Below, in pieces: positions 1 through 64,000 of a stretch of DNA of 64,000 nt (position 1 is its first letter; every line of letters begins with the position of its first letter). The translations under genes were made by a program, and so were the position numbers. Below the pieces are notes generated by a model. The model was not told the origin of the DNA. It was given only the letters and a program-made list of their open reading frames with translations, and did not search any database. The stretch comes from a virus. The DNA lies in IMG/VR virus record IMGVR_UViG_3300048818_000054, positions 20,451 to 84,450 of that record. One strand, 5' to 3'.

Positions 1-421
1 AAGCGTCCGCGATGTTGTTTGTCGCGCTTTCATAGCCCCAGCGCTTCAAAACTGACATCATCACCACGTCTTTCTGCGAATTGCCTTTGCCGGTGACGAA
101 TTTCTTCAATTCCGAGGCTTTTGGTTCGAACCAATTCAGGCCGTCGAGAGAGAACATTAGGCGCAACATGCCGCCGATCTCCACAAGGGGGATGACAGAA
201 TTGGCATTCCGCATGTTCAAGCTGTAGCCTTCGAGCACGATAACGTTTGGGCCAAATTTAGCAATGCGGAGCATCACTTCGCTGAGTATCGAGCGCTGGC
301 GTTGAAGGCCAATCAGCTTCTTGAAGGAAATCTCTTCCGCATGGATCAAGCTCGGCGTGGGCGTCTCTTCTGGTTGAAGCACGACTATGCCGGTCGCGGT
401 GACTGACAAGTCAATGCCCAT
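1..421 (-). CDS. ruvC: RuvC-like Holliday junction resolvase (3' end runs off the window)
   Basis: Manual translation, not in the track: MGIDLSVTATGIVV...VIVLEGY...ELKKFVTGKGNSQKDVVMMSV...NNIADA, matching the RuvC acidic motifs. Confidence 0.85.
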   Translation of the reverse strand, partial: MGIDLSVTATGIVVLQPEETPTPSLIHAEEISFKKLIGLQRQRSILSEVMLRIAKFGPNVIVLEGYSLNMRNANSVIPLVEIGGMLRLMFSLDGLNWFEPKASELKKFVTGKGNSQKDVVMMSVLKRWGYESATNNIADA

Positions 422-437
422 GGAAACGAAATGAGGG

Positions 438-683
438 TCAAACAAGGCCGCTGATCTCTCGCGACATTCGATAGATCGAATTGATAGTGTCCGCCCAGCA
501 ATCGAGCAGCATGTGCAATTCCTCACGCACGGCCTCGGCTGGCACGTACTGGCCCATCATGCAAAGCGAGCCGTAAATCGACATGCGCGCCTCAATGATC
601 TGCTTCTGGCCGGCAACCGAAGTCGCGGCGGCTTTAACGGCAAGCTGCTTCTCTTCGGCGGTCAAAGGAACGAGGTTGCTCAT
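438..683 (-). CDS. hypothetical protein
   Basis: 81-aa ORF coupled to the upstream gene by ATGA overlap. Confidence 0.6.
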   Translation of the reverse strand: MSNLVPLTAEEKQLAVKAAATSVAGQKQIIEARMSIYGSLCMMGQYVPAEAVREELHMLLDCWADTINSIYRMSREISGLV

Positions 684-1588
684 AGCGTGTCCTTCCAGTC
701 ATAAACCGGGGGATAGTCACCGCTGAAACAAACATCCTTTAGCGAGCAAACGCAAGCCCTTTTTGTGAGAGCGGTAGGGCAAATGCCCCGAGGCATTCCA
801 ACTTCGCCAGCGCGGAAGTCTTTGACCACTTTGGCGCGCGCGGACGGCGCTTCGGTATCGTTGTCATTGCGCTTGATGATGAACTCTTTGAACGGGCTGA
901 ACCTTTCCTTGATGCCCATCGGGGCGAGGTCTGGCGCGAGACAGCCGTAACCGCCTTTAGATATATATAGGACCAACGCAAGATCGGTGTCCACGCCTTC
1001 GACTTCGCTCTCTTCGATGATCCTAAGATAGAGGTTCGTTCGCAAGCGGTGCTCAGCGAGCGGGGCCACAAGCGCCTTATAAGGCTCCGGGGCGATGGTC
1101 TTGATCTCGACAGGACGGAGCTTGCCGCTGCCCAACTCGACCAGCATATCAACGCCGCATGACGCTCCGGTCACTTTCGATATGAAGCGCATTTCGATCG
1201 GCTTGAACGATTTACAATGGCAATCTGGCGTCTCGCAAACGAGCGGGCGCTTGCCGACGTAGGTTATATTCCCGCAACTGACGCATTCCCAATCGCATAC
1301 GGCTTTTCCCATGTCGGCAAATTGATGAACGATCCAATCCTGCATCCAGCGGCCGATCGCAAACGTCACGTTCATGGACGTGTCCAAGAACTCGGGCCAC
1401 TCTTTCGCTTGGGTAGTGTCGAGCAGCGCGTAATAGCGCGGGCAAAAGCCTTCGGGCTTCGTGAGCGATGACGCGTGAACAGGATCATTCGAGCGCGCGG
1501 GCTGTTGAATGTTCAGGTGATTGTGGAGCCAATAGCGCAAGCTGGCAGTAGGAACGGCTTTATCCGTCCGAACAAAAGTCATTGCCAT
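680..1588 (-). CDS. Cas4-like/RecB-family PD-(D/E)XK exonuclease with Fe-S cysteines and Zn-ribbon insert
   Basis: FCPR N-terminal Cys, GVD...EIKT nuclease motif, C-terminal Cys cluster (GICP...ACVCSLKDVC), internal CVSCG...CETPDC. Confidence 0.75.
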   Translation of the reverse strand: MAMTFVRTDKAVPTASLRYWLHNHLNIQQPARSNDPVHASSLTKPEGFCPRYYALLDTTQAKEWPEFLDTSMNVTFAIGRWMQDWIVHQFADMGKAVCDWECVSCGNITYVGKRPLVCETPDCHCKSFKPIEMRFISKVTGASCGVDMLVELGSGKLRPVEIKTIAPEPYKALVAPLAEHRLRTNLYLRIIEESEVEGVDTDLALVLYISKGGYGCLAPDLAPMGIKERFSPFKEFIIKRNDNDTEAPSARAKVVKDFRAGEVGMPRGICPTALTKRACVCSLKDVCFSGDYPPVYDWKDTL

Positions 1589-1737
1589 TATTTCTTGCTC
1601 GACTTTTTGCGATTGGCCTCGCGCACGGCGCGCTGGCGTTCCGCTTCAATGCGCTCTGACACTGAGCCGTGGACGCGCGCGCCTTTGTAGCGCTGGCGCA
1701 TTCTGTCACGGGCACGACGGCAATCAGCGACGCTCAT
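1588..1737 (-). CDS. small basic hypothetical protein (49 aa)
   Basis: Manual translation MSVADCRRARDRMRQ...KKSSKK; TAATG coupling to the downstream gene. Confidence 0.45.
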   Translation of the reverse strand: MSVADCRRARDRMRQRYKGARVHGSVSERIEAERQRAVREANRKKSSKK

Positions 1738-2050
1738 TCATCAACTCCAAGAAATCGGCCAATGGCACGCAAACCCAATCTCCACCGGGCCACGATGCGC
1801 CAGACATTTTCGTGAACGATATGCCGAGAGCAGGCTTCTTGCCGGCGCGCAACGCTTCGCCTTCGATCTTTGCCAGCCAAGCGAAGTGAACCGTCAGGCT
1901 GTCCGTGATGGTGGACTTAGCTTCCATCAAAACGTCGCCAAGGTCAATATCGCCTTTCGCGCCAGTCATCGCGCCGGACACGGGGCGCAGTCTCCCGCCC
2001 ATCTTCTTGCCAAGGCGTTTTTCTGATGCTCGGCCGGCGTCGCCAATCAT
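1724..2050 (-). CDS. Hjc-like PD-(D/E)XK Holliday junction resolvase
   Basis: GRASEKR...SGAMTGAKGDI...LMEAKST pattern. Confidence 0.7.
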   Translation of the reverse strand: MIGDAGRASEKRLGKKMGGRLRPVSGAMTGAKGDIDLGDVLMEAKSTITDSLTVHFAWLAKIEGEALRAGKKPALGISFTKMSGASWPGGDWVCVPLADFLELMNERR

Positions 2051-3135
2051 TCGTCAGCCTCTTCGTCTGGCGCTTGAAGGTTGCCGGTCAAAAGCAGTTC
2101 GTTGATGATGTTCTTGCGGAGATTGGCACCGTACGCCTTATTGGTCCGAATGTAGGCTTCGCACGCGTCTAGCGTCGGATACTCGGTGCCGCACATAACC
2201 CAGCCCTTTTTCTCGTGCCTCTTCAATTGACCAAGGTGCTTCATGTAAGCGGCAACAGTGTTCCAATCGTCGCAATCGCCAACATTCCAGCCGTTGTGAG
2301 CGACGGTCACCATCTTGTACATGCCTTCAATGCCGATGATCGGGCACTTGTTCTTGGGCAAGGTGAACGTGACCTCTTTTCCCACGGGCAGCACCTTCGA
2401 AACCTTCGGGTCTAGGATATTCTTGCCGTATACGCGTAGCCGTATCGAAGATTGAAACAACGGGGCGAAACCGCCCGGCGTCGTCTCAGGCGAGCCATAC
2501 ATGACGCCGATCTTGTGGCGAATTTGGTTGATGTAAAGCAGCGTCGGGAAGCGGCCTTCTTTCTCACATTCGTTCAGCGCAGAGCCGGTCTTACGGACAA
2601 GCGAGCCCACAACGTTTGCGGTGCGGCCGGGATTAGCGGATGAAGCGGACTTCTCAGCCTCTTGCGTCGATATCATGGCGGCTAGACTGTCGATCGCCAC
2701 GACGCCGCAATCCTCTGCAAGCAGGAATTTCTCGGCCATGTCCACAACTTCTTCGGCGTAGTGCGGCTGGACAACGATCACTTTGTCAGTATCGACGCCC
2801 ATCTTTCGCGCCCACGGTTCGTCAAACCCTTCAATCGAAATGAAGACGTTCGTTTTGTCCGGCCAAAGCAACTGGTGCATCTTGATTGCGGACAGGATGA
2901 CATTCGTTTTGTTCGAACTCTCAGGGCCGAACACGGTTGACGCCTTGCCGCGCGGGAAGCCGCCGCCCATGGCAAGGTCAAGAGGGAACAGGCCGGTAGG
3001 GCAGCGGTCGCCAACAGCGGTGTAACCGCCATAGTGACCAACACTATCGCCAAGCTCTTTCTTGAACTTGCCTAGGACGGATTTGGCGGACGTAGCGCCA
3101 GCGCCCGCCGGCGCTTTTTTGATCGTTAAAGCCAT
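2047..3135 (-). CDS. recA: RecA/UvsX-like recombinase
   Basis: TGLFPLDLAMGGG, GPESSNKT P-loop, VVAIDSLAA, YINQIRHKIG, TTPGG; start trimmed to MALTIKK (TAATG overlap). Confidence 0.92.
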   Translation of the reverse strand: MALTIKKAPAGAGATSAKSVLGKFKKELGDSVGHYGGYTAVGDRCPTGLFPLDLAMGGGFPRGKASTVFGPESSNKTNVILSAIKMHQLLWPDKTNVFISIEGFDEPWARKMGVDTDKVIVVQPHYAEEVVDMAEKFLLAEDCGVVAIDSLAAMISTQEAEKSASSANPGRTANVVGSLVRKTGSALNECEKEGRFPTLLYINQIRHKIGVMYGSPETTPGGFAPLFQSSIRLRVYGKNILDPKVSKVLPVGKEVTFTLPKNKCPIIGIEGMYKMVTVAHNGWNVGDCDDWNTVAAYMKHLGQLKRHEKKGWVMCGTEYPTLDACEAYIRTNKAYGANLRKNIINELLLTGNLQAPDEEADE

Positions 3136-3467
3136 TACGCGGGATGATCCGTTTGGAGTTGCAGGACGATCGGGTTTAGGCGCTCTTCCACCCACTTATC
3201 GGCGTACTGGTAGGTTTCGTCAATCTCGGCCGGCAAGCAGGGAAGTTTGATAGAAATCTCCTGCCGACACGATTTGAAATTGCCGAGGTTATGGGTGTAG
3301 GACGAAACGACCCCTACCTCCGCGTAGGGAGTGGGCGACGCGATAGGCGCCGCGCTAGTGTGGTCTTGCACTTCCAACGTCTTCGTCACTTCGCTATCTA
3401 CCACGCCCTTTGTCGATTGCGTGGTCGTCTGTTGCACGACGGGTTTCTTCTTCATTATCAGGGCCAT
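3135..3467 (-). CDS. hypothetical protein
   Basis: ORF coupled on both sides by TAATG overlaps. Confidence 0.65.
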   Translation of the reverse strand: MALIMKKKPVVQQTTTQSTKGVVDSEVTKTLEVQDHTSAAPIASPTPYAEVGVVSSYTHNLGNFKSCRQEISIKLPCLPAEIDETYQYADKWVEERLNPIVLQLQTDHPA

Positions 3468-4852
3468 TAGATTATGTCCTTCACTTCGCATCCAATTGAC
3501 TTATACCACTTAAGCCGGGAGGCTGCGTAACCGGCGAAAACTAGAGAGTCATTGTCCACCAAATCCACGACGACGGGATCGTGTTTGCCTTCGAATGAGC
3601 GGCGGATGCGCCCAACTGGCTGGGTGACGTTTGAGCGCGGCATGGCGAGGATTGCGGTATCAAGCCACGGAATGTCGGTCCCCTCGCCAAGCATGATATA
3701 TGTCGAGAACAGCACGTCTTTCTTGGCTTCCCGATCGCGATGCTCGATCTCTGATTTGCCAACTGCGCCAACGTAAAGCCCCATCTGTTTCATGCTGATT
3801 TTCAAAGCGGTGTTGCATATGCGGATGATCGCTTTCAAGTGCTCATGCTGCGTCGAGAACACCGCGATCTTGCGGCCTTTTAGCAAAGCCTCTTCAACCA
3901 TCGAAGCGATCAAGCGGTTGCGCTCCGGGTCGGCGGCGATGATGCGCTCGATATGCGCGGTCTTGCCGGCGTCGTGGGGCAGACGGATAAGCTCTTCGGT
4001 CACGGCAAGCGTCACCGGGTCTTTCAGCTTCTTATAGACTCGCGGGCAGGCCCATGACGACGCAAAGCGCAGCACGCGGGGGACCATAAGCTCTTCTGTC
4101 GATTGGGCGCGTACGGGGCCGATATGGGCTTGGATCACGATATCCTTGCCGTCCTTGCGCTTGGGCGTAGCAGACAGACCTATGCGATATTTCGCGGGCA
4201 GCATGAAAGCGGCGTTCGAAAACTTGTCGGCGGCCAAGCGGTGAACTTCATCGAACACGATGGTTCCGAATTGCCGTAGCAGCGTCAACACTTCGGCCGG
4301 ATATTTGTCGGCCTTGCTCAAACTCTGAATGTTGGCGATGACGATATCGGTATCGATGATCTGGCAATAATTGCCCTTGATGGCACCTATGCGGTGTTTA
4401 GGTACGCCCAAGAGCACATGAGCGCTCTCAGCCCATTGCGCGGCAACGTCGTCTTTGGTCACAACGATGATCGCTTTGCGTCCGATCAAGTGTATGGCGT
4501 AAAGGCCGAGCGGCGTCTTGCCCCAGCCCGTGTGAGCGCACACAACGCCGGACTGCCCGTTCAGCAAGAAATCTCGGACTTCATCGAACAGTTCGACTTG
4601 ATGCGAGCGCGGCTCCGGACATTTCTCAAATTCTACTTCGTCGCCAAGCGCGCGGTCGTCAACGCCAAGTGGGCAGACGGCGCGCGGCAACTGGATCAAG
4701 CCAAGGTCCGCACGGTAAAGCGGGATTGGCGTCGGGTCAAAATTCGACGTGAAAGTGAAGCGCTCGCGCAAAGCTTCGCTGTCGTGATAGATAGCCGAGG
4801 CCCCCGTTGATAGGGGAACCTCGACCATCGTAAGGTCGGAAAGCTTGGTCAC
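3467..4852 (-). CDS. SF2 DExH helicase (UvsW/XPB-like)
   Basis: HTGWGKT, FDEVH, GLSATP, LGEGTDIP, QPVGRIRR. Confidence 0.92.
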   Translation of the reverse strand: MTKLSDLTMVEVPLSTGASAIYHDSEALRERFTFTSNFDPTPIPLYRADLGLIQLPRAVCPLGVDDRALGDEVEFEKCPEPRSHQVELFDEVRDFLLNGQSGVVCAHTGWGKTPLGLYAIHLIGRKAIIVVTKDDVAAQWAESAHVLLGVPKHRIGAIKGNYCQIIDTDIVIANIQSLSKADKYPAEVLTLLRQFGTIVFDEVHRLAADKFSNAAFMLPAKYRIGLSATPKRKDGKDIVIQAHIGPVRAQSTEELMVPRVLRFASSWACPRVYKKLKDPVTLAVTEELIRLPHDAGKTAHIERIIAADPERNRLIASMVEEALLKGRKIAVFSTQHEHLKAIIRICNTALKISMKQMGLYVGAVGKSEIEHRDREAKKDVLFSTYIMLGEGTDIPWLDTAILAMPRSNVTQPVGRIRRSFEGKHDPVVVDLVDNDSLVFAGYAASRLKWYKSIGCEVKDII

Positions 4853-4867
4853 TGACTAAGTTCCTTG

Positions 4868-4881
4868 TGCAACTAGTTGCA
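4868..4881. repeat. palindrome TGCAACTAGTTGCA, copy 1
   Basis: Between SSB stop and helicase RBS. Confidence 0.9.
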
Positions 4882-4886
4882 CTAAA

Positions 4887-5672
4887 TCAAAGGTTGCTCT
4901 TCATTCCAGCGGTCGCTTTTTCGTGACCGATGCCTTTGACTGCCTTGCCGATGCCGAGCGTAATCAACTCGGCGGCCGGGCGGAACTTGATCTCTTCCTC
5001 GTAATTTGCTGGCGTAACGTCCTCGTCTTTGAGGCTGTATTTCGCGCAGAAATCGTCCCAATCGGTCCACTTGTATGTGGGCACGAACAGGCTGCCGACG
5101 CGCGGCGACTTCTTGCCGATACGCGACACGTCGAACGTCTGGCCGGCGAGACCGACAACTGGCTTCGAGAGCTTCGTCAACGCGGCGATGGTATCGCGCT
5201 TTCCGACGAACAGAGCCTTGCGATTGGTCAAGAGCTTGCCTTCATTCGGGCCGCTCTGAATTTCGTAAGGGGTGTGGTTGATGATCGTGGCGACCGCGAC
5301 GAAAGCCGGTTCGTCGCCGCCTTCGCACATGGGGCAAGGCTGCGTCGTGTCCAGTTCGGCGGTGCAGACGAAATTGTCGGGCTTGCCGTTAATCATGATC
5401 GTGTGCTCATGAAAACGTGGAAGGTCAAGAACTCCTTCATCGTCGAGAGCGCCATCAAGGAACGTGATCGAAGCCTCTTGGCCTTCCTTCAAATAGAAGC
5501 GGCGAAGGGAATTCATTTCCTCTTGACGAAGGGCGGCCTTAGCTTCGTTCTGCGCGATGGCAGTCTTAGCGGCGGCTCCTGTCTTCATCCATGAGAGGGT
5601 GCCGGCTTGCTTCGGTGCGGCGGCTTGGACTTCGGAAACAGCGGCGGGGTTTTTCTTGAACGTAAGTGCCAT
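4887..5672 (-). CDS. single-stranded DNA-binding protein (gp32-like, Zn-binding)
   Basis: HEH...FVC...CPMC motif; replication context; start trimmed to MALTFKK. Confidence 0.7.
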   Translation of the reverse strand: MALTFKKNPAAVSEVQAAAPKQAGTLSWMKTGAAAKTAIAQNEAKAALRQEEMNSLRRFYLKEGQEASITFLDGALDDEGVLDLPRFHEHTIMINGKPDNFVCTAELDTTQPCPMCEGGDEPAFVAVATIINHTPYEIQSGPNEGKLLTNRKALFVGKRDTIAALTKLSKPVVGLAGQTFDVSRIGKKSPRVGSLFVPTYKWTDWDDFCAKYSLKDEDVTPANYEEEIKFRPAAELITLGIGKAVKGIGHEKATAGMKSNL

Positions 5673-5721
5673 GATGAATGTACCTTCACAAAAGGCGGGT
5701 CTGACTCTCTGGTCGGCCGCC

Positions 5722-5749
5722 AAAATAGGCCATGCTAGGTAATTGTCAA
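5722..5749 (-). promoter_or_regulatory. sigma70-like promoter for SSB
   Basis: TTGACA-16-TATTTT. Confidence 0.55.
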
Positions 5750-6715
5750 GCTATACTTTCCGAGCAAAGCCACTAATTCTTGTTCGGTCATTTCTCCGGG
5801 GTCTTTGCGGTGAAGCGGGGGTTTCAAGTGCGTGATGACGTGATCTTGGCCGATCAATTGGCCGATCTTCTTACGCCCCGCATCGCCACCCTTTCCGCGA
5901 TCAAACAGCGTGAACCATTCGAGCGCGTCACCCATGCGTTTCAACTTTTCCTTGCTGGGCGTCGCGAATAGTGGACTGACGACATTATCATAAACTCGCG
6001 CACAAGAGAGCACGTCAAACGGACCTTCCACAACCAAGATAGGGCGGTCACGATCTACCCAACTTTCTCCGAACCAAACGATCGGATTGTTCTTCTCAGC
6101 ATGGGTGTACATGCGATAGCGGGGCTCCGTGGACGCGTCTACAGCGCGACCATGTAGGCCGACAAGCTGGCCTTCAAAGTCCCGTATGGGGAAGCATACG
6201 CGGCGCTGCGCGGTATCGGCTTTTATATCGAGCACGTCCGCTAGTTCGGGTGGCACGTTGCGCTCTTTTAGGTAGTCAACCGCGAACGGGACGTGCCGCC
6301 AGCCGGGGAAGCTGTAGAGCCACCATGTCGGAAAAACGTGTACACCCTTCGGACTGTGGAACAGCGTGTCTTCCTCAGTCGGATGATCGAAGCCTACGGA
6401 CACGGCGGCCTCGGCGTCGAGTATCAATTGAAGCGCTTGGCCCCAATGCACGTTGACATGTGCAGCCTTCTTGCTGCGGTAGCGCATGTCCAAAACAAGG
6501 TCGGTCATTGAGCCGTGCCAGTCGCACGCGAAGCAATCTGTGTGGGCGTCGCCGGGCTCTATCACGGCGGCGAAGGCCGGCTTCTTGTCGGTACCTTGAT
6601 CGTGCGTCCACGGCGCGAGCGGACAGGATGACACGATGCGACCGGGGCGCGTCTGCGTCTGAGGAACCTTCGCGCCAATGAACGCGAGGAAAACGCGCGT
6701 CTGCTCTTTGTTCAT
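5735..6715 (-). CDS. DNA primase (Zn-binding + TOPRIM)
   Basis: CPLAPWTH...CFAC zinc domain, YLKERN, FPIRD, GRA, VVEGPFD, LFDRG..G. Confidence 0.88.
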   Translation of the reverse strand: MNKEQTRVFLAFIGAKVPQTQTRPGRIVSSCPLAPWTHDQGTDKKPAFAAVIEPGDAHTDCFACDWHGSMTDLVLDMRYRSKKAAHVNVHWGQALQLILDAEAAVSVGFDHPTEEDTLFHSPKGVHVFPTWWLYSFPGWRHVPFAVDYLKERNVPPELADVLDIKADTAQRRVCFPIRDFEGQLVGLHGRAVDASTEPRYRMYTHAEKNNPIVWFGESWVDRDRPILVVEGPFDVLSCARVYDNVVSPLFATPSKEKLKRMGDALEWFTLFDRGKGGDAGRKKIGQLIGQDHVITHLKPPLHRKDPGEMTEQELVALLGKYSLTIT

Positions 6716-7176
6716 GCGGTGTCGGCAACAGCGCGACGTACGATTTTCATTGTGCGACCGGTGCGCGCCGTCGAGAGCACAAGCTCTTTTTGTGGCGGCG
6801 TCAGATAGTCGTCAAGGTTCTTGAGCGTGATCGTCGCCAGCTTCATGAACAGTTCGTTGCCCAGCATCTTCTTGGCTTCGGGCAGATTGGAAATAGAGCG
6901 CGACGTGGCTCGCTTGCCTGCCGTGAGGATGAAATACTCGCCAACCTCTTCGATCAAATCGTCATCGCCCCCAAGCGCATTGATCTTCGCCTGCAAATCG
7001 GTCTTGGCGTCTTTCAGCGGCTTCAACGTTTCGGTCAAGTCGGCAATCGCGGCCAACACCTGTACGGCGTTCATTTGAAGCGTGCCGACCAAATCGATGG
7101 CTTCGGCAAGTTCGGATAACGTATCGACCGCAATCGCTTCGACGGGGAGCGGCTTCTTTTTCAGGACCAGTTTCAT
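6712..7176 (-). CDS. hypothetical protein
   Basis: 154-aa ORF with RBS; ATGA overlap with primase. Confidence 0.65.
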   Translation of the reverse strand: MKLVLKKKPLPVEAIAVDTLSELAEAIDLVGTLQMNAVQVLAAIADLTETLKPLKDAKTDLQAKINALGGDDDLIEEVGEYFILTAGKRATSRSISNLPEAKKMLGNELFMKLATITLKNLDDYLTPPQKELVLSTARTGRTMKIVRRAVADTA

Positions 7177-7281
7177 GATGGCAACCTCTTGTTGCGGGCG
7201 GTCCCTCTGGCCTCCTATTCCACATGACCGTTTTACCGGGGTAGTGGATAATCACGCGCGGGAGCCGAGGGACCAAGGCGG

Positions 7282-7309
7282 ACGATAGGCGAAAGCCCGC
7301 CTCTGTCAA
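7282..7309 (-). promoter_or_regulatory. sigma70-like promoter
   Basis: TTGACA-16-TATCGT. Confidence 0.5.
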
Positions 7310-7909
7310 TCAAATCTTCTTGAAAATGGTTACCACCCGGAAACGGTGATTGGTCGAACGGACAACGCCGATGACAGCCTCGATCTTCCATTGATCCTTG
7401 CGATACATGGGGAGCACTTGGTCAAGCCAGACTAGGTGCGTCCCCACGACGGCGCGGGCGGCGAGCGCCTTGAGGACTAGGTTCCTCCGGACCATCGTAG
7501 TTCCGTAACGCATGGCGTCGTCTTGGCTGTAAGGCGGGTCAGCAAGGATGATATCGTAATTCCAAACCGGAACATTTTGCAGCGTCTGGGCGTCATCCAC
7601 GAATGTTGGATTGTTTTCTGGATTGAAGTCAACCGTGTCGCCGGGATAGGTTTCTGTATCGACCTTCCCACTGAAAAGGTGAAGCGTCCGTTGCTTTTCA
7701 GGGAATAGGGCGCGAATTCGTCTGAGGTATCCCGCAGGGTAGCCTCCATAGTACTTGGATTTGACACGATAATCATTCCCCAAAAGCCACGTTCCTACAA
7801 CGCGGCCGTCGCCGGCAATGAACAGCGCTTGCGGGAAACCGGTCTTCTCCGCGTAGTTTGCGAGGCGCTGCGGCCACGTCCAGCCGTGGATCATGGTCTG
7901 GGTTTTCAT
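7310..7909 (-). CDS. putative amino-(N6A/N4C) DNA methyltransferase-like protein
   Basis: HLFSG (SAM motif I-like) and IILADPPY (motif IV); start trimmed by ATGA overlap. Confidence 0.65.
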   Translation of the reverse strand: MKTQTMIHGWTWPQRLANYAEKTGFPQALFIAGDGRVVGTWLLGNDYRVKSKYYGGYPAGYLRRIRALFPEKQRTLHLFSGKVDTETYPGDTVDFNPENNPTFVDDAQTLQNVPVWNYDIILADPPYSQDDAMRYGTTMVRRNLVLKALAARAVVGTHLVWLDQVLPMYRKDQWKIEAVIGVVRSTNHRFRVVTIFKKI

Positions 7910-8322
7910 GCGCCGTCCGGCATGACGATACGGACCTTTTTGTTTTTCTTGATCGCGTAGCGGACGGTCGCCCACGTTCCCGATCGCAACTCTTCAGGGC
8001 CTTTCGGACAAGCGATCAAGAAATCGCATTCGTCCACCATCGCGTGATTGCGATCTAAATAGTCCAACGGCTGACGGTTCTCGTTGGCGCGCGGGCCGTT
8101 GCCGGCCGCCTTGGACCTGTTCAGCGGCGGATGCAGCACTTGATACAAGCCAATATTAGCCGCGATCTCGAAGGCTTGTGCGTCGGCCCCGATGCAATCT
8201 CCGGAATGGAACCTCTTCGGCATATACGAGCGTAATATGAGGCCGACCCGCGCGAACTGCCGAGGCGTCATGCCAATCTGCGTGCCGGTGAAGGCGATAG
8301 CGTTGTGACCTTCGTTTGTCAT
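7906..8322 (-). CDS. SLOG-superfamily (DprA/YspA-like) protein
   Basis: FTGTQ, HSGDCIGAD, RNHAMVD, SGTWATVRYA. Confidence 0.75.
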   Translation of the reverse strand: MTNEGHNAIAFTGTQIGMTPRQFARVGLILRSYMPKRFHSGDCIGADAQAFEIAANIGLYQVLHPPLNRSKAAGNGPRANENRQPLDYLDRNHAMVDECDFLIACPKGPEELRSGTWATVRYAIKKNKKVRIVMPDGA

Positions 8323-9590
8323 GGGTACTGCAATTCGTCCAGAGAAATTTCGGCTAGTTCTGAGAAATCCATGTTGACGAAATCCCACAAGACCTTGAAC
8401 TCGCCCACTTCGCCGTTGCGGCCTTTGAGCAGAGTGACAATCTTGTGCTTGATGCTGTCGATCGTGTCGCCTTGCATGAAGCCGAGCGCGAGCGATGAGT
8501 ACTGGGCGATGGCGTCGGAATATCCGATATCGTCCATGTTCACTTTGTCGCCGTGCTTTTTCTTCATCTTCTCGCTGGCGCTCTTCGCAAACTGCCAGCT
8601 AACGACGGTCGGGGCGATGTTGCACAACTCGCGCTTTATCAGGGGCACGTTCTTGGCGACACGCTTGTAGGGGTCGTGCTCATGCGGATGCGACAGAATA
8701 TAGCCGCCATCAACGAACATGGCGTCTGGCTTGAGTTGTCTCGCGAGCACCCAAATGTCTTCGACCGAGGCGGTTACATCGCCGTCCACCACCCAAAATG
8801 GTGCGCCGAAGCCTGCAACTTCGAGCAAGCCTTTTTTCAGTTTCTTGATACCGAACGTCGATAGCGTTCCGTTCTTTAGGTCGGATGAATTGACGCTTGC
8901 CACGATGGCGGCGAGGCGCTGTTCGATCGGTAGCGCCTTCATTTCCATGCTGACGAACATTCGGGATTGCGGATTGGCGCTTAGCGCGGTGCCTTGCCAC
9001 CCGAATAACGCGGTGTAGAGCATGAAAAACGTCTTTCCGTTTGCGGGTCTTCCGACAAACGAGACTAGATCGCCGGCAACCAAACCGCCAGTCATCTTGT
9101 CGAGATAGGGCCAACCGAGAAACAGAGAATTCGAATTGTCCTTCCCCAGCGCGTCGCCAAAGGTCGTCATGATGATCTCGTAGGCGTGCCGAAAGTCCAC
9201 CACGTTCTTGCCCATCTTGCGCTGGGCCAACATCATGATCGCGTTGGTCATCACCTTGAGCGCGCCGGGCACGTCCTTGGCGTTCGGGTCAAGCAGGGCG
9301 TTGATCTCTTTGCCGGCAAGCTTGAGCGTGTCTTCGATGAACCGGTTTTGGAGCAAGTCGAGATAGTAGGCGCTAGGTTCGGCTGCGGTGCCCACTGACT
9401 CGCCTGTATGGGCGAGGATGGTATTGGCAGTCGGGAGCGCGCCATACTGCTTGATGAAGCTGCGGATGAACTTGTAGGGGGCTTCCTCAGTGCCTTTGAA
9501 CAGGTGGTCGATTGGACCTTGGCCTATCAGGTCGGCGGCTCCGCCTTCCGCCAATAGCGCGGCCATGAACATTTTACCCAAAACGCTCAT
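8319..9590 (-). CDS. dnaB: DnaB-like replicative helicase
   Basis: GRPANGKT, FVSMEM, FVDGGY, SDAIAQ, KGRNGE. Confidence 0.9.
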   Translation of the reverse strand: MSVLGKMFMAALLAEGGAADLIGQGPIDHLFKGTEEAPYKFIRSFIKQYGALPTANTILAHTGESVGTAAEPSAYYLDLLQNRFIEDTLKLAGKEINALLDPNAKDVPGALKVMTNAIMMLAQRKMGKNVVDFRHAYEIIMTTFGDALGKDNSNSLFLGWPYLDKMTGGLVAGDLVSFVGRPANGKTFFMLYTALFGWQGTALSANPQSRMFVSMEMKALPIEQRLAAIVASVNSSDLKNGTLSTFGIKKLKKGLLEVAGFGAPFWVVDGDVTASVEDIWVLARQLKPDAMFVDGGYILSHPHEHDPYKRVAKNVPLIKRELCNIAPTVVSWQFAKSASEKMKKKHGDKVNMDDIGYSDAIAQYSSLALGFMQGDTIDSIKHKIVTLLKGRNGEVGEFKVLWDFVNMDFSELAEISLDELQYP

Positions 9591-9592
9591 GG

Positions 9593-10162
9593 TCAGGCTT
9601 TCACGATCTGAAAATTTTCGGTGATGAAGTCACAGAAAGCCGTCCCGTACTCGGCGTCTAGGCCGGTCCAACTTGAAACTGCGATGACGGTATGAAGGCC
9701 GTCCGCCTGTCGAGCGTAAAGCAAGTCAAGCAGCATTCCCGGATGCCACGCGGACATTGCCCCGCCTTCCTCTTTTTTGAAAAAGAAGTTCGGGATAAGC
9801 AAGCACGTCGCGTCTGGCTCTTCGCCGTACTTGAGAATTTCGAGCACAGTCGAGAGGGTCATCATGCGGGCGCGAATGAAGTTGCGGACCAAAGCAGCGG
9901 TCAAGGCCGACATGCGCTTGTCCACGGGAGCGACCAGCTTGGACTTGCCGAGGTAGCAAAGCCCACGCTTCTCCGTCTGGTTGAACTTCTTGAGGTAGGC
10001 GATCTCTTCCGGCGCGCAGAGCCCGATCATGGACGTACTGAGCCAATGAGGCTGAATGCCCGCGTCACGGGCAAAATGAGCCATGTCGGCAACCAGCCGC
10101 TCATGATGCGCTTCGACAAGCACTCCAGAGGTGTACGGGTCAGTCATCGTCATCAAGGTCAC
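9593..10162 (-). CDS. DnaC/IstB-like helicase loader (degenerate AAA+)
   Basis: Lies between initiator and DnaB; loader-like C-terminal layout (LLDLLYAR...TVI); no canonical Walker A. Confidence 0.55.
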   Translation of the reverse strand: MTLMTMTDPYTSGVLVEAHHERLVADMAHFARDAGIQPHWLSTSMIGLCAPEEIAYLKKFNQTEKRGLCYLGKSKLVAPVDKRMSALTAALVRNFIRARMMTLSTVLEILKYGEEPDATCLLIPNFFFKKEEGGAMSAWHPGMLLDLLYARQADGLHTVIAVSSWTGLDAEYGTAFCDFITENFQIVKA

Positions 10163-11072
10163 TGTTCGGGTCTAAAATCTGTGCCATCGTCAGCTTAGAC
10201 GGTTTCTTGAGATTTGCAACTAGTTGCACGGGGGGTGACGGCGCAGCTTCGATGACCGGCGTTGAGGCCGGGCCGGCATTCTCGCCATTCACGAATTTGA
10301 TGGCGTAATGGCGATATGTCGCGAGGAAGGCCACGGTCGGTTGCTGGGGGTAGGTTTTGAGCCCGGCCTGCTCTTTGACGAACTTTCCGAAGCTGATCCA
10401 TAAATCCATGACGTGTTTCAATGTGGTGGTCGCGGTGCCGACCGGGCAAGCGTCAAAGAACAATCGAAGCTGGGCGCTCTGCTTGGCGGTCATGCTCATG
10501 ATCGGAACATCGAACCAGTGCTTGATTTTTTCCAGCCACGTCAATTCGAGTAGCTTCGAAGGCTTCATCGGATTGTGCATTTTAGCCACAAGGGCAAGCA
10601 CGTCTTTGGTTGAATGTCCCACTTCAATCTCTCCGAGAGAATTCTCTGTTTCTGGTCCAGCCTCCGTTTGCGTGAGCAAGATTTCTTCTTGAATATCTTC
10701 TTGAATATCTTCTTGCTCTATGATTGGTCCCTTTAGGGCTATAGCGTTAGACCCTATAGGGCCTGCCTCATGTCCCTTTAGGGCCTCACGTGTACGCGAC
10801 GGAAGCGAATAATGGCCGATAGTTTTGTGGTTGAAAACGGCCATTTTCCAGTCGATATGGTTCTGCTCTCGTAGCAGCGAAACGGCCCGTTTGATCTGCT
10901 TCATCGAACACGCTGTCTCTTCCATCAAGTCGGTATGGGACTGCGGAGTGGTTGTCTTCCCGTATTTCAACGCGCCTTCGTAAAGGAATTGCAGACGCAA
11001 GAGGACGATCGCGGCTACAGGATCGCCGGTCAGGCGGTGTGCGCGGGCTAGGTAGTTGTCCACTCTTGGCAT
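10140..11072 (-). CDS. replication initiator protein (N-terminal wHTH; contains iterons)
   Basis: QSHTDLMEETACSMKQIKRAVSLL HTH-like segment; upstream of loader and DnaB; internal repeats as in lambda O-type genes. Confidence 0.7.
   Translation of the reverse strand: MPRVDNYLARAHRLTGDPVAAIVLLRLQFLYEGALKYGKTTTPQSHTDLMEETACSMKQIKRAVSLLREQNHIDWKMAVFNHKTIGHYSLPSRTREALKGHEAGPIGSNAIALKGPIIEQEDIQEDIQEEILLTQTEAGPETENSLGEIEVGHSTKDVLALVAKMHNPMKPSKLLELTWLEKIKHWFDVPIMSMTAKQSAQLRLFFDACPVGTATTTLKHVMDLWISFGKFVKEQAGLKTYPQQPTVAFLATYRHYAIKFVNGENAGPASTPVIEAAPSPPVQLVANLKKPSKLTMAQILDPNSDLDDDD
10215..10228. repeat. palindrome TGCAACTAGTTGCA, copy 2
   Basis: In the 3' end of the initiator, upstream of the loader. 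Confidence 0.85.
10729..10784. repeat. three iteron-like repeats CCCT(T/A)TAGGGC (putative replication origin)
   Basis: Copies at 10729, 10752 and 10774 (22-23 bp period) inside the initiator gene. Confidence 0.65.
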
Positions 11073-11320
11073 ACCAAATCCTTGAACGCGGAAACGCGGA
11101 CCGGGGCAAGCACACCCGATCCGCGCCACCGTAGCGAGCGCGTAGCATCGCTCGATTACCCGCTTAGAGCACCGGTCCCAATGCGACTTGGGGTAGTCGG
11201 CGCAACGGGATAAAGACGGCGCGCGCCAGTCAGGGAAAAACACGCGCCGTTTACGAAAGACGGGTCGGTCTGACTCAGGTTCCCTTAAGGGGGGCTGTCC
11301 AGACCTACCCTCGCGAGGGA

Positions 11321-12064
11321 TTAGTCTTCGGCGTCCGTGTCTTCGTCATCGCTGACAAGGCTGGACTGGTCTTCCTCGATATCTTCGGCCTCTTGACCCT
11401 TCTTGTTCTTGGGCAGGCTCTCGTAGACTTTGGCGAGGATGGCGCTTTCCATCCCGAAGGCGTCGATCATCGTTTCGGCCAGCGCTTCGACCACGGCCTT
11501 TGACGACGCGATGTTGTTTTGGGCGACTTCGAGGCCGGGAGCGAAAATGCTGTCGATCCATGACGCCATCTTGCGCGGCGTGATGACCAAGTTCTCCGCG
11601 CCCGCTAGCGTGACCAGATAGTCCGCCATCTTCTTCGCGACGGTTGCGGCATTGTCGATCAAAAGCTGCTGGCTCGCCACGTCCCCTTTCAGACTGCCTC
11701 GGATGAAGGCCGAAATGTTAGTCGAAGATCGGTCTTTTCCCTTATTGATCCAATCGACCTTCGGCCAAGCCGACCACGTATCTCCGTTCGGCTTTTTGAA
11801 CGCCACGACCTTTGCCGCCGCGTCCACGTCCTTGAACAGGTCGCCAGCCGGCGCGGAGCGCAGACGTGCGACAAAGTAGGTTGTTCCGGGAACGCCCTTG
11901 TGCTTGCCGTCAGCGAAGCCATAGGGCTTGATCCCGAGCGCAAGGTCGCCCGATCGTGCGAACACCAGATAATCCGGTGAGCCGCCCGATCCGAGCATAA
12001 AGGTGAGGGGTGATTTGGGGGCTTCTTCGCCGTCGCCCTTGGGTTGCTTTGCTTGTTTAGCCAA
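11321..12064 (-). CDS. hypothetical protein (early-type promoter, hairpin RBS)
   Basis: 247-aa ORF, TTG start 7 nt after AGGAG. Confidence 0.75.
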   Translation of the reverse strand: MAKQAKQPKGDGEEAPKSPLTFMLGSGGSPDYLVFARSGDLALGIKPYGFADGKHKGVPGTTYFVARLRSAPAGDLFKDVDAAAKVVAFKKPNGDTWSAWPKVDWINKGKDRSSTNISAFIRGSLKGDVASQQLLIDNAATVAKKMADYLVTLAGAENLVITPRKMASWIDSIFAPGLEVAQNNIASSKAVVEALAETMIDAFGMESAILAKVYESLPKNKKGQEAEDIEEDQSSLVSDDEDTDAED

Positions 12065-12065
12065 T

Positions 12066-12082
12066 GGAAACCTCCTGTTTCC
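12066..12082 (-). promoter_or_regulatory. hairpin RBS (CsrB-like loop)
   Basis: GGAAAC-AGGAG-GTTTCC. Confidence 0.7.
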
Positions 12083-12099
12083 GGGGTTACTATACTATG

Positions 12100-12127
12100 A
12101 ACATACGCTCTCGCGCGCCTATGTCAA
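12100..12127 (-). promoter_or_regulatory. sigma70-like promoter
   Basis: TTGACA-16-TATGTT. Confidence 0.6.
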
Positions 12128-13327
12128 GGATTGAAACTTCACATAATGCGTAACGGCCTCAGTCATTGAAGCATGGCTAACACGGGTGCCTTCGGCAAGG
12201 TTCGATTTGGCGAGAGCCATGGTTGCGATCTTGTCGGCGGCGACATTGTTCTTGGTCGTATTGTCGTGCCCGAACGTAAGCAACAGCGACACCGCGAAGT
12301 TCGCCGCTTCACTCTGATCCATCCCTTCGAAAACCATCACCTTGTCAATGCGGCCGGCGCGGTACAGTTCCTTGGGCAGCACCTTGTCATTGTTGGTCGT
12401 CATGAACGTCAGCACGCGGCTCTTGTGCTCGGCAAGCCACCAAAGCATTTGCGAGAGCATCCCGGCCGTGGTGCCCGAACTGTCATCGTGGCTCTGGCTG
12501 AACAGCTTTTCTACCTCGTCTAGTACGATCACGCATTCTGCCTCATTGTCGGCGCGCGCAAGGTTGATGGCGAGGTTGCCTTCGGACTGACCGACGAACT
12601 TCCCTTTCGTGCCCGCAACGTCGAGACGGAACAGGGGCACGCCCCAGCTTTCGGCAATGAACTTGGCAGCGGCGGTCTTGCCCACGCCGGGCGGACCGGT
12701 TGCCAAGATGCCGCGAGGGACCAACCGCGGGTCGGTCCCCGTGAGGAAAAACGGCTTCTCTCGCGCAGTCCAGCCTTGGAGGGCTAGAGAGGGCTCATAG
12801 AAGCCCTGCTTCGTTTCGACTTGTGTGAGCCCCTGACTGCCATGAAAGCACTCCTTGCGGGTCGCGCTGAGCCCTCCTACGGTCAAGCTGGCGTCGCGCG
12901 CCATAGTGAGGCGGACAAGCTCGGCCGTTTCCTTGATCGTGCAGCCGCCGAGGCCGCGCATGAGGGCAAGCGCCTTGGCGTTGTCCTTCGTGACGTGGTT
13001 GACGAATTGGCGTAGCAGCGGCTTGGGGACCGGGGCCTCTCCCGCGTCAAACATAGGCTCCATTATCTGGTCCGGATTGACCATTATGAGAGTGCAGCCC
13101 ATCTTGACCAGCCGGCTGTAAACCTCAATGAGGTTGAATACTTCCTTCGGCTTGCAGCGGTGCCAATAGAGCGCGTCTTGCTGATCTGGCAACGGCGTGT
13201 TGGGGGGCCAAAGCTTGGGCTTCTTGCCGGTGATCTCTTCGAGCACGGCCGAAAAGTTCATCGTGTCACGCGTGCTTGTCGCAATGATGGGGATTTGAGC
13301 CTTTACGGCCAGCGCGAGAATTTCCAT
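12119..13327 (-). CDS. AAA+ ATPase
   Basis: GPPGVGKT, IVLDEVEK, MTTN, RAGRID. Confidence 0.9.
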   Translation of the reverse strand: MEILALAVKAQIPIIATSTRDTMNFSAVLEEITGKKPKLWPPNTPLPDQQDALYWHRCKPKEVFNLIEVYSRLVKMGCTLIMVNPDQIMEPMFDAGEAPVPKPLLRQFVNHVTKDNAKALALMRGLGGCTIKETAELVRLTMARDASLTVGGLSATRKECFHGSQGLTQVETKQGFYEPSLALQGWTAREKPFFLTGTDPRLVPRGILATGPPGVGKTAAAKFIAESWGVPLFRLDVAGTKGKFVGQSEGNLAINLARADNEAECVIVLDEVEKLFSQSHDDSSGTTAGMLSQMLWWLAEHKSRVLTFMTTNNDKVLPKELYRAGRIDKVMVFEGMDQSEAANFAVSLLLTFGHDNTTKNNVAADKIATMALAKSNLAEGTRVSHASMTEAVTHYVKFQSLT

Positions 13328-13329
13328 GA

Positions 13330-13344
13330 GCAACCTCCTGTTGC
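13330..13344 (-). promoter_or_regulatory. hairpin RBS (CsrB-like loop)
   Basis: GCAAC-AGGAG-GTTGC. Confidence 0.7.
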
Positions 13345-13374
13345 ACGGCGCACGATAGACGAACGCCTGCCGAT

Positions 13375-13388
13375 TGCAACTAGTTGCA
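13375..13388. repeat. palindrome TGCAACTAGTTGCA, copy 3
   Basis: Upstream of the AAA ATPase. Confidence 0.9.
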
Positions 13389-13392
13389 CGGA

Positions 13393-13590
13393 TTATGCGA
13401 CGGCGGGCACGGCGGCGTAGGATTTTTCACGGAATATGGGGAAAGAGGACGCGCGACCGATAGCGTTCAATTCGAAGGCAAGTTCGATCGCCGCGCATTG
13501 TTCAACGGCAATCGGGCGCGTCGGGTTTATGTGGCTCCGCGCCAGATACTTGCGTGAAGGCGTGGTGACCTGAACATTGAACTTCGTCAT
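13393..13590 (-). CDS. small hypothetical protein
   Basis: ATG with AGGAG RBS, downstream of a promoter-like site. Confidence 0.45.
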   Translation of the reverse strand: MTKFNVQVTTPSRKYLARSHINPTRPIAVEQCAAIELAFELNAIGRASSFPIFREKSYAAVPAVA

Positions 13591-13623
13591 GTGGCAAGCT
13601 CCTGATTGTAGGGGGATAATCAG

Positions 13624-13651
13624 GACATATGCCCTTTCTGGCCTCTTGCAA
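13624..13651 (-). promoter_or_regulatory. sigma70-like promoter
   Basis: TTGCAA-16-TATGTC. Confidence 0.45.
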
Positions 13652-13738
13652 TAGGCGCTCTTCGTATTCGTGGCGAGTACCGGTGCGATCATGAGTCCAA
13701 CTCGATCTCGTCATCCTCGTCATCGGGCTCCGGTCCCA

Positions 13739-14035
13739 TCACTTGCTCGCCACAAGGTTAATGTTCACAAGGGTTTGCTTGATTATCCAGCCGCGAGGGA
13801 TGGTGATGCGATTGTTGGTTTCCATCTTCTCGCCGTTCATTCCCCATGTTCCGGCAACGACCAAGCAGTCGTCATCCTCAATCACGACCATGCCTATGGA
13901 CGTGCAGCGCTGGGGCAGGTCGGCCTCATGCTGCTCTTTCCAGCCCACATCGGCCACCGCATCGTCCCAAGTGACGATCACGACTTTGGCGCGAACGCTG
14001 ATCTTGGCGGGCTTGACGGGGGCTTTCTTGACCAT
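13739..14035 (-). CDS. conserved-looking phage hypothetical protein
   Basis: VIVTWDDA...SIGMVV...ITIPRGWI pattern. Confidence 0.65.
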   Translation of the reverse strand: MVKKAPVKPAKISVRAKVVIVTWDDAVADVGWKEQHEADLPQRCTSIGMVVIEDDDCLVVAGTWGMNGEKMETNNRITIPRGWIIKQTLVNINLVASK

Positions 14036-14039
14036 GGCG

Positions 14040-14480
14040 TCATTCCTTCGGCTTTGTCAGCTTGTGGATTAAGGCGGTAGCCGAGGCGGTCTTCTTCGGC
14101 CTGTCGTCTATAATCTTCCCCGTGGCGAAGGCGTCAATCAAAATCCCGCAGCACGCGCGTACTGAGGCCAAGTTCAATACCAGCGACCGGCTGTCAACGT
14201 CGATATCGTCGCCGCAAAACCATTGCATCAAATGGCGCATTGCTGCGTCATAATAGATGCTTGCGCGTATCGGCGTATCCAGCCAGTTATATGCTCCGTA
14301 CTTGGCGGCTCCGTCCGCCATAACGCGCCCTTCTTCAAGCAAGGCGACCGGGGGGATGTAACTGATCCCCGGTTTGAGCCGGCCGATTTTGTCTTTCGGG
14401 TTGCTTAGGTCGTGATCGGGCGGTAGCGCAGCGTCACCGGATGAATGAGCCACAGAGGCTTTTTTAACTCGCGAAACCAT
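14040..14480 (-). CDS. dATP/dGTP diphosphohydrolase-domain protein (DUF5664-like)
   Basis: NPKD...GAAKYGAYNW...YYDAAMRHL..W..G.DID.DS...LA...AC..IL. Confidence 0.8.
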   Translation of the reverse strand: MVSRVKKASVAHSSGDAALPPDHDLSNPKDKIGRLKPGISYIPPVALLEEGRVMADGAAKYGAYNWLDTPIRASIYYDAAMRHLMQWFCGDDIDVDSRSLVLNLASVRACCGILIDAFATGKIIDDRPKKTASATALIHKLTKPKE

Positions 14481-14803
14481 GCGATCTCCATTTGGACGCC
14501 CTTGCTGTCTTTCCAGCCGGGCATTTCAGCGATCAAGCCGCCGTATGAAACCTCGACCATGGGTTTGTCCAGCGGCATAAAGATCGCGTGGGAAAAGGGG
14601 TCGATCCCGGACGCAAGGGCGATGCCGTGCGTATGTGCGATCGGGCTAAAAGTTGGGACGCCCGCAAGGAACAGGCGGCCGGTCATTTTCTGCGCGAACG
14701 CGTTGGCGTCATTGATGCCGTGAGGCCACTTCGAATAGCAAGTCCCCAAGTACCAGTAACCTTTGTCCTTGGGAAGTTCGGTGATCTCATATTCGGTTCT
14801 CAC
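14405..14803 (-). CDS. DUF1937-family protein (nucleoside deoxyribosyltransferase-like fold)
   Basis: YLGTCYS, FSPIAHTH, PGWKDSKGVQMEI; GTGA overlap start. Confidence 0.75.
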   Translation of the reverse strand: MRTEYEITELPKDKGYWYLGTCYSKWPHGINDANAFAQKMTGRLFLAGVPTFSPIAHTHGIALASGIDPFSHAIFMPLDKPMVEVSYGGLIAEMPGWKDSKGVQMEIAWFRELKKPLWLIHPVTLRYRPITT

Positions 14804-16479
14804 GCTCGGTACCTTCCATCCGCCAATGTGACGATCGTGCGCTTGCCGCTCTGGTAAGTGACGATCTCCGCGTGATGCCACGCGCCCGGTCCCTTCGAGG
14901 CGTATCGAAGGTCAAGCCTTGAGGACGTGCCCGCGATATAGGCTCCGTCTCTGATTTGCGGCTCATGCGTGTGAGCGGTGTTCATGCGTTCGACAAGCTT
15001 TGCCATGCCCATGGGCGAGCCGCGCGTGCCACGCGGGCCTTTGTCGCCGTGCAGCCCACATTCGATTGGCGCGGTGTCCTGACAGACAAGATAGGAGTTG
15101 CCGGGGTTGAGGAAGCGGACGCCTTCGAGGTCGCTACCGGAGTTCCGCAGCCCGAAGATATGGGCTTGGAACTCTTCTCCGTCGCCGTCTTCAATCGCCT
15201 TAAACCACGCGGCGTTCAATTCGTGCCAAATGCGCGCGTTGCCGGGATCGTAATGGCCGGCCGTGTCCTTGAGCCACGTATCGAGCATGGCATTGTGGTT
15301 CGATGCGACGTGAACCGAAGTTGACCAGTCGCGCATGGTCGCGCGAAGGAAATGCGCCGTGTTGACGAACATGTTTCGAACGCTGTCCTGCTTCTCCGAT
15401 CGTATCAAGGCGTTTTCGTGCGGGTCGCGGATAGTGTGATGCCCGCGCGCCTTCATCGAAAAGCTGTCGTGAAAGAACTGGTGCTTGGGTTTCAAATCAT
15501 CGAGCATCGAGCTACCACCGGGACCGATACTTGGGCCGCACGCAACCGGCGTCCAACCCCACAGCACCTTGGCAACGTCCATGTCGAGTTCTTCGTAATG
15601 CACGTCGCCCCAAGTAATCGCTTCGACGGGCGGGCCGGGCATGACCTCGCCATCCTTCACGAACACGTCAAGGTCTTGGAATGAGCCGTCTTTGCCGAAA
15701 GATATCTGGCGCAGAAAGAACACGCCATCGGGCCGTATCTCCGCGATGGTCGCGCCGGGAGTGTGGTGGAACTCGGCCTTCTGGCCGGCATTCTTCTGGA
15801 CATAGTTCGGCTTCGTGATGACGCCTGTGGTCATGATTTGCTTGCCGGGCCGGCCGGGCATAACCGGGACGCTCTTCAAAGCGATCTTGGCATGTGGGAA
15901 CACGGCCCAATGGTCGCGGGTGTTGGTTTCCCAGCCGGTGAGGGGATCGACGGCGGTAGGAAGGATGTTCGCCTTGCCAAACCACGTCAGCTTGGGCGCG
16001 AGGTCCACCACTTCGGGGCGCAACAATTTCTCGATCCTTTGCGAGAAATGGCCGGTATCGACCATGTGCTCTTCGAAGAGGCCCTTCTGATAGGTGAAGC
16101 CGCCGACTATGACCTCTCCGTCGCGCTGGGCGGCGTATGCCTGTAGATTGTTCAGGGCGGCCTCATACGTGCCAGTTTCGTCTTGGGCGGCGGTCATCAA
16201 GACCACGCGTACTTTGGCTGGGCGGGCTTCTACGGTCATCTTTGGCAGCAAAATCTTGGTCTTGGTACCGGCCTTCAAGGCGTGAGCGTCTGCCGTGGTG
16301 GTTGCATCCTTCGGCGGGAGCAAGCCTTGCGCTCGCATCCTGACGACGTGCTGGAAAAACGTGGCGCGCTTGACGTGCATCAACTTGCTGGCAGCTTCGA
16401 CATTGCCCTTGGTTTTTGCCAAGTTTGCGCGGGCGCGTTCGACATATTCGGACGCGAAGACAATCAGGGAAGCGCTCAT
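14800..16479 (-). CDS. large phage metallophosphoesterase-like protein with N-terminal HTH-like segment
   Basis: WGDVH, HD, SNHN, LHGD, NTAHTH motifs. Confidence 0.7.
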   Translation of the reverse strand: MSASLIVFASEYVERARANLAKTKGNVEAASKLMHVKRATFFQHVVRMRAQGLLPPKDATTTADAHALKAGTKTKILLPKMTVEARPAKVRVVLMTAAQDETGTYEAALNNLQAYAAQRDGEVIVGGFTYQKGLFEEHMVDTGHFSQRIEKLLRPEVVDLAPKLTWFGKANILPTAVDPLTGWETNTRDHWAVFPHAKIALKSVPVMPGRPGKQIMTTGVITKPNYVQKNAGQKAEFHHTPGATIAEIRPDGVFFLRQISFGKDGSFQDLDVFVKDGEVMPGPPVEAITWGDVHYEELDMDVAKVLWGWTPVACGPSIGPGGSSMLDDLKPKHQFFHDSFSMKARGHHTIRDPHENALIRSEKQDSVRNMFVNTAHFLRATMRDWSTSVHVASNHNAMLDTWLKDTAGHYDPGNARIWHELNAAWFKAIEDGDGEEFQAHIFGLRNSGSDLEGVRFLNPGNSYLVCQDTAPIECGLHGDKGPRGTRGSPMGMAKLVERMNTAHTHEPQIRDGAYIAGTSSRLDLRYASKGPGAWHHAEIVTYQSGKRTIVTLADGRYRA

Positions 16480-16489
16480 GGGGAATGCC

Positions 16490-16924
16490 TCATGGTTCGC
16501 CGTGCTTTGAGCACAGTTCGGCACGCGCTTCGTCTCTACCTTGCTGTCGGGCGTGTTCCAACTCGATCCGATGTTCTGATCGAGCTAGGGTTTCGGCAAC
16601 ATTAGTGGCAAGGGCGCGCGCCGAGGCAGCTTCGGAAAGTATCTGATCCAGTCGAGCGGTAGCCCGCGTCTGCGCGCTGCTCATAAATTCCATCAACTCG
16701 CGAAGCCGGGAAAGGACTTCGGCAATTTGCGCGGCCATTAGGCCGAAGCCTGCGCTCTGAGCGGTCGGATCGACGGCAAGCGAAGTCGCTACCGCGCCAC
16801 GGATGCGCTTGTAATAGCCCCAAACTCCAACGGCGGTGACGGCAACAGCCATTCCGAAATTGGCATAGGCTTGAAGCGAGCCAGAAAACATATTTGCCAC
16901 GTCTGGCCCCGCGCCTTCCATCAT
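16490..16924 (-). CDS. single-TM membrane protein (lysis region)
   Basis: TM segment FGMAVAVTAVGVWGY followed by a coiled coil. Confidence 0.55.
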   Translation of the reverse strand: MMEGAGPDVANMFSGSLQAYANFGMAVAVTAVGVWGYYKRIRGAVATSLAVDPTAQSAGFGLMAAQIAEVLSRLRELMEFMSSAQTRATARLDQILSEAASARALATNVAETLARSEHRIELEHARQQGRDEARAELCSKHGEP

Positions 16925-17403
16925 TCACCTTCCGGTCGATCAATCTCCAAGGTCGCAATGTAAGTGTTCACCACGTCCAAGATGAATAGACCAACGTATA
17001 CGGGGGCAGCGAAGTTCCAGTGCGGTAAAGAGAACGCGCCGAAGATAAGCTGAAACCAGACGAAACAAGAGAGGAAGGAACAGGCCGCGCGAATGTGCGG
17101 GGATAGGGTAAATGTGGGGAATGTGCCGTTGATAATCAGCGCGAATAGGCGCCCGCCGCCGAGTAGCAGCATGACGTATAGCCAAAAGTCTTGCGACGCT
17201 AGACGCGTGAGATAGGCGTAAGTGTCAGCGTGCGGGTCATTCTCGAATAGGCCCTGATTTTGCATCATGACCAGTCCCATCCCGAACAGGATGCCCGATG
17301 CAACCCACGACCCGTAGCGCAAACGGAAATGCGCCATTGCTCCCCTGAACAAGGAATTGACCGGATTGTAGTTTGGGTTCCGCGCTATCGCCATTTCCAT
17401 CAC
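16921..17403 (-). CDS. multi-TM membrane protein (holin candidate)
   Basis: About 4 hydrophobic helices; adjacent to the spanins. Confidence 0.5.
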   Translation of the reverse strand: MMEMAIARNPNYNPVNSLFRGAMAHFRLRYGSWVASGILFGMGLVMMQNQGLFENDPHADTYAYLTRLASQDFWLYVMLLLGGGRLFALIINGTFPTFTLSPHIRAACSFLSCFVWFQLIFGAFSLPHWNFAAPVYVGLFILDVVNTYIATLEIDRPEGE

Positions 17404-17882
17404 GGCCTCTTGACGCCGGCTCGAAGGTGTTGAAGCACCTTATGCCAGAAAGGGTGCCATACGACCGGAGCCGGCGCGGGAACAGGCGGCGTCGCTGTCG
17501 CAATTCCTGGTACGACAGCGGCGGGGGCCGGAACGGGGGGTGTAGGGACAGCGGCGGGAATTTCGACCTTCGTTCCGACCTTGGGGGCGAACCAGCCTAG
17601 GTAGGAATGCGTGGGCACAACGGCGGTGATCTGGCGGCCAACACGCGTGACCACGACGGGCGGGTCTTGCGCGGCGGCTAGGTTGCTCACGCGGGTCCAA
17701 CAGCCGGCCGAAACGCCGCGCTCGAAGTGGGCCGACAGACGCATTTCCCCGACCTTCGTTGTCGAGTGGACGTTCTGCAAACTGTCAACGATGACACCGC
17801 AAGGCTTGTCAACTGGCAGGCTTGATACACACCCCGTTGTCGCGATCCCAATTGCCACCAGCGGTAAAGCAATCTTCAACAT
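17400..17882 (-). CDS. o-spanin-like lipoprotein (Rz1-like)
   Basis: Signal peptide with lipobox-like ATTGC; Pro-rich tail; overlaps the i-spanin 3' end. Confidence 0.65.
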   Translation of the reverse strand: MLKIALPLVAIGIATTGCVSSLPVDKPCGVIVDSLQNVHSTTKVGEMRLSAHFERGVSAGCWTRVSNLAAAQDPPVVVTRVGRQITAVVPTHSYLGWFAPKVGTKVEIPAAVPTPPVPAPAAVVPGIATATPPVPAPAPVVWHPFWHKVLQHLRAGVKRP

Positions 17883-18081
17883 TTTTCTGTCCCTTTGCAG
17901 CTTCCGCCTGCGACTTCGCATTGGCGGTCTGAATATCGGTTATCGCGGCAGCGTAGCCTTCGTCATAGACCTTGTGGTGCTCATAGGCGAGGAAGCCCGC
18001 CGCGCCAGCCACGATGACGCCATAGAAAGCGTAACGTAGCAAGGCGGGAAGGCCGATGTTCGTAATGAGGAAGGCGAGCAT
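17809..18081 (-). CDS. i-spanin-like protein (Rz-like)
   Basis: N-terminal TM, periplasmic helix, two Cys; downstream of the endolysin. Confidence 0.6.
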   Translation of the reverse strand: MLAFLITNIGLPALLRYAFYGVIVAGAAGFLAYEHHKVYDEGYAAAITDIQTANAKSQAEAAKGQKNVEDCFTAGGNWDRDNGVCIKPAS

Positions 18082-18234
18082 TCACTTGACCCCGGACGGG
18101 TGAGGAAGGTGTGACGGTTTGGTCGGCCGTAACGGCGGCATACGGTGAACCGGTGCCGTCGCCATCACATGCGGAATAGGCTTTGCCGACGCGCGGGCTT
18201 GCGCTTGAATATGAGCGATAGGCTCGATTTTCAT
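18082..18234 (-). CDS. small Pro-rich hypothetical protein (50 aa)
   Basis: Manual translation MKIEPIAH...PSGVK; TGATG coupling to the endolysin stop. Confidence 0.35.
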   Translation of the reverse strand: MKIEPIAHIQAQARASAKPIPHVMATAPVHRMPPLRPTKPSHLPHPSGVK

Positions 18235-19157
18235 CATGCAGCCTTTGCGAGTGGAACTACAGGCGTCGGCGGGACGTTATCATTAACGGCCACAATTGGG
18301 AAGGGTCCATCGGCGTCAGGGTTAACAGGCTTCTTGAGCGCGCCCGCAGCGGCAGCGGCCGTCGCATCTGACCCGTATTTGAAGATGAAGCCGGCAATCG
18401 CTCCAAGCATCGTAAGCCCTACTAGAATATAGGTAATCCAGTGATGGTCGCCGCCGATAGACTGCAATTGCGGAACGGTTGCGGTGACGATTGTGCCCAC
18501 CGATCCCGAGGCGGTGACAACGTGCGTGACAATCGGATTGACGGCGGGTTGGACCATATTATCGTCCACTTCCGCCTTCTGATGACCGCCTGCCGAGGTA
18601 ACGTCAACTGGCATTGGCGCTGTCGCGGCGTTCGACCAAGCGTCGGCAGTCTTCTTGCCGTTGGCGATGCGTGCGGCCCAGCCCTTGCCGAACTCTGGCC
18701 ATGTGGCAAGGCGCTCAAGCGTGCCAAGGCGGTGCTGACAAAAGCTGTCGATCAAGCCGTCGATATCGTTGACGGCGGCGAGCGCGGCCATGGTCTTCGG
18801 ACCAAGATCGCCGTCCGCCTGACCGGTGTAGCCGTCCATCGCCTGTTGAAGCCATATGGTAGCGCGGCCGACGCCCGAGTTGACCGAGGCGTCAAAGAAC
18901 GCAAAGTCGAGCCCGATCGGGAAAGCATCGCATTGCCCACGGTCCCAATACTGCGTCTTGTAAATCTCCGCGACCTCGGCGTCCGTGATCGAATAAACGT
19001 CGATCAAAGCCTCGTCGCGCTGCTGCCGCCAAGAATTGTAAGTGCGCTGCGTGATGCCATTGTTCGTCCGACCGCCGGGGTCTTTCGGGTTGTCAACCTT
19101 GCCTCCCTCGTAAACGAGAATGCGGGGCAATGATCGAACAAAATCAGCTTGGGACAC
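18234..19157 (-). CDS. endolysin, glycoside hydrolase family 108 with PG-binding domain and C-terminal TM
   Basis: EGGKVDNPKDPGGRTNNGIT, FDASVNSG, FGKGWAARI; GTG start after AAGGAGG. Confidence 0.92.
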   Translation of the reverse strand: MSQADFVRSLPRILVYEGGKVDNPKDPGGRTNNGITQRTYNSWRQQRDEALIDVYSITDAEVAEIYKTQYWDRGQCDAFPIGLDFAFFDASVNSGVGRATIWLQQAMDGYTGQADGDLGPKTMAALAAVNDIDGLIDSFCQHRLGTLERLATWPEFGKGWAARIANGKKTADAWSNAATAPMPVDVTSAGGHQKAEVDDNMVQPAVNPIVTHVVTASGSVGTIVTATVPQLQSIGGDHHWITYILVGLTMLGAIAGFIFKYGSDATAAAAAGALKKPVNPDADGPFPIVAVNDNVPPTPVVPLAKAA

Positions 19158-19176
19158 GGGGCCCCTCCTTGGCGTG

Positions 19177-19190
19177 TGCAACTAGTTGCA
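19177..19190. repeat. palindrome TGCAACTAGTTGCA, copy 4
   Basis: Upstream of the endolysin. Confidence 0.9.
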
Positions 19191-19202
19191 ATCTTCTCTA
19201 GC

Positions 19203-20798
19203 TCAAATTCCGAGGTAAGGCAACCTTGGGATGACAGTATAGCCGGACGGGATAACCCCGGCAAAGGCCGTGTCACCGAAGTTCATGGTGATGGCACCGC
19301 CAGATGCCGTAAAGCCGGCCACGACCTTCCACGGTATCCCTTCGTCGAAGCCCGACATGCTGTAACCGCCGACTTCCGCGACAGGATCGGGTGGCGCGCT
19401 GCCATTCCAATCCGTGGCCTGCGTAATGTCCTTGTACCAAGCAAGACTGTTGACTACATCGATAGCGACTCCGAACCAGTCACCAGAGGTCGGAACAAAC
19501 GCGAACGCGTTGAACGCCGGACCCTTACTGCCGGCGTTCTCCACGACGTTATTGGTATTGTCGGCTGCTTCCGACTGATAGCTGTCCCAACCGGGCGCGC
19601 TCGCTGTCGAGAAAGCCGACGCGGCGAAACCAACGGCCGTGAGCGTGGCGGCCGTGCTTGCAAACGTCATCTTGAACTCGAAATAATACTTGCCACCCGC
19701 GAGGGATGGGGTGCCAAGAACGCTGCCCGTGAGAGAGGCCGTAGCAATCAAGTCGCCGCCGCTCAGAGTGACGTTCGTTGATTTGTTGGCCGGATCAAGG
19801 GTGATGGGGGCAGGCGTCGAGTAAGCCGGCGCGTCGAACGTCTGAGCGCTGCCAGACGTGTAATTGACGCCGCTGTTCGCGTGCCAAGCCGTCGTGTAAT
19901 GCACGCCATCATCTGAGGATTGCACATAGAAATTATTCGGACATTGCGGATAGTTGCCGCCGTCCGAGCGCGACGTAAGGACCACGCTAGAGCACTCAAC
20001 CGGGCTCCCGCCATAGTTGATGCCGAGCACCTGACCGGTGTTGCCGTCCGAGGCGGACCATAGCGTTCCGCTGTTGCCGTCGAAAGCTTGATCGGCGTCA
20101 TAGGTCGGCGTCGCGTAGGCTTCGGTAGAAAAGTGAGTTCCAACGCCCGTGCTCGTATCGGTGACGCCAGAATAGAACTGAATTTCTTGGAACGCGAAGG
20201 CGGTGTTGCCTTGGTTTTGCAGCATGGCGATTTGCCAATACTGATGCGAGCCCCAAGGCGATACGGACCAAGCAGGGAAGCTCCACGCCACATTGGAGAA
20301 TTGTTGGATATGCGTGGCCTTGGCCCACGGGATGTAAGTCACCGCCGACCAAGCGTTGGTCCAAGACGATCCGTCATCCGACCATTCGACTTCGAAGCCG
20401 GTCGGCATTCCGGAGTAATTGTTATAGTCCGCGCAAAGCGTAACCACGTCCACGATGGCGGTCTTACCGGACCCGCAGTCTATGCCGAGCCACGCGCCGG
20501 AAACCGCGACCTCCCACGGATTGCTGATCGCGCTATCGTAATTGCCATCGAAAGCGAGAGAGCCGACATTGCTGCCGACGTGGCTGCTTTCCAGATAGGT
20601 GCCACCCGGCCCGGAAACCGTGTCCGCCAGATTGACGGCGTTGAACGATCCGTACGGGCCGACAAACTCGGCCTGCTTGATATAGAAGTCCCCGCCCGAA
20701 CCAGCGCCGACAAAGTTCGCGATGCGCCAATAACGATGCCCCGTGGGCGCGCCGCCGCCTGAAGACTTGTGCGCGATGCACGCTAGCAGTTGCTTCAT
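19203..20798 (-). CDS. tail fibre/receptor-binding protein (two discoidin F5/8-like modules + SPRY/ConA-like domain)
   Basis: Repeated AFDG...W...L.I...P..F.V..SDDG..W; TLDP...LSGGDL...GKYYFE...GVAID. Confidence 0.7.
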   Translation of the reverse strand: MKQLLACIAHKSSGGGAPTGHRYWRIANFVGAGSGGDFYIKQAEFVGPYGSFNAVNLADTVSGPGGTYLESSHVGSNVGSLAFDGNYDSAISNPWEVAVSGAWLGIDCGSGKTAIVDVVTLCADYNNYSGMPTGFEVEWSDDGSSWTNAWSAVTYIPWAKATHIQQFSNVAWSFPAWSVSPWGSHQYWQIAMLQNQGNTAFAFQEIQFYSGVTDTSTGVGTHFSTEAYATPTYDADQAFDGNSGTLWSASDGNTGQVLGINYGGSPVECSSVVLTSRSDGGNYPQCPNNFYVQSSDDGVHYTTAWHANSGVNYTSGSAQTFDAPAYSTPAPITLDPANKSTNVTLSGGDLIATASLTGSVLGTPSLAGGKYYFEFKMTFASTAATLTAVGFAASAFSTASAPGWDSYQSEAADNTNNVVENAGSKGPAFNAFAFVPTSGDWFGVAIDVVNSLAWYKDITQATDWNGSAPPDPVAEVGGYSMSGFDEGIPWKVVAGFTASGGAITMNFGDTAFAGVIPSGYTVIPRLPYLGI

Positions 20799-20800
20799 AA

Positions 20801-22819
20801 TCACGCGGCGTCTCCCGTCAAAATCCACTCATCCGTGCCCATCTTCGTGAGCGCGAGCACGGAGAATTGCGCGCGGGTGTTCAGCGAAGTCAAGGCATTA
20901 TCGATCGTCACGCCGATGCCCGCCGCAACCGAAAGCTGCCCCACACCCATCTGGTCCACGATGATTGAGCAGCCAATGTCAAAAGCGACCGAGCTATTGG
21001 GCGGGACGGTGAAGGTCAAAGCCGTCGCCTTATTGCCGCGAACCCACGTATTCTCGTCTCCAAGGACGAAGATGTAGTTGGCCGTCTGCGACGTGATGGT
21101 GACGTTCGCGCTGGGTAGAGCCTTCGCTTCCCATTTCGTCGCACCGTTATTCCAGTAGAGCACGAAACCATCAATGCCCGAGCCGGGCGTAACCGACACG
21201 TCGAAGAGATATTGAAGACCGGGAGTACCGGCAACCCATTTCGAAGTTCCATTGTTCCATTGGAGGAAATCGCCGTTGATGCCCGATCCTTCCGTGACAT
21301 TCACGTCGATAAGAGCGGCAAGGGTGGTGACCAGCGTAGGCTTGCCGGTCAAATCCGAATAGGCCCCCGTGATGGCGACGGTCGCTAACGTTGGCACCGT
21401 TAGCGTGCAATCCCATGTGTCCGTCCCGGATTTTATGAGGCGTGCGATCGTGTAGCGCGCGAGCATCACAAGCCCGGCCGGCGCGTTGATGGTGACGCCG
21501 CCAGTCGCAACGATGGTGGTTATGCCGGCCCCGATTTGCTGCACGTCGATAACCGTGCCGATGGGATATGGGACCGAAGAGTTCAGGGGGACCGTGAGGT
21601 TGTTTGCCGAGGCGTTGCTCATGGTGATAAGCGCGCCTTCGTCAGCAATGACGGTCGTGTAGCTTACGGTCTGGGCATTGACGCTGGTATAAACCGGGCC
21701 TTCGTCCGCACCGCTTGCGCCCGACAAAGTGGCCTGCCAAACGTTCGTCCCGACCTTGAACAAGGTGGCGACCGAATATTGACCGCCAAAGGTCAAGTCG
21801 CTGTCCTCTGAGTGAATAGTCACGCCCACGCCGGCCACAAGCGTTGTGACGCCAGCCCCGGACTGCCCGACGTAAAGTATGGTCCCAATCGGGAAGGCGA
21901 CCGAGCTATTCGGGGGAACCACGCAATTGTTGGCGCTCGCGTCGAACATGTCCACGAAGGTTGAAGCGTCGCTAATCGCCAACGTGTAATTCGAGGTTTG
22001 TTGATTGTAGCCGAGGATGCCGGGGATCGTGGGAGCCCACGCCGCGCCGTTCCACGCAAGCACCTTGCCGGTAGCGAGGCCGGTATAGGTCACGTCGGCA
22101 ACGGAGGACAGCGCCGCCACGACCACGGACGGGCTCTTGGCCTCCCATTTCGAGGCTCCGTTGTTCCAATAGAGCACGTACCCGTCGATCCCGGCACCTT
22201 CCGTCACGGTCACGTCGGTAAGAGCGGCGAGCGTCGTTATGAGGGCTTTCGCCTCCCACGTTGAGGCTCCATTATTCCAGTAGAGCACCTTGCCGTCGAT
22301 ACCCGCTCCTTCGGTCACCGTAACGTCGGTCAAAGCCGCAAGCGTGGTGGTGGCCGAGGGCAGCGTCTCAGGCGTCCATTTGGACGTTCCGCTCTCCCAC
22401 ATGAGGACTTGCCCATTGGTAGGCGAGGTCGCGGCAACATTCGTCAAGTCGTCAAGCACGGTCGGCGTGCCGCTCGCGTCCGTGGTCCAATAGCCGCCAC
22501 CCGAGCCCTGATAGGTGATGAAGGTGCTCGTATAGGCGTCATACATGCGGAGCTTGAGCGGCGGCGTGACGAACTGCCAACCGTTGTAATAGAACGTCAA
22601 GGTGCCCTGAAGCTGCCCAGCCCACGCGCCAGTAGGAGAAGACCCTATAATGTAGGCGTCCCCTTCGGCCGGCGAGCCGGGCGGCGTGTTCATACCGTTT
22701 TCCAGCACCGATCCACGGAACACCGCGTCGATCAAAACCATGGCGGTGTTGAAGACGGCTTCCTTCTGCGCTTGGCTTGTCGTCATCAAGCCGATGCCTA
22801 GGATAGGAGTAAAGCTCAT
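20801..22819 (-). CDS. tail fibre protein with DUF2793-like N-terminus and internal repeats
   Basis: QAQKEAVFN..M...PPGSPAEGDAYII...GAWAG; repeats DVTVTEGAGIDG.VLYWNNGASxW and TVP.NSSV.FPIG. Confidence 0.8.
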   Translation of the reverse strand: MSFTPILGIGLMTTSQAQKEAVFNTAMVLIDAVFRGSVLENGMNTPPGSPAEGDAYIIGSSPTGAWAGQLQGTLTFYYNGWQFVTPPLKLRMYDAYTSTFITYQGSGGGYWTTDASGTPTVLDDLTNVAATSPTNGQVLMWESGTSKWTPETLPSATTTLAALTDVTVTEGAGIDGKVLYWNNGASTWEAKALITTLAALTDVTVTEGAGIDGYVLYWNNGASKWEAKSPSVVVAALSSVADVTYTGLATGKVLAWNGAAWAPTIPGILGYNQQTSNYTLAISDASTFVDMFDASANNCVVPPNSSVAFPIGTILYVGQSGAGVTTLVAGVGVTIHSEDSDLTFGGQYSVATLFKVGTNVWQATLSGASGADEGPVYTSVNAQTVSYTTVIADEGALITMSNASANNLTVPLNSSVPYPIGTVIDVQQIGAGITTIVATGGVTINAPAGLVMLARYTIARLIKSGTDTWDCTLTVPTLATVAITGAYSDLTGKPTLVTTLAALIDVNVTEGSGINGDFLQWNNGTSKWVAGTPGLQYLFDVSVTPGSGIDGFVLYWNNGATKWEAKALPSANVTITSQTANYIFVLGDENTWVRGNKATALTFTVPPNSSVAFDIGCSIIVDQMGVGQLSVAAGIGVTIDNALTSLNTRAQFSVLALTKMGTDEWILTGDAA

Positions 22820-25494
22820 GGCACTTGTATCCCGATTGGAAAGCCTCGACCGACTTTCTGGCTGATCTGGTAAATCACAAGGTAGACTTCGGCGGGCGGG
22901 CTGACGACGCTATAGTCAGCCTCCTGATCCGCATGGGTGTAATCCCAAGTGTAGCCGAGCGCGCCGACCGATGGCACAAGCGGATAGGTGTTTAGCACGG
23001 TACCGTTGGGCGCGGATAGCACGTCCACCGAATAGGTCTCCGGAAGGTCATTGGCCGGCAAGGTGATATCCCCACCCGACAGCCATTGTCCGTTCTGGCG
23101 CGTGCGCGGAACCCAAGCCACCGTGATATCGCCGTTGGTAGCCCTGAATTTTTGCGTCACATGGACCGTATAGGGCCTGAAGCTGTTGCCGGTATCGCTG
23201 AAGGTGAAGCTGATCTGGTCGGCCGCGTTCGAATTGATCGAAACGTCGTGGAACGTATCGGTCTGATTGAGGTCGGCAAGCGTCGTGATGACCCGATTAT
23301 ATCCCTCGGTGACGCGAACGAAGTCCTCGCCCGTTACGTGCGTGTCCATCAAGCGCTCGGTGCCGCGCAGTCCGCGCATGAAGGTCGTCAGACGAAACAG
23401 GCCGTTTCCTAGATTTTGGGCGTTGGCGAACTGGACAAGCTCTTGGCCTATGAAGGTCACGTTCAGAGCTTGGAAAAGAAGATCGCTTTCGGTAGCAGAA
23501 ACCAAACCCATCCCGTTGATAATGCGGACAACAATGCTGCTCTCACGGTCCCAATAGCAAGGGTTCATGCCGGGCGCTAGGGCGTCCAAGGCGACACCGT
23601 GGGGAACATTGACTTGAGACGTGGCAATGCCCTGCCACGCGGAGCCTGACGAAGGATTGATTATGTCCTGACCATAGGCTTGCGAGACGGACGGCGCGGC
23701 AGCGTCAACGAACAGCGTCCCGCCCTGCCACTGAATGCGTGAACCGGCGAGGATGACGTAAAATCCCGGAACGTCGGCGTCTGAGTCAGTCAGCAACGGG
23801 CAGTCATAGAGGTAGCTAAAGGTTGACGACGTGCCGGGGAGCACGGTCGCTCCAGCGCCCGATCCTGACGATATATCGACGCCCACGGTCTGCGACGGGT
23901 TGACGGACGGGTCCACATAATAGTGGTCCACGAACTGCGCCTTTATCAGGCCGTTAGCCCCCACTTCAAGTTGCGTGCAAAGGTACTCGTCGAACAATTC
24001 CGTGTTGTACTTGTTCTGAACTTTCACAACGTCGGTAGGCTCCAACGTGATGTATTTGCGAGGCAATTGAATGCTGATGATCTTACGCGCGAACATGCGA
24101 TTGGCGAGCATTTGAATAACAGCGCCTTGCGCGTCAGCACGATCAAGAGCTATCGTCAAATCCACCTTTTCGATCAAGGTTGAAGGCGTATTGTAGCGCG
24201 CGGCGTAGAGTTCGTTGGGCGAGTAATTCCGCGCTGGCTCCTGATATTTCAAATCTATGCGCTGCGGAAGGTCATAGTCCGACGTGCGCTGAATTTGCTC
24301 GCGGACCGGCAACGGGTCGGTATCGGCGTGCGCGCCAAAGTCGCCTCGCTGAAGGATTTGCGACGCACGGACATTGACCTCTCCAAACACGATTTTATAG
24401 CCGCTCTCCGCGCCATTGATCGGGAAAACCTTCTGAAGGTCTTGCAGGATTTGGCGGGCGCTCGTAACCGTGGTCACGCAAAAGCCGGGGAAAATCGTGT
24501 CCGTAAAGTTGAATTGGAACTGCTCGACCGTGAGGCCGGCCTGAAGGCAAATGCCCTGCATAACGTCAATGAGCGTGGTCGTGCCGCCCGGCGTGGTTTG
24601 GACTTCGGCCGTGATGCTTGGGACGTTGTTTCCGAAGTCCATAAGCTGAAGGTTCGTGATGACGAAATAGCAGCAATTGCGGAAGGCGGGCGCATTGCCC
24701 GCGCCGAGATAGCCTTCGAGCAAGCCGTTGGGGGCCTGTTCGTCATCGCCAAGGTAGACCTCGATAAGGTCGAACCGGTTGATTTGCTGCTCGTACTGAT
24801 CCTGATTGTTCAGTCCGGAATAAAGCTGAGAGATAACATTCGTCACGCCAGCGCTGTCCGGGTAGAGGATGGCGTCAAAAATGCCCCCAGGGTCGGCCGG
24901 GGCTTCATCCACGATCGGATGCGCCATGATGTAGCCCACGGCGTCGGCCGGCGAAGAAAGCGTAACTTCGGTCGTGTCGAAATTGTTGAACGCGAACACG
25001 AAAGCACTCGCGGCGGCATAGTCCAGCGACACACCTTCTTCGTCAATTAGACGGGTCGCTTCGGACTGATAGGCGGCGTCGAAAGCTTGGTTCGAAGTAG
25101 CGGCCACGATCGGATTGACATAGAGCAGCTTTTGGTTAGCCCAGACGCGGTTCAACTGGTAAACCGGTCCGGCGCAGACGCCCCAAGCGCCGTCAACCGA
25201 GTACGTGAAGGTGTAGTTCTTGACGGCGTTGCCCGTCAGCATTCCCTTGCCGCCCCCGCCCTTCTTGCTGGCCTGATGGGTGTGCATGGTCTCGATAAGC
25301 TCTGACGCGAAGATCATTTGCGTGGGGAGCTTCATGGTGCCCCACACCTGAATAATCGGCTGGCCGGGCGATACCGACGTGACGTTGATATCGGACAGGC
25401 GCGAGCCATAGGTGTCCGGCTTCTTCGGCGTGAAAAGCGCCGTAAGCAACATCCCGCCAAGACTGACGACAAGGCCGACAAGGAGCATAGCCAT
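22816..25494 (-). CDS. tail tip / host-specificity protein (GTA/lambda J-like central fibre)
   Basis: YGSRL...PGQPI..VWGTM, APAFR..CY.VI..LQL.DFGN.VP, RGLRGTE, W.PR.R. Confidence 0.85.
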   Translation of the reverse strand: MAMLLVGLVVSLGGMLLTALFTPKKPDTYGSRLSDINVTSVSPGQPIIQVWGTMKLPTQMIFASELIETMHTHQASKKGGGGKGMLTGNAVKNYTFTYSVDGAWGVCAGPVYQLNRVWANQKLLYVNPIVAATSNQAFDAAYQSEATRLIDEEGVSLDYAAASAFVFAFNNFDTTEVTLSSPADAVGYIMAHPIVDEAPADPGGIFDAILYPDSAGVTNVISQLYSGLNNQDQYEQQINRFDLIEVYLGDDEQAPNGLLEGYLGAGNAPAFRNCCYFVITNLQLMDFGNNVPSITAEVQTTPGGTTTLIDVMQGICLQAGLTVEQFQFNFTDTIFPGFCVTTVTSARQILQDLQKVFPINGAESGYKIVFGEVNVRASQILQRGDFGAHADTDPLPVREQIQRTSDYDLPQRIDLKYQEPARNYSPNELYAARYNTPSTLIEKVDLTIALDRADAQGAVIQMLANRMFARKIISIQLPRKYITLEPTDVVKVQNKYNTELFDEYLCTQLEVGANGLIKAQFVDHYYVDPSVNPSQTVGVDISSGSGAGATVLPGTSSTFSYLYDCPLLTDSDADVPGFYVILAGSRIQWQGGTLFVDAAAPSVSQAYGQDIINPSSGSAWQGIATSQVNVPHGVALDALAPGMNPCYWDRESSIVVRIINGMGLVSATESDLLFQALNVTFIGQELVQFANAQNLGNGLFRLTTFMRGLRGTERLMDTHVTGEDFVRVTEGYNRVITTLADLNQTDTFHDVSINSNAADQISFTFSDTGNSFRPYTVHVTQKFRATNGDITVAWVPRTRQNGQWLSGGDITLPANDLPETYSVDVLSAPNGTVLNTYPLVPSVGALGYTWDYTHADQEADYSVVSPPAEVYLVIYQISQKVGRGFPIGIQVP

Positions 25495-25959
25495 TTAGTA
25501 GGTTTCCTCCGTGCCCGGCAGATTGTAGAGGCAATGGAATTTCTGAACCCAGATGCGATTGTAGCTCTGCTCTACCACCTTTTGGAATTTGCTGAAGGAA
25601 TGAATGACGGTCAGCCTGCCGCTGATCTCTCCGATGAAAGCGAAATGCTGCGGTTCGGACGGATGCCAGCCCCAATAGACGCATAGATCGCCGGGGATGG
25701 GCACTTGGCGGGCCGGCTTCCATAGTTGAGCGTCACATGGCGTGAGCAACTGATGCCCCTGTGGCATAGAGCTATAGGCGTGTGGCGCGTCCACCGGATG
25801 GCCCATGTCTTTGCAGACCTCGATAAGGAGCCCGACGCAATCTATGCCCTTCCTGCCCCTTCCTTGATGAAGGTAAGGCGCGCCTACCCAATTGCGCGCG
25901 GCGGCGACGATCGCTCTGCGCTTCAAAACGTAGTCCACCGGTAGCTGTTCGGGCGTCAT
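25495..25959 (-). CDS. NlpC/P60 tail-tip peptidase
   Basis: AR.WVGAPYLHQGR..KGIDCVGL...H; start by ATGA overlap. Confidence 0.9.
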   Translation of the reverse strand: MTPEQLPVDYVLKRRAIVAAARNWVGAPYLHQGRGRKGIDCVGLLIEVCKDMGHPVDAPHAYSSMPQGHQLLTPCDAQLWKPARQVPIPGDLCVYWGWHPSEPQHFAFIGEISGRLTVIHSFSKFQKVVEQSYNRIWVQKFHCLYNLPGTEETY

Positions 25960-26528
25960 TTGGTTTGCCTCGGAGCGTAGCCTTGCGAGGAAATGTTCGG
26001 CGTAGCCAATGCCCTCTCTTCGGTCGGCATGTCCGGGAACGCACGATGGTTGTCCAAATTGTTGAATTGCTGACACGAAAGCCTGATCTTGGCGCAGCCC
26101 ACGGTAGCTTCGAACGTGTCACCGGGCAGGATAGCGTTGGGGAACTTTTCGAGACAGAAAATGTACGGAATTCCGGCTGACGCGCCCAAGCTGTCACGCA
26201 CGGCGGACGAAAGCCCGGTGTTCCCTCCCGTCAACCAAGTAATGGTGCCGTACTGGAAATAGTGATCTGGATAATCGACCAAGCCGTGCTGGAATATCGC
26301 GGAATTTATCATGCCGAGCGGGTTGACGGTGCCAACCACAGTGCGGGCGAATATCGCGGTCCAAACCATCCCACCGTCAGTCACGGTTGCGTATTCTGTC
26401 GTGGGCCACGACGGTTCGCTACCGCCACTCTCAGCGGTCACGGCAATGTAATTCGGGGGGTCGGCCACAACTGCGCCTATCCCGCCTTGCAGCGGGTTAA
26501 ACGGGCCGTATGAGTTCTTGCCACCCAT
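25956..26528 (-). CDS. tail hub protein, C-terminal (BR0599-like) part
   Basis: YFQYG.ITWLTGGN.G, GCAK..LSC..FNN..N.RAFPDMP. Confidence 0.75.
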   Translation of the reverse strand: MGGKNSYGPFNPLQGGIGAVVADPPNYIAVTAESGGSEPSWPTTEYATVTDGGMVWTAIFARTVVGTVNPLGMINSAIFQHGLVDYPDHYFQYGTITWLTGGNTGLSSAVRDSLGASAGIPYIFCLEKFPNAILPGDTFEATVGCAKIRLSCQQFNNLDNHRAFPDMPTEERALATPNISSQGYAPRQTK

Positions 26529-27466
26529 TAGATTTTGATCCCGAAGATATCGACTGGCTCGCCCACATAGACGAACTCTTGAAGGTTATCGAAGGCCGGT
26601 CCTACTGCAATTTGCGTGTTGTCGTTTGGCCCGAGGTCATCGTTTGACGATAAGCCTTGTCCCGGCACCGTTGGCGCGCGCTCGGCCGAGGCGTCATAGG
26701 TCGTCAACGGCGTCACGGGGGTTGCTTCGGTCGATCCGCCGACATACTCGTCTCCGGTTAGCCACACGATGCCGTCGCCTTGAGAAACCGAACTAGCCGC
26801 CACACCGGTAGCAAGAGAGGGTCCGCGCGTCGTGTACTGGGCGACATACCAGAAATTCTTCGACGCCGGGTGTGCAGTCTGATGTGCGGCCGATGCCTGA
26901 ACTATGTCCCCAATGCCAGCGTCCGTGAGCAGGCCGAGCCGGTAGGTGTGGTTGGCCTGCCAAGCCGGGACAGCAAGCTTGACCTTGCACCGAGCGTCGC
27001 CAAGCTGCGCCCCGCATTGCAGCGTGTAGAAATAGCCGAACGGTTGCTGAAGCTGTTGAAATAGTGAGCGAAGCTGCGTGGTCCATTGGCCGTCTTTGAT
27101 GATGATCTCGCCAAGAATGCCGCCGCGCAGCGGAACCACGCCCCACTCAGGATGGTAGCGACAAATCCAGAAAACTTGCACGACCGCGCTGTCCCATACG
27201 CCGCTCGCCAAATCCTGCTCGGTTATCAGTTCGTTGTCGAGCGCTTGGCATTCGAGGTTGTCCACCGAGAAATCGGCCTTGCTCATGATGGCGGACGGGT
27301 TGAAGCCGTTCGTCGGGGTGTAAACGTCCACGCCATACGTGAACGGAATGTCTGAAGACGTGAAACCGAAGCGCTGCCCGTCTTTCCGCACGATTAGCCA
27401 GCCGGTATCGATCCGGGCAGTCTGGCTCTTCAGTTCGTTGAACAGGGGAGCGGGGATGCCTCTCAT
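26528..27466 (-). CDS. tail hub protein, N-terminal (DUF2163-like) part
   Basis: RKDG..FGFT..D, SVDNLE, DL.SG.WD.A, CGAQLGDARCKV. Confidence 0.8.
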   Translation of the reverse strand: MRGIPAPLFNELKSQTARIDTGWLIVRKDGQRFGFTSSDIPFTYGVDVYTPTNGFNPSAIMSKADFSVDNLECQALDNELITEQDLASGVWDSAVVQVFWICRYHPEWGVVPLRGGILGEIIIKDGQWTTQLRSLFQQLQQPFGYFYTLQCGAQLGDARCKVKLAVPAWQANHTYRLGLLTDAGIGDIVQASAAHQTAHPASKNFWYVAQYTTRGPSLATGVAASSVSQGDGIVWLTGDEYVGGSTEATPVTPLTTYDASAERAPTVPGQGLSSNDDLGPNDNTQIAVGPAFDNLQEFVYVGEPVDIFGIKI

Positions 27467-28719
27467 GACGGGTCAGAACTCCGAACCTCTATCAGCTTGA
27501 CGCTGTTCGCTCCGCCGACGCCGTAATCCTCAATGGTGGTCGCGAGCGTGTCCGTGTCGAAGCGCACCGGGACGTAAAACCAGAAACCGGCCGTAATCAC
27601 CACGTCATTGAGCGGGGCCGCGCCGATGGCGATATTGATACCCACAACGGCGCTCTCGATCGGGTTGCCGTAGCCGGCCGGATACTGGATCACGCAAGAG
27701 CTTCCGTCGCCGGCCACGCTCTCCAAGATGCACGGGACGGGCGGCGTCGGCGGGTCATTGATGGCGACATTGTTCAGCGGGTTTGCCCATCCTAGCACCG
27801 AGCATGGGCGGCCAGTGAAGGTGGCAAGCGGGCTGAAGTCGCCGGCTAAGCCGGTGATAGTGGCGTTGGACGATCCCTCACTGACGCCATTCAGGGCATC
27901 CTTGGCGCAGCCGTGGCCCGAGATATCGACGGACGCGGGCGGCGTGAAGGTGACTATGCCCGTCTCTTCGTCCACCGTCCAATAGACGTAGGGGACGCCG
28001 TTCAAAGCAATGATGGTCGTGCCGGGTTGAGGGCGCGTGATCGGGCGCACGTTCGATGACGAATTGGTCGCGTACACCTTGATAAGCTGGAAATCGACAA
28101 GCACGCCGTTTCCCACTCCAATGGTCTGATCCATGTTCGTGATCGGCGCAGCGGAACGCGCCTCGAAGGCTAGCGCGTAGCTGGACGTGTAGTCCACATT
28201 ATCCTGATAATTGAAGCCGTAAAGCCGGCCCTTCATGGCGCGGAAAAACGCGATCAAGCCGGTAAGGTCTTCCATGGTCCTGACGCCGTACGCCACGTCA
28301 TATTCCTGAAGCGGCTGGTCCCATCGGCCGACGCGCTGGTCATCGCCCGAGTCAACGATAATTACGTCGGTCGCGAAACGGACGCTGGCGACGGAATTGT
28401 AGCTTATATCTTTGGGGAAAACGTCTGTGAAAATCACTTGCGTAAATCCATAGAGAGGGGTGTGAGTGCAGAGCACGCGAAGCTCTACACGGCTGATGTA
28501 CAGGTGCGACGGCGGCGGCTTCGACAGGACCATAAGCGTCGCCTGCGTGGCCCTGACGCTCGGCGTGGCCGAGTAACCCAATACCCGCAATTCCTCACGC
28601 GTGACGCGCAAGTTCGGCGGGGCGACCTTCCCAAGTACCGAAAGGCTTTGCGTAGTCGAACGAAGGCTCATGGGATCAAGAACCCGATGTAGGCGGCTTG
28701 AACGTTGCCCGTGGTCCAA
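27463..28719 (-). CDS. distal tail protein (DUF2460/TIGR02217-like) with N-terminal extension
   Basis: FP.DISY...F.T..., FF.AMKGRL.GF, GF.FYVPVRFDTD. Confidence 0.85.
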   Translation of the reverse strand: MDHGQRSSRLHRVLDPMSLRSTTQSLSVLGKVAPPNLRVTREELRVLGYSATPSVRATQATLMVLSKPPPSHLYISRVELRVLCTHTPLYGFTQVIFTDVFPKDISYNSVASVRFATDVIIVDSGDDQRVGRWDQPLQEYDVAYGVRTMEDLTGLIAFFRAMKGRLYGFNYQDNVDYTSSYALAFEARSAAPITNMDQTIGVGNGVLVDFQLIKVYATNSSSNVRPITRPQPGTTIIALNGVPYVYWTVDEETGIVTFTPPASVDISGHGCAKDALNGVSEGSSNATITGLAGDFSPLATFTGRPCSVLGWANPLNNVAINDPPTPPVPCILESVAGDGSSCVIQYPAGYGNPIESAVVGINIAIGAAPLNDVVITAGFWFYVPVRFDTDTLATTIEDYGVGGANSVKLIEVRSSDPS

Positions 28720-30131
28720 GCTCCCCCAGCGGGCGGCGACGTAATCAGGAATTGCGAAGTCTGATAACTGGTCGAAACGCCGACCACGGGGCCGTCAGCC
28801 TCGGTCGCACTTGCCACGAAGCAAGGCTGATACGAGGCGACGCCGGCCGCATCTTTGCGCGCGCGGACGCAAACCGCCACGGCCAGAATATCGATAATGT
28901 CGGCCGGCAAGGTGCTGACCGTGTAAAGCTCCTTGTGGCCCGCCGCGCCGGTAACAAGAGCGGCAGAGCCGAACGCGCCGGCCGCCGTGCCAGACGCCGT
29001 GTAGACTGAGGGGTAGGAGTTGCCCACCGTGCCCGGCAAGAGCGCCGTGAAGACGCCAGTGGTGGCGAAGGCGACGGCCGAGACTTCGGTGTTGGCGGTC
29101 ATGAGAGCAGCGTATAGCGAGCCAGCACCGGACCCTAGATTGACGGCGTTGCACAGATTGACCATCGAAGCCGTGAAGCTCGTGCCAAGCGTCACGTCGC
29201 CATCGGTGTTCGTGTAACTCGTTTTGAACGTGTAGGTTTTCGAACCGATTTGAACGGTGTCTCCGTTCAAGAAATTGTTCGTGCTCGTTTCGGTGAAGGT
29301 GACGACGGCATAGGCCGAGCCCGTATCGTCCGCGAGATATGACGTGTCGTCATCGGGCGTCTGCTCATTGACCGACGTGAAGTGGCCCGAGCTTCCGCCA
29401 ACTTGCGTGACGAATTGGTTCGGGCTTTCGTCCGACGCCGGGAAAATCGAATGGACAACCACGTCGCCAAGGAACGTGTTGAAGGCCGCCCCGGTCTGAT
29501 CGCAAAGGTAGAAATCGTCATAGTAAGCGCCGACGCATCCCGAAAGGTTCGGACCCTCAGAGACCGAAATGTTGGACGAAAAGTTGCCCAACTTGATCTG
29601 ATTGCAGGAATTCGGCGCGCCAGACTTGCCGATCTTGATGCCGCTTAGGGTGATGACGGTTGAACCGTCCACCTTGACCTGAAGCGAGCCGGACGTAGCC
29701 GAGGGCGAATAGAGAATTTCGAGGTACTGCCACGTTCCGGGGAACAGCACGTTCGGCGGCGACGCGCCGACAAGATCGCCGTCGCCAGACGTGATGCTAA
29801 CGCCAGCCTCTCCGTCAGCATAAAGAACAAGCTGCGGCGTGATGAAGCCGAGCAGATTGTTGTACATGACCTCGGCAATGATGCCTGTCGTGCCCTGAAG
29901 GTTGACGGCAAAGCCGGCCACGATCGATGGTGACGTGGTGAACGAAACGATAAGCTCCGATCCTTCGTTGATATTCAGTGAATAGCCAACGCTGGTCCGC
30001 GTGTTCGAACTGGTCTTCATGTTGCCAGAGCCTTGGGCGATGTAGCCCGAGGTAGACAAAATGCCGTTCGTTTCAACGTCGGTATTGTTCACCCCGTAGG
30101 CGTCGAAACCGTCGATCAAAAGAAGTGCCAC
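28668..30131 (-). CDS. virion tail structural protein (ConA/LamG-like N-terminus)
   Basis: MALLLIDGFD start, WQYLE...VKVDG, YDDFY; follows the tape measure gene. Confidence 0.7.
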   Translation of the reverse strand: MALLLIDGFDAYGVNNTDVETNGILSTSGYIAQGSGNMKTSSNTRTSVGYSLNINEGSELIVSFTTSPSIVAGFAVNLQGTTGIIAEVMYNNLLGFITPQLVLYADGEAGVSITSGDGDLVGASPPNVLFPGTWQYLEILYSPSATSGSLQVKVDGSTVITLSGIKIGKSGAPNSCNQIKLGNFSSNISVSEGPNLSGCVGAYYDDFYLCDQTGAAFNTFLGDVVVHSIFPASDESPNQFVTQVGGSSGHFTSVNEQTPDDDTSYLADDTGSAYAVVTFTETSTNNFLNGDTVQIGSKTYTFKTSYTNTDGDVTLGTSFTASMVNLCNAVNLGSGAGSLYAALMTANTEVSAVAFATTGVFTALLPGTVGNSYPSVYTASGTAAGAFGSAALVTGAAGHKELYTVSTLPADIIDILAVAVCVRARKDAAGVASYQPCFVASATEADGPVVGVSTSYQTSQFLITSPPAGGAWTTGNVQAAYIGFLIP

Positions 30132-30141
30132 TGTCGTTTCC

Positions 30142-33100
30142 TCAGTTGTGCTTCGCGCCGGCCCGCGCCATCGAGGCGTGAGTCTGGGCGAGGATTTGGG
30201 AATGTGAAGACCGGAAGCTGTCTGCGTCGCGGGTCATAACGGTCATATTGACGCGCGTGTCGCCACGGCGCGTATCTTGGCGCTCGGTACCGGCCGGCGT
30301 GGAACGGTTCTGAACGGCGTCGGCAAGGCGGTTCATGGCGGCGCTGTTGCGCGCGTCCTGATTGGCCGTGAGGACACGCTCGCCCCGCTGAAGCACGGCG
30401 GGGAATTCATCGTCTCCCATGCCATCATGGAAGCGAGGCGCGCCGATGAAGGCCAACGGGGAAATGTTGCGGGTGAAGGAACGATCGCGGCCGACTATGC
30501 CGCCCGAGTGCATTCCGCCGATGCCGCCCATGAGCATCTTGATAAGGCTCATGCCGCCGCCGAGCATTTCCGACGTGCCAGCGCCCATTTGGCCGGCCGG
30601 GGCGACTCCGGGGCCAAGCGCGGCAGTCTGTGAAAACAGCCCGGCGAACGGGCTCGCGCCGGTCCCCAAGCCACCAGTAGACGCGTCGAGACCCCCGCCG
30701 CCAAAGACCGGAATATTCGGCGCGGTTAGAGGGACGCCGGCTTGACTGTGCAAGTTCACGTCCACCGGGGCCTTGTTCATATTCTGGCTATCGAAGCCGC
30801 CCTGACCAAACACGAAGGCGTCGCGCCCAGCCGCGCCCATGGGTTGAGGACCACCGCCGCCAACGCCGAAGCCGATGTTACCACCGCTGAAGCCGCTGCC
30901 CTCAAACGAGATACCGGAGGACGGCCCACGCAAGTTGCCTAGACCGAAATTCGGGTCGCTGGGACTTCCTGTAGCGGGGCCGATGTTGATGCCAGTGGAC
31001 GGGCCGCGCAAGTTGCCGATGCCAAAATTCGGGTCGCTGAGACTGCCCTTGGCAGCCCCAATGTTGATGCCAGTGGACGGGCCACCACCGGGAAGGTTGA
31101 GACCGTATGGCGAGACAGGCTGATCGTTCCCGGCCACGCCAAAATATTCTGTGTTTTGGCCCCTGCCTGACACCTGACCAGCCGCGCGAGCGCGCGCTTG
31201 AAAAGCATCGCCGCCCCAACCATCGCCGCGACCGTTCGCGCCCGAGTAGAGCGGATTGAGATAGGAAGTGCCGCCGTGCGTCGGGTCTGATCCAGAAAGC
31301 GACGCTCGCGCTTCGGCAAGTTGCGCTTCCGTAGGCATAGGACGATCGGCAAGAGACGTGCCCGTACCGTGCGGGCCATTGATGCTTGAGAACTGAATTT
31401 TGGCGCTTAGCTGGCTTTCTATCGTCGAGCCATAACCGCGATAATTCGATTGGGCGCGGTTCATCGCCGTCCAGTTGGTCATGGACATTTGGTTCGCACG
31501 GTCACCACCTTTAGTGACCTCCCCCGCGTTCATTTTCGCAAGGTTAACAATGTCATCTTGGCTCACGTCGCGACCAACGTTGGCGGGCGGACGAAGGCCA
31601 GTAGGGTTGTTTGCGTCAGGATGGGTAGCAGCCGCGACGGCCGAGGTCGCCGCCGATACTGCTCCGGGTGGCACAGTATTTGCGTTCGGCGCGCCGCCTA
31701 GTCCGGATAGAGCAGCGGCAGCGTGCGGGCCTAGCACCGAACCCATAGGAGCGGCGGCAGAGCCAGAGCCACCGCTTACAGCGCCCAGAGCCGTGCGTGC
31801 GGCCCCTGCGGCTGCGCCTGCGGCGGCGAGTTCAGGCGGAGCGCCAGCGACCGGGGCTGATATGGCGGCCGTGGCCGGCGACACGGCTCCGGGCTGAACT
31901 GTGTTCGGATTTGACGTGGCCGGCGAGCCAACGCCGTCCGTAACCCCCGGCACCGATCCGGCAGCGGAAGGTGTGACGCCGCCAGCGGGAGCCGCGCCGG
32001 CCGCGCCGGCAGGGGCAGCGCCACCCGAGCCGCCCGTGACATAGACGTTCGTGGCGTTGACGGACATTTGCTGATAGCTCTTCAGCGCGTCGCCGGTCTG
32101 ACCCGACGCCTTGTTCGCCGCGTCCAGAGCAGCATTGGCCGACTTCACCTTATCTGCCGCGCCGCCGAGCGTGCCGAGACCGGAAATCTGATCGAGACCG
32201 GTCGCCTGCATCCCGCCCTTCATGAGCATATCGACGCCGCCCTTGACCATGCTCTCGCCAATGGACTTGCCCATGGCGGCGAAGGGGTAGCGCTGGCCGT
32301 TCAAGGCCCCGATGATACCCGAGGAAAGGCCGCTCGACACGCTGGACGCAAGGTTCTGCTCCATCTTGCCGATCTGGTCATTCATCGTGCCGATGCTATT
32401 CGCCCAACCGGCAAAGCCCGTCGTCTGCGCTTTGTTGGCGTCTGAAAGCGCGCGGTTCACGTCCTGAAGAGCGGCCTTCTGGGCCTCCGTGACTTGTACG
32501 CCCTTCTCTTCGAGAGCCTGAATTTGCTTAAGGGTTTCAACGTCTTCCTTGCGATAGTCGCCGCCGATCTTCAACTGAGCGACAAGCTGGTCATTCAGCG
32601 TGACGATATGGCCCATCGGGTCGCGCGCGGCTTCGGTGTCCTTCGTAAGCTGCGCCATGCCGGCCGTGTCGCCAATGGACGATAGAGCCTTCATCTTGTC
32701 GTTATAGTCGGAAATCGCCTTGCCCTGAGAATGCGTCTCTCCAACGGCAGCCATCACGTCTTTAAGCTCGTACGCGACCTTCAATTCGGCCGTGAGGTTG
32801 TCCACTTCGCTCTTGGTCCAACCGGCGTTTTTCTCCTTGAAGTCGGAAATGGTCTTCTCAACCGACGCGCTCTCTTTCTGAGCCGCCGTGATGGCGCTGG
32901 TCGCCGCGATCTCCTGTTGAAGGGAGCGCATTTGGTCGGCGTAAGCCTTCGCCGTGTCGGCCGCAGCTTTGGCGTTCATGCCCGCGCTGATGGCCTGATG
33001 CTCGGCGTCGTCTTGCGTGCCGGCGTGAAGCTCCCCGCCCTGCTCCATGTCGCGGAGCTTGGTCTTGATCTCAAGCTGGGTTTGCTGCTCTTTCGTGATG

Positions 33101-35055
33101 GCTTTCGCTTTGTCGATCTGATCGTTCAAGGTCTGCATTTCGACCTGAACAGGCGTCATCTTCTTCTTGGCGAGAATTTGATCGGCTTCGTCCAACTGGA
33201 CCTTATTGTCCTGTTGCTGATTGAGGGTCATTTGGCCGCGTGCAGTCGCGATCTTTTCCTCAAGGTCTTTCACTTCCTCAAGCTTCTTCACCCAAGGAAC
33301 GAACGAAGCGATGGTGGTCTCGATATCTTGCTGGCCCATGCCGCCGCCCGAGCCGCTTTCGGCGGCTTTGTGGGCGTCCTGAAGGCTGGCCGACGCTTGA
33401 TGGTCGGCATAATTCGAACCGCCGCGCGCGCGCTGCCGCTGCGTTTCGGATGAAGACTGGTTCTCCATGCCGTCCCAAGCGGTGTTGTGCGGGCGGAACT
33501 TGCCGGCCTCGTACTCTCCCTGCTTGCGCTTTTGCAGGGCGTCCGTGTTCCCGACAACAGCGTCCCAATCGTCTTGAAGGCCCCACCCCTGCTTGCGGCG
33601 GTCGCCAGCGTCATTGATCGCCCCGCCGACCACGCGGCCTGCTTCATAGGCCCCAAGAGCGGCCACCGCGAGGAACAGCGCACTGGTCAATCTCGACACG
33701 CCCCGAGCCATAATGCCAAGGCCCGCGCCTTCAGCCGCCCCGAGAGAACCGAGGCCGGTTATAGCGGTGCGGAACAGGCCAACAGCTTTCACGACACCCA
33801 GAATACCGGGGGCGAACAGCGCAAAGTCAATTAGGATTTTCCCGGCCGGGCCGAGGTCTTTGAGCGTCTCAGCGGTTGTATGAATGACGCCGGCCAGCGC
33901 TTGGAAAGCGACCGTCAAAATCGGGATAGCGTCAGCACCTATCTCCGTCTTGAACTCGGTCCAAGCCGTTGACATTTCGTTCAAAGCTCGGTCGAACTCC
34001 GACTTCATGTCGTGAGACATTTTGTCGGCCGCGCCGTCCGAATGGTCCGAAACCGTCAGTTGCTTATCGAGGTCTTTGATGCGCGACGCGAGCGCCTCGA
34101 TCGTACGGACCTCGCGCGCGGCGCTGATCCCCAAGTTCTTGAGGAAGGTGGTATCGTCGCCGCCCGAGTTCTTGATGGCGTTGACGGCCTCCAAGACCTT
34201 CTCGAACGCCTCTTCCGGATGCTGCTCGACAAGCTTCTTGGCTTCGTCGGTCGTCATACGCATGTGCTCGGCAAGAGAGCGCAGCCCCGCGCCGCCCTGC
34301 TCGGCCTTCTGGTGCATCTGCGTGAGGACCATGCTGAACTGCATGGCGGTACGCATCGGGTTGCCGCCTAGGTTGTCGAACTCGCGAGCGAAGGCGGCAA
34401 GGTGTTCGGCGCTGATGCCCATGCCTTGCGTTAGGCCGGCGAGGCGGCCGGTCATTTCGGTGATGCCCTCTATCCCAGAGCGCGCGCCTTTCGAGAGGCC
34501 GGCGAGCGCGTCGGCAAAATGGCCCACGTCATCAACGCCTTGGTCGGTAGCGAGTAGGATTTTGGCGACGCCGTTGGCGACCTGTTCAAGGTTGCCATCG
34601 TCAGTGATCTTGGACAAGGCGACCGAGAATTTCACTATATCCTCGCCGTGCGCGCCCATCTTCGAGGCGGCGACGGCAAGCTTGTCCATCTGTTGAACGG
34701 TGGCGTCGCCATTCTTCATGGAAATGTTCGCAAGCTCTTCGTGCAGAGCCATCACGCTTTCGCGCGACATGTCGGCGTTTCGGCCGATCTCGCGAACGGC
34801 GCGGTCCATTTCCTGATAAGCGTCTACTGCGCCACGGATCATTTCGTTGGACGCGTACATGGCGATCAAGGACTCGGCCGCGCCCTTGGCAGCCTCCATG
34901 ACGCCCTTGATGCTATCGGCGGCCTCCTTGTGAGCGGCGGCCATGCCACGGGCTTGGTTGCCCGCCCCCTGAAGCGCAGCCGCGTGCGCCTGCAAGATAG
35001 ACGACGCCTCGTCTCGCATTCGCAAGATGAAATTAAGCTCGTTGCTGTCGCTCAT
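30142..35055 (-). CDS. tail tape measure protein with SleB-like cell-wall hydrolase domain
   Basis: 1637 aa, helical Ala-rich; C-terminal HSGGIVG...APRFH..DEFPAVLQRGERVL; internal LAKMNAGE...NR...QFS...DPTHGG.SYLNP. Confidence 0.93.
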   Translation of the reverse strand: MSDSNELNFILRMRDEASSILQAHAAALQGAGNQARGMAAAHKEAADSIKGVMEAAKGAAESLIAMYASNEMIRGAVDAYQEMDRAVREIGRNADMSRESVMALHEELANISMKNGDATVQQMDKLAVAASKMGAHGEDIVKFSVALSKITDDGNLEQVANGVAKILLATDQGVDDVGHFADALAGLSKGARSGIEGITEMTGRLAGLTQGMGISAEHLAAFAREFDNLGGNPMRTAMQFSMVLTQMHQKAEQGGAGLRSLAEHMRMTTDEAKKLVEQHPEEAFEKVLEAVNAIKNSGGDDTTFLKNLGISAAREVRTIEALASRIKDLDKQLTVSDHSDGAADKMSHDMKSEFDRALNEMSTAWTEFKTEIGADAIPILTVAFQALAGVIHTTAETLKDLGPAGKILIDFALFAPGILGVVKAVGLFRTAITGLGSLGAAEGAGLGIMARGVSRLTSALFLAVAALGAYEAGRVVGGAINDAGDRRKQGWGLQDDWDAVVGNTDALQKRKQGEYEAGKFRPHNTAWDGMENQSSSETQRQRARGGSNYADHQASASLQDAHKAAESGSGGGMGQQDIETTIASFVPWVKKLEEVKDLEEKIATARGQMTLNQQQDNKVQLDEADQILAKKKMTPVQVEMQTLNDQIDKAKAITKEQQTQLEIKTKLRDMEQGGELHAGTQDDAEHQAISAGMNAKAAADTAKAYADQMRSLQQEIAATSAITAAQKESASVEKTISDFKEKNAGWTKSEVDNLTAELKVAYELKDVMAAVGETHSQGKAISDYNDKMKALSSIGDTAGMAQLTKDTEAARDPMGHIVTLNDQLVAQLKIGGDYRKEDVETLKQIQALEEKGVQVTEAQKAALQDVNRALSDANKAQTTGFAGWANSIGTMNDQIGKMEQNLASSVSSGLSSGIIGALNGQRYPFAAMGKSIGESMVKGGVDMLMKGGMQATGLDQISGLGTLGGAADKVKSANAALDAANKASGQTGDALKSYQQMSVNATNVYVTGGSGGAAPAGAAGAAPAGGVTPSAAGSVPGVTDGVGSPATSNPNTVQPGAVSPATAAISAPVAGAPPELAAAGAAAGAARTALGAVSGGSGSAAAPMGSVLGPHAAAALSGLGGAPNANTVPPGAVSAATSAVAAATHPDANNPTGLRPPANVGRDVSQDDIVNLAKMNAGEVTKGGDRANQMSMTNWTAMNRAQSNYRGYGSTIESQLSAKIQFSSINGPHGTGTSLADRPMPTEAQLAEARASLSGSDPTHGGTSYLNPLYSGANGRGDGWGGDAFQARARAAGQVSGRGQNTEYFGVAGNDQPVSPYGLNLPGGGPSTGINIGAAKGSLSDPNFGIGNLRGPSTGINIGPATGSPSDPNFGLGNLRGPSSGISFEGSGFSGGNIGFGVGGGGPQPMGAAGRDAFVFGQGGFDSQNMNKAPVDVNLHSQAGVPLTAPNIPVFGGGGLDASTGGLGTGASPFAGLFSQTAALGPGVAPAGQMGAGTSEMLGGGMSLIKMLMGGIGGMHSGGIVGRDRSFTRNISPLAFIGAPRFHDGMGDDEFPAVLQRGERVLTANQDARNSAAMNRLADAVQNRSTPAGTERQDTRRGDTRVNMTVMTRDADSFRSSHSQILAQTHASMARAGAKHN

Positions 35056-35471
35056 AGCCTTGGGCGTGCCTTCGGTATCGCGGCCTCGGCCGCAGCCTTT
35101 CGTTTTGCGTCCTCATTCCCGGCGTTATCACATTCCGCGTTCACCGCGTCTATGATCCGAAAAAGCTCGGCCGCCTTGTTCGACTGATCCATCACCGAGC
35201 CGATTTGCGGAAGGTGACCCGATTTATAGAACCCGTAATACAAGAACATCTGATGCCATTGCATCGGACGTGCCTTGAGGTCTTGGCGAGGGCACGCATA
35301 AGTGTCCTCTCCATCGATCTTGACCGGAAGGAAGGCTGGATTTACCCAGCCAACCCATCCGCCTTTTCCGTCCGGCCTAGCGCCATCGTCACCCTTTTTG
35401 AGAGGGTAGCTGTAGGCGGTGCAGCCCCATTCCTTTTGGCGCGTGCAGCCGTTGCATTGCCGTTCCGGCAT
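35052..35471 (-). CDS. tail assembly chaperone, frameshift-extension (GT-like) ORF
   Basis: Directly upstream of the tape measure gene; in the -1 frame of the upstream slippery site. Confidence 0.7.
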   Translation of the reverse strand: MPERQCNGCTRQKEWGCTAYSYPLKKGDDGARPDGKGGWVGWVNPAFLPVKIDGEDTYACPRQDLKARPMQWHQMFLYYGFYKSGHLPQIGSVMDQSNKAAELFRIIDAVNAECDNAGNEDAKRKAAAEAAIPKARPRL

Positions 35472-35986
35472 TAAGCGGATGGCGGCGATGCCTCGACGGA
35501 TTTTTTTTCTTCAGCGGCGGTGACCTCGCTGATGTTTTTGATTTGCTGGGCAAGCTCCTGAATGAGGCGCACGCCCATCGTGTTCATGATCGCATCGGCC
35601 ACCACGTCATAAGGCCGGCCGTTGACGACGGCGCGCTGAGTGGAGAACGAAAGAGCGTTGCCCTTGGCGTCGGCAAAGTTCGTGAAGCCGATCAAGCCAT
35701 GGCGAACGGCTTCGATGTTCGTCTGATTGACCTTGGTATGAATTCCATATTCGGTCGATCCCTCTTTGCCCGAAAGCGTTGAGGCGTTATCGTAAATCAG
35801 GCCCATCAAGAACACGTCAAGGCCGCGCAGCTTGAAGCTGGTCGCGCCTTCTTTGATCTCCACATGCTCTGTGAAGCCCTTCGTGCTGTCGGCCGGATCG
35901 TTGGGGGTTTTCGTCTTGACCTTGGACGGGTCCATATCGGAAACATAGTCCAAGCTGTCGGCGGTTGTCATCGCAATTAGGGCCAC
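35471..35986 (-). CDS. tail assembly chaperone (G-like)
   Basis: Lies between tail tube and tape measure; ends with GAA AAA AAA slippery run. Confidence 0.75.
   Translation of the reverse strand: MALIAMTTADSLDYVSDMDPSKVKTKTPNDPADSTKGFTEHVEIKEGATSFKLRGLDVFLMGLIYDNASTLSGKEGSTEYGIHTKVNQTNIEAVRHGLIGFTNFADAKGNALSFSTQRAVVNGRPYDVVADAIMNTMGVRLIQELAQQIKNISEVTAAEEKKSVEASPPSA
35501..35507 (-). other. programmed -1 frameshift heptamer A AAA AAA
   Basis: The -1 frame reads IRRGIAAIRL with no stop into the ATG at 35471. Confidence 0.75.
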
Positions 35987-36037
35987 GGCTGCCTCCTTGG
36001 CTGTATGGCGTTATCGATCCCGGACGCTCGCACTTTG

Positions 36038-36051
36038 TGCAACTAGTTGCA
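36038..36051. repeat. palindrome TGCAACTAGTTGCA, copy 5
   Basis: Upstream of the tail chaperone. Confidence 0.9.
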
Positions 36052-36052
36052 A

Positions 36053-36271
36053 TCAGTGTGGCCCATCCATAGGACCAACCTTATCGGCATGGGGACCGTT
36101 TATAAGGTGCGTCTTATCGGCAAGGACCATGGTGACCTTGGCCGGCGCGTAGCGCACGGCAAGCGCTTGGGCGGCTTCGAAGGTGAGCTTGACCGCCAGC
36201 ACGTCGCCATAGAGGTTGCCCTCGCGATCGGCTTTCTGGACAACGTAAACGCGGGCGACGAATTTCGACAT
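36053..36271 (-). CDS. small hypothetical protein
   Basis: 72-aa ORF between tail tube and chaperone. Confidence 0.55.
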   Translation of the reverse strand: MSKFVARVYVVQKADREGNLYGDVLAVKLTFEAAQALAVRYAPAKVTMVLADKTHLINGPHADKVGPMDGPH

Positions 36272-36299
36272 GACGTTGGCGGGGCCGAAGCCCCGCTCC

Positions 36300-37922
36300 T
36301 TACATCATGAAGATGAAAAATTCGTCGTTACCCAGCGAGCGCGCGAAGCGCATTCCAGCCTGATAGGCCAAGATGCCCGAGCGGTCCTGATACGTGAGGC
36401 CCGAGTACTGGGTGTTCGGCGCGAGCATCCAAATCGTGTTGCCAGCGGACGTGCCGCAACGCATCTGGAAAGGCATTTCCTCGGCGGCGGCGAAGTGTCC
36501 CCAGAAATCTTGGTTCGCAACGGCGTCGGCTTCGGGGTCGATCCCACCTTCGGGCTTGCGCGACGTGATACGCACGCCGTTATAGCCATCGGACGAAGAC
36601 ACGTCGGGACGAATGACGATATCGTTCATCTGGTTGAAGGTGAACTTCTCCACGATCGCGTTGAACTGGTTGATCCACAAGCGGGCCAACTGGACCTGAG
36701 AGGGCAGTTCGGTCTCGAATACCGGCGTCGGATTGGGATCGTCAACCGCCGCGTCATAGGTGCCCGTGAAGGTCCACTTGATGGTGGCGAAGTTGCCGGC
36801 CGCAGCCGTAATGTCGAACGTGCCGTAAGAGCCCGGCATTTCGTGCAAAACGTTGTCCTTGTGCATGTAGAGCGAAATGGACTGGAAATTCTGCGAAACC
36901 GGCGTGAGCAGCAAGCCGGCCGGCAGCAACCAAACCACCCATTGCATGGTGGTCACAAGGTTGCCGGTCCAAGTCGGCGTGATGGTCAGACCCTTCGTGC
37001 CCATGGCAAAGGGGCTGCCCGAGGTCACGACCGCAGCCGCGTCTCCTTCGCCAAGCACGTCCGAGGTCACGGTGATCTCGGCCACCCCGGAAGCGCCGGG
37101 GGTAGTGACCGAGAGATAGTAGCAAATGAGGTCGGTATTGGTCGCCTCATTGAGGCCGCCAACCAGAGTGGCATGGGCGAACACGCCAGCCGCCGTACCG
37201 CTGGCAGTATAGACCGAAACAAGCGAGTTGCCGTCCGTGCCGGGCTGAAGCGCCGTGAAGGTGATAGTGGTCGCAAACACGGCTGAGACTTCCGTGTTCG
37301 TTACCGTGGGCGCTCCGTAACCGGTGCCGCGCGCCGAAGCGCCCGTGCCGGTGCCCATGATGGCGGCGACCAAGTTGGCGACGGACAGCGCGAAGCTGGC
37401 TCCGAGAACCACAAGGTTTGCCGTGCTCGCATAGGACGTGGCGAAGGTGTAGGTCTGTCCGCCAATGTCGATCGTGTCCCCGACCAAGAAATTGTTGGTC
37501 GAAGTTTCGGTGAAGACGACGGCGGCTTTGACCTGAGTGGCGTCTACCCAAGAGACGGGAACGTTCTGGTTGCCGACGATAAAGGGACCGAGCGTGCTCG
37601 GCATGTCGCTGCCCGAGAGCGCGTAACCGCACGCCTGAAACAGGCGGCAGATGACGGGCGCATTGGCGAGCAGACCCGAGTTCTGAGCCCCGTTGCCGCG
37701 CAATTCCGTCTCGAAGGTCATCGAGGCGATCTTGCGGCCGATAATCACCGGCATGGGCGAGAGGTCGTTTCGAACGAAGTTTCGCTCAAGCACGTTCGGC
37801 TTGATGGCGAACTGCGGGTTGCTGACAAGGAAGCCATCGTTCACGCCGACCGCGACCGGCGTATTGTAGGTGACTTCAAGGGCTCCCTGAAGCACCGCGA
37901 GGCGAGTAAGAAGGACGGTCAT
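36300..37922 (-). CDS. major tail tube protein with inserted accessory module
   Basis: LLTRLAVL...E.TY, FETELRG, F.FTG.Y, SDG..GVRIT.R.P.G.IDPE. Confidence 0.8.
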   Translation of the reverse strand: MTVLLTRLAVLQGALEVTYNTPVAVGVNDGFLVSNPQFAIKPNVLERNFVRNDLSPMPVIIGRKIASMTFETELRGNGAQNSGLLANAPVICRLFQACGYALSGSDMPSTLGPFIVGNQNVPVSWVDATQVKAAVVFTETSTNNFLVGDTIDIGGQTYTFATSYASTANLVVLGASFALSVANLVAAIMGTGTGASARGTGYGAPTVTNTEVSAVFATTITFTALQPGTDGNSLVSVYTASGTAAGVFAHATLVGGLNEATNTDLICYYLSVTTPGASGVAEITVTSDVLGEGDAAAVVTSGSPFAMGTKGLTITPTWTGNLVTTMQWVVWLLPAGLLLTPVSQNFQSISLYMHKDNVLHEMPGSYGTFDITAAAGNFATIKWTFTGTYDAAVDDPNPTPVFETELPSQVQLARLWINQFNAIVEKFTFNQMNDIVIRPDVSSSDGYNGVRITSRKPEGGIDPEADAVANQDFWGHFAAAEEMPFQMRCGTSAGNTIWMLAPNTQYSGLTYQDRSGILAYQAGMRFARSLGNDEFFIFMM

Positions 37923-37961
37923 GGTTCAATTCCCTTGTTTTGGTTTCACCGATGACCGGCC

Positions 37962-39794
37962 TTAGAACTGCGACGCGACAACGTGAAGGCCCGTGCCCCA
38001 AGTGTCGCCCGCCAGAGCGGTGACGCGCGCGGCCAAGGTCGCCATGGCATTCGAGATTGCCACTTGGATAGTCGCGGCCAAGGTGTTCTGAACGCCACTC
38101 GCGCCGGTCGCGCCGGGATTGGTCGCGGCTACGGCGGCGTTGTCGGTCGTCACAACGTCGTGGATGGCGACAGTCGCGGCCGGCAAGACGCCGCCCGAGT
38201 TGTCGATCAAAGGCTGCAAGCCCGTGGTGCCGCCCACGTCGCCAAGGACAGCGTTCAACTGAGAGGCCATATAGGCGATGTTCGCCGTAACGGCCGCCAG
38301 AGTGGCGTTCCAAGTCGTGAGCGAAGCGCCGAGGGCAGCCGCGCCAGTCGTGGTCCCGCCGAGCACGCCCGAGCCGTCGAACACTTCCGAGTGCGTAGAC
38401 GTGTTCGTGAAGACCAGCGAGTTGCCGCCGACGCCATCGACCAAGGCCGTGACGCTGAAGGTCGCGCCGCCACCCGCGTTCGGGACAAGCGAGGCAACCA
38501 CCGTGTCTGGAACCGCCGTGTTCGGGACATAGACGCCCGCGCTGATGCCCGCCAAGCCGCGAACGGTCGAGGCCATCGAGGCGATAACGTCGGCCATGGT
38601 GGCAGCGAAGCCGGCCGCCGTGTTGGCGCGCACCTGAATTTGGCCGGGCGTGGTGCCAAGCGTCGTGATGAAGCTGAACGATTGATTGCCAATCGTCATA
38701 ATGTCGCCGTTGATGAAGTTGGTAGTGGTGGCTTCCGTGATGGTGCCCACGGCCTTGATGCCGGCCGCAACCGCGACCGTGGAGGCTTCGGACGCAAGCG
38801 TGGTCGAAACCGTCCCGCCGATGTTGTCCACCAGCGCGGCGAGATCGTTCTTCTCGCGATAGAGGTTGATCTTGGCGAGGATCGAAGAAAGCGCGTTCTG
38901 GTAGGCGTCAATGAGCGTGTTCGTGCCCGCCGTGGGGAGCGAAGCGCCGGACACGTCCTGATAGCCGACCGGAGCCACAACCGCGACCTCGGCGATGGTG
39001 AGGACGCCCGAAGCGCCGCCCGTGCTGTCGGTGAGGGTGCCGGGCGTCGCGCCTTGCGTGAAGAATTCATTGTAGGCGCTGGCGAGAGAGGCGAAGTTAT
39101 TCGCGACGGCGGCCAAGAACGCGGTGCCATCGGCCAAGAGAACCGAGTCCGAACCGGTCGCGCTGTCCACGGCGGCGGGGATAAGCCCGATGACCTTGGA
39201 GAGGTTCACTTCGCTGCCGAACGCATTGGCGATGACGGGCGCGCCGATGGCGGCCAAGCACTGGTTCATGCCGAACATGAGGTTGTACTGCGCGTTCATG
39301 ATCGCATCGGCCTGCGCCACATACGAGGCGTAGCTGACGGCCAGAGCGCCCGCGCCGGTCGTGCAGGACAAGTCCTGAGCAACGATGGTCCCGAAGGTGC
39401 CGAGCGAGCCTTCCGCGTACTGAAGGTTCGCGACGCCGAGGCGGGCCAGCATGTTATTGATGACCGAAACCCAGCCCTGAATGGCGTTGCGCGTCTTGGC
39501 AACGGAGGTCGTGAGGGCCGTGGTAAGGACGCCGCCCGCCGACACGGCGTTATAGACGCCCGTGGGGGCAATGAGGTTGACCAGCGGTAGCGCGCCGTCG
39601 CCGCCCATGGTGGGGGGGATGGCTGCGGTGCCCGTCGTGCTGTCGGTCACGGCGCTGACGGCGGCGACCTGAAGTTTGGCAATGGCGTTGTCGATCGCGA
39701 GGCCACGGACAATGGCGGCAAGACCGTCAACCTCTCGGCTGGCGACTTTGGACTCGCCCGAGAACTGGGCGCGCTTGACAAAAACTGCGGTCAT
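37962..39794 (-). CDS. large Ala/Thr/Gly-rich putative virion protein
   Basis: About 610 aa between neck and tail tube genes; shares a module with tail proteins. Confidence 0.6.
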   Translation of the reverse strand: MTAVFVKRAQFSGESKVASREVDGLAAIVRGLAIDNAIAKLQVAAVSAVTDSTTGTAAIPPTMGGDGALPLVNLIAPTGVYNAVSAGGVLTTALTTSVAKTRNAIQGWVSVINNMLARLGVANLQYAEGSLGTFGTIVAQDLSCTTGAGALAVSYASYVAQADAIMNAQYNLMFGMNQCLAAIGAPVIANAFGSEVNLSKVIGLIPAAVDSATGSDSVLLADGTAFLAAVANNFASLASAYNEFFTQGATPGTLTDSTGGASGVLTIAEVAVVAPVGYQDVSGASLPTAGTNTLIDAYQNALSSILAKINLYREKNDLAALVDNIGGTVSTTLASEASTVAVAAGIKAVGTITEATTTNFINGDIMTIGNQSFSFITTLGTTPGQIQVRANTAAGFAATMADVIASMASTVRGLAGISAGVYVPNTAVPDTVVASLVPNAGGGATFSVTALVDGVGGNSLVFTNTSTHSEVFDGSGVLGGTTTGAAALGASLTTWNATLAAVTANIAYMASQLNAVLGDVGGTTGLQPLIDNSGGVLPAATVAIHDVVTTDNAAVAATNPGATGASGVQNTLAATIQVAISNAMATLAARVTALAGDTWGTGLHVVASQF

Positions 39795-39842
39795 GATGGT
39801 ATTCCTCTGGTACGTGCCGGGGATGCCGACTTGTGGTTCTGC

Positions 39843-39856
39843 TGCAACTAGTTGCA
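39843..39856. repeat. palindrome TGCAACTAGTTGCA, copy 6
   Basis: Upstream of the 37962..39794 gene. Confidence 0.9.
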
Positions 39857-39900
39857 CAAACTATTTAAGGCCACAATGGCCCGGTCTCATTCATGGCCCA

Positions 39901-40395
39901 TCAAAACGGCGGTGTAGCCGTCGCGCGCGGGTCGGCGTAGTTGTATCGGTATTGGATTTGCGCGATGCAAACGCCCATGGCGGCTCGGTCCGCATAGGTT
40001 ATGAGGTCCACTTCAGACCCGATGATCTTGGTATCTATGGCCCTTCCGCCCCATGTGCGGTCGGTAGTCATAGCGCGCTTCACGACGGTCAAAAGCTGTT
40101 CGATCAAGACGCCGGGGTCCGGATCGCCACGGTTTACGGTCGCCCGAAACTCGATATTCACTTCCATGAAGCACATGACGTATGGCATTTGGAACTTCTC
40201 AGCCTCCTTCCCGGCGACGATACCGAGTGAGTACTGCTTCTTCTGATCGTTCTTGGTCAAAGGGCCAATCTCAACCGTCGAAAAATTGAAGCCGAACGGG
40301 TCACCGATCGGCAACGCGTCGGTCACAAGGGTCCGAAAATAGGTCTCGATTGCCTGAATGATGGACAAGCGGACGCTGGTTACATTGGCGGTCAT
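39901..40395 (-). CDS. tail terminator/completion protein
   Basis: Position; VRLSIIQAI...DRTWGG.AID pattern. Confidence 0.65.
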   Translation of the reverse strand: MTANVTSVRLSIIQAIETYFRTLVTDALPIGDPFGFNFSTVEIGPLTKNDQKKQYSLGIVAGKEAEKFQMPYVMCFMEVNIEFRATVNRGDPDPGVLIEQLLTVVKRAMTTDRTWGGRAIDTKIIGSEVDLITYADRAAMGVCIAQIQYRYNYADPRATATPPF

Positions 40396-41045
40396 GACGA
40401 AGCTCCTGCGGTCATCGCCTGAACGATGGCGTCGGCGGCGCGCGATTGAAAGTAGCCCAAGCCTGCGTCAATCGTGGTTCGCAAGCCGAGGCGAGGCGGA
40501 ATGGTCACTGAGGTCTTTAGCACGTAAAGGGGGACGATGCTGGTCCCCCGGCGCTGGAAAATTATGAGGTTCCCGGCCTTTGACTTGGCAACGAAGGTGT
40601 TCGGCCACGCGCGCGGCCCCATCATGAGCGGCACCCCTTGAGCGTCCAGCGCGGGCGGCAATGGGATGGCGAGGAATTGCGCGTTCTTAGCGTGGATCGT
40701 GCCACCGTATTCTTGAATGGCGGCGTAGGGCACGTCCGATCCTATCGAACCCATGATGGCGTCGAAGGTCTCACCGGTAACATTGACGGAGGCGGCAATG
40801 GACGCGATCAAGGCCCCGGTACGCTTGCTCAGGGACGTTTCTGTCGTGCCGCCCGGCCACGCGCCGCCGTGGCGCTGCGCGAGCGCGGTCGATACTTGGT
40901 TGAGAAATTCTCGAAGCTCTTGAGAAAGCACGCGGGCAGAGCCGTCCCAATCTGACTTCAGAGCTTTGCCAAAAGCGGTCAAGCCGGCCGATATTGAGTC
41001 GAACCGCTGATCTCGGAAGTTGACTTCGATATCGAAGGTAGCCAC
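40392..41045 (-). CDS. neck/tail-completion protein (HK97 gp10-like)
   Basis: RTGAL..SI, YAAIQEYGG.I, IPPR. Confidence 0.75.
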   Translation of the reverse strand: MATFDIEVNFRDQRFDSISAGLTAFGKALKSDWDGSARVLSQELREFLNQVSTALAQRHGGAWPGGTTETSLSKRTGALIASIAASVNVTGETFDAIMGSIGSDVPYAAIQEYGGTIHAKNAQFLAIPLPPALDAQGVPLMMGPRAWPNTFVAKSKAGNLIIFQRRGTSIVPLYVLKTSVTIPPRLGLRTTIDAGLGYFQSRAADAIVQAMTAGASS

Positions 41046-41052
41046 GGCAGCC

Positions 41053-41679
41053 TCAGAGCGGCAGTAGGGCTAGGGGAGCGTAGCGAAGGTGTTTGGATAG
41101 CAGGGAATTGAGTTGTGGCTGTAGCACCTTCGGCTCTAGCTTGATTTGCGCTTCCGAAAGCGACGCATCGTCCACCAAACCGAGCAAAGTCTTGATCTTG
41201 CACGCCTGTTGAAGCCAATCCGGAACCTCGGCCAACGAATAGCTCCCAACGATCGGGGGCGATGATGCGTCGGGATCAAAGCCGGCGACGTAAACGATCT
41301 GAACGTACTGGCGGGAATAGCGATTGGCTACGTCCTTCACCAAGCCCTTGCCCGAGTGCAGAATGACGGTAGGCGTGTAATCGAGCAGCACGCTTCCATC
41401 GGTGAAGTTCGCATATTCGTAAGCCACCTTGACCGACGTAATGCTCGCGATAAGCCCGCGCGTAAGGCGGAACTCGGTAGCAAAAGCCTGACCCTCAATC
41501 ACGGTCGGCTCGTCCACATAGAACGTGTCCGTGAACGTGCCCCGGTCAAAGTCGGTATTGAGCAACCCGGCAAGCTGCGGCTCCGCAGCGTCCATCGCCA
41601 TGGTGACGGCAAACGTAATGTCCGTCATCGCGTCAAAACCTAGGCGCTCGACAACTTCCGTGACCGAGGCAAGCAACAT
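41053..41679 (-). CDS. head-tail connector/adaptor
   Basis: LASV.EV..RLG, V.YVAGF, VPDWLQQAC. Confidence 0.75.
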   Translation of the reverse strand: MLLASVTEVVERLGFDAMTDITFAVTMAMDAAEPQLAGLLNTDFDRGTFTDTFYVDEPTVIEGQAFATEFRLTRGLIASITSVKVAYEYANFTDGSVLLDYTPTVILHSGKGLVKDVANRYSRQYVQIVYVAGFDPDASSPPIVGSYSLAEVPDWLQQACKIKTLLGLVDDASLSEAQIKLEPKVLQPQLNSLLSKHLRYAPLALLPL

Positions 41680-41689
41680 GGCGTGGTCC

Positions 41690-42187
41690 TCACTTCATCT
41701 GAACGGCGACTTCGGGCTTTCCAGAGGCTTTGAAGACGCGCGGCTTGGTATTGTCCGTGGTGACCGTCCCGTCCGCCGCGTCCAAGCGACCTTCGGTGGC
41801 CGGGCGCATGGGCGAGCGATTGGGCTCGTCCGGAGGATTGAGGACTTGCATGGCGCGGTCGCGCTCGGCAACAGAAATCGGATATTTCAGCAATTCCGAC
41901 AGGGCGTAATGGCTCGGCTTGCCTGAACGATCGAACTTCGTATCGTCGGGGGTTTCGAGCATACCCATCTTTTCGATGATATCTTCGATCAAAGCCTCGC
42001 CCTTGGGGCGATTGGCGAGGGCGTCGGCTTCGTATTCCTCTCGGCCGAATATGCCCTTGACGCGGAAGCGAGGATCGCTGTCAAGCAGCTTAGCCTCGTC
42101 GGAATTTACGTCCACTTCCTCGTCTTTGATGTAAATCCGGCCCCGGATGTTCAGACGGCGCGGACCAATGAGTTTTGCGGTAGGCAT
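41690..42187 (-). CDS. hypothetical protein downstream of the major capsid gene
   Basis: ORF with plausible start MPTAKLIG. Confidence 0.6.
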   Translation of the reverse strand: MPTAKLIGPRRLNIRGRIYIKDEEVDVNSDEAKLLDSDPRFRVKGIFGREEYEADALANRPKGEALIEDIIEKMGMLETPDDTKFDRSGKPSHYALSELLKYPISVAERDRAMQVLNPPDEPNRSPMRPATEGRLDAADGTVTTDNTKPRVFKASGKPEVAVQMK

Positions 42188-42245
42188 GACATTCTCCATT
42201 CGGGGCAGCTTTCGCCAGCCCATCTTCGGCCCGGTATTGGGCGAC

Positions 42246-42274
42246 AAAAGGGCGCAGCCGTTAAGCTACGCCCT
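42246..42274 (-). terminator. Rho-independent terminator after the major capsid gene
   Basis: AGGGCGTAGC-TTAACG-GCTGCGCCCT followed by TTTG. Confidence 0.75.
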
Positions 42275-42300
42275 CATGTTCGGTCAAGCCGCGGTACAGA

Positions 42301-43302
42301 TCAAACCGTGGCGATGTTCTCGTACTGCACGATGGCGTCGCTCTCTTCGATATTGAAGGCGATACGCGCCGTCAACACGATGATGTAAACGCGCTCCGTG
42401 ATATCCTTGTCGAATTCCATGGACACCTGACGCTGAATGCCGAAAATCAGGTTCAGCGGGTCGGTGAACAGGCCCTCGGACTCAGGCATAAGAGCGACCG
42501 GGACCACGGGCGAACCGTAGGCGAAGGTCGGGCTCGTGCCCTGCGTCATCTGGTCGCCCAGCGCCGTTGCGCGGTCGGACAGCGTGTCGCGGTATTCCGT
42601 CTCGTTATTGACCGAGACGAAATGGTTCAGCGCGGGCTTGTTGCGCTGATACTGCGACGGCATGGTCTTCAAGCCCTGCTTGAAGATGGCCTTGCTGATC
42701 GACTGGCTGTTGGCGTTGAACACGTTGCCGGACGTGCTGGCGATATTGAGCCAGCCGGCGAACTGGCTGAGATAAGCCTGATCGTCTGTATCGGCGGCGT
42801 TCGTGTAGGCGGTATACGCAAGCAGGCCAAGCTCTTCCATGTCCAGCGCGGCGCGCTCGGCAATCAAGTCAATGATCGTCTGGCGCAGCCCGGCCGGGCC
42901 GGTGTTGGGCAATTCGTTCGTCGCCGTCGTGGCGCGCTCGATATTGTCCTCCATCACGTCGTACGGGATGTTGACCTGAGCGATCTGCTCCTTGGTCGTC
43001 AACTCGATCTGCGACGTGGTGGGCTTGGCGCGGCCGTCGAGAGCCGTGCTGTTGGAACCGTTCGCCGTAAGAGCAACGGCCGACGTGGCGGCGCGCAAGA
43101 TGCGCGAGCCGAAGCCGATCTTGTTGATCTTGCGGATGGGAGCAACCATTTCGACCACGCGGCAGAGCCGAATGAGCGTGGGCTGCTTGATAAGTTTGCG
43201 GATGAAGGCCGCGCCCTGTTCGGGGCTCAGTTCACCGCCGTTGCTGGCGAGGTCCGCGATGGCGAGATCGGCCTTGCGGAGCAGGCTGCTGTTGCTGGAC
43301 AT
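42301..43302 (-). CDS. major capsid protein (HK97 fold)
   Basis: LLRKADL...GGELSPEQ...FI, DVMEDNIE, NLIFGIQR...EFDKDI. Confidence 0.9.
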   Translation of the reverse strand: MSSNSSLLRKADLAIADLASNGGELSPEQGAAFIRKLIKQPTLIRLCRVVEMVAPIRKINKIGFGSRILRAATSAVALTANGSNSTALDGRAKPTTSQIELTTKEQIAQVNIPYDVMEDNIERATTATNELPNTGPAGLRQTIIDLIAERAALDMEELGLLAYTAYTNAADTDDQAYLSQFAGWLNIASTSGNVFNANSQSISKAIFKQGLKTMPSQYQRNKPALNHFVSVNNETEYRDTLSDRATALGDQMTQGTSPTFAYGSPVVPVALMPESEGLFTDPLNLIFGIQRQVSMEFDKDITERVYIIVLTARIAFNIEESDAIVQYENIATV

Positions 43303-43343
43303 TTTCGTTCACTCCAAGTTTCTGTTGCAGTTGCTATCCGCGA

Positions 43344-45293
43344 TCACGCGCGGCGGGAAAATCCCGTATCCATGAGGGGCGGAGCGTTGTCGGCGGTCTT
43401 GGCGAAAGCCACAACCACGTCATCGTTCGCCTCCCCGAACACGGTCCCGAGTAGGGCCGCGTCGTGTTTCTTCACCGAGCCGACCACTTCGTCCACCCGG
43501 CTTCCTAGGGCCGATACGTCCTTCTTCACGCCAGCCAGACCGTCTTTCACGTCCTTGCTGAGCGCGGCGACGGCCTGCATGATCGCGCCGTTCTCTGACT
43601 TGAGGGTCTGAACGTCGTTTTCCTGCGCGCCTGCGCCAGACAACCCGTCTGAGAGTTGCTGTTCTTTGTTCTTTCCCTTCTTGCCGGCGTCATCGTCGCC
43701 CGCGTTCTTGGTCGTCGGGGAAAGCATCTTCGCGGGAATGCCAGCGGTATCGAGCGTGGCTCCCTTGACTTTGCCGGTGACTTTGCCGCCAGCGTTCTTG
43801 GCGTCGTCAGCCGTGGCGCGCGCCTGAGCCGCGAGGCTATCTTCGTCCGTGCTGGTCCCGGCACCCGCGCCATCGGCACCTTCGCCGGTGACAAGAATGC
43901 TCGTAACATCAACGGTATGCGCGTCCTTGACGACTACCGTGTTCTTGACGGCCGCGAGGTCGAGTTCGGCTTTGGTAAGCGCGGCCTTGGCCTCTTCAAC
44001 CTTCTGGGTGGAAGCCATCAACTTGGGATTGAGGCCCGTGGTCGCGCCGATCGTGCGAGCGTCGCCATCGTCGGCGTTCTCATTGCGGTTCGTCGCGGCG
44101 CGCGCGGCGTCATTGGCGTCTTTCCAGACCTTCACGTCGGCGGCGCTCTTGGCGAGGATCGCCTTGACCGCATCATAAATGCCCTGCGCGAGGTCGGTCT
44201 TGCCGACCGCAACCAAGTCGGCAGCGGTCTTGCACATGGCGGTCGCCTCTACTTCGGCTTTCTGCGTGGAGGCCATAAGCTCGGCGGGCATCCCGGTATC
44301 GGTGCCCGAGGTCTTGCCCCCTAACTTGCCGCCCGGAATGGCGTTGATGGCGGTGTTCGACGCATCGTCGGCGGTCGCCGCAGCGTTCGTCTCCGTGCCA
44401 GCGCCGAGTTCCGCGCCAGCGCCCGTGCCGTTCAGGCCGGCGTCGGCCTTCGCAACTTGGGTATTGCCGGGGGTCTTCTCCGGGATAAGCGGGTCTTTGC
44501 CGGCAACGGCCGTAGCCATGTCGCCGCCGCCGAGGTCGCCTTCACCCTTCGCGATCTTGCCCTTCTCAAACTTACCGGGGCCGGTCTCCTGATCGCCGCC
44601 AGCCCCGCCTTCGGCGTTGCCGGTGCCGGTCTTCTTGAGTTCGGCCTTGCGAAGCGCTTGGTCGAACTTGAAGGCCGAGACGGGAACCGCCTTGGTCAGG
44701 GTCATGATGTAGGCTTTGAAGTCGTCAACGGCCTTCGAAATGCCGACTGCGGCGGCGGTCGGGTCGGCCGCGTCCTGAAGCACGTTGCTGACCACCGATC
44801 CGAGGGCCTGAGCCGCGCCGGACAGCGACATGACATACGAGCTTGTAGCGACGTTTTCGCCAAAGTCGGACGAATTGAAATCGTACTCGCAAAAGCCTTT
44901 CTTGAGGCCCGAAATCCCGAGCGCCACGTCCTTGCTGACCTTCAGCATCATCGTGTCTGCCGGGTTGACGCCGCTCTTCAGCGTATAGACCGTCATGCCC
45001 TTGATCTCGCCCTTCAGAAGGGGCTCGAAGTCAACGCCGGCCGCCTTCAGCATGGCGATGATGGCGTCCTCATTGGCGGCCTTCGTCATGTAGACGCCGA
45101 CCACGGCGGGAGCAACCACGGTGCCACCGTCGCCCTTGAGAACGGTCTTCTTGAGCAAGCTATAGAGGTCCATGTCTGCGTCCTCGCTTTTGGTCAATCG
45201 AAACGGTATGCGGTTCGCACCCCGTTTGACCAACGCAATGAAATTCACGTCCGTATCGGTCAGTTCTGTCGCGTTAATTTCGAACTTGGGCAT
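43344..45293 (-). CDS. scaffold/internal core protein
   Basis: Between protease and MCP; VNFIALVKRGANRIPFRLTK N-terminus; low-complexity repeats. Confidence 0.65.
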   Translation of the reverse strand: MPKFEINATELTDTDVNFIALVKRGANRIPFRLTKSEDADMDLYSLLKKTVLKGDGGTVVAPAVVGVYMTKAANEDAIIAMLKAAGVDFEPLLKGEIKGMTVYTLKSGVNPADTMMLKVSKDVALGISGLKKGFCEYDFNSSDFGENVATSSYVMSLSGAAQALGSVVSNVLQDAADPTAAAVGISKAVDDFKAYIMTLTKAVPVSAFKFDQALRKAELKKTGTGNAEGGAGGDQETGPGKFEKGKIAKGEGDLGGGDMATAVAGKDPLIPEKTPGNTQVAKADAGLNGTGAGAELGAGTETNAAATADDASNTAINAIPGGKLGGKTSGTDTGMPAELMASTQKAEVEATAMCKTAADLVAVGKTDLAQGIYDAVKAILAKSAADVKVWKDANDAARAATNRNENADDGDARTIGATTGLNPKLMASTQKVEEAKAALTKAELDLAAVKNTVVVKDAHTVDVTSILVTGEGADGAGAGTSTDEDSLAAQARATADDAKNAGGKVTGKVKGATLDTAGIPAKMLSPTTKNAGDDDAGKKGKNKEQQLSDGLSGAGAQENDVQTLKSENGAIMQAVAALSKDVKDGLAGVKKDVSALGSRVDEVVGSVKKHDAALLGTVFGEANDDVVVAFAKTADNAPPLMDTGFSRRA

Positions 45294-46008
45294 CCAAAAT
45301 TCCCTCGACAAACGAGAACCGGTGACAATGCGGCGGGTTGCCCGCCATTTCCGTTACCGTCCCGCGCTCGATCTTGTGAATGTGGCCGTCGCGAGCGTTG
45401 CCCGTCTTGCCACCAAGAAAGAACCCGGTCGGGTCATACTTGACGAAAAACTGGTGCCGGTGCCCTTGCACTTCGTCAGTCTCGCCTTTGAGCAAATCCG
45501 GCATTTCGATCGAAAACACGGTGTCTGTTCGGACACCCATGCCATCAAGCGAAAAACCGTTCAACTCGCCCGACTTGACCATTTTCCAAATGGCGGCGTC
45601 GGGAACGTGCGCTCCAATCACCCAGCTATCGGCTAGGAAAATCGGGTCGCCTTCGCGAGCGATGAAGCTTTCGACGATGCACGAACCGGACGGCACCTGA
45701 GAATGGTTCACGTCCACATTCTTCAAAAGGCCCTTGGACATGAAGTTGTACGCCATCTTCTTGACTTGCACGGCGGACATGAAGTCCCCTTGCGAGTCCG
45801 GAAAACCCGGCGCGTAAACCTCGCCAAAGACGGTCTGCTCTTCGTCATCTAGCTTCTTGATAAGGATTTGATTGATTTCCGGCACTGTTTTGAGGACGCG
45901 GCTTGCCATGAACGATAGATCGTCCGTCGCCAGCTTCATCAACCTAACTCGGTCGGCCACCACTTTATCCTCACCACTGGTCACCCAGCGAATGATGAAG
46001 ATTGGCAC
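45274..46008 (-). CDS. XkdF-like prohead serine protease
   Basis: VFGEVYAP..PDSQGD, DVNH, IVESFI, GELNGFS. Confidence 0.85.
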   Translation of the reverse strand: MPIFIIRWVTSGEDKVVADRVRLMKLATDDLSFMASRVLKTVPEINQILIKKLDDEEQTVFGEVYAPGFPDSQGDFMSAVQVKKMAYNFMSKGLLKNVDVNHSQVPSGSCIVESFIAREGDPIFLADSWVIGAHVPDAAIWKMVKSGELNGFSLDGMGVRTDTVFSIEMPDLLKGETDEVQGHRHQFFVKYDPTGFFLGGKTGNARDGHIHKIERGTVTEMAGNPPHCHRFSFVEGILDAQVRN

Positions 46009-46034
46009 GCGCGAGAGTTTGGATCAATCCTCTG

Positions 46035-46048
46035 TGCAACTAGTTGCA
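46035..46048. repeat. palindrome TGCAACTAGTTGCA, copy 7
   Basis: Upstream of the prohead protease. Confidence 0.9.
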
Positions 46049-46049
46049 C

Positions 46050-46071
46050 AAAATGGCCCAAGTGATGGGCC
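46050..46071 (-). terminator. possible terminator after the MuF gene
   Basis: GGCCCA-TCACT-TGGGCC followed by ATTTT. Confidence 0.45.
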
Positions 46072-46077
46072 GCCAAA

Positions 46078-48054
46078 TCAAATTCGATCTATGGGTGCTC
46101 CGTCGTCATTCACGTTCTGAATGTCCGATATCGGGTTGCTTGAGTCAGGCTTTATGTCGTCATAGTCCTGCGAAAGCTGGCCTGCCGCGCTCTGCCTCTT
46201 GCCCTTCTTCTTGGGAGCATTCGGGGAACGGTCATCGTCGGACGGGTCTTCTTTCTCAACATTCTTGTCCTTGAAGTCATCAACGATCTTCTGAGCCTTG
46301 TCATAATCGCCAGCGGTGAAAGCGTCGTCAGCCTCCTTGAACATGGACGGGTCGGTTATCTCGAAGCGTGCCCACATGAGCGTGTCAATCTCGCTTTCGC
46401 TCCAATCTTTCGCTGTTTCAGCATCCGTTGAAATGGCGTCATCTGGTGAAGTCTCCGCGATGGCGAGCGCTGCATCGTAATCGCCGTCGTCATAGGCGGA
46501 CTGCGCGCTGTCCTTCAAATCCCCGTCGTCAAGGTCTTCAATCGCGCCTTGCAGAGCTTCGGTCTTCGCGTCATCGTCCCACCCGGCTAGGTCTTCGGCG
46601 TCAACTTCATCGCCTTCGACACCCAATGCAGCAACTCCATCCAGCAAATCACTAACAAGGTCTTCTCCCTCTTCGGAAAGCTCACCGGGCTCTTTCGTGC
46701 TGGCCGGAACCAACATGCCACGGCAGTTCGGGTGATAGGGCGGCGAGCCGTAGCCGGCCGCCTGTAGTTCATCTGGCGTCATGCCGGCGAGGTCTTCGAG
46801 GTCAGGCCATGGTGCCATGGACGCCAACTCGTCGGGGTCGGACGTGCCCAACGTTTGCATGAGCCGGCCGCTCTGCTCGGCAACGTCGAACTGCATCCCG
46901 TCCATGTACTGGCAAACGTCGCACGTCTTGTCGTCAAGAATTTCGCTGACCTCATAGGTGGTTGAGCCTTCGTCCGACGCCTGAGACAGGAAGCCCAGCG
47001 ATATGAGACGCGAGGTAGTGAGACCGGCCTGCGTGTCGATTGGCACGGTCCCGCCGCTGGCTACAGCCGCATTAAGCTGGTCTGCAAGCGTCTCAAGTGC
47101 CGCCTCGGCCTTAATCAAGTCCTCTTCACGCACCTGATAAGTGCCGTTGTAATTGCGGACCATGCGGACAGGTAGCAATCGATATAGGGTCGCAATGTCG
47201 CGGTTGCGGAGCGCCTGTAAGGCGTACTCTTTGTCTGACTGGTCACGGATGCGATCGATGGCGTCGTGCCACGCGAGCACTTCGGCCGAGGTCATGCCTT
47301 CGTTGTCTTCGTCCTCGGCCTTCAGCACGTCCTCTTCAAGGTCATCCTGCCAGTCTGTATTGATCTCTTGGAAAATCTCAGGGCCGAATTCGAGCGGGCC
47401 GTCATAAGCCTTGATGGCGGACAGGTCCAAGTCTTCAGGCGCAGCATAGGTGATGGTGACGTGGGACTGGTAAGGTACGAAGCTATGATGGCAGCCCAGC
47501 ACGCGCAGATACGAATGCCGCCTAATCAGGTCCGCGTTTTGGAACGTCATCACGACCGCATCCCCGAACTGCTCAATGGTTCGGTTTTCCGTGTCATAGG
47601 CGAACAGGTGACCTGAGCCGCCCTCGCCCATGTTCTCCCAATCCACCGGGTCTTTCGAATAGACGACGGTGACGTGCATGTCATCGGCGGGGAGCGTGCT
47701 CGTAAATCCAGCCTCTTTCGCCCAAGCAAGCAGAGGTTCTGTGTTCACAAGGTCTCGACGGATGTAAAGCGTCTTGTCAAATTTCTTGAGCTTGCGCTTC
47801 CGCTTGTAGGGGGCCTGCTTCTGCTCGGGCTCGGCAAGGCCGCCCGTCACCGCTAGCGACACCGAGCTTATGTCATCTTTTTTGAGTTCTTTTTTTTTAG
47901 CTTTGGGCATGTCGGGAAGGCGCGCGAGCGCGGCCGATGAAGTGTCTTCGGTTTTGTCGAGCAGACGACGGTATTCAACGGCCGCAGCCGTCTGAACCGG
48001 GTCATCCTTCAGTTTTGACAAAATCGCCGCGATTTCCACGTTTCCATACCTCAC
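46078..48054 (-). CDS. fusion: Acb1-like 2H phosphoesterase + MuF/gp7-like head morphogenesis domain
   Basis: TLYIRR...MHVTVVYS...SHVTITY...FGPEIF (two HxT motifs); LDDKTCDVC...PPYHPNCRG (MuF). Confidence 0.85.
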   Translation of the reverse strand: MRYGNVEIAAILSKLKDDPVQTAAAVEYRRLLDKTEDTSSAALARLPDMPKAKKKELKKDDISSVSLAVTGGLAEPEQKQAPYKRKRKLKKFDKTLYIRRDLVNTEPLLAWAKEAGFTSTLPADDMHVTVVYSKDPVDWENMGEGGSGHLFAYDTENRTIEQFGDAVVMTFQNADLIRRHSYLRVLGCHHSFVPYQSHVTITYAAPEDLDLSAIKAYDGPLEFGPEIFQEINTDWQDDLEEDVLKAEDEDNEGMTSAEVLAWHDAIDRIRDQSDKEYALQALRNRDIATLYRLLPVRMVRNYNGTYQVREEDLIKAEAALETLADQLNAAVASGGTVPIDTQAGLTTSRLISLGFLSQASDEGSTTYEVSEILDDKTCDVCQYMDGMQFDVAEQSGRLMQTLGTSDPDELASMAPWPDLEDLAGMTPDELQAAGYGSPPYHPNCRGMLVPASTKEPGELSEEGEDLVSDLLDGVAALGVEGDEVDAEDLAGWDDDAKTEALQGAIEDLDDGDLKDSAQSAYDDGDYDAALAIAETSPDDAISTDAETAKDWSESEIDTLMWARFEITDPSMFKEADDAFTAGDYDKAQKIVDDFKDKNVEKEDPSDDDRSPNAPKKKGKRQSAAGQLSQDYDDIKPDSSNPISDIQNVNDDGAPIDRI

Positions 48055-49180
48055 TCGAAGCCGTCATCCCGGACTTCGCCAGACCGTCAAACGCCGCACG
48101 GGGCTTGTCCCCATAGGCAGCAACCACATTGGGCGGGATGTAGCGCCCGGTCGCGAAATAGCGCTCTATGACCGAAGTTGCCGACGTTGCGTGTGACACG
48201 TCAATCAATTTCACATGGACGGTGTAGCCCTGACTAACCAATTTCTGGGTGTCCTGCAACACCTTCTCCGGGCTGTCAATTCTGGGCCATACGATGTTAT
48301 CGCCGTTCGCCGTAGCGCGCGCAAGCACGTCGTCAGTGATCGCGCCGGCCTCTTCATGAACTGCCCGCGCGCCGAGGCCGCCAGAGAATTCCGGAAGCTT
48401 CTCCTTGGCAAGATCGTTGTCTATTTCGAGCGTGCCGGCCAAACGCAACGGTTCTGAGAACGTGCTCTTCCCAGCCCCCGGCAAGCCTAGGATGATGGTG
48501 GCCTCATGGCCTTGCACCCTGATCCCAATATCCTTGTTATAGAGGTCATCGGCTATGCTCTTCCGCAAACCTACGCGATCTTCGGTCGCCAGCAAGTAAG
48601 TCTCCGGAATGGCGTCGGCCAAGGTTTGCGCTCGCGTCAGACCAGCAACGATCTCTTCGTTGGTCATTTTGTCGGTGAAGGGGGTATAACTCTTCGCTTT
48701 CGGCGCAGCCGTCGCGCTCGCGCTGGCAAAGCGCCCACGTTCGTCATGGTTGCCGTTGAACTTCTGAAGCCGGGTGTGCCGCTCCGATTGGGCCGTGATG
48801 AAGTCGTGCAACTTCCGTGCCAGATAATCCCGTCCCTTGACCTCAACCGCATGGACAAGCTGGTCGATCGCGTTGTGAAGCTCTTGCGGAAGGGCCTTAC
48901 CTTTGGCGTATACCGTCGTCAGCAAGTCGCCGGTTTGATGGTGGGCTCCGAATAGCAACGCCGCCGTGGCAAGCTCTTCGATCTTAGGGCGCACGTTCGA
49001 CACAATGCCGACCAGCGACATACGCGCAACAATGCCTTGCGCCTCTGCGAATTTGCCTGCGCGTAGGAGAGGGTGAAGGTCTCCGACGATGCTGCGCGCC
49101 ACCTTGTCCCATTGCGCGCGCATCGCGGCGGCCATGGTCCGCTCGATAGCGAGGTAAGCTTGGGGCGCGGCGGTGCTCAC
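48002..49180 (-). CDS. fusion: MuF N-terminal-like helical region + zeta-toxin-like P-loop kinase
   Basis: GLPGAGKST, IDND.AK, VHEEA, GY.V.V..I.V...S..RYF.TGR.IP. Confidence 0.75.
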   Translation of the reverse strand: MSTAAPQAYLAIERTMAAAMRAQWDKVARSIVGDLHPLLRAGKFAEAQGIVARMSLVGIVSNVRPKIEELATAALLFGAHHQTGDLLTTVYAKGKALPQELHNAIDQLVHAVEVKGRDYLARKLHDFITAQSERHTRLQKFNGNHDERGRFASASATAAPKAKSYTPFTDKMTNEEIVAGLTRAQTLADAIPETYLLATEDRVGLRKSIADDLYNKDIGIRVQGHEATIILGLPGAGKSTFSEPLRLAGTLEIDNDLAKEKLPEFSGGLGARAVHEEAGAITDDVLARATANGDNIVWPRIDSPEKVLQDTQKLVSQGYTVHVKLIDVSHATSATSVIERYFATGRYIPPNVVAAYGDKPRAAFDGLAKSGMTASSEVWKRGNRGDFVKTEG

Positions 49181-50022
49181 GCCTTGGCTCGCAGCCGGTC
49201 CCGCGCATAGCGGATCGAAGCGGAGTCATTCGCTTGGTCAAGGTATTTGAGTTCGGCCCGACCGCCCGGATTGGCGCTCGCGGCGGCGTGCGCGTCGCGC
49301 CCTATGTACGTGAGTTCGGCGTCTGTCTTGTCATGGTAGGGGTGGTCATAGAGCAATCCAGACTGCTTGACCTTCGACTCCACCGTTTGCGTCTCCGATG
49401 AAAAACGGCCGTCCGGACCATGATTGTCATTGGACTTGCTAACCCCGGAGTTGGCTTGGCCGTAATTGAACTTGTCCTTCGGGGCGAAGGTGAAATTCTC
49501 GTCGTCTTCTAGGGACTGGCGCAGTTGCTCGGCCGCCAAATCCGCGTCTGATGCGGTTGTCCCATTGCCTACCGCGAAGCGCCCGCGTTCGTCGCGCGGC
49601 TGATCTTCGCTGCCTTTTTCCAGCTTGCCCTTGGCGTTGAAGCCGTCTGTCGCCTTCGAGCGGGTGTTGGCGTCCTTCGCCATATCGACGGCAGCGTTAT
49701 AGGACGCCTTGGCGGGCTCCGTCGCGCCGTTGCGGGCATGGTCACCGGCTCGGCTGAACGTGTCGGCGGCGACGCGCGCCGCGATCGACGCTGAGTGGTG
49801 AAGCGCGGCCACGTCGCTTGTCGGGTCATTGGCATAAATGGCGTTGCCTTGATTGGCGTGCCAGACGGCCATTTGCCCGTAGCGCTCGGCAGCCGCGTCG
49901 GCGCGGTCAGCCGTGGTATGCAACGGCTCTTCGTCCGTGCTCGGCATCGTGTACATGCCCTTGCCGGCCGCGAACGGGTTTGCGGCCTTGAACATGGGGA
50001 CCAAGCGGTTGAAGTAAGCCAT
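49177..50022 (-). CDS. putative virion internal protein with RDERGRF / NHGPDGRF motifs
   Basis: GAGG RBS before MAYFNRL. Confidence 0.65.
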   Translation of the reverse strand: MAYFNRLVPMFKAANPFAAGKGMYTMPSTDEEPLHTTADRADAAAERYGQMAVWHANQGNAIYANDPTSDVAALHHSASIAARVAADTFSRAGDHARNGATEPAKASYNAAVDMAKDANTRSKATDGFNAKGKLEKGSEDQPRDERGRFAVGNGTTASDADLAAEQLRQSLEDDENFTFAPKDKFNYGQANSGVSKSNDNHGPDGRFSSETQTVESKVKQSGLLYDHPYHDKTDAELTYIGRDAHAAASANPGGRAELKYLDQANDSASIRYARDRLRAKA

Positions 50023-50032
50023 GGCCGTTTCC

Positions 50033-50431
50033 TCAGAGCGCCTTCGTATTCTTGTCGGCGGTGTTCGCCCAGCCCCGCGCGGACTTGACGTATTCGCCAG
50101 CGGTCTTCGTGTCGCCGGCCAGCGTGGCCTTCGAGGCTTCTCCGAAGTAGCTCGCGGCCTGCTTGTGAGCGCCGGCAAGCACGGCGTGATCCTGCGCCGG
50201 ACCCTGCATCCCGCCCTTGGTCATGGCACCGTTGATCTGGTCGTGGAGGTCGGCCTGCGCGGCGTGGGCCTTCCCGCAATTGGCCTGCATGGCGGCTCCG
50301 CCGCAATCGGCGCTTCCGTCATCGCCTGACTGGAAAGTCGAGGTTGCGGCGGCGGCCTTCGCCAGCCCAACCTTTTCATCCTCAAGCTCGGCGTCGGTCT
50401 TTATGACCGGGTGTTTCGTGAAAAAAGCCAT
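50033..50431 (-). CDS. putative virion internal protein (Ala-rich helical)
   Basis: GAGG RBS before MAFFTKH. Confidence 0.6.
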   Translation of the reverse strand: MAFFTKHPVIKTDAELEDEKVGLAKAAAATSTFQSGDDGSADCGGAAMQANCGKAHAAQADLHDQINGAMTKGGMQGPAQDHAVLAGAHKQAASYFGEASKATLAGDTKTAGEYVKSARGWANTADKNTKAL

Positions 50432-50441
50432 GGTCCTGTCC

Positions 50442-51182
50442 TCACTGGTTCGTGTTGTCTTCATTGGCGGAATTCCCGCCCGAATTGTTGTACCCGGCCT
50501 GAGCCTCTGCAACGGCAGACGCGGCCTGCTCCTTCTGCGGATAAGAGCCGGTCACTTTCCCGGTCGGAAGGTGATGCGCGGCGAAGCCACCGGCCGGCAT
50601 GGCGACAACGTGGCCCACGGTCTTGCCGGTCTTCTTGTCCTGCATTTCGTTGACGTGTGGGTTGTCCTTGGGGTCTTTCATGGTCATTTGCGAGCGCATG
50701 TCCGCGCCCGACACCTGAGCGCCACTGTTATTCTGGCCGCCCGCGCCAGAGGTCGTGTCCTGAGAACTGGCCGCTGCCGTCTCGCCGCCATTGTTCATGG
50801 GCTCACCCTTTTTCACGCTCCAGTACTTCTCAGGGTCGGAGCCGGCCGCCACAAACTTTTCATGAATGCTGGCTAGCTTGCTCTGGGCGTCTTCTTTGCT
50901 TGGGAGTTGGGTAGCCATGGAGCCAGTTTTGTCGTGAGAGGCCATCCACTTACCAGACGGCAGCTTAGACACGTCGCCTACGCGCTTGCCGTCGCCGTCA
51001 TAGGAGCGGTGCGTCTCAACCGGGTTAGGATTGGCATCTGTCACCTTCGCGGTAACATCCTTCGACGTGAGCCCGCCACCGCTGCCCGAGCTAAAATTCC
51101 CGTCCGGGCCATGGTTTTCGTTGCCCTTCACCAAAGTTTCTTCGGCGGTCTTAACGAGGGCGATGCGATGAAGGAACGTCAT
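50442..51182 (-). CDS. putative virion internal protein with NHGPDGNF motif
   Basis: GAGG RBS before MTFLHRI. Confidence 0.6.
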   Translation of the reverse strand: MTFLHRIALVKTAEETLVKGNENHGPDGNFSSGSGGGLTSKDVTAKVTDANPNPVETHRSYDGDGKRVGDVSKLPSGKWMASHDKTGSMATQLPSKEDAQSKLASIHEKFVAAGSDPEKYWSVKKGEPMNNGGETAAASSQDTTSGAGGQNNSGAQVSGADMRSQMTMKDPKDNPHVNEMQDKKTGKTVGHVVAMPAGGFAAHHLPTGKVTGSYPQKEQAASAVAEAQAGYNNSGGNSANEDNTNQ

Positions 51183-51192
51183 GGCGGTATCC

Positions 51193-53268
51193 TCAATGCG
51201 TGTGATGGCCCAGCACGTCGAACGTGCAGGCGGTAAGCTCAGCAAGGCCGTCCGGGTCAAGGGACGGATCGACAAACATCAACTCGGTAGCCATCGCCAT
51301 GATACGGGCTTGTGACTCGCCGTCCATGCGCTGGAAATAGCCCATGGACTTGTTCAGTTGGACAAAATCACGTTTCCGAAGCGACTTCAATAGATCGTGG
51401 GCAAGCTCTAGGCCGGTAGCGGGCATTCCGTCGTCAGCCTTCTTGGCGTTTGACGCGGCGCTGGCATTGTTCCCGGCCGGCGTCTTGACCTTCGGTACCG
51501 GGATGGGGCCGGGCGACTTGCCGTTCTTACCGGGCGCGCCGGGCAGACGGCCCGCGCCGAGAGCCGGCGACACGGGTTGCGGGTTGATGGGTTTGATGGG
51601 CTGCTTGCCGGCCGCGCCGGCAGGACCGGCCGCTGCGCCCATGGGGCCTGCCGCTGCACCGCCAGCGCCCGCGACGGCAACGGCCGCCTTGACGCCACCC
51701 GGAATTTCCTTGATCTGCCCCGTGTCCGGATCGACGGCATGAGTGGTGCCGGGGGGAATGGGTTGCGGAGCGGGCGGCTGTATCTGGTCGGACAGCGTTT
51801 GCGCGTCCGGCGACACCTTCATCTTGATCCCGACGATCTCGTTGATGACCTCGATAATATCGGCCGGCTCGACTTGCTGCATGGTCGAAATGATCTCAAC
51901 GCCCTGAAGCTTGAGGGTCGCGTCTTCGATGACCAGAGGCTTCGATCGCAAGCAAAAGTCGTTAAACTTCATCGCCTTGAGCAACTTCATGGTGATGATC
52001 GTGTCGAAGTCATCGCGCTCCGGTTTGAACACCTGAGCCTCGGCAACCACGTACGAAGCGAAGGCGGTCGCGAAATTGTAGCTCTCGGCCTGCCCCATGA
52101 AGATGGGCGGCATACGGAAGGCGCGCAGCACGCGCTCAGTGCAGCGCTTGTCATAGTCCTCAAACATGCTGTCCTTGGTCCTGTCGCCACCGAAGCGCTC
52201 GACGGTGACGGTCGCCTTGGGCGGCCCGCCATCGGTTGAGCCGCCCGTGGGCTCGACCTCTAGGACTTGGACATGGTTGTTCTTGGCGGCCGATCCGGCA
52301 TTCATGCGCTGGATCGCCGCGCGGGTCTCGGCCTGAAGTGAGCCGCCCTGAAGGATAATCATGACCGGTGGAACGCCGCCGCGATTGAAGAATTCTAGGT
52401 TGAACTCTTCGGCCTTGCGCGAGCCGAGCACCGAGGGAAGCTGCGCTATCCAGCGCGGGATACCGTAGGGCGTATGGGAGTCCAAGATCACAATGAAGTG
52501 CATAATCTCCGTCGCGCGCATGTTCGCGGGAAGCTGTTGCCCCATGGGAGCCCAAACGGCGGTCTTCTTGTGTAGGTCACGGACCGAGCCGAAGTCCTTG
52601 AAATACATGAGCGACACGCCGTTCACAAGCTGGCAATACCGACGCTCGCGGGTCATAACATTCAGTGTCGTTTCCTTGCCTCCCCGGAAAACCTTCTGAG
52701 GAATAGACACGGCGTCATCAAGGCGCAGCATACGCATCATCTTGGCGTCAACGCGGCGAAACATGACAATTTCGTTCGACGCGTTTCGCAACACTTCAAT
52801 GAACCCGTTGCCGGTACGCTCAAGATCGCGGCGGAGCAAAGCGCGTATCTGGCGGAATGAAACGCCCGGCCACGGTTCGTCAAAGAATTCGTTCAGGGCG
52901 TCAATCTGCGTATCGTCGGCGTCATCGTCCGTCGTGTCGTCATCCTTGCTCTCGAAGGTGTAGCCGGTGCCTTCGCAATTGGTCACCATGGCCTCAATGC
53001 AAGGCGATAGGGTATTGTTTTCCTGACTCAATCGGTCAAGCGTGCGGAGCGAGAACGGAGGCTGGATAATGCCTTGGTCACGGGTCGCGCCGACGTAAAG
53101 TTGCTGGTATTCGTCTTCCGGCTCGAAGGCATTCGGCTGAACCGCGCCATCGGGATTGTTGCCACCATTCGGCCCCAAATCCTTGAGGATTTGCGTCGAG
53201 CGGTCCGCAGAGACCAAGCGAAAGATTTGAGCGGACGGTTTCGCGTCCTTCTTGATCTCGTCAACCAT
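51193..53268 (-). CDS. portal protein (PBSX-like) with long Pro/Ala/Gly-rich C-terminal extension
   Basis: PPFSL..L, RDLE.TGNGF.EV.RN, YGIPRW, FF.RGGVP, RAFRMPP..MG...YN.ATA. Confidence 0.92.
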   Translation of the reverse strand: MVDEIKKDAKPSAQIFRLVSADRSTQILKDLGPNGGNNPDGAVQPNAFEPEDEYQQLYVGATRDQGIIQPPFSLRTLDRLSQENNTLSPCIEAMVTNCEGTGYTFESKDDDTTDDDADDTQIDALNEFFDEPWPGVSFRQIRALLRRDLERTGNGFIEVLRNASNEIVMFRRVDAKMMRMLRLDDAVSIPQKVFRGGKETTLNVMTRERRYCQLVNGVSLMYFKDFGSVRDLHKKTAVWAPMGQQLPANMRATEIMHFIVILDSHTPYGIPRWIAQLPSVLGSRKAEEFNLEFFNRGGVPPVMIILQGGSLQAETRAAIQRMNAGSAAKNNHVQVLEVEPTGGSTDGGPPKATVTVERFGGDRTKDSMFEDYDKRCTERVLRAFRMPPIFMGQAESYNFATAFASYVVAEAQVFKPERDDFDTIITMKLLKAMKFNDFCLRSKPLVIEDATLKLQGVEIISTMQQVEPADIIEVINEIVGIKMKVSPDAQTLSDQIQPPAPQPIPPGTTHAVDPDTGQIKEIPGGVKAAVAVAGAGGAAAGPMGAAAGPAGAAGKQPIKPINPQPVSPALGAGRLPGAPGKNGKSPGPIPVPKVKTPAGNNASAASNAKKADDGMPATGLELAHDLLKSLRKRDFVQLNKSMGYFQRMDGESQARIMAMATELMFVDPSLDPDGLAELTACTFDVLGHHTH

Positions 53269-53308
53269 GGCTTCCTCGTCTTCGAAAACCAAATCTCAGA
53301 CCAAAGAT

Positions 53309-53322
53309 TGCAACTAGTTGCA
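53309..53322. repeat. palindrome TGCAACTAGTTGCA, copy 8
   Basis: Between DNA polymerase stop and portal start. Confidence 0.9.
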
Positions 53323-53327
53323 CAAAC

Positions 53328-55721
53328 TCAGGCGGCGAGCTTCAGTTTCTTCAGGCTTGCGAGGTTCGGGCCGGCCTCCGCGTCCACAGTAAACTGTAGC
53401 TGCGGCTTCCAACCTACCTCATGAAGCGGTAGGTTTGCCATAATCTGAGCGGCCCGTCCAGCCCATAATTCGAAGTTGTCTTCCGGGACGTACGCGATCA
53501 AGGCGTCATGGATCATGGCGACGACCTCAATCTCCCCGTTCGGATAGGCTTGGTCGATAAGTGCGATGGCCCAGACCATCATATCGGTCAAGGTGCTCTG
53601 GACAGGGGCGTTGATGCCTTGGCGCTCGGCTTTGGCTCGTATCTCGCGATCCCATGATCGGATATGGGGCAAATGCCTGATACGGCCCAGCGGGCTTCTT
53701 ACGGCCTCGTGGGCGTTGACGATCGCCTTCTGGTCGTTATGGAACTCTAGCAGGCCGGGGTAAAGCTCAAAAAAGGCGTCCCGCATCTGCGTCGCCTCGG
53801 CAAGGGACAGGCGGATACCGTAGTTCGCCCAGCTATACGCCTGAAACCCTCCTGCCGACATGCCATAAATCAGGCCAAAATTTGCCGGCTTGGCATTGCC
53901 ACGGTGCTTGTCGAAAAGATCGGCTAAGGCTTTGTCTTCGTTGTCCTTCCACGTTAAGAATTCATGCAATGGCGTCTTGCTCAGCTTGGCCCCGGTGACG
54001 GCGTGAAGGTCCAGCCCGTCAAGGTAAGATTGCAGCATGGTCGGCTCGGGCGCGAGACACGCGACGATCTTCAACTCGCCTTGGCTATAGTCGATCGACA
54101 CGATGACCTTGCCGGGGGGAGCCGGATAGCAGGCGCGTATCTTCTTGGCCCACTTCGTCTTCTTCGGCATGATCTGGATTGCGGGCTCTTTGGCGCTCAA
54201 CCGCCCCGTCGTGGTGCCGCTCTCGTCGTCTTCGTCATCGTTCAGCCCGCCGTGGAAAAGCATATAGGTGGGGTGAAGCCTACCGTCCGGACGAAGGTGC
54301 TTGAGGAAACCCTCTACAAAGGTCGATAGCGTCTTGCCGGCCGTGTCCATGGTGGTTAGGGCGGTCACCATCGCAACGGCAGCGGGCACGTCTGCGAACT
54401 GGCGCAAATGGGACTTCGCCATCGATGGCACCTTCGCGCCGTTCTTGTCCGGCTTGGGCGTGAACTCTCGCGGCTTGAGGTTGAGGCCGTCCGTGGTAAA
54501 AAAGTAATCCTTGAGGATCGACGGTAGGAGCGGGCTCTTGCCATCCTCGATCTGATCGACAATGCGATCACGGAATTTCGTCAGCATCTTTTGCGGCAAC
54601 AGTTCCATCGCCGTCTTCTGCGCCTCGGCAATCACGACTCGAAGCTCGGAAGCCAGTTCCTTCGATTTTTCAACGTCAACGCACACCCCGCGCCGCTCGA
54701 CCTTTTCAAAGGCGCGCGCGCCGGGGTGAAGGATGGTGATATAGAACCTAGTCAGAGCGGCGTCGTCTGCTAGGTTATCTCGCAGCACGTCAGCGACCTG
54801 TTGCGCGGCGTCAGTATCTCCCCCGGCGTAACCCAAAAGCTTGTCGGTCGGCACGTCCTCCATGTGGGCTTTGTCGGTCGTCTTGTTGAACACGTCGTCA
54901 TAACCGCCCATGTCCGTATAAACCTTGGCGTGCAAGTTCAGGCTGTTGGACCGGTTTTCGTCAAGCAGCGTCCCGACCAAGAGATTGTCGAATTTGAAGT
55001 TCGTACAGGCGATCCCCCACTTCTCAAAAATCCAGTTCAAATCGAATTTCAGGTTCGACCCGCGAAGCTTCACCATGGGGCTCGTAAGCAGAAATTCTAT
55101 ATGACCGAGCGAAGGCGCCTTGATACGCGGCGTCCCCGGCTGCTTCCCAAGATAGAGCAAGTGAGCGGTGCGGGGCTTGGCTGTAAAACTGATCGAAAGA
55201 ATGTCTTTGTCGGGATACCATGGGTAAAGCCCCATCGTCTCCAAATCCATCGAAACGTCTACAGGTTTGTGCGTCCCGGCATGAGTGTGAATTACATAGT
55301 CCACAACTTCTTGAAGATCGGCTGCCCACTTGTAATCTCCTAGGCTAGGTTCAAACGAGCAGGTACGGAGAAACCGGACGGCAAGGCGCACGTCCCATTC
55401 GATCAATTCTCGCGTCGAAAAAACAGTCTGCGTCAAGCCGGGGTCGAACGTCACAAGGTAAGTCCCGCCGCCCGGCGAGGCTATCGGCACCCCGCGCATT
55501 GACGTGACGGTCTTGTTCTTGGGGACCAAGCCGGCGAGGCGCAGCACGTTCAGGCAATGGTTACCGCATACAAGCACAACTTCAAGCGTTGCCGGATTTG
55601 GCAGGCTCTCGTCAAACTCTATGAAGTGGTGAGGGGGAACGTCAGGCCGGTAGTTCTTTAGAATAGGCCCGAAAACTTTCTGCACCGTGGGCGATGCAGC
55701 CGAAGTCCAAATCTTTAGCAA
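53328..55721 (-). CDS. DNA polymerase family A with 3'-5' exonuclease and degenerate UDG-like N-terminal domain
   Basis: MDLET, YAGGD, TGRLSAKEPAIQ, IDYSQGELK, AKPANFGLIYG, IHDAL. Confidence 0.95.
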   Translation of the reverse strand: MLKIWTSAASPTVQKVFGPILKNYRPDVPPHHFIEFDESLPNPATLEVVLVCGNHCLNVLRLAGLVPKNKTVTSMRGVPIASPGGGTYLVTFDPGLTQTVFSTRELIEWDVRLAVRFLRTCSFEPSLGDYKWAADLQEVVDYVIHTHAGTHKPVDVSMDLETMGLYPWYPDKDILSISFTAKPRTAHLLYLGKQPGTPRIKAPSLGHIEFLLTSPMVKLRGSNLKFDLNWIFEKWGIACTNFKFDNLLVGTLLDENRSNSLNLHAKVYTDMGGYDDVFNKTTDKAHMEDVPTDKLLGYAGGDTDAAQQVADVLRDNLADDAALTRFYITILHPGARAFEKVERRGVCVDVEKSKELASELRVVIAEAQKTAMELLPQKMLTKFRDRIVDQIEDGKSPLLPSILKDYFFTTDGLNLKPREFTPKPDKNGAKVPSMAKSHLRQFADVPAAVAMVTALTTMDTAGKTLSTFVEGFLKHLRPDGRLHPTYMLFHGGLNDDEDDESGTTTGRLSAKEPAIQIMPKKTKWAKKIRACYPAPPGKVIVSIDYSQGELKIVACLAPEPTMLQSYLDGLDLHAVTGAKLSKTPLHEFLTWKDNEDKALADLFDKHRGNAKPANFGLIYGMSAGGFQAYSWANYGIRLSLAEATQMRDAFFELYPGLLEFHNDQKAIVNAHEAVRSPLGRIRHLPHIRSWDREIRAKAERQGINAPVQSTLTDMMVWAIALIDQAYPNGEIEVVAMIHDALIAYVPEDNFELWAGRAAQIMANLPLHEVGWKPQLQFTVDAEAGPNLASLKKLKLAA

Positions 55722-55741
55722 GGCGTGCTCCTAGGCGAGCG

Positions 55742-56143
55742 TCAAGCTGCCAGAGCCCACACGTCATCGCGGCCCTTATAGAAGCTGCGTGAGACGCCTT
55801 TGTCAAGCGCGGCGAGCGCTACTTCGAGACTTTCTGGACGATGCTTTTCCAACCAACCGTTGAACTGCTCCATCTTCGCCAGATTAAGCGCATGGATCGA
55901 AATTTCTACTCCGTTCACCGCGACAAGAAACCCAAGGTTGCCGAGCACGCTCACGATAACCATCGTGCAGCCTTTCGCGACGTGGGAACTCTTGACCTTC
56001 ATGGTGAGGCGGACAGGAAGGTCGCCAAGCACGACCTCTCGCGAAACCTCGCCCGTTACCATGCCGGTGTTGCGATTGTGAAACACCTTCATGGCGAGCG
56101 CATCCGCGATGGCGTATATCGAATGCTGGTTCACAACTTCCAT
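55742..56143 (-). CDS. hypothetical protein
   Basis: ORF with plausible RBS. Confidence 0.55.
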   Translation of the reverse strand: MEVVNQHSIYAIADALAMKVFHNRNTGMVTGEVSREVVLGDLPVRLTMKVKSSHVAKGCTMVIVSVLGNLGFLVAVNGVEISIHALNLAKMEQFNGWLEKHRPESLEVALAALDKGVSRSFYKGRDDVWALAA

Positions 56144-56337
56144 TTGATTGATCCCTTGTAGTTGGCGGCTGACCATTTACCGAGCGTCGCGCCAAGATAG
56201 GTCACGACAAAATCAGCCGTAACGCCCACTTGTGCGGTGCAGAGCAGCTTGACCGGTTCGTCCGTTAGGGCAGGGAAGGGCGACGGCGTTTCCAGCCTAT
56301 CGCCAACTTTGAGGCTATTGAAAAACGAAACGTCCAA
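56131..56337 (-). CDS. hypothetical protein
   Basis: 68-aa ORF with GGAG RBS. Confidence 0.55.
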   Translation of the reverse strand: MDVSFFNSLKVGDRLETPSPFPALTDEPVKLLCTAQVGVTADFVVTYLGATLGKWSAANYKGSIKWKL

Positions 56338-56346
56338 AGGGGGCTC

Positions 56347-57246
56347 CTACTGCTTGAGGGCGATCTTGGCAAAGTCGGGGAACGGCGTGTCAATCGCGAT
56401 GCCGAGGCCCATAAGGATTGCGCCGAGCGTCTTGCGCGCGAGCGGTATATCGTTGGCGATGCCCAAATGAAGGCTGGCGTAATCTGGCTTGAAGGTATCG
56501 AACCCGACGCCGATAATTGCGTTCTTGTGGGCGAGCAGCTTCGGACCCTCGATCCGGATTGAAAGCTGAGCGCCGTTATACTTGACCGCGACGTTCACGC
56601 CCTCGCCTCTCGCAACCACGAAATATCGCGAGCCGGCCGAAGTGCCATGGACAGGCTGGTAAAGGTGCTCCGCGCTCTTGAGATTAATCGTTGGTCCGTT
56701 CATTATGTCGCCTTCCTTAGTCGCATATTTCATCGGGGCGGTGCTGGTCGCTTGGAACGTCTTGCTGGTCCCGAGCGGCATCGGCTTTTTGAGGAACGAT
56801 AAGTCCTGAGCGTCGAATACTTCGGCTGCATCGTCGGCCGTCAAATCGATGGGCTGAGACTTCAATTTCGGCAAGGTGCTGAGAATGCTTCCGGGGGCAG
56901 CCGGCTTAGCGAACAGTTCGTGAGCCTTTTCCATCTGCGCCTTGGCAACCGTATGGGCCTTGATCGCATAGGAGATTGACTCTTTCACGTAAGCGGCTAG
57001 AGACGTGTTCTTGACTATGGGAAGCTTATTCTTGGTATCCGCTTGCAGATGGGGCGATATTTCCGCTGCATGGACCAAGAGGCCGTTCGTGCGGTCGCAA
57101 AACCACAAGCCGCTCGGCTTCCAAAAGACAGCCAGACCGACCGCCCACATTTGCTTCAAATCTTTGTCGCTACCCGTGAGCCACTGGATATCGTTCCAAG
57201 CGGACTTTAGTTTCGTGGGAGCGTCTTTCTTAATGAACAAAGCCAC
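56347..57246 (-). CDS. hypothetical protein (own promoter, hairpin RBS)
   Basis: GTG start 7 nt after AGGAG. Confidence 0.75.
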   Translation of the reverse strand: MALFIKKDAPTKLKSAWNDIQWLTGSDKDLKQMWAVGLAVFWKPSGLWFCDRTNGLLVHAAEISPHLQADTKNKLPIVKNTSLAAYVKESISYAIKAHTVAKAQMEKAHELFAKPAAPGSILSTLPKLKSQPIDLTADDAAEVFDAQDLSFLKKPMPLGTSKTFQATSTAPMKYATKEGDIMNGPTINLKSAEHLYQPVHGTSAGSRYFVVARGEGVNVAVKYNGAQLSIRIEGPKLLAHKNAIIGVGFDTFKPDYASLHLGIANDIPLARKTLGAILMGLGIAIDTPFPDFAKIALKQ

Positions 57247-57247
57247 C

Positions 57248-57264
57248 AAAAACCTCCTGTTTCT
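57248..57264 (-). promoter_or_regulatory. hairpin RBS (CsrB-like loop)
   Basis: AGAAAC-AGGAG-GTTTTT (one G-U pair). Confidence 0.65.
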
Positions 57265-57278
57265 ATTGGCTTATTTAC

Positions 57279-57307
57279 AATATAGGCGTGATCCGAAGCG
57301 GTATCAA
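57279..57307 (-). promoter_or_regulatory. sigma70-like promoter
   Basis: TTGATA-17-TATATT. Confidence 0.65.
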
Positions 57308-57337
57308 GTAGCATTTGGGGGAATGGTGAACAGATCG

Positions 57338-58168
57338 TTAAGCCCCCCAAATATTGCTCTTGGACGTGACCGGGCAATAGCTGTCGATCACCCCATGTGA
57401 CGTGTCATAGCTGGTCTTGGACCCTGCGGAGTAGTTGTTGCCGGTGTATGGGGTAACTTCATTCTTCCCGGACTTGGCGGTCGTCTTGTAGCCCTTGTGC
57501 TTCAACTTCTTGCAACCAAACTCCTTGACCAGAAAATCGACTTGCGACGTGCTCTCTACCGCCGTCTTGCAGTAGTTCGTGCGGACATACTCGATAGCGT
57601 CGCTCTCTCCGTAGCGGGTGACCAGCGCGGCAAGGAACATACCGGTCCGCCCGTGTCCGCCCATGCAACCGCAATGGACTTTTCGGCCGGCGTCGATCTG
57701 CTTTTTGGTCCAGTCCACCAGCTTGTTGAATTCTTCCGGCTTGTCCGGGATGCCCATGTCGGGAATGCGGAACAGGACTTCATCGCCCTTCTTCCAAGGC
57801 CAATTGCGTTGCGTGAACCGCATGTCATAGGCGAAGCCGATATACACGTCGGCGTCTTGGACGATCGGCTCGGAGCACGACCCGCCATAGATCACCTTGT
57901 CGGTCCCCGGCAACGGCATAGCCGGATGCTTATGGTAGCAGCGGGAAAAGATGCCGGCGTAATTGTGAGACTGATACTTTGTGCCGGTGCCGCTGACGCC
58001 GTGATGCTTGGCAGACGCCAGTTCGAATTTCGAATAACGCTGTTCCGCGCCAGAGCGCCACGGTAGCACGCCTTGCGCGCTGTAAGCCGGGTCGTGGCTG
58101 TCTTGCGGACCTAGGCCACCGTCACGGTGCTTTTCAAATTCGTCCCATGTATCCAGATACTTTGCCAT
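57338..58168 (-). CDS. Cys-based (PTP/dual-specificity-like) phosphatase with N-terminal extension
   Basis: VHCGCMGGHGRTG (CX5R); TAATG-coupled start. Confidence 0.85.
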   Translation of the reverse strand: MAKYLDTWDEFEKHRDGGLGPQDSHDPAYSAQGVLPWRSGAEQRYSKFELASAKHHGVSGTGTKYQSHNYAGIFSRCYHKHPAMPLPGTDKVIYGGSCSEPIVQDADVYIGFAYDMRFTQRNWPWKKGDEVLFRIPDMGIPDKPEEFNKLVDWTKKQIDAGRKVHCGCMGGHGRTGMFLAALVTRYGESDAIEYVRTNYCKTAVESTSQVDFLVKEFGCKKLKHKGYKTTAKSGKNEVTPYTGNNYSAGSKTSYDTSHGVIDSYCPVTSKSNIWGA

Positions 58169-59256
58169 TATGCCGCTTCCTTTCGAATGATCTTCTTGAC
58201 GTAAACCGGACCGGCCTTGCCGGGCATAACCAGCAAGTGTTCCTTGATGAAATTCTTCTTGTCGAGCGCGACCTGCGCGGCGAAAGCTTCGGCCTTGGCC
58301 TTGGCGGCGGCGATGGCGGCCTTTGTTTCCGGCGTCATGCCATAGATTAAGGTCTGTTTCTTTATTTCGTTCGGATATTTTTGGACTGAGCCTTTCGCTT
58401 CCACCGTGTTCCAATCGACATAGGGGCCGATCGCGCCGGGGAAGTAATCGCGAACCCAAGCGGCCATCCCGGTCATTTCCGGGTTGACGTAGTGAGCCAT
58501 TTCCGGGTCGTGAAGGATGGTCTCAATCATCTGTCCGGAGCGCTGCAAATCGAGCAGCCGAACAATGTAACTTCCGTTATGGCCGAACAGCTTACCAGGC
58601 TTGTTAAAGATGGGAGCGCAATTGTGCGAGAGGGTCCAAATGGTATCGAGCATGATCTCTGCCGTAAACTCGCCGTTCACAAAACGGCCCATGCAATCGG
58701 CAATGTTGCCCCACTTAGGACCGCCGTAAGCGCCGCCCCAGATTGAATGATAGTAAGACCAGCGAAGCGCGTCGCATAGCGTCCCGATCGAACAATCCAG
58801 CGTGTTCTTGAGCAGGCGGTTGATAATGTCTTCCTCGCCGCCAGAGGCGGTAAGGAAGTTGGCGACCGGCGCTCCGAATTTTTCGGTTAGCTTCGGTCCA
58901 TCGGTCTGCTTCGAATGACTGTGGCGGGCCTCGCGAACGCATATGGAAAGCAAGTAATAAAACGAGCGGCGGGCCTTCTCGCCCATCATCGCATGGTAGC
59001 GCTGAACGAAGTCCAATTCGGCGGCCGGCAGCGGCTCCAACGGATGGCGCTTGGCCGAGATTAACGCCATGCCATGGTTCATGCCGTAAAACCAAAGGGC
59101 TTCACGTTCAGGGCTGGCAAGAGGCGTCTTGTCTTGAGAATGAAATTGCTTGTAGGCGGGGATCACCGAGGAAACGGGAACTGCCGACATATCGGCCGGT
59201 CGCGTCAAAGCGCGTGAATTGTGATAGGCCAAAGTGTTTTGTGGGTCTGTGAGCAC
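58168..59256 (-). CDS. uncharacterised helical protein in the PPDK/phosphatase cluster
   Basis: 362 aa; own promoter; motifs CVREARH, YGGPKW..IA, HNCAPIFNK. Confidence 0.75.
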   Translation of the reverse strand: MLTDPQNTLAYHNSRALTRPADMSAVPVSSVIPAYKQFHSQDKTPLASPEREALWFYGMNHGMALISAKRHPLEPLPAAELDFVQRYHAMMGEKARRSFYYLLSICVREARHSHSKQTDGPKLTEKFGAPVANFLTASGGEEDIINRLLKNTLDCSIGTLCDALRWSYYHSIWGGAYGGPKWGNIADCMGRFVNGEFTAEIMLDTIWTLSHNCAPIFNKPGKLFGHNGSYIVRLLDLQRSGQMIETILHDPEMAHYVNPEMTGMAAWVRDYFPGAIGPYVDWNTVEAKGSVQKYPNEIKKQTLIYGMTPETKAAIAAAKAKAEAFAAQVALDKKNFIKEHLLVMPGKAGPVYVKKIIRKEAA

Positions 59257-59263
59257 GCCGGAA

Positions 59264-59276
59264 AAACCTCCTGTTT
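59264..59276 (-). promoter_or_regulatory. hairpin RBS (CsrB-like loop)
   Basis: AAAC-AGGAG-GTTT. Confidence 0.6.
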
Positions 59277-59289
59277 ATCAGGCATTTAG

Positions 59290-59318
59290 AACATAGCATC
59301 TAGGAGGGTCGCGTTCAA
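59290..59318 (-). promoter_or_regulatory. sigma70-like promoter
   Basis: TTGAAC-17-TATGTT. Confidence 0.6.
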
Positions 59319-59337
59319 GCGGTAGTTTCTGCGATGG

Positions 59338-59835
59338 TTAAGAAAGTCCTAAAAACCATCCGAAGCGCTTGCGCCACGCCGCCCAGAAAAACCAACGCTG
59401 GATTTCTTCAACGGGGAAGGCGGCTACGTAATCGATCTGCTCTTCTGTCTCGCACGACCGGTCATCGTAATGCCAGCGGACGTAGCCGACCGGATTTCCA
59501 ATCCCGGCGACCTTGGCTAGGAGCGCAAGGAACAGACCGGTGCGGCCGATGCCGCCCATGCAGCCGACGTAAACTTTCTTGCCGTCCAGCATGGCTCGGA
59601 GCGCTTTCTTGAGGACCGAGACGACGGCTGACGTGTCCTGCGGAACCTGAAAGTCCTTGATTGGCAACCACGCATGGACGCCTTCGAACGGGACGCGCTC
59701 GGAGCGAACGCAAACGTTGAAGGTTCCGCCGACCGGGCGCGCGTCAAACGGGCCACCGTCGATATCGAAACGATACCAACCGCCGTCCCATTGAAAATAG
59801 AGAGGCATTGAATTTGTCAGTCTCTTATGAAGCAC
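59338..59835 (-). CDS. Cys-based (PTP/dual-specificity-like) phosphatase
   Basis: VYVGCMGGIGRTG; LPIKDFQVP; ET.EQ. Confidence 0.85.
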   Translation of the reverse strand: MLHKRLTNSMPLYFQWDGGWYRFDIDGGPFDARPVGGTFNVCVRSERVPFEGVHAWLPIKDFQVPQDTSAVVSVLKKALRAMLDGKKVYVGCMGGIGRTGLFLALLAKVAGIGNPVGYVRWHYDDRSCETEEQIDYVAAFPVEEIQRWFFWAAWRKRFGWFLGLS

Positions 59836-59836
59836 G

Positions 59837-59853
59837 CGAAACCTCCTGTTTCG
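59837..59853 (-). promoter_or_regulatory. hairpin RBS (CsrB-like loop)
   Basis: CGAAAC-AGGAG-GTTTCG. Confidence 0.7.
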
Positions 59854-59857
59854 TCAA

Positions 59858-60070
59858 TCACTTATAGCACATTTTGACAGCATCGCAAATGATATCGCCG
59901 TCAATGGTTAAGAGCCAATCCCTGAACCGCCAGTTCCCATATTCGCTTGTGACTGGCGAGGCGCGCCGTCCCATGGCGGCGAGGGTACGGGCGAACATGC
60001 CGCGCATCCCATCTTCCTTGGCGTGAGCGATGGCGTTATCCGACACGCGGTACACCCTGAACCTTGTCAT
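59858..60070 (-). CDS. hypothetical protein
   Basis: 70-aa ORF overlapping the CsrA-like gene end. Confidence 0.5.
   Translation of the reverse strand: MTRFRVYRVSDNAIAHAKEDGMRGMFARTLAAMGRRASPVTSEYGNWRFRDWLLTIDGDIICDAVKMCYK
59861..59888 (-). promoter_or_regulatory. sigma70-like promoter
   Basis: TTGCGA-16-TATAAG with TG extended -10. Confidence 0.5.
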
Positions 60071-60341
60071 AGCCGTTTTCCTCGCGCCATCTGTCGCCCT
60101 TTAAGATACGCATGGATTTGGGCGCGTCAATAACGACTCTCGCAATGCCGTGTTGCGGGCGGTCCCCGGACGAAATGAACACGTCAGGCATAATCTCTGT
60201 CGCCTCTTCCTCTCCGATCTTGAACATCTGGTCGCCGGCCGCGAGGGTGAAGGTGAAGCGTCCGGAGCGATACGCCACGAAAACCTGCTTGTCGGCAACA
60301 TAGAAATCGTCGCCTTCTCTGAGGCTGAGGGTGAGGGGCAT
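60036..60341 (-). CDS. CsrA/RsmA-like RNA-binding protein (with insertion)
   Basis: LTLSLREGDDFYVAD ~ CsrA LILTRRVGETLMIGD; ARVVIDAPKSMRILKGD ~ VRIGVNAPKEVSVHREE. Confidence 0.55.
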   Translation of the reverse strand: MPLTLSLREGDDFYVADKQVFVAYRSGRFTFTLAAGDQMFKIGEEEATEIMPDVFISSGDRPQHGIARVVIDAPKSMRILKGDRWREENGYDKVQGVPRVG

Positions 60342-60345
60342 GAGG

Positions 60346-62325
60346 CTAGGCTCCTAAGACAGAGAACACGGCATATTCAGCGGGCATAGCCTTGGGCGCT
60401 GCCGTATGGCCGTCGTGGTCGATAATCAGACCCGCCAGAGCCTTACCACGGATTTTGATCGCGTTCTGTAAAACCTTGACGAACGGGTCGGTCTTGACAG
60501 TCAGGTTGCCGAAAGTCTCGCGTAGCGTGTCGTCAGCTTCGTTCAGGAAAGCCTTGGGCGGGCGAACGTCAAGGGTGACGTGCATACGCATCGGCAGAGC
60601 CGCGAGGCCGTCCAACACCGCCGTCATGACCTCTTCCGAACCCCACCACTGAGAGGCCATGATCCGATGGGGCTTGGCCGCTCCCATGTCGCACGGGACA
60701 GGCGGGCAAGTGCCGAGCATTTCGAAAGACCAATCGATCACGTTCTGGACCGCCTTGTCATCCGAGGCGTCGATCACCGGAACCTCTTGATTGATCCAAA
60801 CCCGGCCGGTCGAACCGTCGATCGTAACGGTTTTCCACTTGCCGGCGTTGTCCAGCATATGCGGCCCGACGCCAACCACGCAAGTCTTGTCCATTGCGCG
60901 GGCGACCACGGCGGCGTGACTGGTAGCACCGCCCATGGCGGTTAGAATGCCCTTGGCCTTCGCCATCCCGGCGATATCGTTAGGGCTGGTTTCGTGCGTC
61001 ACCAGAATGCAATCGAACTTGGCGGCGACCGCATCGGCCGAGCTAAACACCGGCTGCGCGGTCACGACGCCGGGGCAACCGGGGATGCCGGTGAAATCTG
61101 GCTTGACCTTGTAATCGGGATCAATCTGCGGGCGGCGCAGCGTCTTGAACTGTTCGCTCGAAAGTTTCTTGAAAGCGTCAAGGCGGGTCCACTCGCCAGC
61201 GCCCACCTTGTCTACCGCGATGCGGAAGGCCGCGCGCGCCGAGCGCTTTCCAGAGCGGCTTTGCAGGATATAAAGCTTGCCCTGCTGAACCGTAAACTCA
61301 ATGTCCACCATGTCATTATAGATGGTTTCCAGCTTCGAGCAGAGCGCCAAAAGCTGGGCGTGAACGTCGGGCCAAGTAAAGTCGAGGCCGTTCGTGTTAT
61401 AATTCCACTTGCCGATCATGCCTTCAACGGGATGCGGGGTCCGGATGCCGGCCACCACGTCTTCACCTTGGGCGTTCTCCAAAAACTCTCCGAACATGCC
61501 GGGCTCGCCAGTTGACGGGTTGCGAGTGAAAAGGACGCCGGTTCCGCTCGACTTGCCCATGTTGCCGAACACCATCGCCTGTATGGTAACGGCGGTGCCC
61601 ATGTCATCGGGGATGCTATTCAGCTTGCGATACTCAATGGCGCGGGGGCTCTCCCAGCTATCGAACACGGCCAAGATGGCGGCAGCTAACTGCGCCCCCA
61701 AAGTATTGGGGAATTCCTTCTGCGTCGCGGCCTGAAACTTCTGTGTCATCAAAAAGCTGACCGCCTTCAAAGCGCCAACGGTCAGGTCGGTATCGAGCAC
61801 CGCTTTATCGAGCACCTTCATTGCGGCCAACTCGCCGTCAAACACGGCCATCGGAACACCGAACGCCGTTGCGCCGAGCATCGTTATCAAGCGACGGTAG
61901 CTGTCGAACGCGGCGCGCTCGCCAATCTTATCCCCCCAGCTATCGACGTTGCTTGTCGTGAGGCCGACGTTCAAAATCGTGTCCATCATGCCGGGCATAG
62001 AAACTGGCGCGCCAGAGCGGACCGAAACGAGAGGCATGAAGCCGAACTTCTTTTCGAGGGTCGCCATGTGCTCCATGGTCTTTGCGACCAAACCATCAAT
62101 GAAAGACACGTCAGCCGTCGTCACGCCGGCCTTCTTCATTACGCGGAACTTATTGCAAACGTCCGTCGTGATGGTGAAACCAGGAGGAACCGGCATTCCA
62201 TCATTGACCATCCTCACAAGGCCGGCACCCTTGCCGCCAAGGACGCGCTTCGTTTCCGAAGCGTCCGACGATTGCCACTGGCAACCGGTGTCCGAAAAAT
62301 CATACATGGGAAGGTAGTCGGTCAT
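60346..62325 (-). CDS. PPDK-like dikinase: ATP-grasp + phospho-His swivel domains, lacking the PEP/pyruvate barrel
   Basis: LGGKGAGL, PVPPGFTITT, LVSVRSGAPVSMPGMMDTILNVG, NAQGEDVVAG, GGATSHAAVVAR; only 659 aa. Confidence 0.9.
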   Translation of the reverse strand: MTDYLPMYDFSDTGCQWQSSDASETKRVLGGKGAGLVRMVNDGMPVPPGFTITTDVCNKFRVMKKAGVTTADVSFIDGLVAKTMEHMATLEKKFGFMPLVSVRSGAPVSMPGMMDTILNVGLTTSNVDSWGDKIGERAAFDSYRRLITMLGATAFGVPMAVFDGELAAMKVLDKAVLDTDLTVGALKAVSFLMTQKFQAATQKEFPNTLGAQLAAAILAVFDSWESPRAIEYRKLNSIPDDMGTAVTIQAMVFGNMGKSSGTGVLFTRNPSTGEPGMFGEFLENAQGEDVVAGIRTPHPVEGMIGKWNYNTNGLDFTWPDVHAQLLALCSKLETIYNDMVDIEFTVQQGKLYILQSRSGKRSARAAFRIAVDKVGAGEWTRLDAFKKLSSEQFKTLRRPQIDPDYKVKPDFTGIPGCPGVVTAQPVFSSADAVAAKFDCILVTHETSPNDIAGMAKAKGILTAMGGATSHAAVVARAMDKTCVVGVGPHMLDNAGKWKTVTIDGSTGRVWINQEVPVIDASDDKAVQNVIDWSFEMLGTCPPVPCDMGAAKPHRIMASQWWGSEEVMTAVLDGLAALPMRMHVTLDVRPPKAFLNEADDTLRETFGNLTVKTDPFVKVLQNAIKIRGKALAGLIIDHDGHTAAPKAMPAEYAVFSVLGA

Positions 62326-62327
62326 CG

Positions 62328-62344
62328 TTGAACTTCCTGTTCAA
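62328..62344 (-). promoter_or_regulatory. hairpin RBS (CsrB-like loop)
   Basis: TTGAAC-AGGAA-GTTCAA. Confidence 0.7.
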
Positions 62345-62360
62345 TCACGGTGTTGATTAG

Positions 62361-62388
62361 AACATAGCACGCCGTACGGCTCTTGCAA
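62361..62388 (-). promoter_or_regulatory. sigma70-like promoter for the PPDK-like gene
   Basis: TTGCAA-16-TATGTT with TG extended -10. Confidence 0.55.
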
Positions 62389-62418
62389 GTACGACGTGCC
62401 ATGATGGTTAAAAATCAG

Positions 62419-62652
62419 TTAAGCGACGACTGGACGTTCGGCCTGAAAATGGTCGATCGTCTTTCCGTCATCGTTCATCACCCAAGCGTCACCGGACACC
62501 GGATACGTAGAGCAGCCTTTGCCTTCGCGCCATACGGTGCAAATCAACGGCGTATCCTGTTCCTTGTCGGTATGGAAGTCCACGCCGGTTATGTCGTGTC
62601 CTCCGATGATCGAAAACAACTGTGGTTTCGGATCGTAAATCTTGATGAACAT
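62419..62652 (-). CDS. hypothetical protein
   Basis: Start MFIKIYD with AGGA RBS. Confidence 0.5.
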   Translation of the reverse strand: MFIKIYDPKPQLFSIIGGHDITGVDFHTDKEQDTPLICTVWREGKGCSTYPVSGDAWVMNDDGKTIDHFQAERPVVA

Positions 62653-62716
62653 ATCTGTCTTCCTATCTGTCTCTTCGACGGTGCGCCGTCCCGATCCGTT
62701 CAACGAACGAATTTCG

Positions 62717-63229
62717 TCAATGCACTGAACGCGTGTAGAGCCCTTGAAGCTGGGCGCGCGTGATAAGATAGCCGGCTTCCTTGCGCCACAACCTTTCGTT
62801 AACTGACCACACCGGCCTGAGACCGTCAACGTCAGGGTCATCGTTCTTGGCGTCTTCCATGAGCAGCAAAGCGACAAGCACGGCTTGGCACGTCTTATCG
62901 TCCAAGAGGCCCTCGTCCACTAGGAGCAGGGGGAACATGGCGCACACGTACAGGGCGTGCCTCGGCTCTCCCGCTGCTAGGTCGCGCATCATGGAAACTG
63001 CCGTCCCCTCCACTCTGGCCGCGAGACGTGCGACGTTGAACATGTCCAGACTTGCTAACGGTTTGACCGATGCGACAGACAAATGGTGCAATACGTCCGC
63101 CCTGATCGTAAAGCCTGTCTTCTGGCATTCCTCGATAGCCAATATCAGCATGTGCGCGGGCAGACACATTTCCAATATCTTCGAGTCCCGCACCTGAAAG
63201 GCCCGAGGTTCCAACACCTGAACGCTCAT
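62717..63229 (-). CDS. hypothetical protein
   Basis: Start MSVQVLE with GGAG RBS. Confidence 0.6.
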   Translation of the reverse strand: MSVQVLEPRAFQVRDSKILEMCLPAHMLILAIEECQKTGFTIRADVLHHLSVASVKPLASLDMFNVARLAARVEGTAVSMMRDLAAGEPRHALYVCAMFPLLLVDEGLLDDKTCQAVLVALLLMEDAKNDDPDVDGLRPVWSVNERLWRKEAGYLITRAQLQGLYTRSVH

Positions 63230-63398
63230 TTTCCGTCTCCAATTGCCCGCCGTTCTGATTGGCGAGTGTTTCAAAAGTGGGGTCTTCGAACGCTGGCGTA
63301 ACGACGTAGCCGTTGTCCGTATAGGGGACTTTGCGCTTGTCTAGCGCAGCACAAAACACGGCTTGCCCCGTGTCATTGAAAAATCGAAAATCACTCAT
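62895..63398 (-). CDS. possible small protein coupled to TerL (only the first ~55 codons look genuine)
   Basis: ATG overlaps the TerL stop; the remainder overlaps the next gene out of frame. Confidence 0.3.
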   Translation of the reverse strand: MSDFRFFNDTGQAVFCAALDKRKVPYTDNGYVVTPAFEDPTFETLANQNGGQLETENERSGVGTSGLSGAGLEDIGNVSARAHADIGYRGMPEDRLYDQGGRIAPFVCRIGQTVSKSGHVQRRTSRGQSGGDGSFHDARPSSGRAEARPVRVRHVPPAPSGRGPLGR

Positions 63399-64000
63399 CT
63401 TCCGACCGCATGGTGACTAAGCCCTTTTGCGTGCGGAGGCGGTCGATATACGGCATAGCCATCAACTCCTCCTTCTCGCGCGCAGCGATATCGTTCTTGC
63501 CGCGCGGCTCAGTCAAGAACGTCGGAATTCGGTTGCCCGGTATCCCGTGCTTGGTCCAGCTATCGCGCATCCTCATGAGGCCGAGCACAACGCCGGCCAT
63601 GGCGTCTGCAACGTCCTTCGATCCTTTCGGAGGATGGTCGATCTTCTGCTTCTTTACGTCAAGTTCCAAGCTCACCATTTCCTTCTGGGCCTTGGCATGG
63701 ACCGGCGCGAGTATGCGACCATCATAAAACGCCTGCTTAGTGAGGTCATATCCGAACGTGTCGCTGTCCACCGTAGCCTTGCCGCAAATGAAACCTTCGC
63801 GCTGCAATATCTGCCGGCTATCGTCAGACTGGTACTGATCGAACGTCACCCATTTGATGTTGATTTTCAACGTGTCACGGACGAAATAAATCAAGCTACG
63901 AATGTCCGCGAACACGATCTCCCCGCCCTTTGGCGGCGGCACTTCAAGGACAAAATCAAAACGGATGATCGGCAAGTCTTCCGCGTAATCCCCACGCTTC
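63391..64000 (-). CDS. terL: terminase large subunit, C-terminal nuclease domain (5' part outside the window)
   Basis: VTFDQYQS, KIDHPPKGSKDVADAMAGVV. Confidence 0.9.
   Translation of the reverse strand, partial: KRGDYAEDLPIIRFDFVLEVPPPKGGEIVFADIRSLIYFVRDTLKINIKWVTFDQYQSDDSRQILQREGFICGKATVDSDTFGYDLTKQAFYDGRILAPVHAKAQKEMVSLELDVKKQKIDHPPKGSKDVADAMAGVVLGLMRMRDSWTKHGIPGNRIPTFLTEPRGKNDIAAREKEELMAMPYIDRLRTQKGLVTMRSEDE

Follow-up and report, generated by a model that had tools for sequence, protein, structure and literature searches.

Dispersed copies of a 14-bp palindrome at the gene junctions of an uncultured phage: a local form of a TGCA-N6-TGCA site found across its clade and a candidate operator array

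The window analysed here is a stretch of 64,000 nucleotides (positions 20,451 to 84,450) from the virus record IMGVR_UViG_3300048818_000054. The phage genes run on the minus strand and transcription is unidirectional, with every copy of the palindrome TGCAACTAGTTGCA being transcribed. An earlier sequence-only reading had listed eight exact copies of this 14-mer in the window; all eight were confirmed, far above the 0.09 expected by chance, and none of 100 shuffled sequences reached that number. No variants with one or two mismatches were found in the 64-kb window, and every occurrence of ACTAGT in the phage genome falls within the 14-mer. The genome-wide count, which had been proposed as a check, gave 14 exact copies in the full record of 99,945 bp, 13 of them at gene junctions. 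A megablast search with 25 kb of this phage against the phage collection produced no match.

Seven of the eight window copies lie 1-44 nt past a stop codon and ahead of the next gene, as had been stated for most of them; the genes which follow encode an SNF2 helicase, an AAA ATPase, an endolysin-like protein, a tail chaperone, a virion protein, the prohead protease, and the portal protein. The copy at 4868..4881 separates the SSB-like g077, whose stop codon is 5 nt upstream, from the SNF2 helicase g078, which starts 15 nt downstream, with the ribosome binding site directly after the palindrome. Further copies are located between tail gene g060 and the endolysin-like g061 (19177..19190, ribosome binding site 7 nt downstream), between DNA polymerase I (stop codon 5 nt upstream) and the portal gene (53309..53322), and ahead of the AAA ATPase g069 (13375..13388). 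Hairpins precede the copies at 36038..36051, between g050 and the tail assembly chaperone g051, and at 39843..39856, where virion gene g048 is next. The copy at 46035..46048 stands at the head of the protease-scaffold-capsid operon and adjoins a terminator-like hairpin on the minus strand (46055..46071; GGCCCA-loop-TGGGCC followed by ATTTTG). The remaining copy (10215..10228) was correctly described as coding: it is found within the 3′-end of the initiator-like g071, where it specifies VQLVA, 75 nt before the stop codon and ahead of helicase g072. Phage DLP5 has a motif copy 72 nt before the stop codon of the homologous gene. Many of the intergenic copies adjoin a Shine-Dalgarno sequence, and several copies in this phage come after terminator hairpins.

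The sigma70-type promoters of this phage have the form TTGCAA-N16-TATGTT (10 on the coding strand and two on the other, versus 1.9 in shuffles), and three palindromes supply their -35 box. At 13375 such a promoter has the right arm TTGCAA as its -35 box (N16, then TATCGT at 13352-13357), and at 10215 the right arm plays the same role for TAAGCT at 10192-10197. Three palindromes possess TAnnnT starting at -7, where 0.08 are expected; three or four adjoin a -10-like box, and the abutting hexamers, when pooled, number 16 versus 1.9. On the IMG/VR contig 3300009702_000028 (60.8 kb), which carries the identical 14-mer, it twice lies 7 nt upstream of TTGACA/TTTACA. The distance between site and promoter elements varies: TAnnnT at N16 after the right arm is present in only three of the 14 copies, a -35/-10 pair at 16-18 bp is not found at every copy, and the site flanks contain no conserved -10 in any genome. 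A sigma54 promoter was rejected by inspection on account of misfit GG/GC spacing, and the lambda CII-type TTGC-N6-TTGC because it requires a 5′ T, present in only 5 of the 14 copies.

The RNA data are assembled contigs from environmental peat metatranscriptomes rather than raw 5′-end data, and their use was restricted to shared contig ends and bridges, uncovered parts and contig depths being unable to rank genes. Near the copy at 46035 contigs end at 45979 (X6), 45980 (X7 and X8, for both of which adapter read-through is listed), and 45944 (X14). This places an RNA 5′-end at 45979..45980 on the minus strand, 55 nt downstream of the palindrome, where RNA depth increases about 10-20x. At the copy at 39843 contig depth changes from approximately 0-6 upstream to 20-92 downstream. 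The copy at 53309 is bridged by contigs, indicating read-through, and after that at 36038 the depth falls, with no rise. The suggestion of a middle or late transcription element was thus borne out in part: an increase in RNA is seen at two copies in late operons, but the promoter layout is not fixed and contigs continue across another copy.

On sequence comparison, the 14-mer is evidently the form taken in this phage by a two-fold symmetric dsDNA site that extends over the clade and has the invariant core TGCA-N6-TGCA, usually TGCAA-N4-TTGCA; both the true core and its clade-wide extent go beyond the original observation of a 14-mer. The clade comprises phages of 80-100 kb, compared over eight genomes including RcZahn, TM16, Y1_11, DLP5, JP1, VH2, and SIO-2, and the hosts of the relatives are Rhodobacter, Rhizobium, Agrobacterium, Stenotrophomonas, and Vibrio. 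TGCA-N6-TGCA occurs 9-38 times per genome versus approximately 1.4 expected, or at 25-42 sites if one arm mismatch is allowed, while TGCA pairs at other spacings are at background level. Site positions are orthologous among the relatives, and those that head the protease-capsid and tail-chaperone operons are conserved: the position of the copy at 46035 is kept in six of the eight genomes and in contig 3300009702_000028, and the g050/g051-type junction also bears a site in RcZahn, TM16, and Y1_11, with that of JP1 289 nt upstream. Neither the RcZahn nor the DLP3 paper mentions the motif, and a full-text search for its variants returned only unrelated Drosophila papers.

TM16 and Y1_11 permit a direct view of selection. 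All nine alignable sites are orthologous, with arms identical at 88 of 90 positions, flanks 66-74% identical, and the centre free; the arms are under strong purifying selection while the 4-bp centre drifts. The centre is self-complementary in 95 of 290 sites (33%) versus 6% by chance, and asymmetric centres occur in both orientations in DLP5 and L188-L193 (5:4, 7:2, 1:7). Together, these two properties are those of a symmetric dsDNA site and argue against an RNA hairpin, a host REP element, or a site that is by itself a promoter. The sequence-only reading had also noted an asymmetric extended form in both orientations. GATTGCAACTAGTTGCAC does occur on the plus strand at 53306 and on the minus strand at 36037, but its flank is a partial symmetric TG...CA extension; around the sites no conserved asymmetric flank signal was detected, only a symmetric extension of 1-2 bp on either side. 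The proposal of an operator, or dsDNA site for a dimeric protein, is accordingly backed by the two-fold symmetry, the free 4-bp centre, the occurrence of both orientations, the promoter-box overlap, and the purifying selection on the arms.

The same data bear on whether the palindrome acts as an RNA or ssDNA hairpin (5-bp stem, 4-nt loop) in processing, stabilisation, antitermination, or priming. The one-strand arrangement of the genes, by which all copies are transcribed, the many copies beside a Shine-Dalgarno sequence, the discrete RNA end near one copy, and the orientation bias of asymmetric centres in TM16 and Y1_11 (about 11:1-2) would all suit such a signal. It is nevertheless very unlikely: the hairpin is weak (-2.5 kcal/mol as RNA, -2.8 as DNA), its arms are invariant instead of covarying, the RNA end lies off the motif and not at it, most copies in the relatives are within ORFs, where cleavage would harm, and the 14-mer has neither the following T-tract nor the stable G+C-rich stem of an intrinsic terminator.

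A conserved host-factor site, be it a strong gyrase site, an operon-end element of the REP/BIME kind, or the box of a host regulator, is in our view extremely improbable. Arms conserved among phages whose hosts are alpha- and gammaproteobacteria, a 5-N4-5 geometry matching the 4-bp stagger of a topoisomerase II site, and positions after terminators, where gyrase acts, speak for it, and gyrase is bound by REPs (PMC6379681). The gyrase motif is, however, 130 bp in length, degenerate, and indirectly read (PMC6379681), and periodic or conserved flanks were not seen around the sites. A match to a host REP element had been named as grounds against a phage site; none emerged, since among the matches listed (at least 120 stretches; 185,579 species genomes) the 14-mer occurs once per 8-kb stretch, without REP-like clusters. 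Moreover, the arms change among related phages, the more distant of which carry TGCAC, TGACA, TGAAC, or GCAAT, and this fits a phage-encoded reader.

The search for a cognate HTH gene, likewise suggested at the outset, yielded two candidates, neither of which tracks the motif. A motif copy lies directly upstream of the gene for g017, an XRE-type HTH protein, which by its gene arrangement is the only local candidate reader with a classic autoregulatory layout in this genome. Homologues of g017 are confined to RcZahn, TM16, and Y1_11; none was found in DLP5, JP1, VH2, or SIO-2, nor in the 60.8-kb contig that shares the identical 14-mer, and no relatives of the g017 locus were found in IMG/VR. 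The only XRE-type candidate, it is missing from half of the motif-bearing genomes, and its co-occurrence test was negative. This patchiness implies that the clade-wide reader is something else, or that non-homologous readers share one site. Further possibilities were considered. The protein g080 was set aside as a RusA-like resolvase; g084 and a 121-aa ORF after the helicase matched only uncharacterised phage families in Atlas and PHROG searches; and an Ogr/Delta activator was rejected, PF04606 being unmatched in this genome, DLP5, TM16, and VH2 and sub-threshold in RcZahn and JP1.

The second candidate, g023 (genome positions 86403-87272), is encoded two genes upstream of TerL and matches Pfam ParB_N (3.3e-14). 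Its profile matches Noc (1e-21) as well as ParB/Spo0J and KorB in the PDB, spanning the CTPase-type N-domain and HTH, and the top Foldseek matches of its AF2 model are ParB-CTPgS, Noc-DNA, and KorB-KorA-DNA structures. A ParB-like gene is found upstream of TerL in seven of the eight genomes. The sites might then be parS/O_B/NBS-like loading sites from which g023 would spread or slide along the DNA, with silencing, segregation, or organisation of the genome as the outcome. Proteins of this family bind dispersed 13-16-bp palindromes, with KorB acting over kilobases from O_B (PMC11790492); even spacing of the sites would suit a spreading protein, and DLP5 is maintained as a phagemid (PMC5834331). 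Against this, where CTP-binding boxes would read GERRxRA and ENLQR, those of g023 in alignment A1 read DGEHRWKG and MNNLRG, so that GEHRW stands in place of GERRxR, although the fold is kept, and no ParA partner was noticed. SIO-2 has 26 evenly spaced sites, yet no detectable ParB-like gene, and L211, L145, and L210 have sites with no ParB-like gene beside TerL. Co-occurrence and covariation tests, in which the protein did not track the motif, speak against g023 as the reader: TGCAA arms occur with three types of ParB-like HTH (A here, B in RcZahn, DLP5, TM16, and JP1, and C in 3300009702_000028, where even the identical 14-mer accompanies type C and not type A), and L183 (TGCAC arms) and L209 (TGACA arms) have type-B helices, as in TGCAA phages. 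The earlier idea of a parS-like site is consequently weakened, despite the presence of a ParB/KorB-family protein, and we consider it unlikely.

The distribution of sites in the relatives differs from that in the present phage. Two-thirds are inside genes, far from gene starts, and these use one tolerated reading frame which avoids Cys codons. In six of the eight genomes the sites are spaced significantly more evenly than random, the largest gaps being 4-8 kb, and copies are also placed within long genes, such as that for the tape measure. These features would suit a non-transcriptional, genome-covering signal whose reader is a core protein of replication, recombination, or packaging, for example, terminase packaging-entry or self-recognition sites, RusA-like or RuvC-like resolvase sites, or DNA condensation anchors. 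The element is present throughout the clade, whose shared gene set comprises those for TerL, portal, protease, capsid, polymerase, helicases, primase, and RecA-like, Cas4-like, RusA-like, and RuvC-like proteins; the circularly permuted ends of RcZahn (PMC8601537) would be consistent with packaging that starts at many places. No core protein is, however, known to read a 14-bp palindrome; half of the 13 junction copies in this phage are on promoter boxes, DLP5 too displays intergenic enrichment (roughly 10% of its DNA holds about a third of the sites), and an RNA 5′-end and depth steps accompany two copies. We therefore view this signal as a possibility, though a doubtful one. The same tentative standing is given to a bolder version. 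Here the array would be a code of genome punctuation, its reader a core protein outside the recognised DNA-binding families, and would mark the DNA at intervals of 3-7 kb for some genome-wide process distinct from classical operator control; such a process may be packaging entry or self-recognition by terminase on a branched concatemer, or the loading of a spreading protein which shields or compacts the DNA.

The explanation we favour, at what we judge to be about an even probability, is that the sites form an operator array for a putative phage-encoded DNA-binding regulator of transcription genome-wide. A dimeric (or dimer-of-dimers) phage protein would read TGCA-N6-TGCA and dock along the unidirectionally transcribed genome, making the array a global operator. 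Where a site covers a -35 box or transcription start, RNA polymerase would be occluded; at operon junctions, with a terminator on one side and the next unit on the other, the protein would set or gate how the genes downstream, above all those of the head and tail operons, are expressed. Observed are the sites themselves, with their symmetry, selection, spacing, conserved positions, and overlap with promoters, together with the RNA step-ups at two copies; from these we infer protein binding, an effect on transcription, and the sign of that effect. For the genic, evenly spaced sites of the relatives, genome coverage is no worse a fit than promoter control.

Arrays of dispersed, invariant palindromes recur among large siphovirus genomes and have yet to be explained. 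Here, an array under strong selection is shared at orthologous positions by phages of Rhodobacter, Rhizobium, Agrobacterium, Stenotrophomonas, Vibrio, and uncultured peat hosts, and since RcZahn, DLP5, DLP3, JP1, and SIO-2 are cultured, what reads the word, and why, is directly testable. Identification of the reader would bring to light either a new regulator acting globally on phage genes or a new mechanism for marking genomes, and would also provide a simple sequence signature by which the clade could be recognised and annotated.

Several known systems invite comparison. The late-promoter sites of P2 Ogr and P4 Delta are TGT-N12-ACA near -55. The extended form TGTGCAACTAGTTGCACA of this phage fits that pattern, and the palindrome ahead of the protease gene has its centre at about -61 relative to the RNA 5′-end; however, the TG/CA extension is absent in most relatives, and most sites are not upstream of promoters. 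The Cluster A stoperators, bound by L5 gp71-type repressors, are likewise short sites present genome-wide by the dozen, in and between genes (14 here and 25-42 per relative), an arrangement that would let one protein damp transcription everywhere, and the relatives DLP5 and DLP3 are temperate. Stoperators are, in contrast, asymmetric, oriented with transcription, and monomer-bound (PMC9283540), whereas the present sites are two-fold symmetric and orientation-free, and no conserved repressor was found among the motif-bearing genomes. There is also a resemblance in layout to the 17-bp dyad TGTTCGG-N3-CCGAACA of the Cluster O mycobacteriophages, with 34 copies in Corndog and more than 30 per genome: it too has invariant inverted arms about a variable (there A/T-rich) spacer, lies between and inside genes without fixed orientation, and takes similar positions in related genomes; its 2015 description, in the parts concerned with the repeat, names no reader (PMC4351075). 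It differs in sequence and geometry (7-N3-7 versus 5-N4-5) and in belonging to one narrow cluster with an actinobacterial host rather than to an unrelated, broad, multi-host clade, and the present phage has only 14 copies, nearly all intergenic. Finally, while its ParB-like protein is not linked to the motif by co-occurrence or covariation, the phage resembles the KorB O_B system of RK2 (PMC11790492), ParB/parS, and Noc/NBS in that a mobile genome is dotted with short, perfect palindromes, of which some overlap promoters while others are remote from any, and in encoding, as g023, a member of that family.

A pattern search recovered exactly eight copies of the 14-bp palindrome TGCAACTAGTTGCA in the window (4868, 10215, 13375, 19177, 36038, 39843, 46035 and 53309), where 0.09 are expected, and none with one or two mismatches; these are the eight listed by the sequence-only reading. 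The whole 99,945-bp record, rated complete and with the window at its bases 20451-84450, contains 14 copies, all exact, with a strict CTAG centre, nearly all intergenic and leaving two 17-kb gaps. Every ACTAGT hexamer of the phage genome sits within the motif. The sole near-variant in the genome, TGCAAATACTTGCA, is found at genome positions 88857-88870 (window 68407, outside the window), 6 nt past a stop codon; a TTGCAA-N17-TAGGAT promoter follows approximately 20 nt downstream.

Nearly all genes lie on the - strand. Seven of the eight window copies are located 1-44 nt past a stop codon and shortly ahead of the next gene, the position previously described for most of them. The eighth, at 10215, falls in the 3′-terminal part of g071, an initiator-like gene, and is indeed read there as VQLVA. 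The gene labels assigned earlier were broadly right: the portal gene does lie downstream of 53309, and the gene upstream of that copy encodes a family-A DNA polymerase. Two further genes were noticed. The product of g066 (146 aa; 14040-14480, - strand) matches PF18909 (dATP/dGTP diphosphohydrolase, N-terminal; 2.4e-21), a family that has been connected with editing of the nucleotide pool in modified-base phages, and a 658-aa protein (46078-48054, - strand) carries an Acb1 anti-CBASS domain (3.6e-32) and also matches, weakly, a Mu F-like head protein.

Protein similarity groups the source phage with Rhodobacter phage RcZahn, Rhizobium phages RHph_TM16 (TM16) and Y1_11, Agrobacterium phage JP1, Stenotrophomonas phages DLP5, DLP3 and Summit, and Vibrio siphoviruses of 80 kb, VH2_2019 (VH2) and SIO-2 among them. 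The same motif architecture is present in all of these, as TGCAATCAATTGCA in DLP5 (31 copies), TGCAAACGTTTGCA in JP1 (33), TGCAACATATTGCA in TM16 (17) and TGCAATTAATTGCA in VH2 (10), and reversed-pattern controls gave no matches wherever the exact pattern was applied. Common to them is an invariant TGCA-N6-TGCA core of exact spacing, occurring 9-38 times per genome against approximately 1.4 expected, while TGCA arms at every other spacing are found at background level only. With one arm mismatch allowed, every relative has 25-42 sites, many of them within genes, and the source phage, with its 14 exact and mostly intergenic copies, only 16. More distant IMG/VR relatives, defined by TerL, possess sister motifs with altered arms (TGCACT..AGTGCA, TGACATTAATGTCA, TGAACT..AGTTCA and GCAAT..ATTGC). 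At least eight copies of the identical 14-mer are present in IMG/VR contig 3300009702_000028 (60.8 kb, 47% GC), although protein identity is only 44-48%. Another viral contig of 60% GC (IMG/VR 3300016471_000965, at 2630-4581 of the stretch retrieved, and 3300016472_000994) has three such 14-mers about 1 kb apart, each at the end of a longer cassette (...ttacc...tttgcacc...) that is itself repeated and seems to be a repeat of another sort.

It is the DNA word itself that is under selection. Approximately two-thirds of the copies in DLP5 and JP1 are intragenic, overwhelmingly in the frame xTG-CAA-NNN-NTT-GCA; the two other reading frames would put a Cys codon into each copy. Each of the nine sites that can be aligned between TM16 and Y1_11 occupies an orthologous position, with 88 of 90 arm bases identical as against 66-74% identity in the flanks, and the central four bases drift. 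No conserved asymmetric flank element was found in any genome examined, only a symmetric extension of 1-2 bp. The centre is self-complementary at 95 of 290 sites (6% expected), and where the centres are asymmetric a genome has them in either orientation (ratios such as 5:4, 7:2 and 1:7). Taken with a bare hairpin energy of only -2.5 kcal/mol, these features indicate a double-stranded DNA site for a protein, with two-fold symmetry, and the earlier preference for such a site over a directional promoter is borne out by the symmetry, the free centre and the use of both orientations. Together they likewise argue against a promoter in itself, and the absence of a T-tract at the motif argues against a terminator. 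The RNA hairpin proposed by the sequence-only reading, or more generally a signal in RNA or single-stranded DNA, is very unlikely given that weak hairpin and the pattern of symmetry and selection. A host REP element had also been considered; only one copy per stretch was found among the bacterial genome stretches listed, and on these the 14-mer is therefore not a REP-like host element. These matches include genomes of Streptomyces and related actinobacteria, dozens of them, with one TGCAACTAGTTGCA each, perhaps the conserved operator of an unrelated regulator.

The relaxed site sets of eight genomes were compared with random placement, and in six the spacing is significantly more even (P <0.0002 for DLP5, JP1, VH2, Y1_11 and SIO-2; 0.001 for RcZahn). 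It is weakly even in the source phage (P 0.02-0.04) and not significantly so in TM16. Certain positions are conserved: a site lies directly upstream of the prohead protease gene in contig 3300009702_000028 and six of the eight genomes, ahead of the gene for the tail assembly chaperone in five genomes, and at the initiator/helicase boundary in the source phage and DLP5. A non-transcriptional signal requiring coverage of the genome, for packaging, recombination or compaction, is the main rival explanation; it accounts better for the regular spacing and for the relatives' numerous copies within genes but less well for the promoter overlaps and junction preference of the source phage, and we regard it as rather unlikely.

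Those overlaps are as follows. Sigma70-type promoters of the form TTGCAA-N16-TATGTT number ten on the coding strand and two on the other (1.9 in shuffles), and three palindromes (window 13375 and 10215, genome 17400) supply the -35 box. At three other palindromes a TAnnnT hexamer begins 7 nt upstream (0.08 expected), and the motif therefore sits over the start point; abutting hexamers pooled over 247 sites total 16 against 1.9 expected. Contig 3300009702_000028 twice has the 14-mer exactly 7 nt upstream of TTGACA/TTTACA. Terminator-like hairpins precede copies 46035, 39843 and 36038. A strong promoter family of sigma70 type, TTGCAAgag-N9-gtgcTATGTT, with an extended -10 box, was also seen on the coding strand (genome 96890, 82838 and 11450; window 76440, 62388 and -9000); its -35 hexamer equals the right arm of the motif plus A.

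The source phage is found in peat and permafrost metagenomes, and contigs of four metatranscriptomes (X6, X7 and X8, from peat, and X14) were aligned to 35001-55000, giving presence and shared ends rather than raw reads. Contig depth is low upstream of copy 46035 and 10-20-fold higher downstream, where contigs of X6, X7 and X8 end at 45979-45980, 55 nt past the motif (those of X7 and X8 with listed read-through into adapter), and one of X14, likewise running into adapter, ends at 45944. Depth climbs in a similar way at copy 39843; RNA contigs read through copy 53309, and no rise follows copy 36038. The suggestion of a middle/late transcription element is partly supported, with RNA stepping up at two copies but reading through another. 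The most abundant RNA of this stretch is the capsid mRNA; X7 and X8 contigs share a 5′ end at 43484 (X8 adapter read-through listed), which precedes the major capsid gene by 182 nt and where there is no motif, and 3′ ends fall just past that gene (X7, 42318; X14, 42309).

With middling confidence, we interpret the sites as an operator-like array acting on transcription genome-wide through a phage-encoded symmetric DNA-binding protein, whose binding, identity and sign of effect we infer; what the analysis demonstrates directly is the sites with their symmetry, selection, conserved positions and promoter overlaps, and the RNA steps. The search for a cognate HTH gene, proposed earlier, did yield candidates, g017 and g023, neither of which tracks the motif in co-occurrence or covariation. 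The g023 product is a true member of the ParB/Noc/KorB family, complete with N-domain and HTH, and seven of the eight genomes have a ParB-like gene upstream of TerL (in the source phage two genes upstream, genome 86403-87272). Loading sites of ParB/KorB type are nevertheless improbable: SIO-2 has no such gene yet 26 evenly spaced sites, and the three HTH types in this slot do not covary with the arms. Types A (source phage), B (most relatives) and C (contig 3300009702_000028) are each found alongside TGCAA arms, TGCAC and TGACA arms likewise occur with type-B helices, and the phage with the identical 14-mer carries type C, not type A. A close g023 homologue (71% identity) is recorded on a Nitratireductor contig of 3.98 Mb, and further homologues come from contigs of 90-180 kb, a hint of integrated or episomal relatives in Alphaproteobacteria. 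The XRE-type HTH gene g017 has a motif copy immediately upstream; its homologues are confined among the relatives to RcZahn, TM16 and Y1_11, and none occurs in contig 3300009702_000028, which is 67% complete. Among the other candidates searched, Ogr/Delta activators are absent from the source phage, DLP5, TM16 and VH2 (sub-threshold in RcZahn and JP1), g080, a small core protein, proved to be a resolvase of RusA type, and conserved proteins without known function gave no lead. A host factor such as gyrase, the published motif of which is 130 bp and degenerate (PMC6379681), is the least probable reader of all.

No mention of the motif occurs in the RcZahn and DLP3 papers, and a full-text literature search for six of its variants found no phage paper. 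Mechanistically the closest are the KorB O_B operators of RK2 (PMC11790492), from which the phage motif differs in failing the protein-site link, and the stoperators of Cluster A mycobacteriophages (PMC9283540), whose asymmetry and set orientation it lacks. The closest published phenomenon is the 17-bp dyad repeat of Cluster O mycobacteriophages, for which the available part of the account names no reader; it describes invariant arms about an A/T-rich variable spacer, with 34 copies in and between genes, orientation without meaning, and positions alike among relatives (PMC4351075).

Follow-up and report, generated by a model that had tools for sequence, protein, structure and literature searches.

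Covarying Shine–Dalgarno hairpins and a divergent CsrA-family gene in a PPDK-encoding phage: a candidate virus-borne Csr-type circuit

Introduction

Several genes of this phage carry their Shine–Dalgarno (SD) sequence in the loop of a short hairpin, which raises the question of what reads these structures. A sequence-only reading of the window (the whole 64,000-nucleotide stretch analysed here) had described six such hairpins and one variant, and had suggested that they are operators of a phage-encoded translational regulon controlling early genes. Our analysis leads to a similar answer, in which the hairpins would serve as RNA operators in a Csr-type circuit carried by the virus. We consider it somewhat probable that a CsrA-like protein encoded by the phage itself clamps them and represses the phage's early mRNAs, including those of its own operon.

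SD hairpins in the window and in the genome

All six hairpins, as well as the variant with an AAGAG loop, were recovered on the minus (coding) strand, and at each of the seven a start codon lies 6–10 nt beyond the SD (RBS, ribosome-binding site; dG in kcal/mol):

7181..7195, minus strand: hairpin GCAAC[AAGAG]GTTGC, RBS of a 154-aa ORF (ATG at 7176)
12066..12082, minus strand: hairpin GGAAAC[AGGAG]GTTTCC, RBS of ORF247 (TTG at 12064); dG -6.9
13330..13344, minus strand: hairpin GCAAC[AGGAG]GTTGC, RBS of an AAA ATPase gene (ATG at 13327); dG -5.9
57247..57265, minus strand: hairpin (AUAG)AAAC[AGGAG]GUUU(UUG), with the core AAAC[AGGAG]GTTT at 57250-57262, RBS of ORF300 (probable GTG at 57246); four Watson–Crick pairs, 7 bp once G.U pairs are allowed
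59264..59276, minus strand: hairpin AAAC[AGGAG]GTTT, RBS of ORF362 (GTG at 59256)
59837..59853, minus strand: hairpin CGAAAC[AGGAG]GTTTCG, RBS of a 165-aa DSP/Tyr-phosphatase gene (GTG at 59835); dG -5.6
62328..62344, minus strand: hairpin TTGAAC[AGGAA]GTTCAA, RBS of a PPDK-like gene (ATG at 62325); dG -4.4

The whole 99,945-bp genome contains 14 hairpins, with six to seven more sites beyond the window (genome positions 96433, 93509, 90427, 20301, 17298, 14111, and 6509); three of the 14 have an AAGAG or ATGAG loop, without GGA. Allowing at most one mismatch, AACAGGAGGTT has eight matches in the window where 0.51 would be expected; 0 of 100 shuffles reached eight, and seven of the matches precede genes on the coding strand. 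The implied enrichment at RBSs was confirmed genome-wide: AGGAG lies in the loop of a Watson–Crick stem of at least 4 bp at 9 of 66 coding-strand occurrences, compared with ~0.37 expected (~24-fold), and it is the commonest pentaloop in the genome. Structural-gene RBSs had been said to lack this form, and the ~44-kb structural block (genome 33.8–77.7 kb) indeed contains none. Compensatory changes in the outer stem, likewise proposed earlier, were examined at 10 sites chosen by sequence motif alone, with the outer pairs left unselected; one outer pair is Watson–Crick in 10/10 (three pair types, P=1.2e-6) and the other in 8/10 (P=5e-4).

Promoters upstream of the hairpins

The suggested association with sigma70-like promoters also held, since 10 of the 13 hairpins examined lie 7–35 nt behind a match to TTGnnn-N16-18-TAnnnT, a pattern with only 38 matches on the 100-kb coding strand; a stricter consensus promoter scanner flags only one of these 10. 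The sites in the window are:

7282-7309, minus strand: promoter-like TTGACA-16-TATCGT, the nearest to the 7181..7195 hairpin, ~90 nt upstream
12100..12127, minus strand: promoter TTGACA-16-TATGTT, 17 nt upstream of the 12066..12082 hairpin
13352..13379, minus strand: promoter-like TTGCAA-16-TATCGT, ending 7 nt before the 13330..13344 hairpin
57279..57307, minus strand: promoter TTGATA-17-TATATT (10/12 match), near the ORF300 hairpin
59290..59318, minus strand: promoter-like TTGAAC-17-TATGTT, 13 nt upstream of the 59264..59276 hairpin
59861..59888, minus strand: promoter-like TTGCGA-16-TATAAG, read from sequence, ending 7 nt before the 59837..59853 hairpin
62361..62388, minus strand: sigma70-like promoter TTGCAA-16-TATGTT (pattern match only), 16 nt upstream of the PPDK hairpin

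Across the clade of related phages, a promoter-like site is found within 70 nt of 57/122 hairpin RBSs, compared with 200/3415 other candidates. The description of the hairpins as covarying, SD-presenting, and specific to promoter-proximal non-structural genes is fully supported.

One alternative, which we regard as unlikely though worth weighing, is that the hairpins are protein-independent cis elements, in which, on very short leaders, a short local stem gives the strong SD a defined setting. Such an element would tune initiation, insulate the RBS from variable coding sequence, or slow 5'-end-dependent decay, and the targets of the CsrA-like protein would be host RNAs. In favour, 30S subunits can open hairpins as weak as these (-2.8 to -7.5 kcal/mol), and at three to four sites the stem begins 7 nt past the -10 element (~+1), as would a stem-loop protecting the 5' end. 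Across the clade, however, stems usually start 13–22 nt after the -10 and are thus mostly not 5'-terminal.

Covariation and loop consensus in related phages

The covariation extends to relatives, as predicted. At the PPDK RBS, 43 distinct related phages have the same hairpin built from unrelated stems, with a covariation score of 0.478 versus 0.157±0.03 in shuffled controls (0/500); sliding the partner gives no more than 0.155. Taken with the enrichment and the paired outer bases described above, this shows selection on the structure. The fourth stem pair across the clade is CG in 34 cases, GC in 32, AT in 29, and TA in 27. Among 1249 clade sites with GGAG and an ORF, enrichment is confined to two of the eight loop registers, NNGGAG with 85 sites and NGGAG with 32, the others having about 5 each. 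Base 1 of the hexaloop is A in 79/86 (38% at non-hairpin sites), base 2 is variable, and the closing pair is C-G in 66/86. The analogy to CsrA targets drawn earlier from the loop proved stronger than claimed: the clade consensus, C-[A-N-G-G-A-G]-G, is the published CsrA/RsmE site, an ANGGAN hexaloop closed by C-G. RsmE binds the ANGGAN hexaloop, and the SELEX consensus, RUACARGGAUGU, has 6-nt loops, AC/GU pairing, and mostly ≤4 bp (PMC7652899).

For a protein-independent cis element, the invariant A1 beside a free position 2 and the fixed C-G closure are unexplained by SD pairing or stability, and the exact loop register, conserved while stems turn over, also speaks against it. Several gene-bearing clade members, such as DLP_5, have stems of only 2–3 bp or none, a point against our main reading, and the scarcity or absence of hairpins in some of them would suit such an element.

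We give almost no credence to the idea that a dimeric repressor uses the inverted repeats as DNA operators just downstream of promoters. The repeats do lie at +1 to +30 of promoters, a test of G.U versus A.C asymmetry did not favour RNA over DNA, and a palindrome, TGCAACTAGTTGCA, which is used at gene boundaries in the genome, has the half-site GCAAC in common with them (at 13375-13388 it overlaps the -35 of the 13352..13379 promoter-like site). However, the arms covary without sequence conservation, unlike base-specific half-site recognition; every repeat is centred on the SD, at a constant 5–7 nt from a start codon; and the coding-strand bias is strong (132 versus 4, see below).

A putative CsrA-family gene in the PPDK operon

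The PPDK-like gene is the first cistron of an operon that also encodes the CsrA-like protein:

60346..62325, minus strand: PPDK-like gene (PPDK_N and PEP-utilizers mobile domain)
60036..60341, minus strand: gene for a 101-aa protein assigned to a divergent CsrA family, candidate hairpin-binding regulator

The second gene begins 4 nt past the stop codon of PPDK, with an unstructured AGGAG as an RBS of its own; in a related PPDK phage, the neighbour gene is annotated as CsrA (PMC12038007). Judged from its sequence, the protein is a divergent member of the CsrA family. The family profile matched only CsrA/RsmA/RsmE/RsmF/RsmN chains in the PDB, aligning over beta1 and the APK..R44 segment. Pfam CsrA was matched by 24 of 28 homologues (best E-value 7.8e-8), two homologues scoring 29.1–29.2 bits against a cut-off of 27, and the protein of the window itself has no Pfam match. 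It has a Lys at the position of CsrA Arg44, and its family contains an insertion of ~33 aa. Similarity of the AF2 monomer model to CsrA/RsmN is weak (Z 4.6–4.7), with unrelated beta-sandwiches reaching Z 7.4; the best fit here to a solved chain of the CsrA family is to RsmN/RsmF 4kji (rmsd 2.0 Å over 50 residues, 30% identity). RsmN/RsmF of Pseudomonas aeruginosa offers a precedent, as its insertion rewires the topology of the CsrA fold and recognition of ANGGA hairpins is kept (PMC3791407). In RsmN, a 16-residue helix is inserted between beta2 and beta3; the insert of the phage protein follows beta3, with beta-rich structure predicted for it, and the C-terminal helix is retained.

The GGA-hairpin targets of CsrA/RsmA/RsmE (CsrB/RsmZ repeats; glgC and hcnA leaders) have the same RNA-site architecture as the phage hairpins, namely a stem of ≤4–6 bp, C-G closure, an A-N-GGA-N hexaloop or CAGGAxG pentaloop, and SD overlap, and the proteins have beta1 and the beta4-beta5 'APK...R' segment in common. 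Unlike them, the phage protein carries the insertion, falls below or near the Pfam threshold, and is phage-encoded, and it presumably acts on promoter-proximal mRNAs of the phage itself, with one site per leader. A second GGA site, usual for dimeric CsrA, is not enriched, and a search here for a sponge RNA found none.

Gene–hairpin co-occurrence and hosts

The CsrA-like gene directly follows PPDK in 48 loci. Loci with the gene contain 132 hairpin RBSs among 3831 candidates and loci without it 9 among 1466 (six of the nine come from truncated fragments of the same clade), with 4 and 3, respectively, in the opposite-strand control; since all gene-less loci form one clade (100% support), this co-occurrence amounts to a single independent phylogenetic contrast. 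The cultured relatives RHph_TM16 and RcZahn, which grow on alphaproteobacteria, carry both the hairpins and the gene, as EVB27_132 and gp7, respectively.

It is improbable, in our view, that the hairpins bind a host protein, be it CsrA/RsmA or some other SD-binding factor, and so either place early genes under host Csr control or titrate host CsrA as decoys. Agreement of the sites with the canonical CsrA consensus would suit this reading, and the gammaproteobacterial hosts Stenotrophomonas and Vibrio carry CsrA/RsmA. Some clade members infect one or other of these genera (PMC12038007 and this analysis). However, the same hairpins are found in phages of Rhizobium and Rhodobacter, and rhizobial genomes are reported to be without CsrA (PMC7143759), which argues against host CsrA as the ligand, although S. 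meliloti has a copy on a plasmid; the presence of a CsrA-family member in a hairpin-led operon of the phage also speaks for a ligand of its own.

Proposed circuit and known systems

CsrA-type hairpins at promoter-proximal RBSs, together with an encoded CsrA-like protein, suggest that the phage probably shuts off early-gene translation. Host RNA polymerase would make short-leader mRNAs from the sigma70-like promoters, with the first-cistron SD, A(N)GGAG(G), displayed in a 5–6-nt, C-G-closed loop on a weak 4–6-bp stem. Early on, 30S subunits would invade this hairpin via the strong SD, and translation would proceed. The divergent CsrA-family protein, made from the hairpin-led PPDK operon, would accumulate, bind loop and stem, and occlude the SD, turning off translation of all hairpin-led genes, the PPDK operon included. 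Hairpin binding, repression as the direction (not protection or activation), and early timing are steps that we infer.

The logic would be that of T4 RegA, an autoregulated translational repressor of ~30 early mRNAs, on a CsrA scaffold. RegA operators, unlike the hairpins here, lack structure, consist mainly of A/U, and centre on the AUG (PMC3014915); the RegA fold is unrelated to that of the phage protein, and no RegA homologue was found here. T4 RegB similarly singles out the GGAG SDs of early, not late, genes for post-transcriptional shut-off and prefers unpaired GGA. That the loops are endoribonuclease cleavage sites inactivating early mRNAs would agree with a hairpin geometry that fits the RegB requirement (PMC3014915) and with the confinement of the sites to promoter-proximal non-structural genes, yet we judge it very improbable. 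RegB acts by cleavage with S1 as cofactor, and its strong sites have an A-rich 3' context (GGAGRAYARAA), where the phage hairpins have the stem instead; no RegB homologue (PF10715) turned up when the genome was searched in six frames, and no nuclease candidate was identified.

The Start-Associated Sequence (SAS) of Cluster K mycobacteriophages (GGGATAGGAGCCC) is likewise a repeated, RBS-embedded motif before a subset of genes (PMC3203893), and its GGG/CCC flanks could pair around AGGAG. However, it is sequence-conserved rather than covarying, belongs to unrelated phages and hosts, and is not known to be linked to a CsrA-like gene.

CsrA genes are also found on other mobile elements, both phages and plasmids (Campa 2021; RsmQ; PTXU04 gp28; Vibrio phage J26 ORF99), and J26 has the same neighbourhood of PPDK, CsrA, and Tyr phosphatase. 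These homologues are viewed as manipulating host targets, such as CRISPR-Cas or motility, and this proposal for phage CsrA (PMC8450108) would suit hairpins that work as protein-independent cis elements. A role in the phage cycle has been stated to be untested (PMC11879866), and the papers searched do not describe any set of cis-acting sites in phage mRNAs.

The habitat of the phage is peat/permafrost, and the region is present in RNA libraries (metatranscriptome contigs, which attest presence only).

Shine-Dalgarno sequences presented in hairpin loops

The 99,945-bp phage genome, of which the window covers bases 20451–84450, has a GC content of 58%, and its minus strand is the coding strand for almost all genes. 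The closest cultured relatives are the Rhizobium phages RHph_TM16 and RHph_Y1_11, the Rhodobacter phage RcZahn and the Stenotrophomonas Delepquintavirus phages (about 67–70% nucleotide identity, measured over the PPDK region), and DNA of the phage was found again in peat and permafrost metagenomes. A sequence-only reading of the window had described six hairpins with the Shine-Dalgarno (SD) sequence in the loop and a variant with the loop AAGAG. All of these are present on the minus strand, and each of the seven is followed at SD-type spacing by a start codon (ATG, GTG or TTG).

Hairpins in the window (loop in square brackets)
7181–7195, minus strand: GCAAC[AAGAG]GTTGC, before a 154-aa ORF
12066–12082, minus strand: GGAAAC[AGGAG]GTTTCC, before ORF247
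13330–13344, minus strand: GCAAC[AGGAG]GTTGC, before the AAA ATPase gene
57250–57262, minus strand: AAAC[AGGAG]GTTT, before ORF300
59264–59276, minus strand: AAAC[AGGAG]GTTT, before ORF362
59837–59853, minus strand: CGAAAC[AGGAG]GTTTCG, before the phosphatase gene
62328–62344, minus strand: TTGAAC[AGGAA]GTTCAA, before the PPDK-like gene

The whole genome contains 14 sites, two of which have changed inner pairs (GCGAC[AGGAG]GTCGC and AAGC[AGGAG]GCTT) and one of which is a hexaloop (CAGC[ACGGAG]GCTG). The predominant form is the pentaloop C[AGGAG]G, which resembles the CAGGAxG repeat of CsrB. GGA is unpaired in the loop at 11 of the 14 sites, the other three having AAGAG or ATGAG, and the hairpins are of low stability (−2.8 to −7.5 kcal/mol). 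The 44-kb structural block holds none of them, in agreement with the earlier claim that they are absent from the ribosome-binding sites (RBSs) of structural genes.

The enrichment over expectation that the sequence-only reading had named as a check is clear in two counts. The 11-mer AACAGGAGGTT was counted 8 times in the window (at most one mismatch; 0.51 expected), and 9 of the 66 coding-strand occurrences of AGGAG in the whole genome lie in pentaloops closed by at least four Watson-Crick pairs, against about 0.37 expected. AGGAG is also the most frequent loop among the 554 such hairpins genome-wide. Ten sites were then defined by the motif AAC-loop-GTT alone, which leaves the next two outward positions unselected. 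The first of these outer pairs is Watson-Crick at all ten sites (A-T, C-G and G-C; P=1.2e-6) and the second at eight (P=5e-4); beyond them, pairing is at chance level. One plus-strand match, AACATGAGGTT at window position 39274, forms only 3 bp within an opposite-strand gene and was set aside as chance.

Covariation of the stems in related phages

Conservation was assessed in 80 IMG/VR loci around PPDK homologues, in which the PPDK RBS was picked by position and structure was not a criterion. The relatives share the hairpin design, with quite different stems.

Stems at the PPDK RBS of relatives (5' arm/3' arm)
ACC/GGT, AACC/GGTT, GACC/GGTC, TCC/GGA
TGCC/GGCA, GGCC/GGCC, GCAC/GTGC
TGATC/GATCA, TTCA/TGAA, TTCTCA/TGAGAA, CCCA/TGGG

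In an ungapped alignment of 43 distinct PPDK-RBS sequences, the covariation score is 0.478, compared with 0.157±0.030 after shuffling. None of 500 shuffles reaches the observed score, which drops to 0.155 or less once the 3' partner is slid. The covariation in relatives for which the earlier reading had asked is thus present, and each of the three inner pairs is found in most of the 43 sequences (39, 41 and 32). Among the 122 distinct hairpin RBSs collected across the clade of related PPDK-encoding phages, the fourth stem pair is evenly distributed (CG/GC/AT/TA, 34/32/29/27); the stems of the clade show covariation without sequence conservation. According to the GenBank gene calls of RHph_TM16 and RcZahn, hairpins precede PPDK, both Tyr-phosphatase genes, RNase H-like and HicB-like genes and several ORFans, and the capsid, portal and tail genes of these two phages have none.

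A DNA operator is an extremely improbable reading of these sites: their arms covary, the SD is always at the centre and the strand bias is strict. As a comparison of RNA with DNA, G·U versus A·C asymmetry beyond the stems gave 10 against 22, near the expectation from composition.

A loop of the CsrA type

In a register scan in which the loop was not preset, sites with GGAG, a start codon and an ORF were required to be enclosed by at least 4 bp in one of eight registers. Two registers, NNGGAG (85) and NGGAG (32), are enriched, and the remaining six sum to 33, which is about background. With the loop not preset, the clade contains 118 GGA-loop hairpin sites. Position 2 of the hexaloop is unconstrained (A 48, T 19, C 15, G 4). 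The stem is 4 bp long in 85/122 clade sites, and the start codon follows the loop by 4–10 nt (mode 6) in 112/122, so that the hairpin overlaps the SD.

The SELEX consensus of CsrA, RUACARGGAUGU, comprises mostly six-nt loops with AC/GU closure and four or fewer pairs (PMC7652899), and NMR of RsmE found the conserved A and the GGA contacted within an ANGGAN hexaloop (PMC7652899; PMC3791407). Judged by its sequence, the clade loop C-[A-N-G-G-A-N]-G matches the high-affinity site published for CsrA/RsmE: position 1 is A in 79 of 86 hexaloops, compared with 38% at non-hairpin sites, and the closing pair is C-G in 66 of 86, which upholds the CsrB/CsrA-like loop proposed from the window. SD–anti-SD pairing alone does not predict that the base two positions upstream of GGAG is fixed as A while the one next to GGAG varies freely. 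A protein-independent RBS context or stability element, which we consider unlikely, leaves these loop constraints unexplained.

A second GGA 10–63 nt away is typical, though not obligatory, for bridging by a CsrA dimer; additional GGA motifs do not exceed chance frequency from −45 to +65 around the phage sites, and several leaders have none. The lack of an excess would fit recognition of single sites. A CsrB-like sponge, sought on both strands as clusters of GGA-loop hairpins, was not found above background level.

A site for a nuclease like T4 RegB is decidedly improbable. The geometry agrees with that described for RegB (PMC3014915), but the RegB profile PF10715 has no match in the six frames of the genome, and the 3' context differs: RegB targets continue from GGAG into A-rich RAYARAA, whereas GGAG here runs straight into the 3' stem arm.

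A CsrA-like protein encoded next to PPDK

The candidate ligand is a 101-aa protein (60036–60341, minus strand) whose ORF starts 4 nt past the PPDK stop codon. The protein alone matches no Pfam or PHROG family, and the CsrA HMM (PF02599) has no match in the six frames of the genome. It is matched at E=9e-33 by a profile of its own homologues, which immediately follow PPDK in 48 loci. Among the 28 homologues from which the family profile was built, 24 match PF02599 (best 7.8e-8), two of them at 29.1–29.2 bits, above the curated gathering threshold of 27 bits. A search of this profile against the PDB returned nine sequences at E<=1, every one a CsrA, RsmA/E, RsmF or RsmN.

The profile alignment covers the N-terminal beta1-beta2 and the C-terminal 'APK...R44' block (LvLslk.. 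with LILTRR.. and idAPreieIlRgdkyr with vNAPKEVSVHREEIYQ of E. coli CsrA). Both conserved RNA-contact segments that were sought, beta1 (L2, L4, R6/R7) and beta4-beta5 (NAPK-x-V-x-V-H-R44-E-E-I), were found. L3, A73 and P74 are invariant in the family and I79 nearly so; most homologues have R at the position equivalent to R44, where the window protein has K, and the R6 equivalent is L. Between the two CsrA-like segments lies an insert of about 33 residues, poorly conserved and predicted to be beta-rich. Proteins of the CsrA family have a beta fold of five strands and a helix and pair into an intertwined dimer. The AF2 monomer (pLDDT 85) has nine strands and a C-terminal helix, and it matches RsmN (4kji, Z 4.6, rmsd 2.0 A, 30% identity) and CsrA (1vpz, Z 4.7), with unrelated beta-sandwiches scoring up to Z 7.4; the Foldseek probability for RsmF is 0.95, and generic beta-sandwiches outscore CsrA-family chains in fold searches. 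That an insertion can rewire the CsrA fold and leave ANGGA recognition intact is known from RsmN (PMC3791407). Speculatively, the insert could make the phage protein a one-faced pseudo-dimer.

In a related Vibrio phage that shares the PPDK-CsrA-phosphatase neighbourhood, the gene is annotated as CsrA (PMC12038007). For RHph_TM16, RHph_Y1_11, RcZahn and DLP_5, the records still list the homologue as 'hypothetical', a label that the present finding corrects. A word-based search returned two matches, one with a precomputed PF02599 assignment and the other a chromosomal hypothetical protein of Nitratireductor. The latter, a 101-aa homologue with 48% identity on a 3.98-Mb contig of Nitratireductor sp. 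OM-1, may belong to a prophage or phagemid of the clade in a Rhizobiales host.

A possible viral Csr circuit

Loci with the CsrA-like gene contain 132 hairpin RBSs among 3831 SD-like candidates (3.4%) and loci without it 9 among 1466 (0.6%), a co-occurrence that amounts to one evolutionary contrast rather than 80 observations because all 25 gene-less loci form one well-supported clade in a quick PPDK tree. It was therefore rejected as strong statistical evidence. Six of the nine hairpins lie in same-clade fragments too short to include the gene, the opposite-strand control yielded 4 and 3 hairpins in loci with and without the gene, and SDs are in use in gene-less loci too. The putative link between protein and hairpins is drawn mainly because the RNA fits CsrA-family specificity and the gene sits in a hairpin-led operon.

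We tentatively propose, with slightly less than even confidence, that the virus has a Csr circuit complete in itself. A CsrA derivative with an insertion would serve throughout the clade as a translational shut-off switch for early genes, acting, perhaps through a single composite RNA-binding face (the conserved N-terminal beta1 and C-terminal beta5), on 10–15 single-hairpin operators per genome. On this view the virus would have domesticated CsrA for its own regulation and not for that of the host. The carriers would be a clade of about 100-kb PPDK-encoding siphoviruses, many with alphaproteobacterial hosts that largely lack Csr. That host CsrA is instead the ligand or the target of a decoy is improbable: phages of Rhizobium and Rhodobacter share the design, and CsrA is reportedly absent from rhizobia (PMC7143759).

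CsrA homologues carried by phages and plasmids are already known to be widespread, with host manipulation as the usual assumption; those of phages have been proposed to act, for example, on CRISPR-Cas (PMC8450108), and their role in the phage cycle has been called untested (PMC11879866). The literature searched contained no description of a family of cis sites on phage mRNAs, and the RcZahn paper mentions neither hairpins nor promoters. The present analysis adds a concrete set of sequence-defined candidate operators on the phage's own mRNAs, kept by covariation across many genomes, which makes the question of phage CsrA experimentally simple in RcZahn (Rhodobacter capsulatus) and RHph_TM16 (Rhizobium). 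If the proposed circuit is real, translational shut-off of early genes would have evolved a second time, independently of T4 RegA and RegB; the Csr mechanism would be at work in hosts without Csr, and a compact orthogonal pair of translational repressor and operator would become available.

The closest conceptual parallels are T4 RegA, T4 RegB and the unexplained SAS motif (Start-Associated Sequences) of Cluster K mycobacteriophages (PMC3203893). RegA operators are A/U-rich, unstructured and placed over the AUG, whereas the phage sites are structured and SD-centred; a six-frame search of the genome with the RegA profile PF01818 gave no match. PeSL cassettes of T4-like phages were ruled out, being terminator/promoter composites and not RBS hairpins. 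Lambdoid nut/boxB elements have a 5-bp stem with a GNRA-like pentaloop (GAAAA/GACAA) and lie downstream of an early promoter, not at an RBS. This identity was excluded as well, since the A(N)GGAG loops act as SDs at fixed spacing from the start codon.

Promoter context

The claim that the hairpins are promoter-proximal holds for promoters called by pattern. Ten sites lie 7–35 nt downstream of a TTGnnn-N16-18-TAnnnT match, of which the coding strand has 38; a stricter promoter scanner keeps just one of these matches in 56–63 kb, so that 'promoter' denotes a pattern call. Clade-wide, the stem typically starts 13–22 nt past the −10, which indicates short leaders with the hairpin off the 5' terminus. 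A 5'-terminal stabiliser was rejected, as it suits only the three to four sites with 7-nt spacing and not the spacing across the clade.

Most −10 hexamers (12100–12105, 13352–13357, 57279–57284, 59290–59295, 59861–59866 and 62361–62366) are preceded by C, as in CTATGTT, CTATCGT, CTATAAG and CTATATT. The alphaproteobacterial promoter consensus is CTTGAC-N17-CTATAT, and this likeness hints at an alphaproteobacterial host.

Further elements

The 14-bp palindrome TGCAACTAGTTGCA has 15 copies in the genome, always intergenic and including the structural block: 4868–4881, 10215–10228, 13375–13388, 19177–19190, 36038–36051, 39843–39856, 46035–46048 and 53309–53322, with seven more outside the window. 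The copy at 13375–13388 overlaps the −35 (TTGCAA) of the hairpin-led AAA-ATPase promoter, and the half-site GCAAC is also the stem of three hairpins. The palindrome probably acts at the level of DNA and apart from the hairpins, as an operator or as a promoter specific to the phage.

At genome positions 14070–14125, 6.3 kb left of the window, TTGACT-16-TATCGT is followed 7 nt past the −10 by ACAAC[AAGAG]GTTGT, directly next to it by a second hairpin, TCGGAC[ATTCC]GTCCGA, and then by an SD (AGGAGAAGGA) and ATG. Because SD and ATG come only after the second hairpin, the RBS here lies outside the family hairpin; a two-site arrangement is possible. Around genome positions 96833–96860, also outside the window, GGAAAC-N10-GTTTCC stands behind a TTGCAA-16-TATGTT promoter, with arms as in the ORF247 hairpin and a 10-nt loop that has no SD on that strand.

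Two genes (57338–58459 and 59338–59835) encode DSP/Tyr-phosphatase-like proteins (Pfam Tc-R-P / PTP-SAK), and the PHROGs label 'thymidylate synthase' for the phosphatase family looks mis-propagated. Three peat metatranscriptome runs contain short contigs identical to parts of 56.3–62.5 kb, including 60130–60491 over the CsrA-like gene; starts, strand and level are not readable from these contigs and DNA carry-over is possible, and the phage may be active in situ.

Follow-up and report, generated by a model that had tools for sequence, protein, structure and literature searches.

The window analysed here, a stretch of 64,000 nucleotides to which all coordinates refer, belongs to a phage from peat soil with a genome of about 100 kb (complete, 99.9 kb). 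It holds a head module in the order portal, three small ORFs, split MuF, S78_2 protease, scaffold-like protein and major capsid protein, such that the MuF gene comes after the portal gene and before those for protease, scaffold and capsid, an order found also in a relative (L003). The genes of this module that concern us, and the parts of the MuF protein that they encode, are the following.

51193..53292, minus strand: portal protein, heading the same module as the split MuF
48002..49180, minus strand: upstream overlapping gene (392 aa), N-terminal MuF half and zeta-toxin-like kinase
48761..49180, minus strand: N-terminal half of MuF (upstream protein, aa 1-140), carrying the invariant motif LFGA
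48728..48748, minus strand: HDERGRF linear motif, closing the N-terminal half where the cargo slot starts
48032..48502, minus strand: P-loop kinase domain of zeta-toxin-like type (upstream protein, aa 227-383; Pfam PF06414)
48002..48054, minus strand: overlap of both genes, the downstream gene being read in the +1 frame with respect to the upstream gene; the downstream frame has a stop at 48064-48066
46078..48054, minus strand: Acb1 and MuF-core gene, 658 aa from the first GTG (ORF list and translation)
47776..48054, minus strand: N-terminal linker, aa 1-93, predicted to be disordered (pLDDT < 50 over aa 1-86)
47341..47775, minus strand: Acb1-family 2H phosphodiesterase domain, aa 94-238 (Pfam PF23474)
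47155..47301, minus strand: aa 252-300, a small insert of three helices that separates Acb1 from the MuF core
46705..47142, minus strand: MuF core, aa 305-450, with CxxC (C378, C381) and PPYHPNCRG (H441, C444)
46252..46599, minus strand: acidic helical tail, aa 486-601 (pLDDT 89-96)
46081..46248, minus strand: disordered C-terminal tail, aa 603-658, ending in ...YDDIKPDSS...NDDGAPIDRI
45274..46008, minus strand: prohead protease of the Peptidase_S78_2 / XkdF type, directly downstream of the Acb1-MuF gene

The 658-aa reading frame at 46078-48054 on the minus strand, in which a sequence-only reading of this DNA had placed an Acb1-like domain in frame with MuF, is indeed present and sits in the head-morphogenesis module. 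Its start is more likely the GTG at 48039, which has a GAGG 9 nt on its 5' side and would probably yield 653 aa, the length given in the database record of the protein. Relatives of the protein were obtained by protein searches; a locus search in viral contigs with the single Acb1-MuF protein returned no relatives.

The MuF core and the place of the Acb1 domain within it

The core bears the MuF signature, CDVC (C378-C381) together with PPYHPNCRG (aa 438-446), which lies in the Acb1 frame as the sequence-only reading had it and is invariant in 17 homologues, including residues C378, C381, H441, C444 and R445. The core is nevertheless divergent: the Phage_Mu_F profile (PF04233) scores 21.7 bits on the whole protein and 26.2 on the core alone, both under the curated cut-off of 29.6. 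For 14 of the 16 members this profile is the sole Pfam family match (best E 3.2e-7), and in PHROG the core is matched by families of head morphogenesis and minor head proteins with E values from 1e-7 to 2e-11. Profile comparison against a MuF scoring above the cut-off yields an alignment restricted to the last 28 columns. With the MuF minor head proteins of Mu (gpF) and SPP1 (gp7) this one thus shares its placement between portal and protease, the CxxC...PPxHPNCR pattern and the PHROG head-morphogenesis matches. It differs from them, and from the known MuF-borne effectors, in its sub-threshold core, in a chain that is split, and in having its effector internal rather than C-terminal.

This last point alters the architecture that had been supposed. 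Fusion to MuF holds in so far as an in-frame MuF core follows the Acb1 domain, but the N-terminal half of MuF lies on the upstream overlapping gene, and Acb1 is not a C-terminal effector of MuF, being situated instead between the N-terminal half of about 140 aa and the core in every aligned relative. The order N-terminal half, Acb1, core was found in 16 of 16 homologues aligned and in seven of nine further cluster representatives with this MuF core, the other two having no detectable N-terminal half. The Acb1 domain is flanked by segments predicted to be flexible (aa 1-86 and 238-251, pLDDT < 50); it is best read as a cargo held by flexible linkers between the two parts of a minor head protein, a divergent MuF.

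The remaining parts of the downstream protein vary in their conservation. A stretch of the N-terminal linker, LKKD-DISxxxLAxTGGLxxPEQ, is kept in most homologues, while the three-helix insert is absent from most relatives, with a related insert in one (P0017). The acidic tail, conserved in P0004, P0005 and P0007, contains two copies of an 'A.DAF..GDYD.A' hairpin motif resembling the 'AG.W..A' segment in the N-terminal half; the motif of the C-terminal tail occurs on a separate ORF of 114 aa in relative L003. Pfam has no family for the three-helix insert, for the acidic tail or for the insert of P0004, which carries a HEIGH motif. The model of the full-length protein is poor (pTM 0.32) and served for assigning order and disorder, not domain packing.

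The Acb1 domain and its active site

The sequence-only reading had named an HMM match as the check on its Acb1 assignment. That match was obtained, PF23474 covering aa 94-238 over its full profile (1-144 of 144) with an E value of 3.6e-32 and 111.5 bits against a curated cut-off of 27, and with 115.6 bits in a profile search of the whole genome. The span originally proposed for the domain, 47360-47772, falls within the Pfam match, and the motifs on which the proposal was based are all there, namely two HVT motifs and the TLY.RR and FGPE.F framing (TLYIRR, aa 95-100; FGPEIF, aa 223-228), in columns that are invariant or nearly so in alignments of 17 and 57 sequences. Alignment with T4 gp57B locates the active site.

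47668..47676, minus strand: first catalytic HxT, H127-V-T129, equivalent to T4 Acb1 H44/T46, invariant in 57 sequences
47455..47463, minus strand: second catalytic HxT, H198-V-T200, equivalent to T4 Acb1 H113/T115 (57-sequence alignment)
47338..47355, minus strand: lid motif D234-W-Q-D-D-L239, equivalent to T4 D146-W147-A-D-D-L151, with a disordered acidic linker next to it

Both catalytic histidines are invariant in the 57 sequences. The same alignment places T4 Y12, F107 and E138 at Y97, F192 and E226, and all the residues mapped from T4 (Y97, the HxT pairs, F192, E226 and the lid D234-W235-x-D-D-L239) occupy invariant or nearly invariant columns among 57 relatives. Three of the aromatics that stack on the bases in T4, Y12, F107 and W147, are thereby retained as Y97, F192 and W235, the first and last of these being invariant; the fourth, W74, falls opposite Y153, in a loop that contains gaps, is variable and is not conserved among the relatives. 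Retention of the lid is pertinent in that the activity of T4 Acb1 requires its C-terminal lid (T4 residues 145-152; bioRxiv 10.1101/2025.08.21.671373).

The fold is consistent with this picture. An AF2 model of the domain (pLDDT 92.5, pTM 0.86), compared with the PDB by Foldseek, retrieves FBB1 Acb1 (7t26, 7t27) at the top with E 2e-8, followed by the cGAMP-preferring phage enzyme PDE-9 (9q2y) and then LigT, the TM score being 0.70-0.72 for both FBB1 Acb1 and PDE-9. The latter, a 2H enzyme of Burkholderia phage BCSR5 (9Q2Y/9Q2G) that degrades 3'3'-cGAMP (bioRxiv 10.1101/2025.08.21.671373), stands alone and has an N-terminal lid, whereas the domain described here keeps the C-terminal lid motif of the Acb1 type; a literature search for phage BCSR5 found no paper. 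With Acb1 itself, the anti-CBASS nuclease by which phages degrade the alarm nucleotides of bacteria (T4 57B; Erwinia phage FBB1 7T26/7T27; PF23474), the domain has in common the 2H fold, the HxT/HxT tetrad, the equivalents of Y12/F107/W147 and E138, and the DWxDDL lid. The identity to T4 Acb1 is only 25-28%, and the T4 enzyme is a stand-alone protein of about 150 aa rather than part of a 658-aa head protein. Pfam match, structure search and residue alignment with T4 gp57B thus all bear out membership of the Acb1 family, and the gene is predicted from its catalytic and lid residues and its modelled fold to encode an enzymatically intact Acb1-family 2H phosphodiesterase.

One substitution deserves attention. 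The glutamate that touches adenine N6 in T4 and FBB1 Acb1 (E141) corresponds here to Q229, with E230 next to it, in a gap-free stretch of the alignment anchored by E138/E226 and W147/W235; a glutamate occupies the position in five of the eight other clade members aligned. Since a glutamine stands in place of the adenine-reading residue, the preference for substrate may differ from that of the characterised enzymes, but the change bears on preference and not on membership of the Acb1 family.

Fusion partners, delivery and substrate

One question then is how an enzyme of this kind comes to be part of a head protein. Only 10 of the 142 nearest Acb1-domain proteins are of 210 aa or less, about 93% being embedded in larger proteins, and among the 88 nearest the fusion partners are the portal (44), MuF (9), S78-type prohead protease (6), ADP-ribosyltransferase (ART, 5) and the PBECR3 nuclease (4). 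Cultured phages also carry the domain in portal or head-morphogenesis proteins, among them Rhizobium RHEph04-06, Pseudomonas phiPSA1, Pseudanabaena Pam3 and Sinorhizobium HMSP1-Susan. The best sequence match in the PDB (E 2e-18) is in fact to residues 467-619 of the portal gp3 of cyanophage Pam3 (8HDS); in this cultured phage, too, a head protein bears an Acb1-type domain, placed at the end that faces the capsid interior. There the carrier is the portal and the domain terminal, while here the carrier is MuF and the domain inserted; searching the Pam3 structure paper by terms, we met with nothing on the Acb1-like domain of the portal. Because portal, MuF and prohead protease dominate among the partners, the proposal that the enzyme is packaged beforehand and injected is a reasonable inference.

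Such a role has been foreseen. For 2H domains fused to head proteins, packaging, injection and degradation of oligonucleotide immune signals were predicted by Iyer et al. in 2017 (PMC5512222, section 20) and 2022 (PMC9503650, section 3.4.5), whose polyvalent, head-packaged class, as those sections present it, includes 2H domains in the MuF of portal-terminase phages, as here, and lists fusions of zeta kinase with MuF. The sections treat the fusions in general terms, with no mention there of insertion between the MuF halves, of a split into two genes or of non-covalent reassembly. The locus has the composition of a polyvalent effector, that is at least two effector domains with a head-delivery domain in a head module, the zeta-like kinase and Acb1 being carried on the halves of one MuF unit. 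Both the fusion design and the delivery role were therefore already in print in 2017 and 2022, and it is the two-gene split that is unusual. Searching the literature for Acb1 in connection with virion packaging, portal, MuF or minor head protein, we found neither a paper on a fused or packaged Acb1 nor an experiment on the activity, packaging or ejection of any fused Acb1; the terms 'fused', 'fusion' and 'portal' are absent from a 2025 survey of viral 2H phosphodiesterases.

A more distant parallel is provided by Alt and IPI-III of T4, which the relevant part of PMC5512222 describes as packaged, protease-processed and injected. As proposed for the peat phage, an anti-host enzyme is there loaded into the prohead, trimmed by the prohead protease and sent out along with the DNA; the proteins are unrelated in sequence, and targeting in T4 is by a short N-terminal leader in contrast to the MuF targeting proposed here. 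The T4 acb1 gene adjoins ipI.

The producing cell is another possible site of action. Structural proteins are often what triggers CBASS, at a late stage, and the portal remains in the capsid instead of being ejected. It could be supposed that Acb1 works in the producing cell only, its fusion to head proteins ensuring late, abundant expression at the time when those proteins trigger CBASS, without delivery to the next host. Half of the nearest relatives are fusions to the portal, which stays behind; taken alone, the frequency of this partner therefore gives no ground for assuming injection, save where cleavage releases the domain from it; in addition, an enzyme on flexible linkers can act before assembly. 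Against so restricted a role, the partners belong almost solely to the procapsid interior (portal, MuF, prohead protease) and not to the tail or the capsid shell, and the domain co-occurs with classic types of injected effector, the ART, PBECR nuclease and zeta kinase domains treated as such in the corresponding part of PMC5512222. We consider action in the producing cell alone to be unlikely, although late cytoplasmic action and delivery are not mutually exclusive.

A different substrate is less probable still. The 2H domain might target RNA or other nucleotides rather than CBASS signals, through healing of 2',3'-cyclic phosphate ends together with the P-loop kinase, as a Usb1-like RNase, or by degrading 2'-5' oligoadenylates. 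An RNase role is the first option in the passages of Iyer et al. 2017 (PMC5512222) on these domains, the PHROG label of the family is 'RNA ligase', the partner protein is a P-loop kinase of zeta-like type that occurs together with Acb1 in two other proteins (P0085 and P0162), and glutamine replaces the adenine-reading glutamate. Yet Acb1 is the only 2H Pfam family that matches this protein, and the nearest structures are two phage cyclic-dinucleotide phosphodiesterases, LigT being clearly weaker. Hobbs et al. assayed ten Acb1 homologues and saw 3'3'-cGAMP and cA3 cleaved by every one of them (PMC9117128). The closest relative, moreover, has a metallopeptidase-like insert where the kinase stands here, and a search of the complete 99.9-kb genome found neither an Rnl2-type ligase nor RtcB; the search with T4 Rnl1 carries no weight, as it gave no match in any control genome. 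An RNA or other nucleotide substrate appears to us decidedly improbable, and a cyclic oligonucleotide signal of the CBASS type the better candidate.

The split MuF gene and a proposed loading mechanism

The N-terminal half encoded by the upstream gene can be aligned over its full length with the N-termini of 15 Acb1-MuF homologues; in a comparison with the single-chain relative P0004, residues 6-154 of the upstream protein show 57% identity to residues 4-155. The kinase that follows it is recognised by PF06414 with an E value of 8.6e-14 and 51.9 bits against a cut-off of 22.3, and has both a Walker A motif (GLPGAGKST) and the sequence IDND; a PDB sequence search with it gave no match. In a syntenic relative there is instead a single gene of 915 aa, the two ends of which match the two split proteins. 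The MuF split is nonetheless real and not an assembly error, since contigs of two other studies span the gene junction and show 0 differences and 0 indels. A contig of one metatranscriptome library does likewise, but owing to possible DNA carry-over is not counted as proof of transcription.

Co-folding of the N-terminal half with the MuF core gave an ipSAE of 0.82 in three runs, compared with 0.22 for the best of three controls, a score that is the model's own confidence on alignments built for this analysis. When the tool was calibrated, the mark used was reached by 58 of 80 solved complexes and by 2 of 110 mismatched pairs, and since both chains are halves of one fold in the relatives, the pass partly reflects that likeness. 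Contact agreement was 88-96%, with a partner pLDDT of at least 77, and the contacts link the invariant LFGA and LTTSRL..GFL motifs. The modelling thus supports binding of the N-terminal half and the core as separate chains. A split due to decay of the MuF gene into a frameshifted pseudogene, or one that ribosomes bypass by recoding, through +1 frameshifting within the 48005-48063 overlap, to give one product of about 1040 aa (N-terminal half, zeta, Acb1, core), would accord with the continuous 915-aa ORF of the relative and with overlapping frames of which the downstream one is open for just four codons ahead of its first start codon, but is very improbable given the identical junction without indel variants in contigs of different studies and years, the GAGG ribosome-binding site before GTG 48039, an overlap without a +1 slippery motif recognisable by reading of the sequence, and two long, intact ORFs whose products are predicted to bind as separate chains.

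The reading that we prefer, and regard as reasonably probable, is that an intact Acb1 cargo in a split but reassembling MuF would be loaded into the procapsid and would cleave CBASS-type signals. The MuF chain, broken into two overlapping genes that are probably translationally coupled, would most likely be reassembled non-covalently from its halves, such that a single MuF unit, sited next to the portal, could bring both Acb1 and the zeta-like kinase into the procapsid. Once inside, the two enzymes may be freed, at cleavage sites that are conjectural, by the S78_2 prohead protease of the adjacent gene. The Acb1 domain would hydrolyse 3'-5' cyclic di- and trinucleotide defence signals of the CBASS type; if ejected with the DNA it could act from the earliest moments of the next infection, and in any case it may act late in the producing cell. 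For incorporation into the virion, proteolytic release and ejection, this is a sequence of events that we infer. A linear motif, (P/H)(R/G)DExGR(W/F), is recurrent, and hydrophobic-x-Lys sites are conserved. We would suggest, as a tentative and rather doubtful extension, that MuF is a modular loading device with cargo slots after the N-terminal half, between Acb1 and core, and after the core, which tolerates being cut into two polypeptides and by which one portal-bound unit loads several counter-defence enzymes, the sites and the motif marking release by the protease.

The locus offers a clean test case, having intact active-site and lid residues, flexible flanking linkers and a naturally split MuF, the halves of which can for that reason be expressed and pulled down separately, while the cultured phages with the same domain in head proteins make a test on virions practical. 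If a fused Acb1 is truly packaged and ejected, cyclic-oligonucleotide immunity would be disarmed ahead of any phage gene expression, and the timing of the contest between phage and CBASS would be understood differently.

An Acb1 domain in a divergent MuF head protein

The Acb1-MuF gene belongs to a minus-strand head module, where it lies between a 392-aa gene and that of an S78_2 prohead protease, in a viral record of 99,945 bp that is rated 100% complete. The same DNA was found in peat and permafrost metagenomes, and the phage appears persistent in this habitat. The interval 47500-48600 is held by 23 public runs dating from 2018 to 2025, all labelled peat or permafrost metagenomes, five of them metatranscriptome libraries.

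Head module of the window phage, in gene order
minus strand, DNA polymerase A
51193-53292, minus strand, portal
minus strand, three small ORFs
48002-49180, minus strand, 392-aa gene
46078-48054, minus strand, Acb1-MuF ORF, 658 aa
47341-47775, minus strand, Acb1 domain within that ORF (Pfam PF23474, aa 94-238)
45274-46008, minus strand, S78_2 prohead protease
minus strand, scaffold-like protein
minus strand, major capsid protein

The recorded Acb1-MuF product begins five codons downstream of the ORF start, with a GTG at 48039 preceded by GAGG 9 nt 5' of it. The sequence-only reading had placed an Acb1-like domain at 47360-47772 in frame with MuF, and this is borne out: a complete PF23474 match (profile 1-144 of 144; E 3.6e-32; 111.5 bits against a cut-off of 27) encloses that interval, and a single frame holds every motif then named, that is, two HVT motifs, TLYIRR, FGPEIF, CDVC and PPYHPNCRG, the columns of which are invariant or nearly so in alignments of 17 and 57 relatives. 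The occurrence of domain and motifs in a MuF protein is confirmed as well beyond chance, and we judge the domain to be a genuine, well-preserved Acb1. The MuF assignment itself derives from the signature motif, the gene position, matches to PHROG head-morphogenesis families (E 1e-7 to 2e-11) and PF04233 being the sole Pfam family matched by the MuF core family (14/16 members); the window copy scores under the Pfam cut-off for PF04233 and is therefore a divergent MuF.

Alignment with T4 gene 57B, numbered as in Hobbs et al. (PMC9117128), gives the following correspondences, including the lid that T4 Acb1 requires for activity (bioRxiv 10.1101/2025.08.21.671373).

Residues of T4 Acb1 and their counterparts in the Acb1-MuF protein
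Y12, Y97, stacking aromatic
H44 / T46, H127 / T129, first HxT
W74, Y153, variable loop, alignment uncertain
F107, F192, stacking aromatic
H113 / T115, H198 / T200, second HxT
E138, E226, conserved Glu
E141 (adenine N6 contact), Q229, Glu in most clade members
D146-W147-A-D-D-L151, D234-W235-Q-D-D-L239, C-terminal lid

Base preference could shift through Q229. The AlphaFold2 model of the domain (57-sequence alignment) has a pLDDT of 92.5, and its PDB structure matches are, in rank order, FBB1 Acb1 (7t26/7t27, E 2e-8), the cGAMP-preferring phage enzyme PDE-9 (9q2y) and E. coli LigT. A sequence search of the PDB ranks first the portal of cyanophage Pam3 (8hds, E 2e-18), of which the last 150 residues are the part matched.

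Domain order in relatives

All 16 of the aligned homologues start with a helical domain, about 135 aa long, that is absent from the window Acb1-MuF protein; the N-terminus of the 392-aa upstream protein aligns with it end to end at 23-59% identity. In the closest relative, P0004 (915 aa, from the syntenic 91-kb phage contig L003), the first 155 residues are 57% identical to the upstream protein, and residues 370-912 are 43% identical to the Acb1-MuF protein. From these alignments the usual architecture is read as N-terminal MuF half (N-half), variable slot, linker, Acb1, MuF core and tail. Acb1 is accordingly an internal insertion rather than a C-terminal effector. Seven further cluster representatives recovered with profiles show this order too, and none shows the reverse.

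In the window phage a zeta-toxin-like kinase (PF06414, E 8.6e-14) fills the first slot and the chain is broken after it. The same slot in P0004 (L003:8001-10748; aa about 156-430) holds a different insert of about 275 aa, metallopeptidase-like by its HEIGH motif, for which a Pfam search gave no match. The full-length Acb1-MuF model is poor overall. It shows disorder on either side of Acb1 (aa 1-86, aa 238-251), three helices that form a small insert (aa 252-300) and, with confidence, an acidic helical tail (aa 486-601). The C-terminal tail motif YDDIxPDSS...NDDxAP(I/L)D(R/K)(I/M) (46081-46140, minus strand) lies in L003 on a separate overlapping 114-aa ORF (10735-11079), so that the two phages differ by a second gene fission or fusion. 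The scaffold-like protein ends in DNAPPLMDT, which loosely resembles the tail motif.

Fusion partners and the site of action

A domain search of 1.8 billion cluster representatives gave 1,761 clusters at E 1e-3 or better, and only 10 of the best 142 of these are 210 aa or shorter. Partners were counted by Pfam scan of 88 of those 142 representatives.

Partners among 88 Acb1-domain proteins
portal families, 44
MuF, 9
S78-type prohead proteases, 6
ADP-ribosyltransferases, 5
PBECR3 nucleases, 4
DUF2213, 3
Topoisomerase IB, 2
Zeta toxin, 1

Among cultured phages, portal or head proteins with the domain occur in Rhizobium RHEph04-06, Pseudomonas phiPSA1, Synechococcus phages, Pam3, Sinorhizobium HMSP1-Susan and Roseobacter DSS3P8. 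Two metagenomic head proteins, P0085 and P0162, hold a zeta-like kinase and an Acb1 domain within one polypeptide, and the kinase-plus-2H combination therefore recurs independently of the window phage.

The best-supported reading is of a cyclic-oligonucleotide phosphodiesterase that would be carried on a two-piece MuF, packaged and probably released by protease. The domain may instead act only at a late stage in the producing cell's cytoplasm, which the portal fusions fit because portals are not ejected; the partners are nearly all procapsid-interior proteins, however, which argues for packaging, and late action and packaging can both be true. An RNA-end or RNase role for the 2H domain, with which Q229 and the recurrence of zeta-like kinases beside Acb1 in two other proteins would agree, is weakened by family and structure matches that point away from it, by the replacement of the kinase with another insert in P0004, and by the complete genome, in which Rnl2 and RtcB ligases were searched for and not found.

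Four copies of a linear motif, NH(G/D)xxG(R/N)F or PRDExGRF, are spread over three consecutive genes between portal and Acb1 gene, and no other long frame of the 64,000-nt window has one. A fuller form, (Y/F)xPxQPRDExGRW(T/A)xGGG, often at domain boundaries and after hydrophobic-x-Lys, has 11 copies in 10 of the 173 head proteins that bear Acb1, where shuffles predict 0.1; the motif may serve as a signal for targeting or processing. The three small post-portal ORFs most likely start at internal ATGs, which give them similar leaders; comparable ones in the syntenic relative are MSYFARMTVKK-T and MSWFGRMFKE-T (L003:6294-6330 and 6665-6700). All of these resemble the short leaders of internal head proteins that target the capsid or are removed by protease.

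Linear motif copies and small-ORF leaders (leader coordinates approximate)
48728-48748, minus strand, motif
49402-49422, minus strand, motif
49576-49593, minus strand, motif
51093-51113, minus strand, motif
51183-51150, minus strand, leader MTFLHRIALVK-T
50431-50399, minus strand, leader MAFFTKHPVIK-T
50022-49987, minus strand, leader MAYFNRLVPMFK-A

The capsid protein N-terminus LLRK-ADLAIADLASNGGELSPEQ (43243-43302, minus strand) resembles the conserved pre-Acb1 linker LKKD-DISSVSLAVTGGLAEPEQ (47821-47880, minus strand), and K315 (LIK-A), which directly follows the Acb1 domain, does not vary among 17 homologues but lies outside the predicted interface; that both are prohead-protease sites is conjecture. 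The 14-bp palindrome TGCAACTAGTTGCA has eight exact copies, none being expected by chance, two of which flank the portal-to-MuF block, one just 5' of the portal start (53309-53322), the other in the 69 nt that separate MuF stop from protease start (46035-46048).

A naturally split MuF

The upstream and Acb1-MuF genes overlap by 38-53 nt, the downstream frame being at +1. Across 2,482 nt a separate JGI contig shows 100% identity, and contigs of two other studies, together with a contig from an RNA library, span the junction without differences or indels, so that an assembly error is unlikely. A pseudogene or a frameshift site is likewise unlikely, the read evidence across the junction counting against it and no slippery motif being seen in the overlap.

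When the N-half (aa 1-145) was co-folded with the MuF core (aa 305-455), three runs gave an ipSAE of 0.82, and the best of three controls gave 0.22. The pass partly reflects likeness because in relatives the two chains together make up one fold; when the tool was calibrated, 58/80 solved complexes and 2/110 mismatched pairs reached its mark. Contacts agreed between runs at 88-96%, with partner pLDDT of at least 77, and the tightest predicted ones run between two invariant motifs, LFGA in the N-half and LTTSRL..GFL in the core. The model supports binding of the N-half to the core.

Passages of Iyer et al. 2017 (PMC5512222) report fusions of 2H domains with MuF or portal, propose that the domains break down nucleotides made by nucleotide-activated defence systems, and list zeta-kinase-MuF fusions; a passage of Iyer et al. 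2022 (PMC9503650) takes 2H fusions to suggest head packaging and injection, countering SMODS (CBASS-type) and related signalling. Our literature search found no experimental test of packaging or injection of fused 2H domains and no paper tying the name Acb1 to MuF or portal fusions. The Acb1-MuF protein belongs to a class already predicted in 2017 and 2022, its local peculiarity is a naturally split MuF carrying a second enzyme, and the main value of the locus is as a clean system for a bench test of the proposed packaging.
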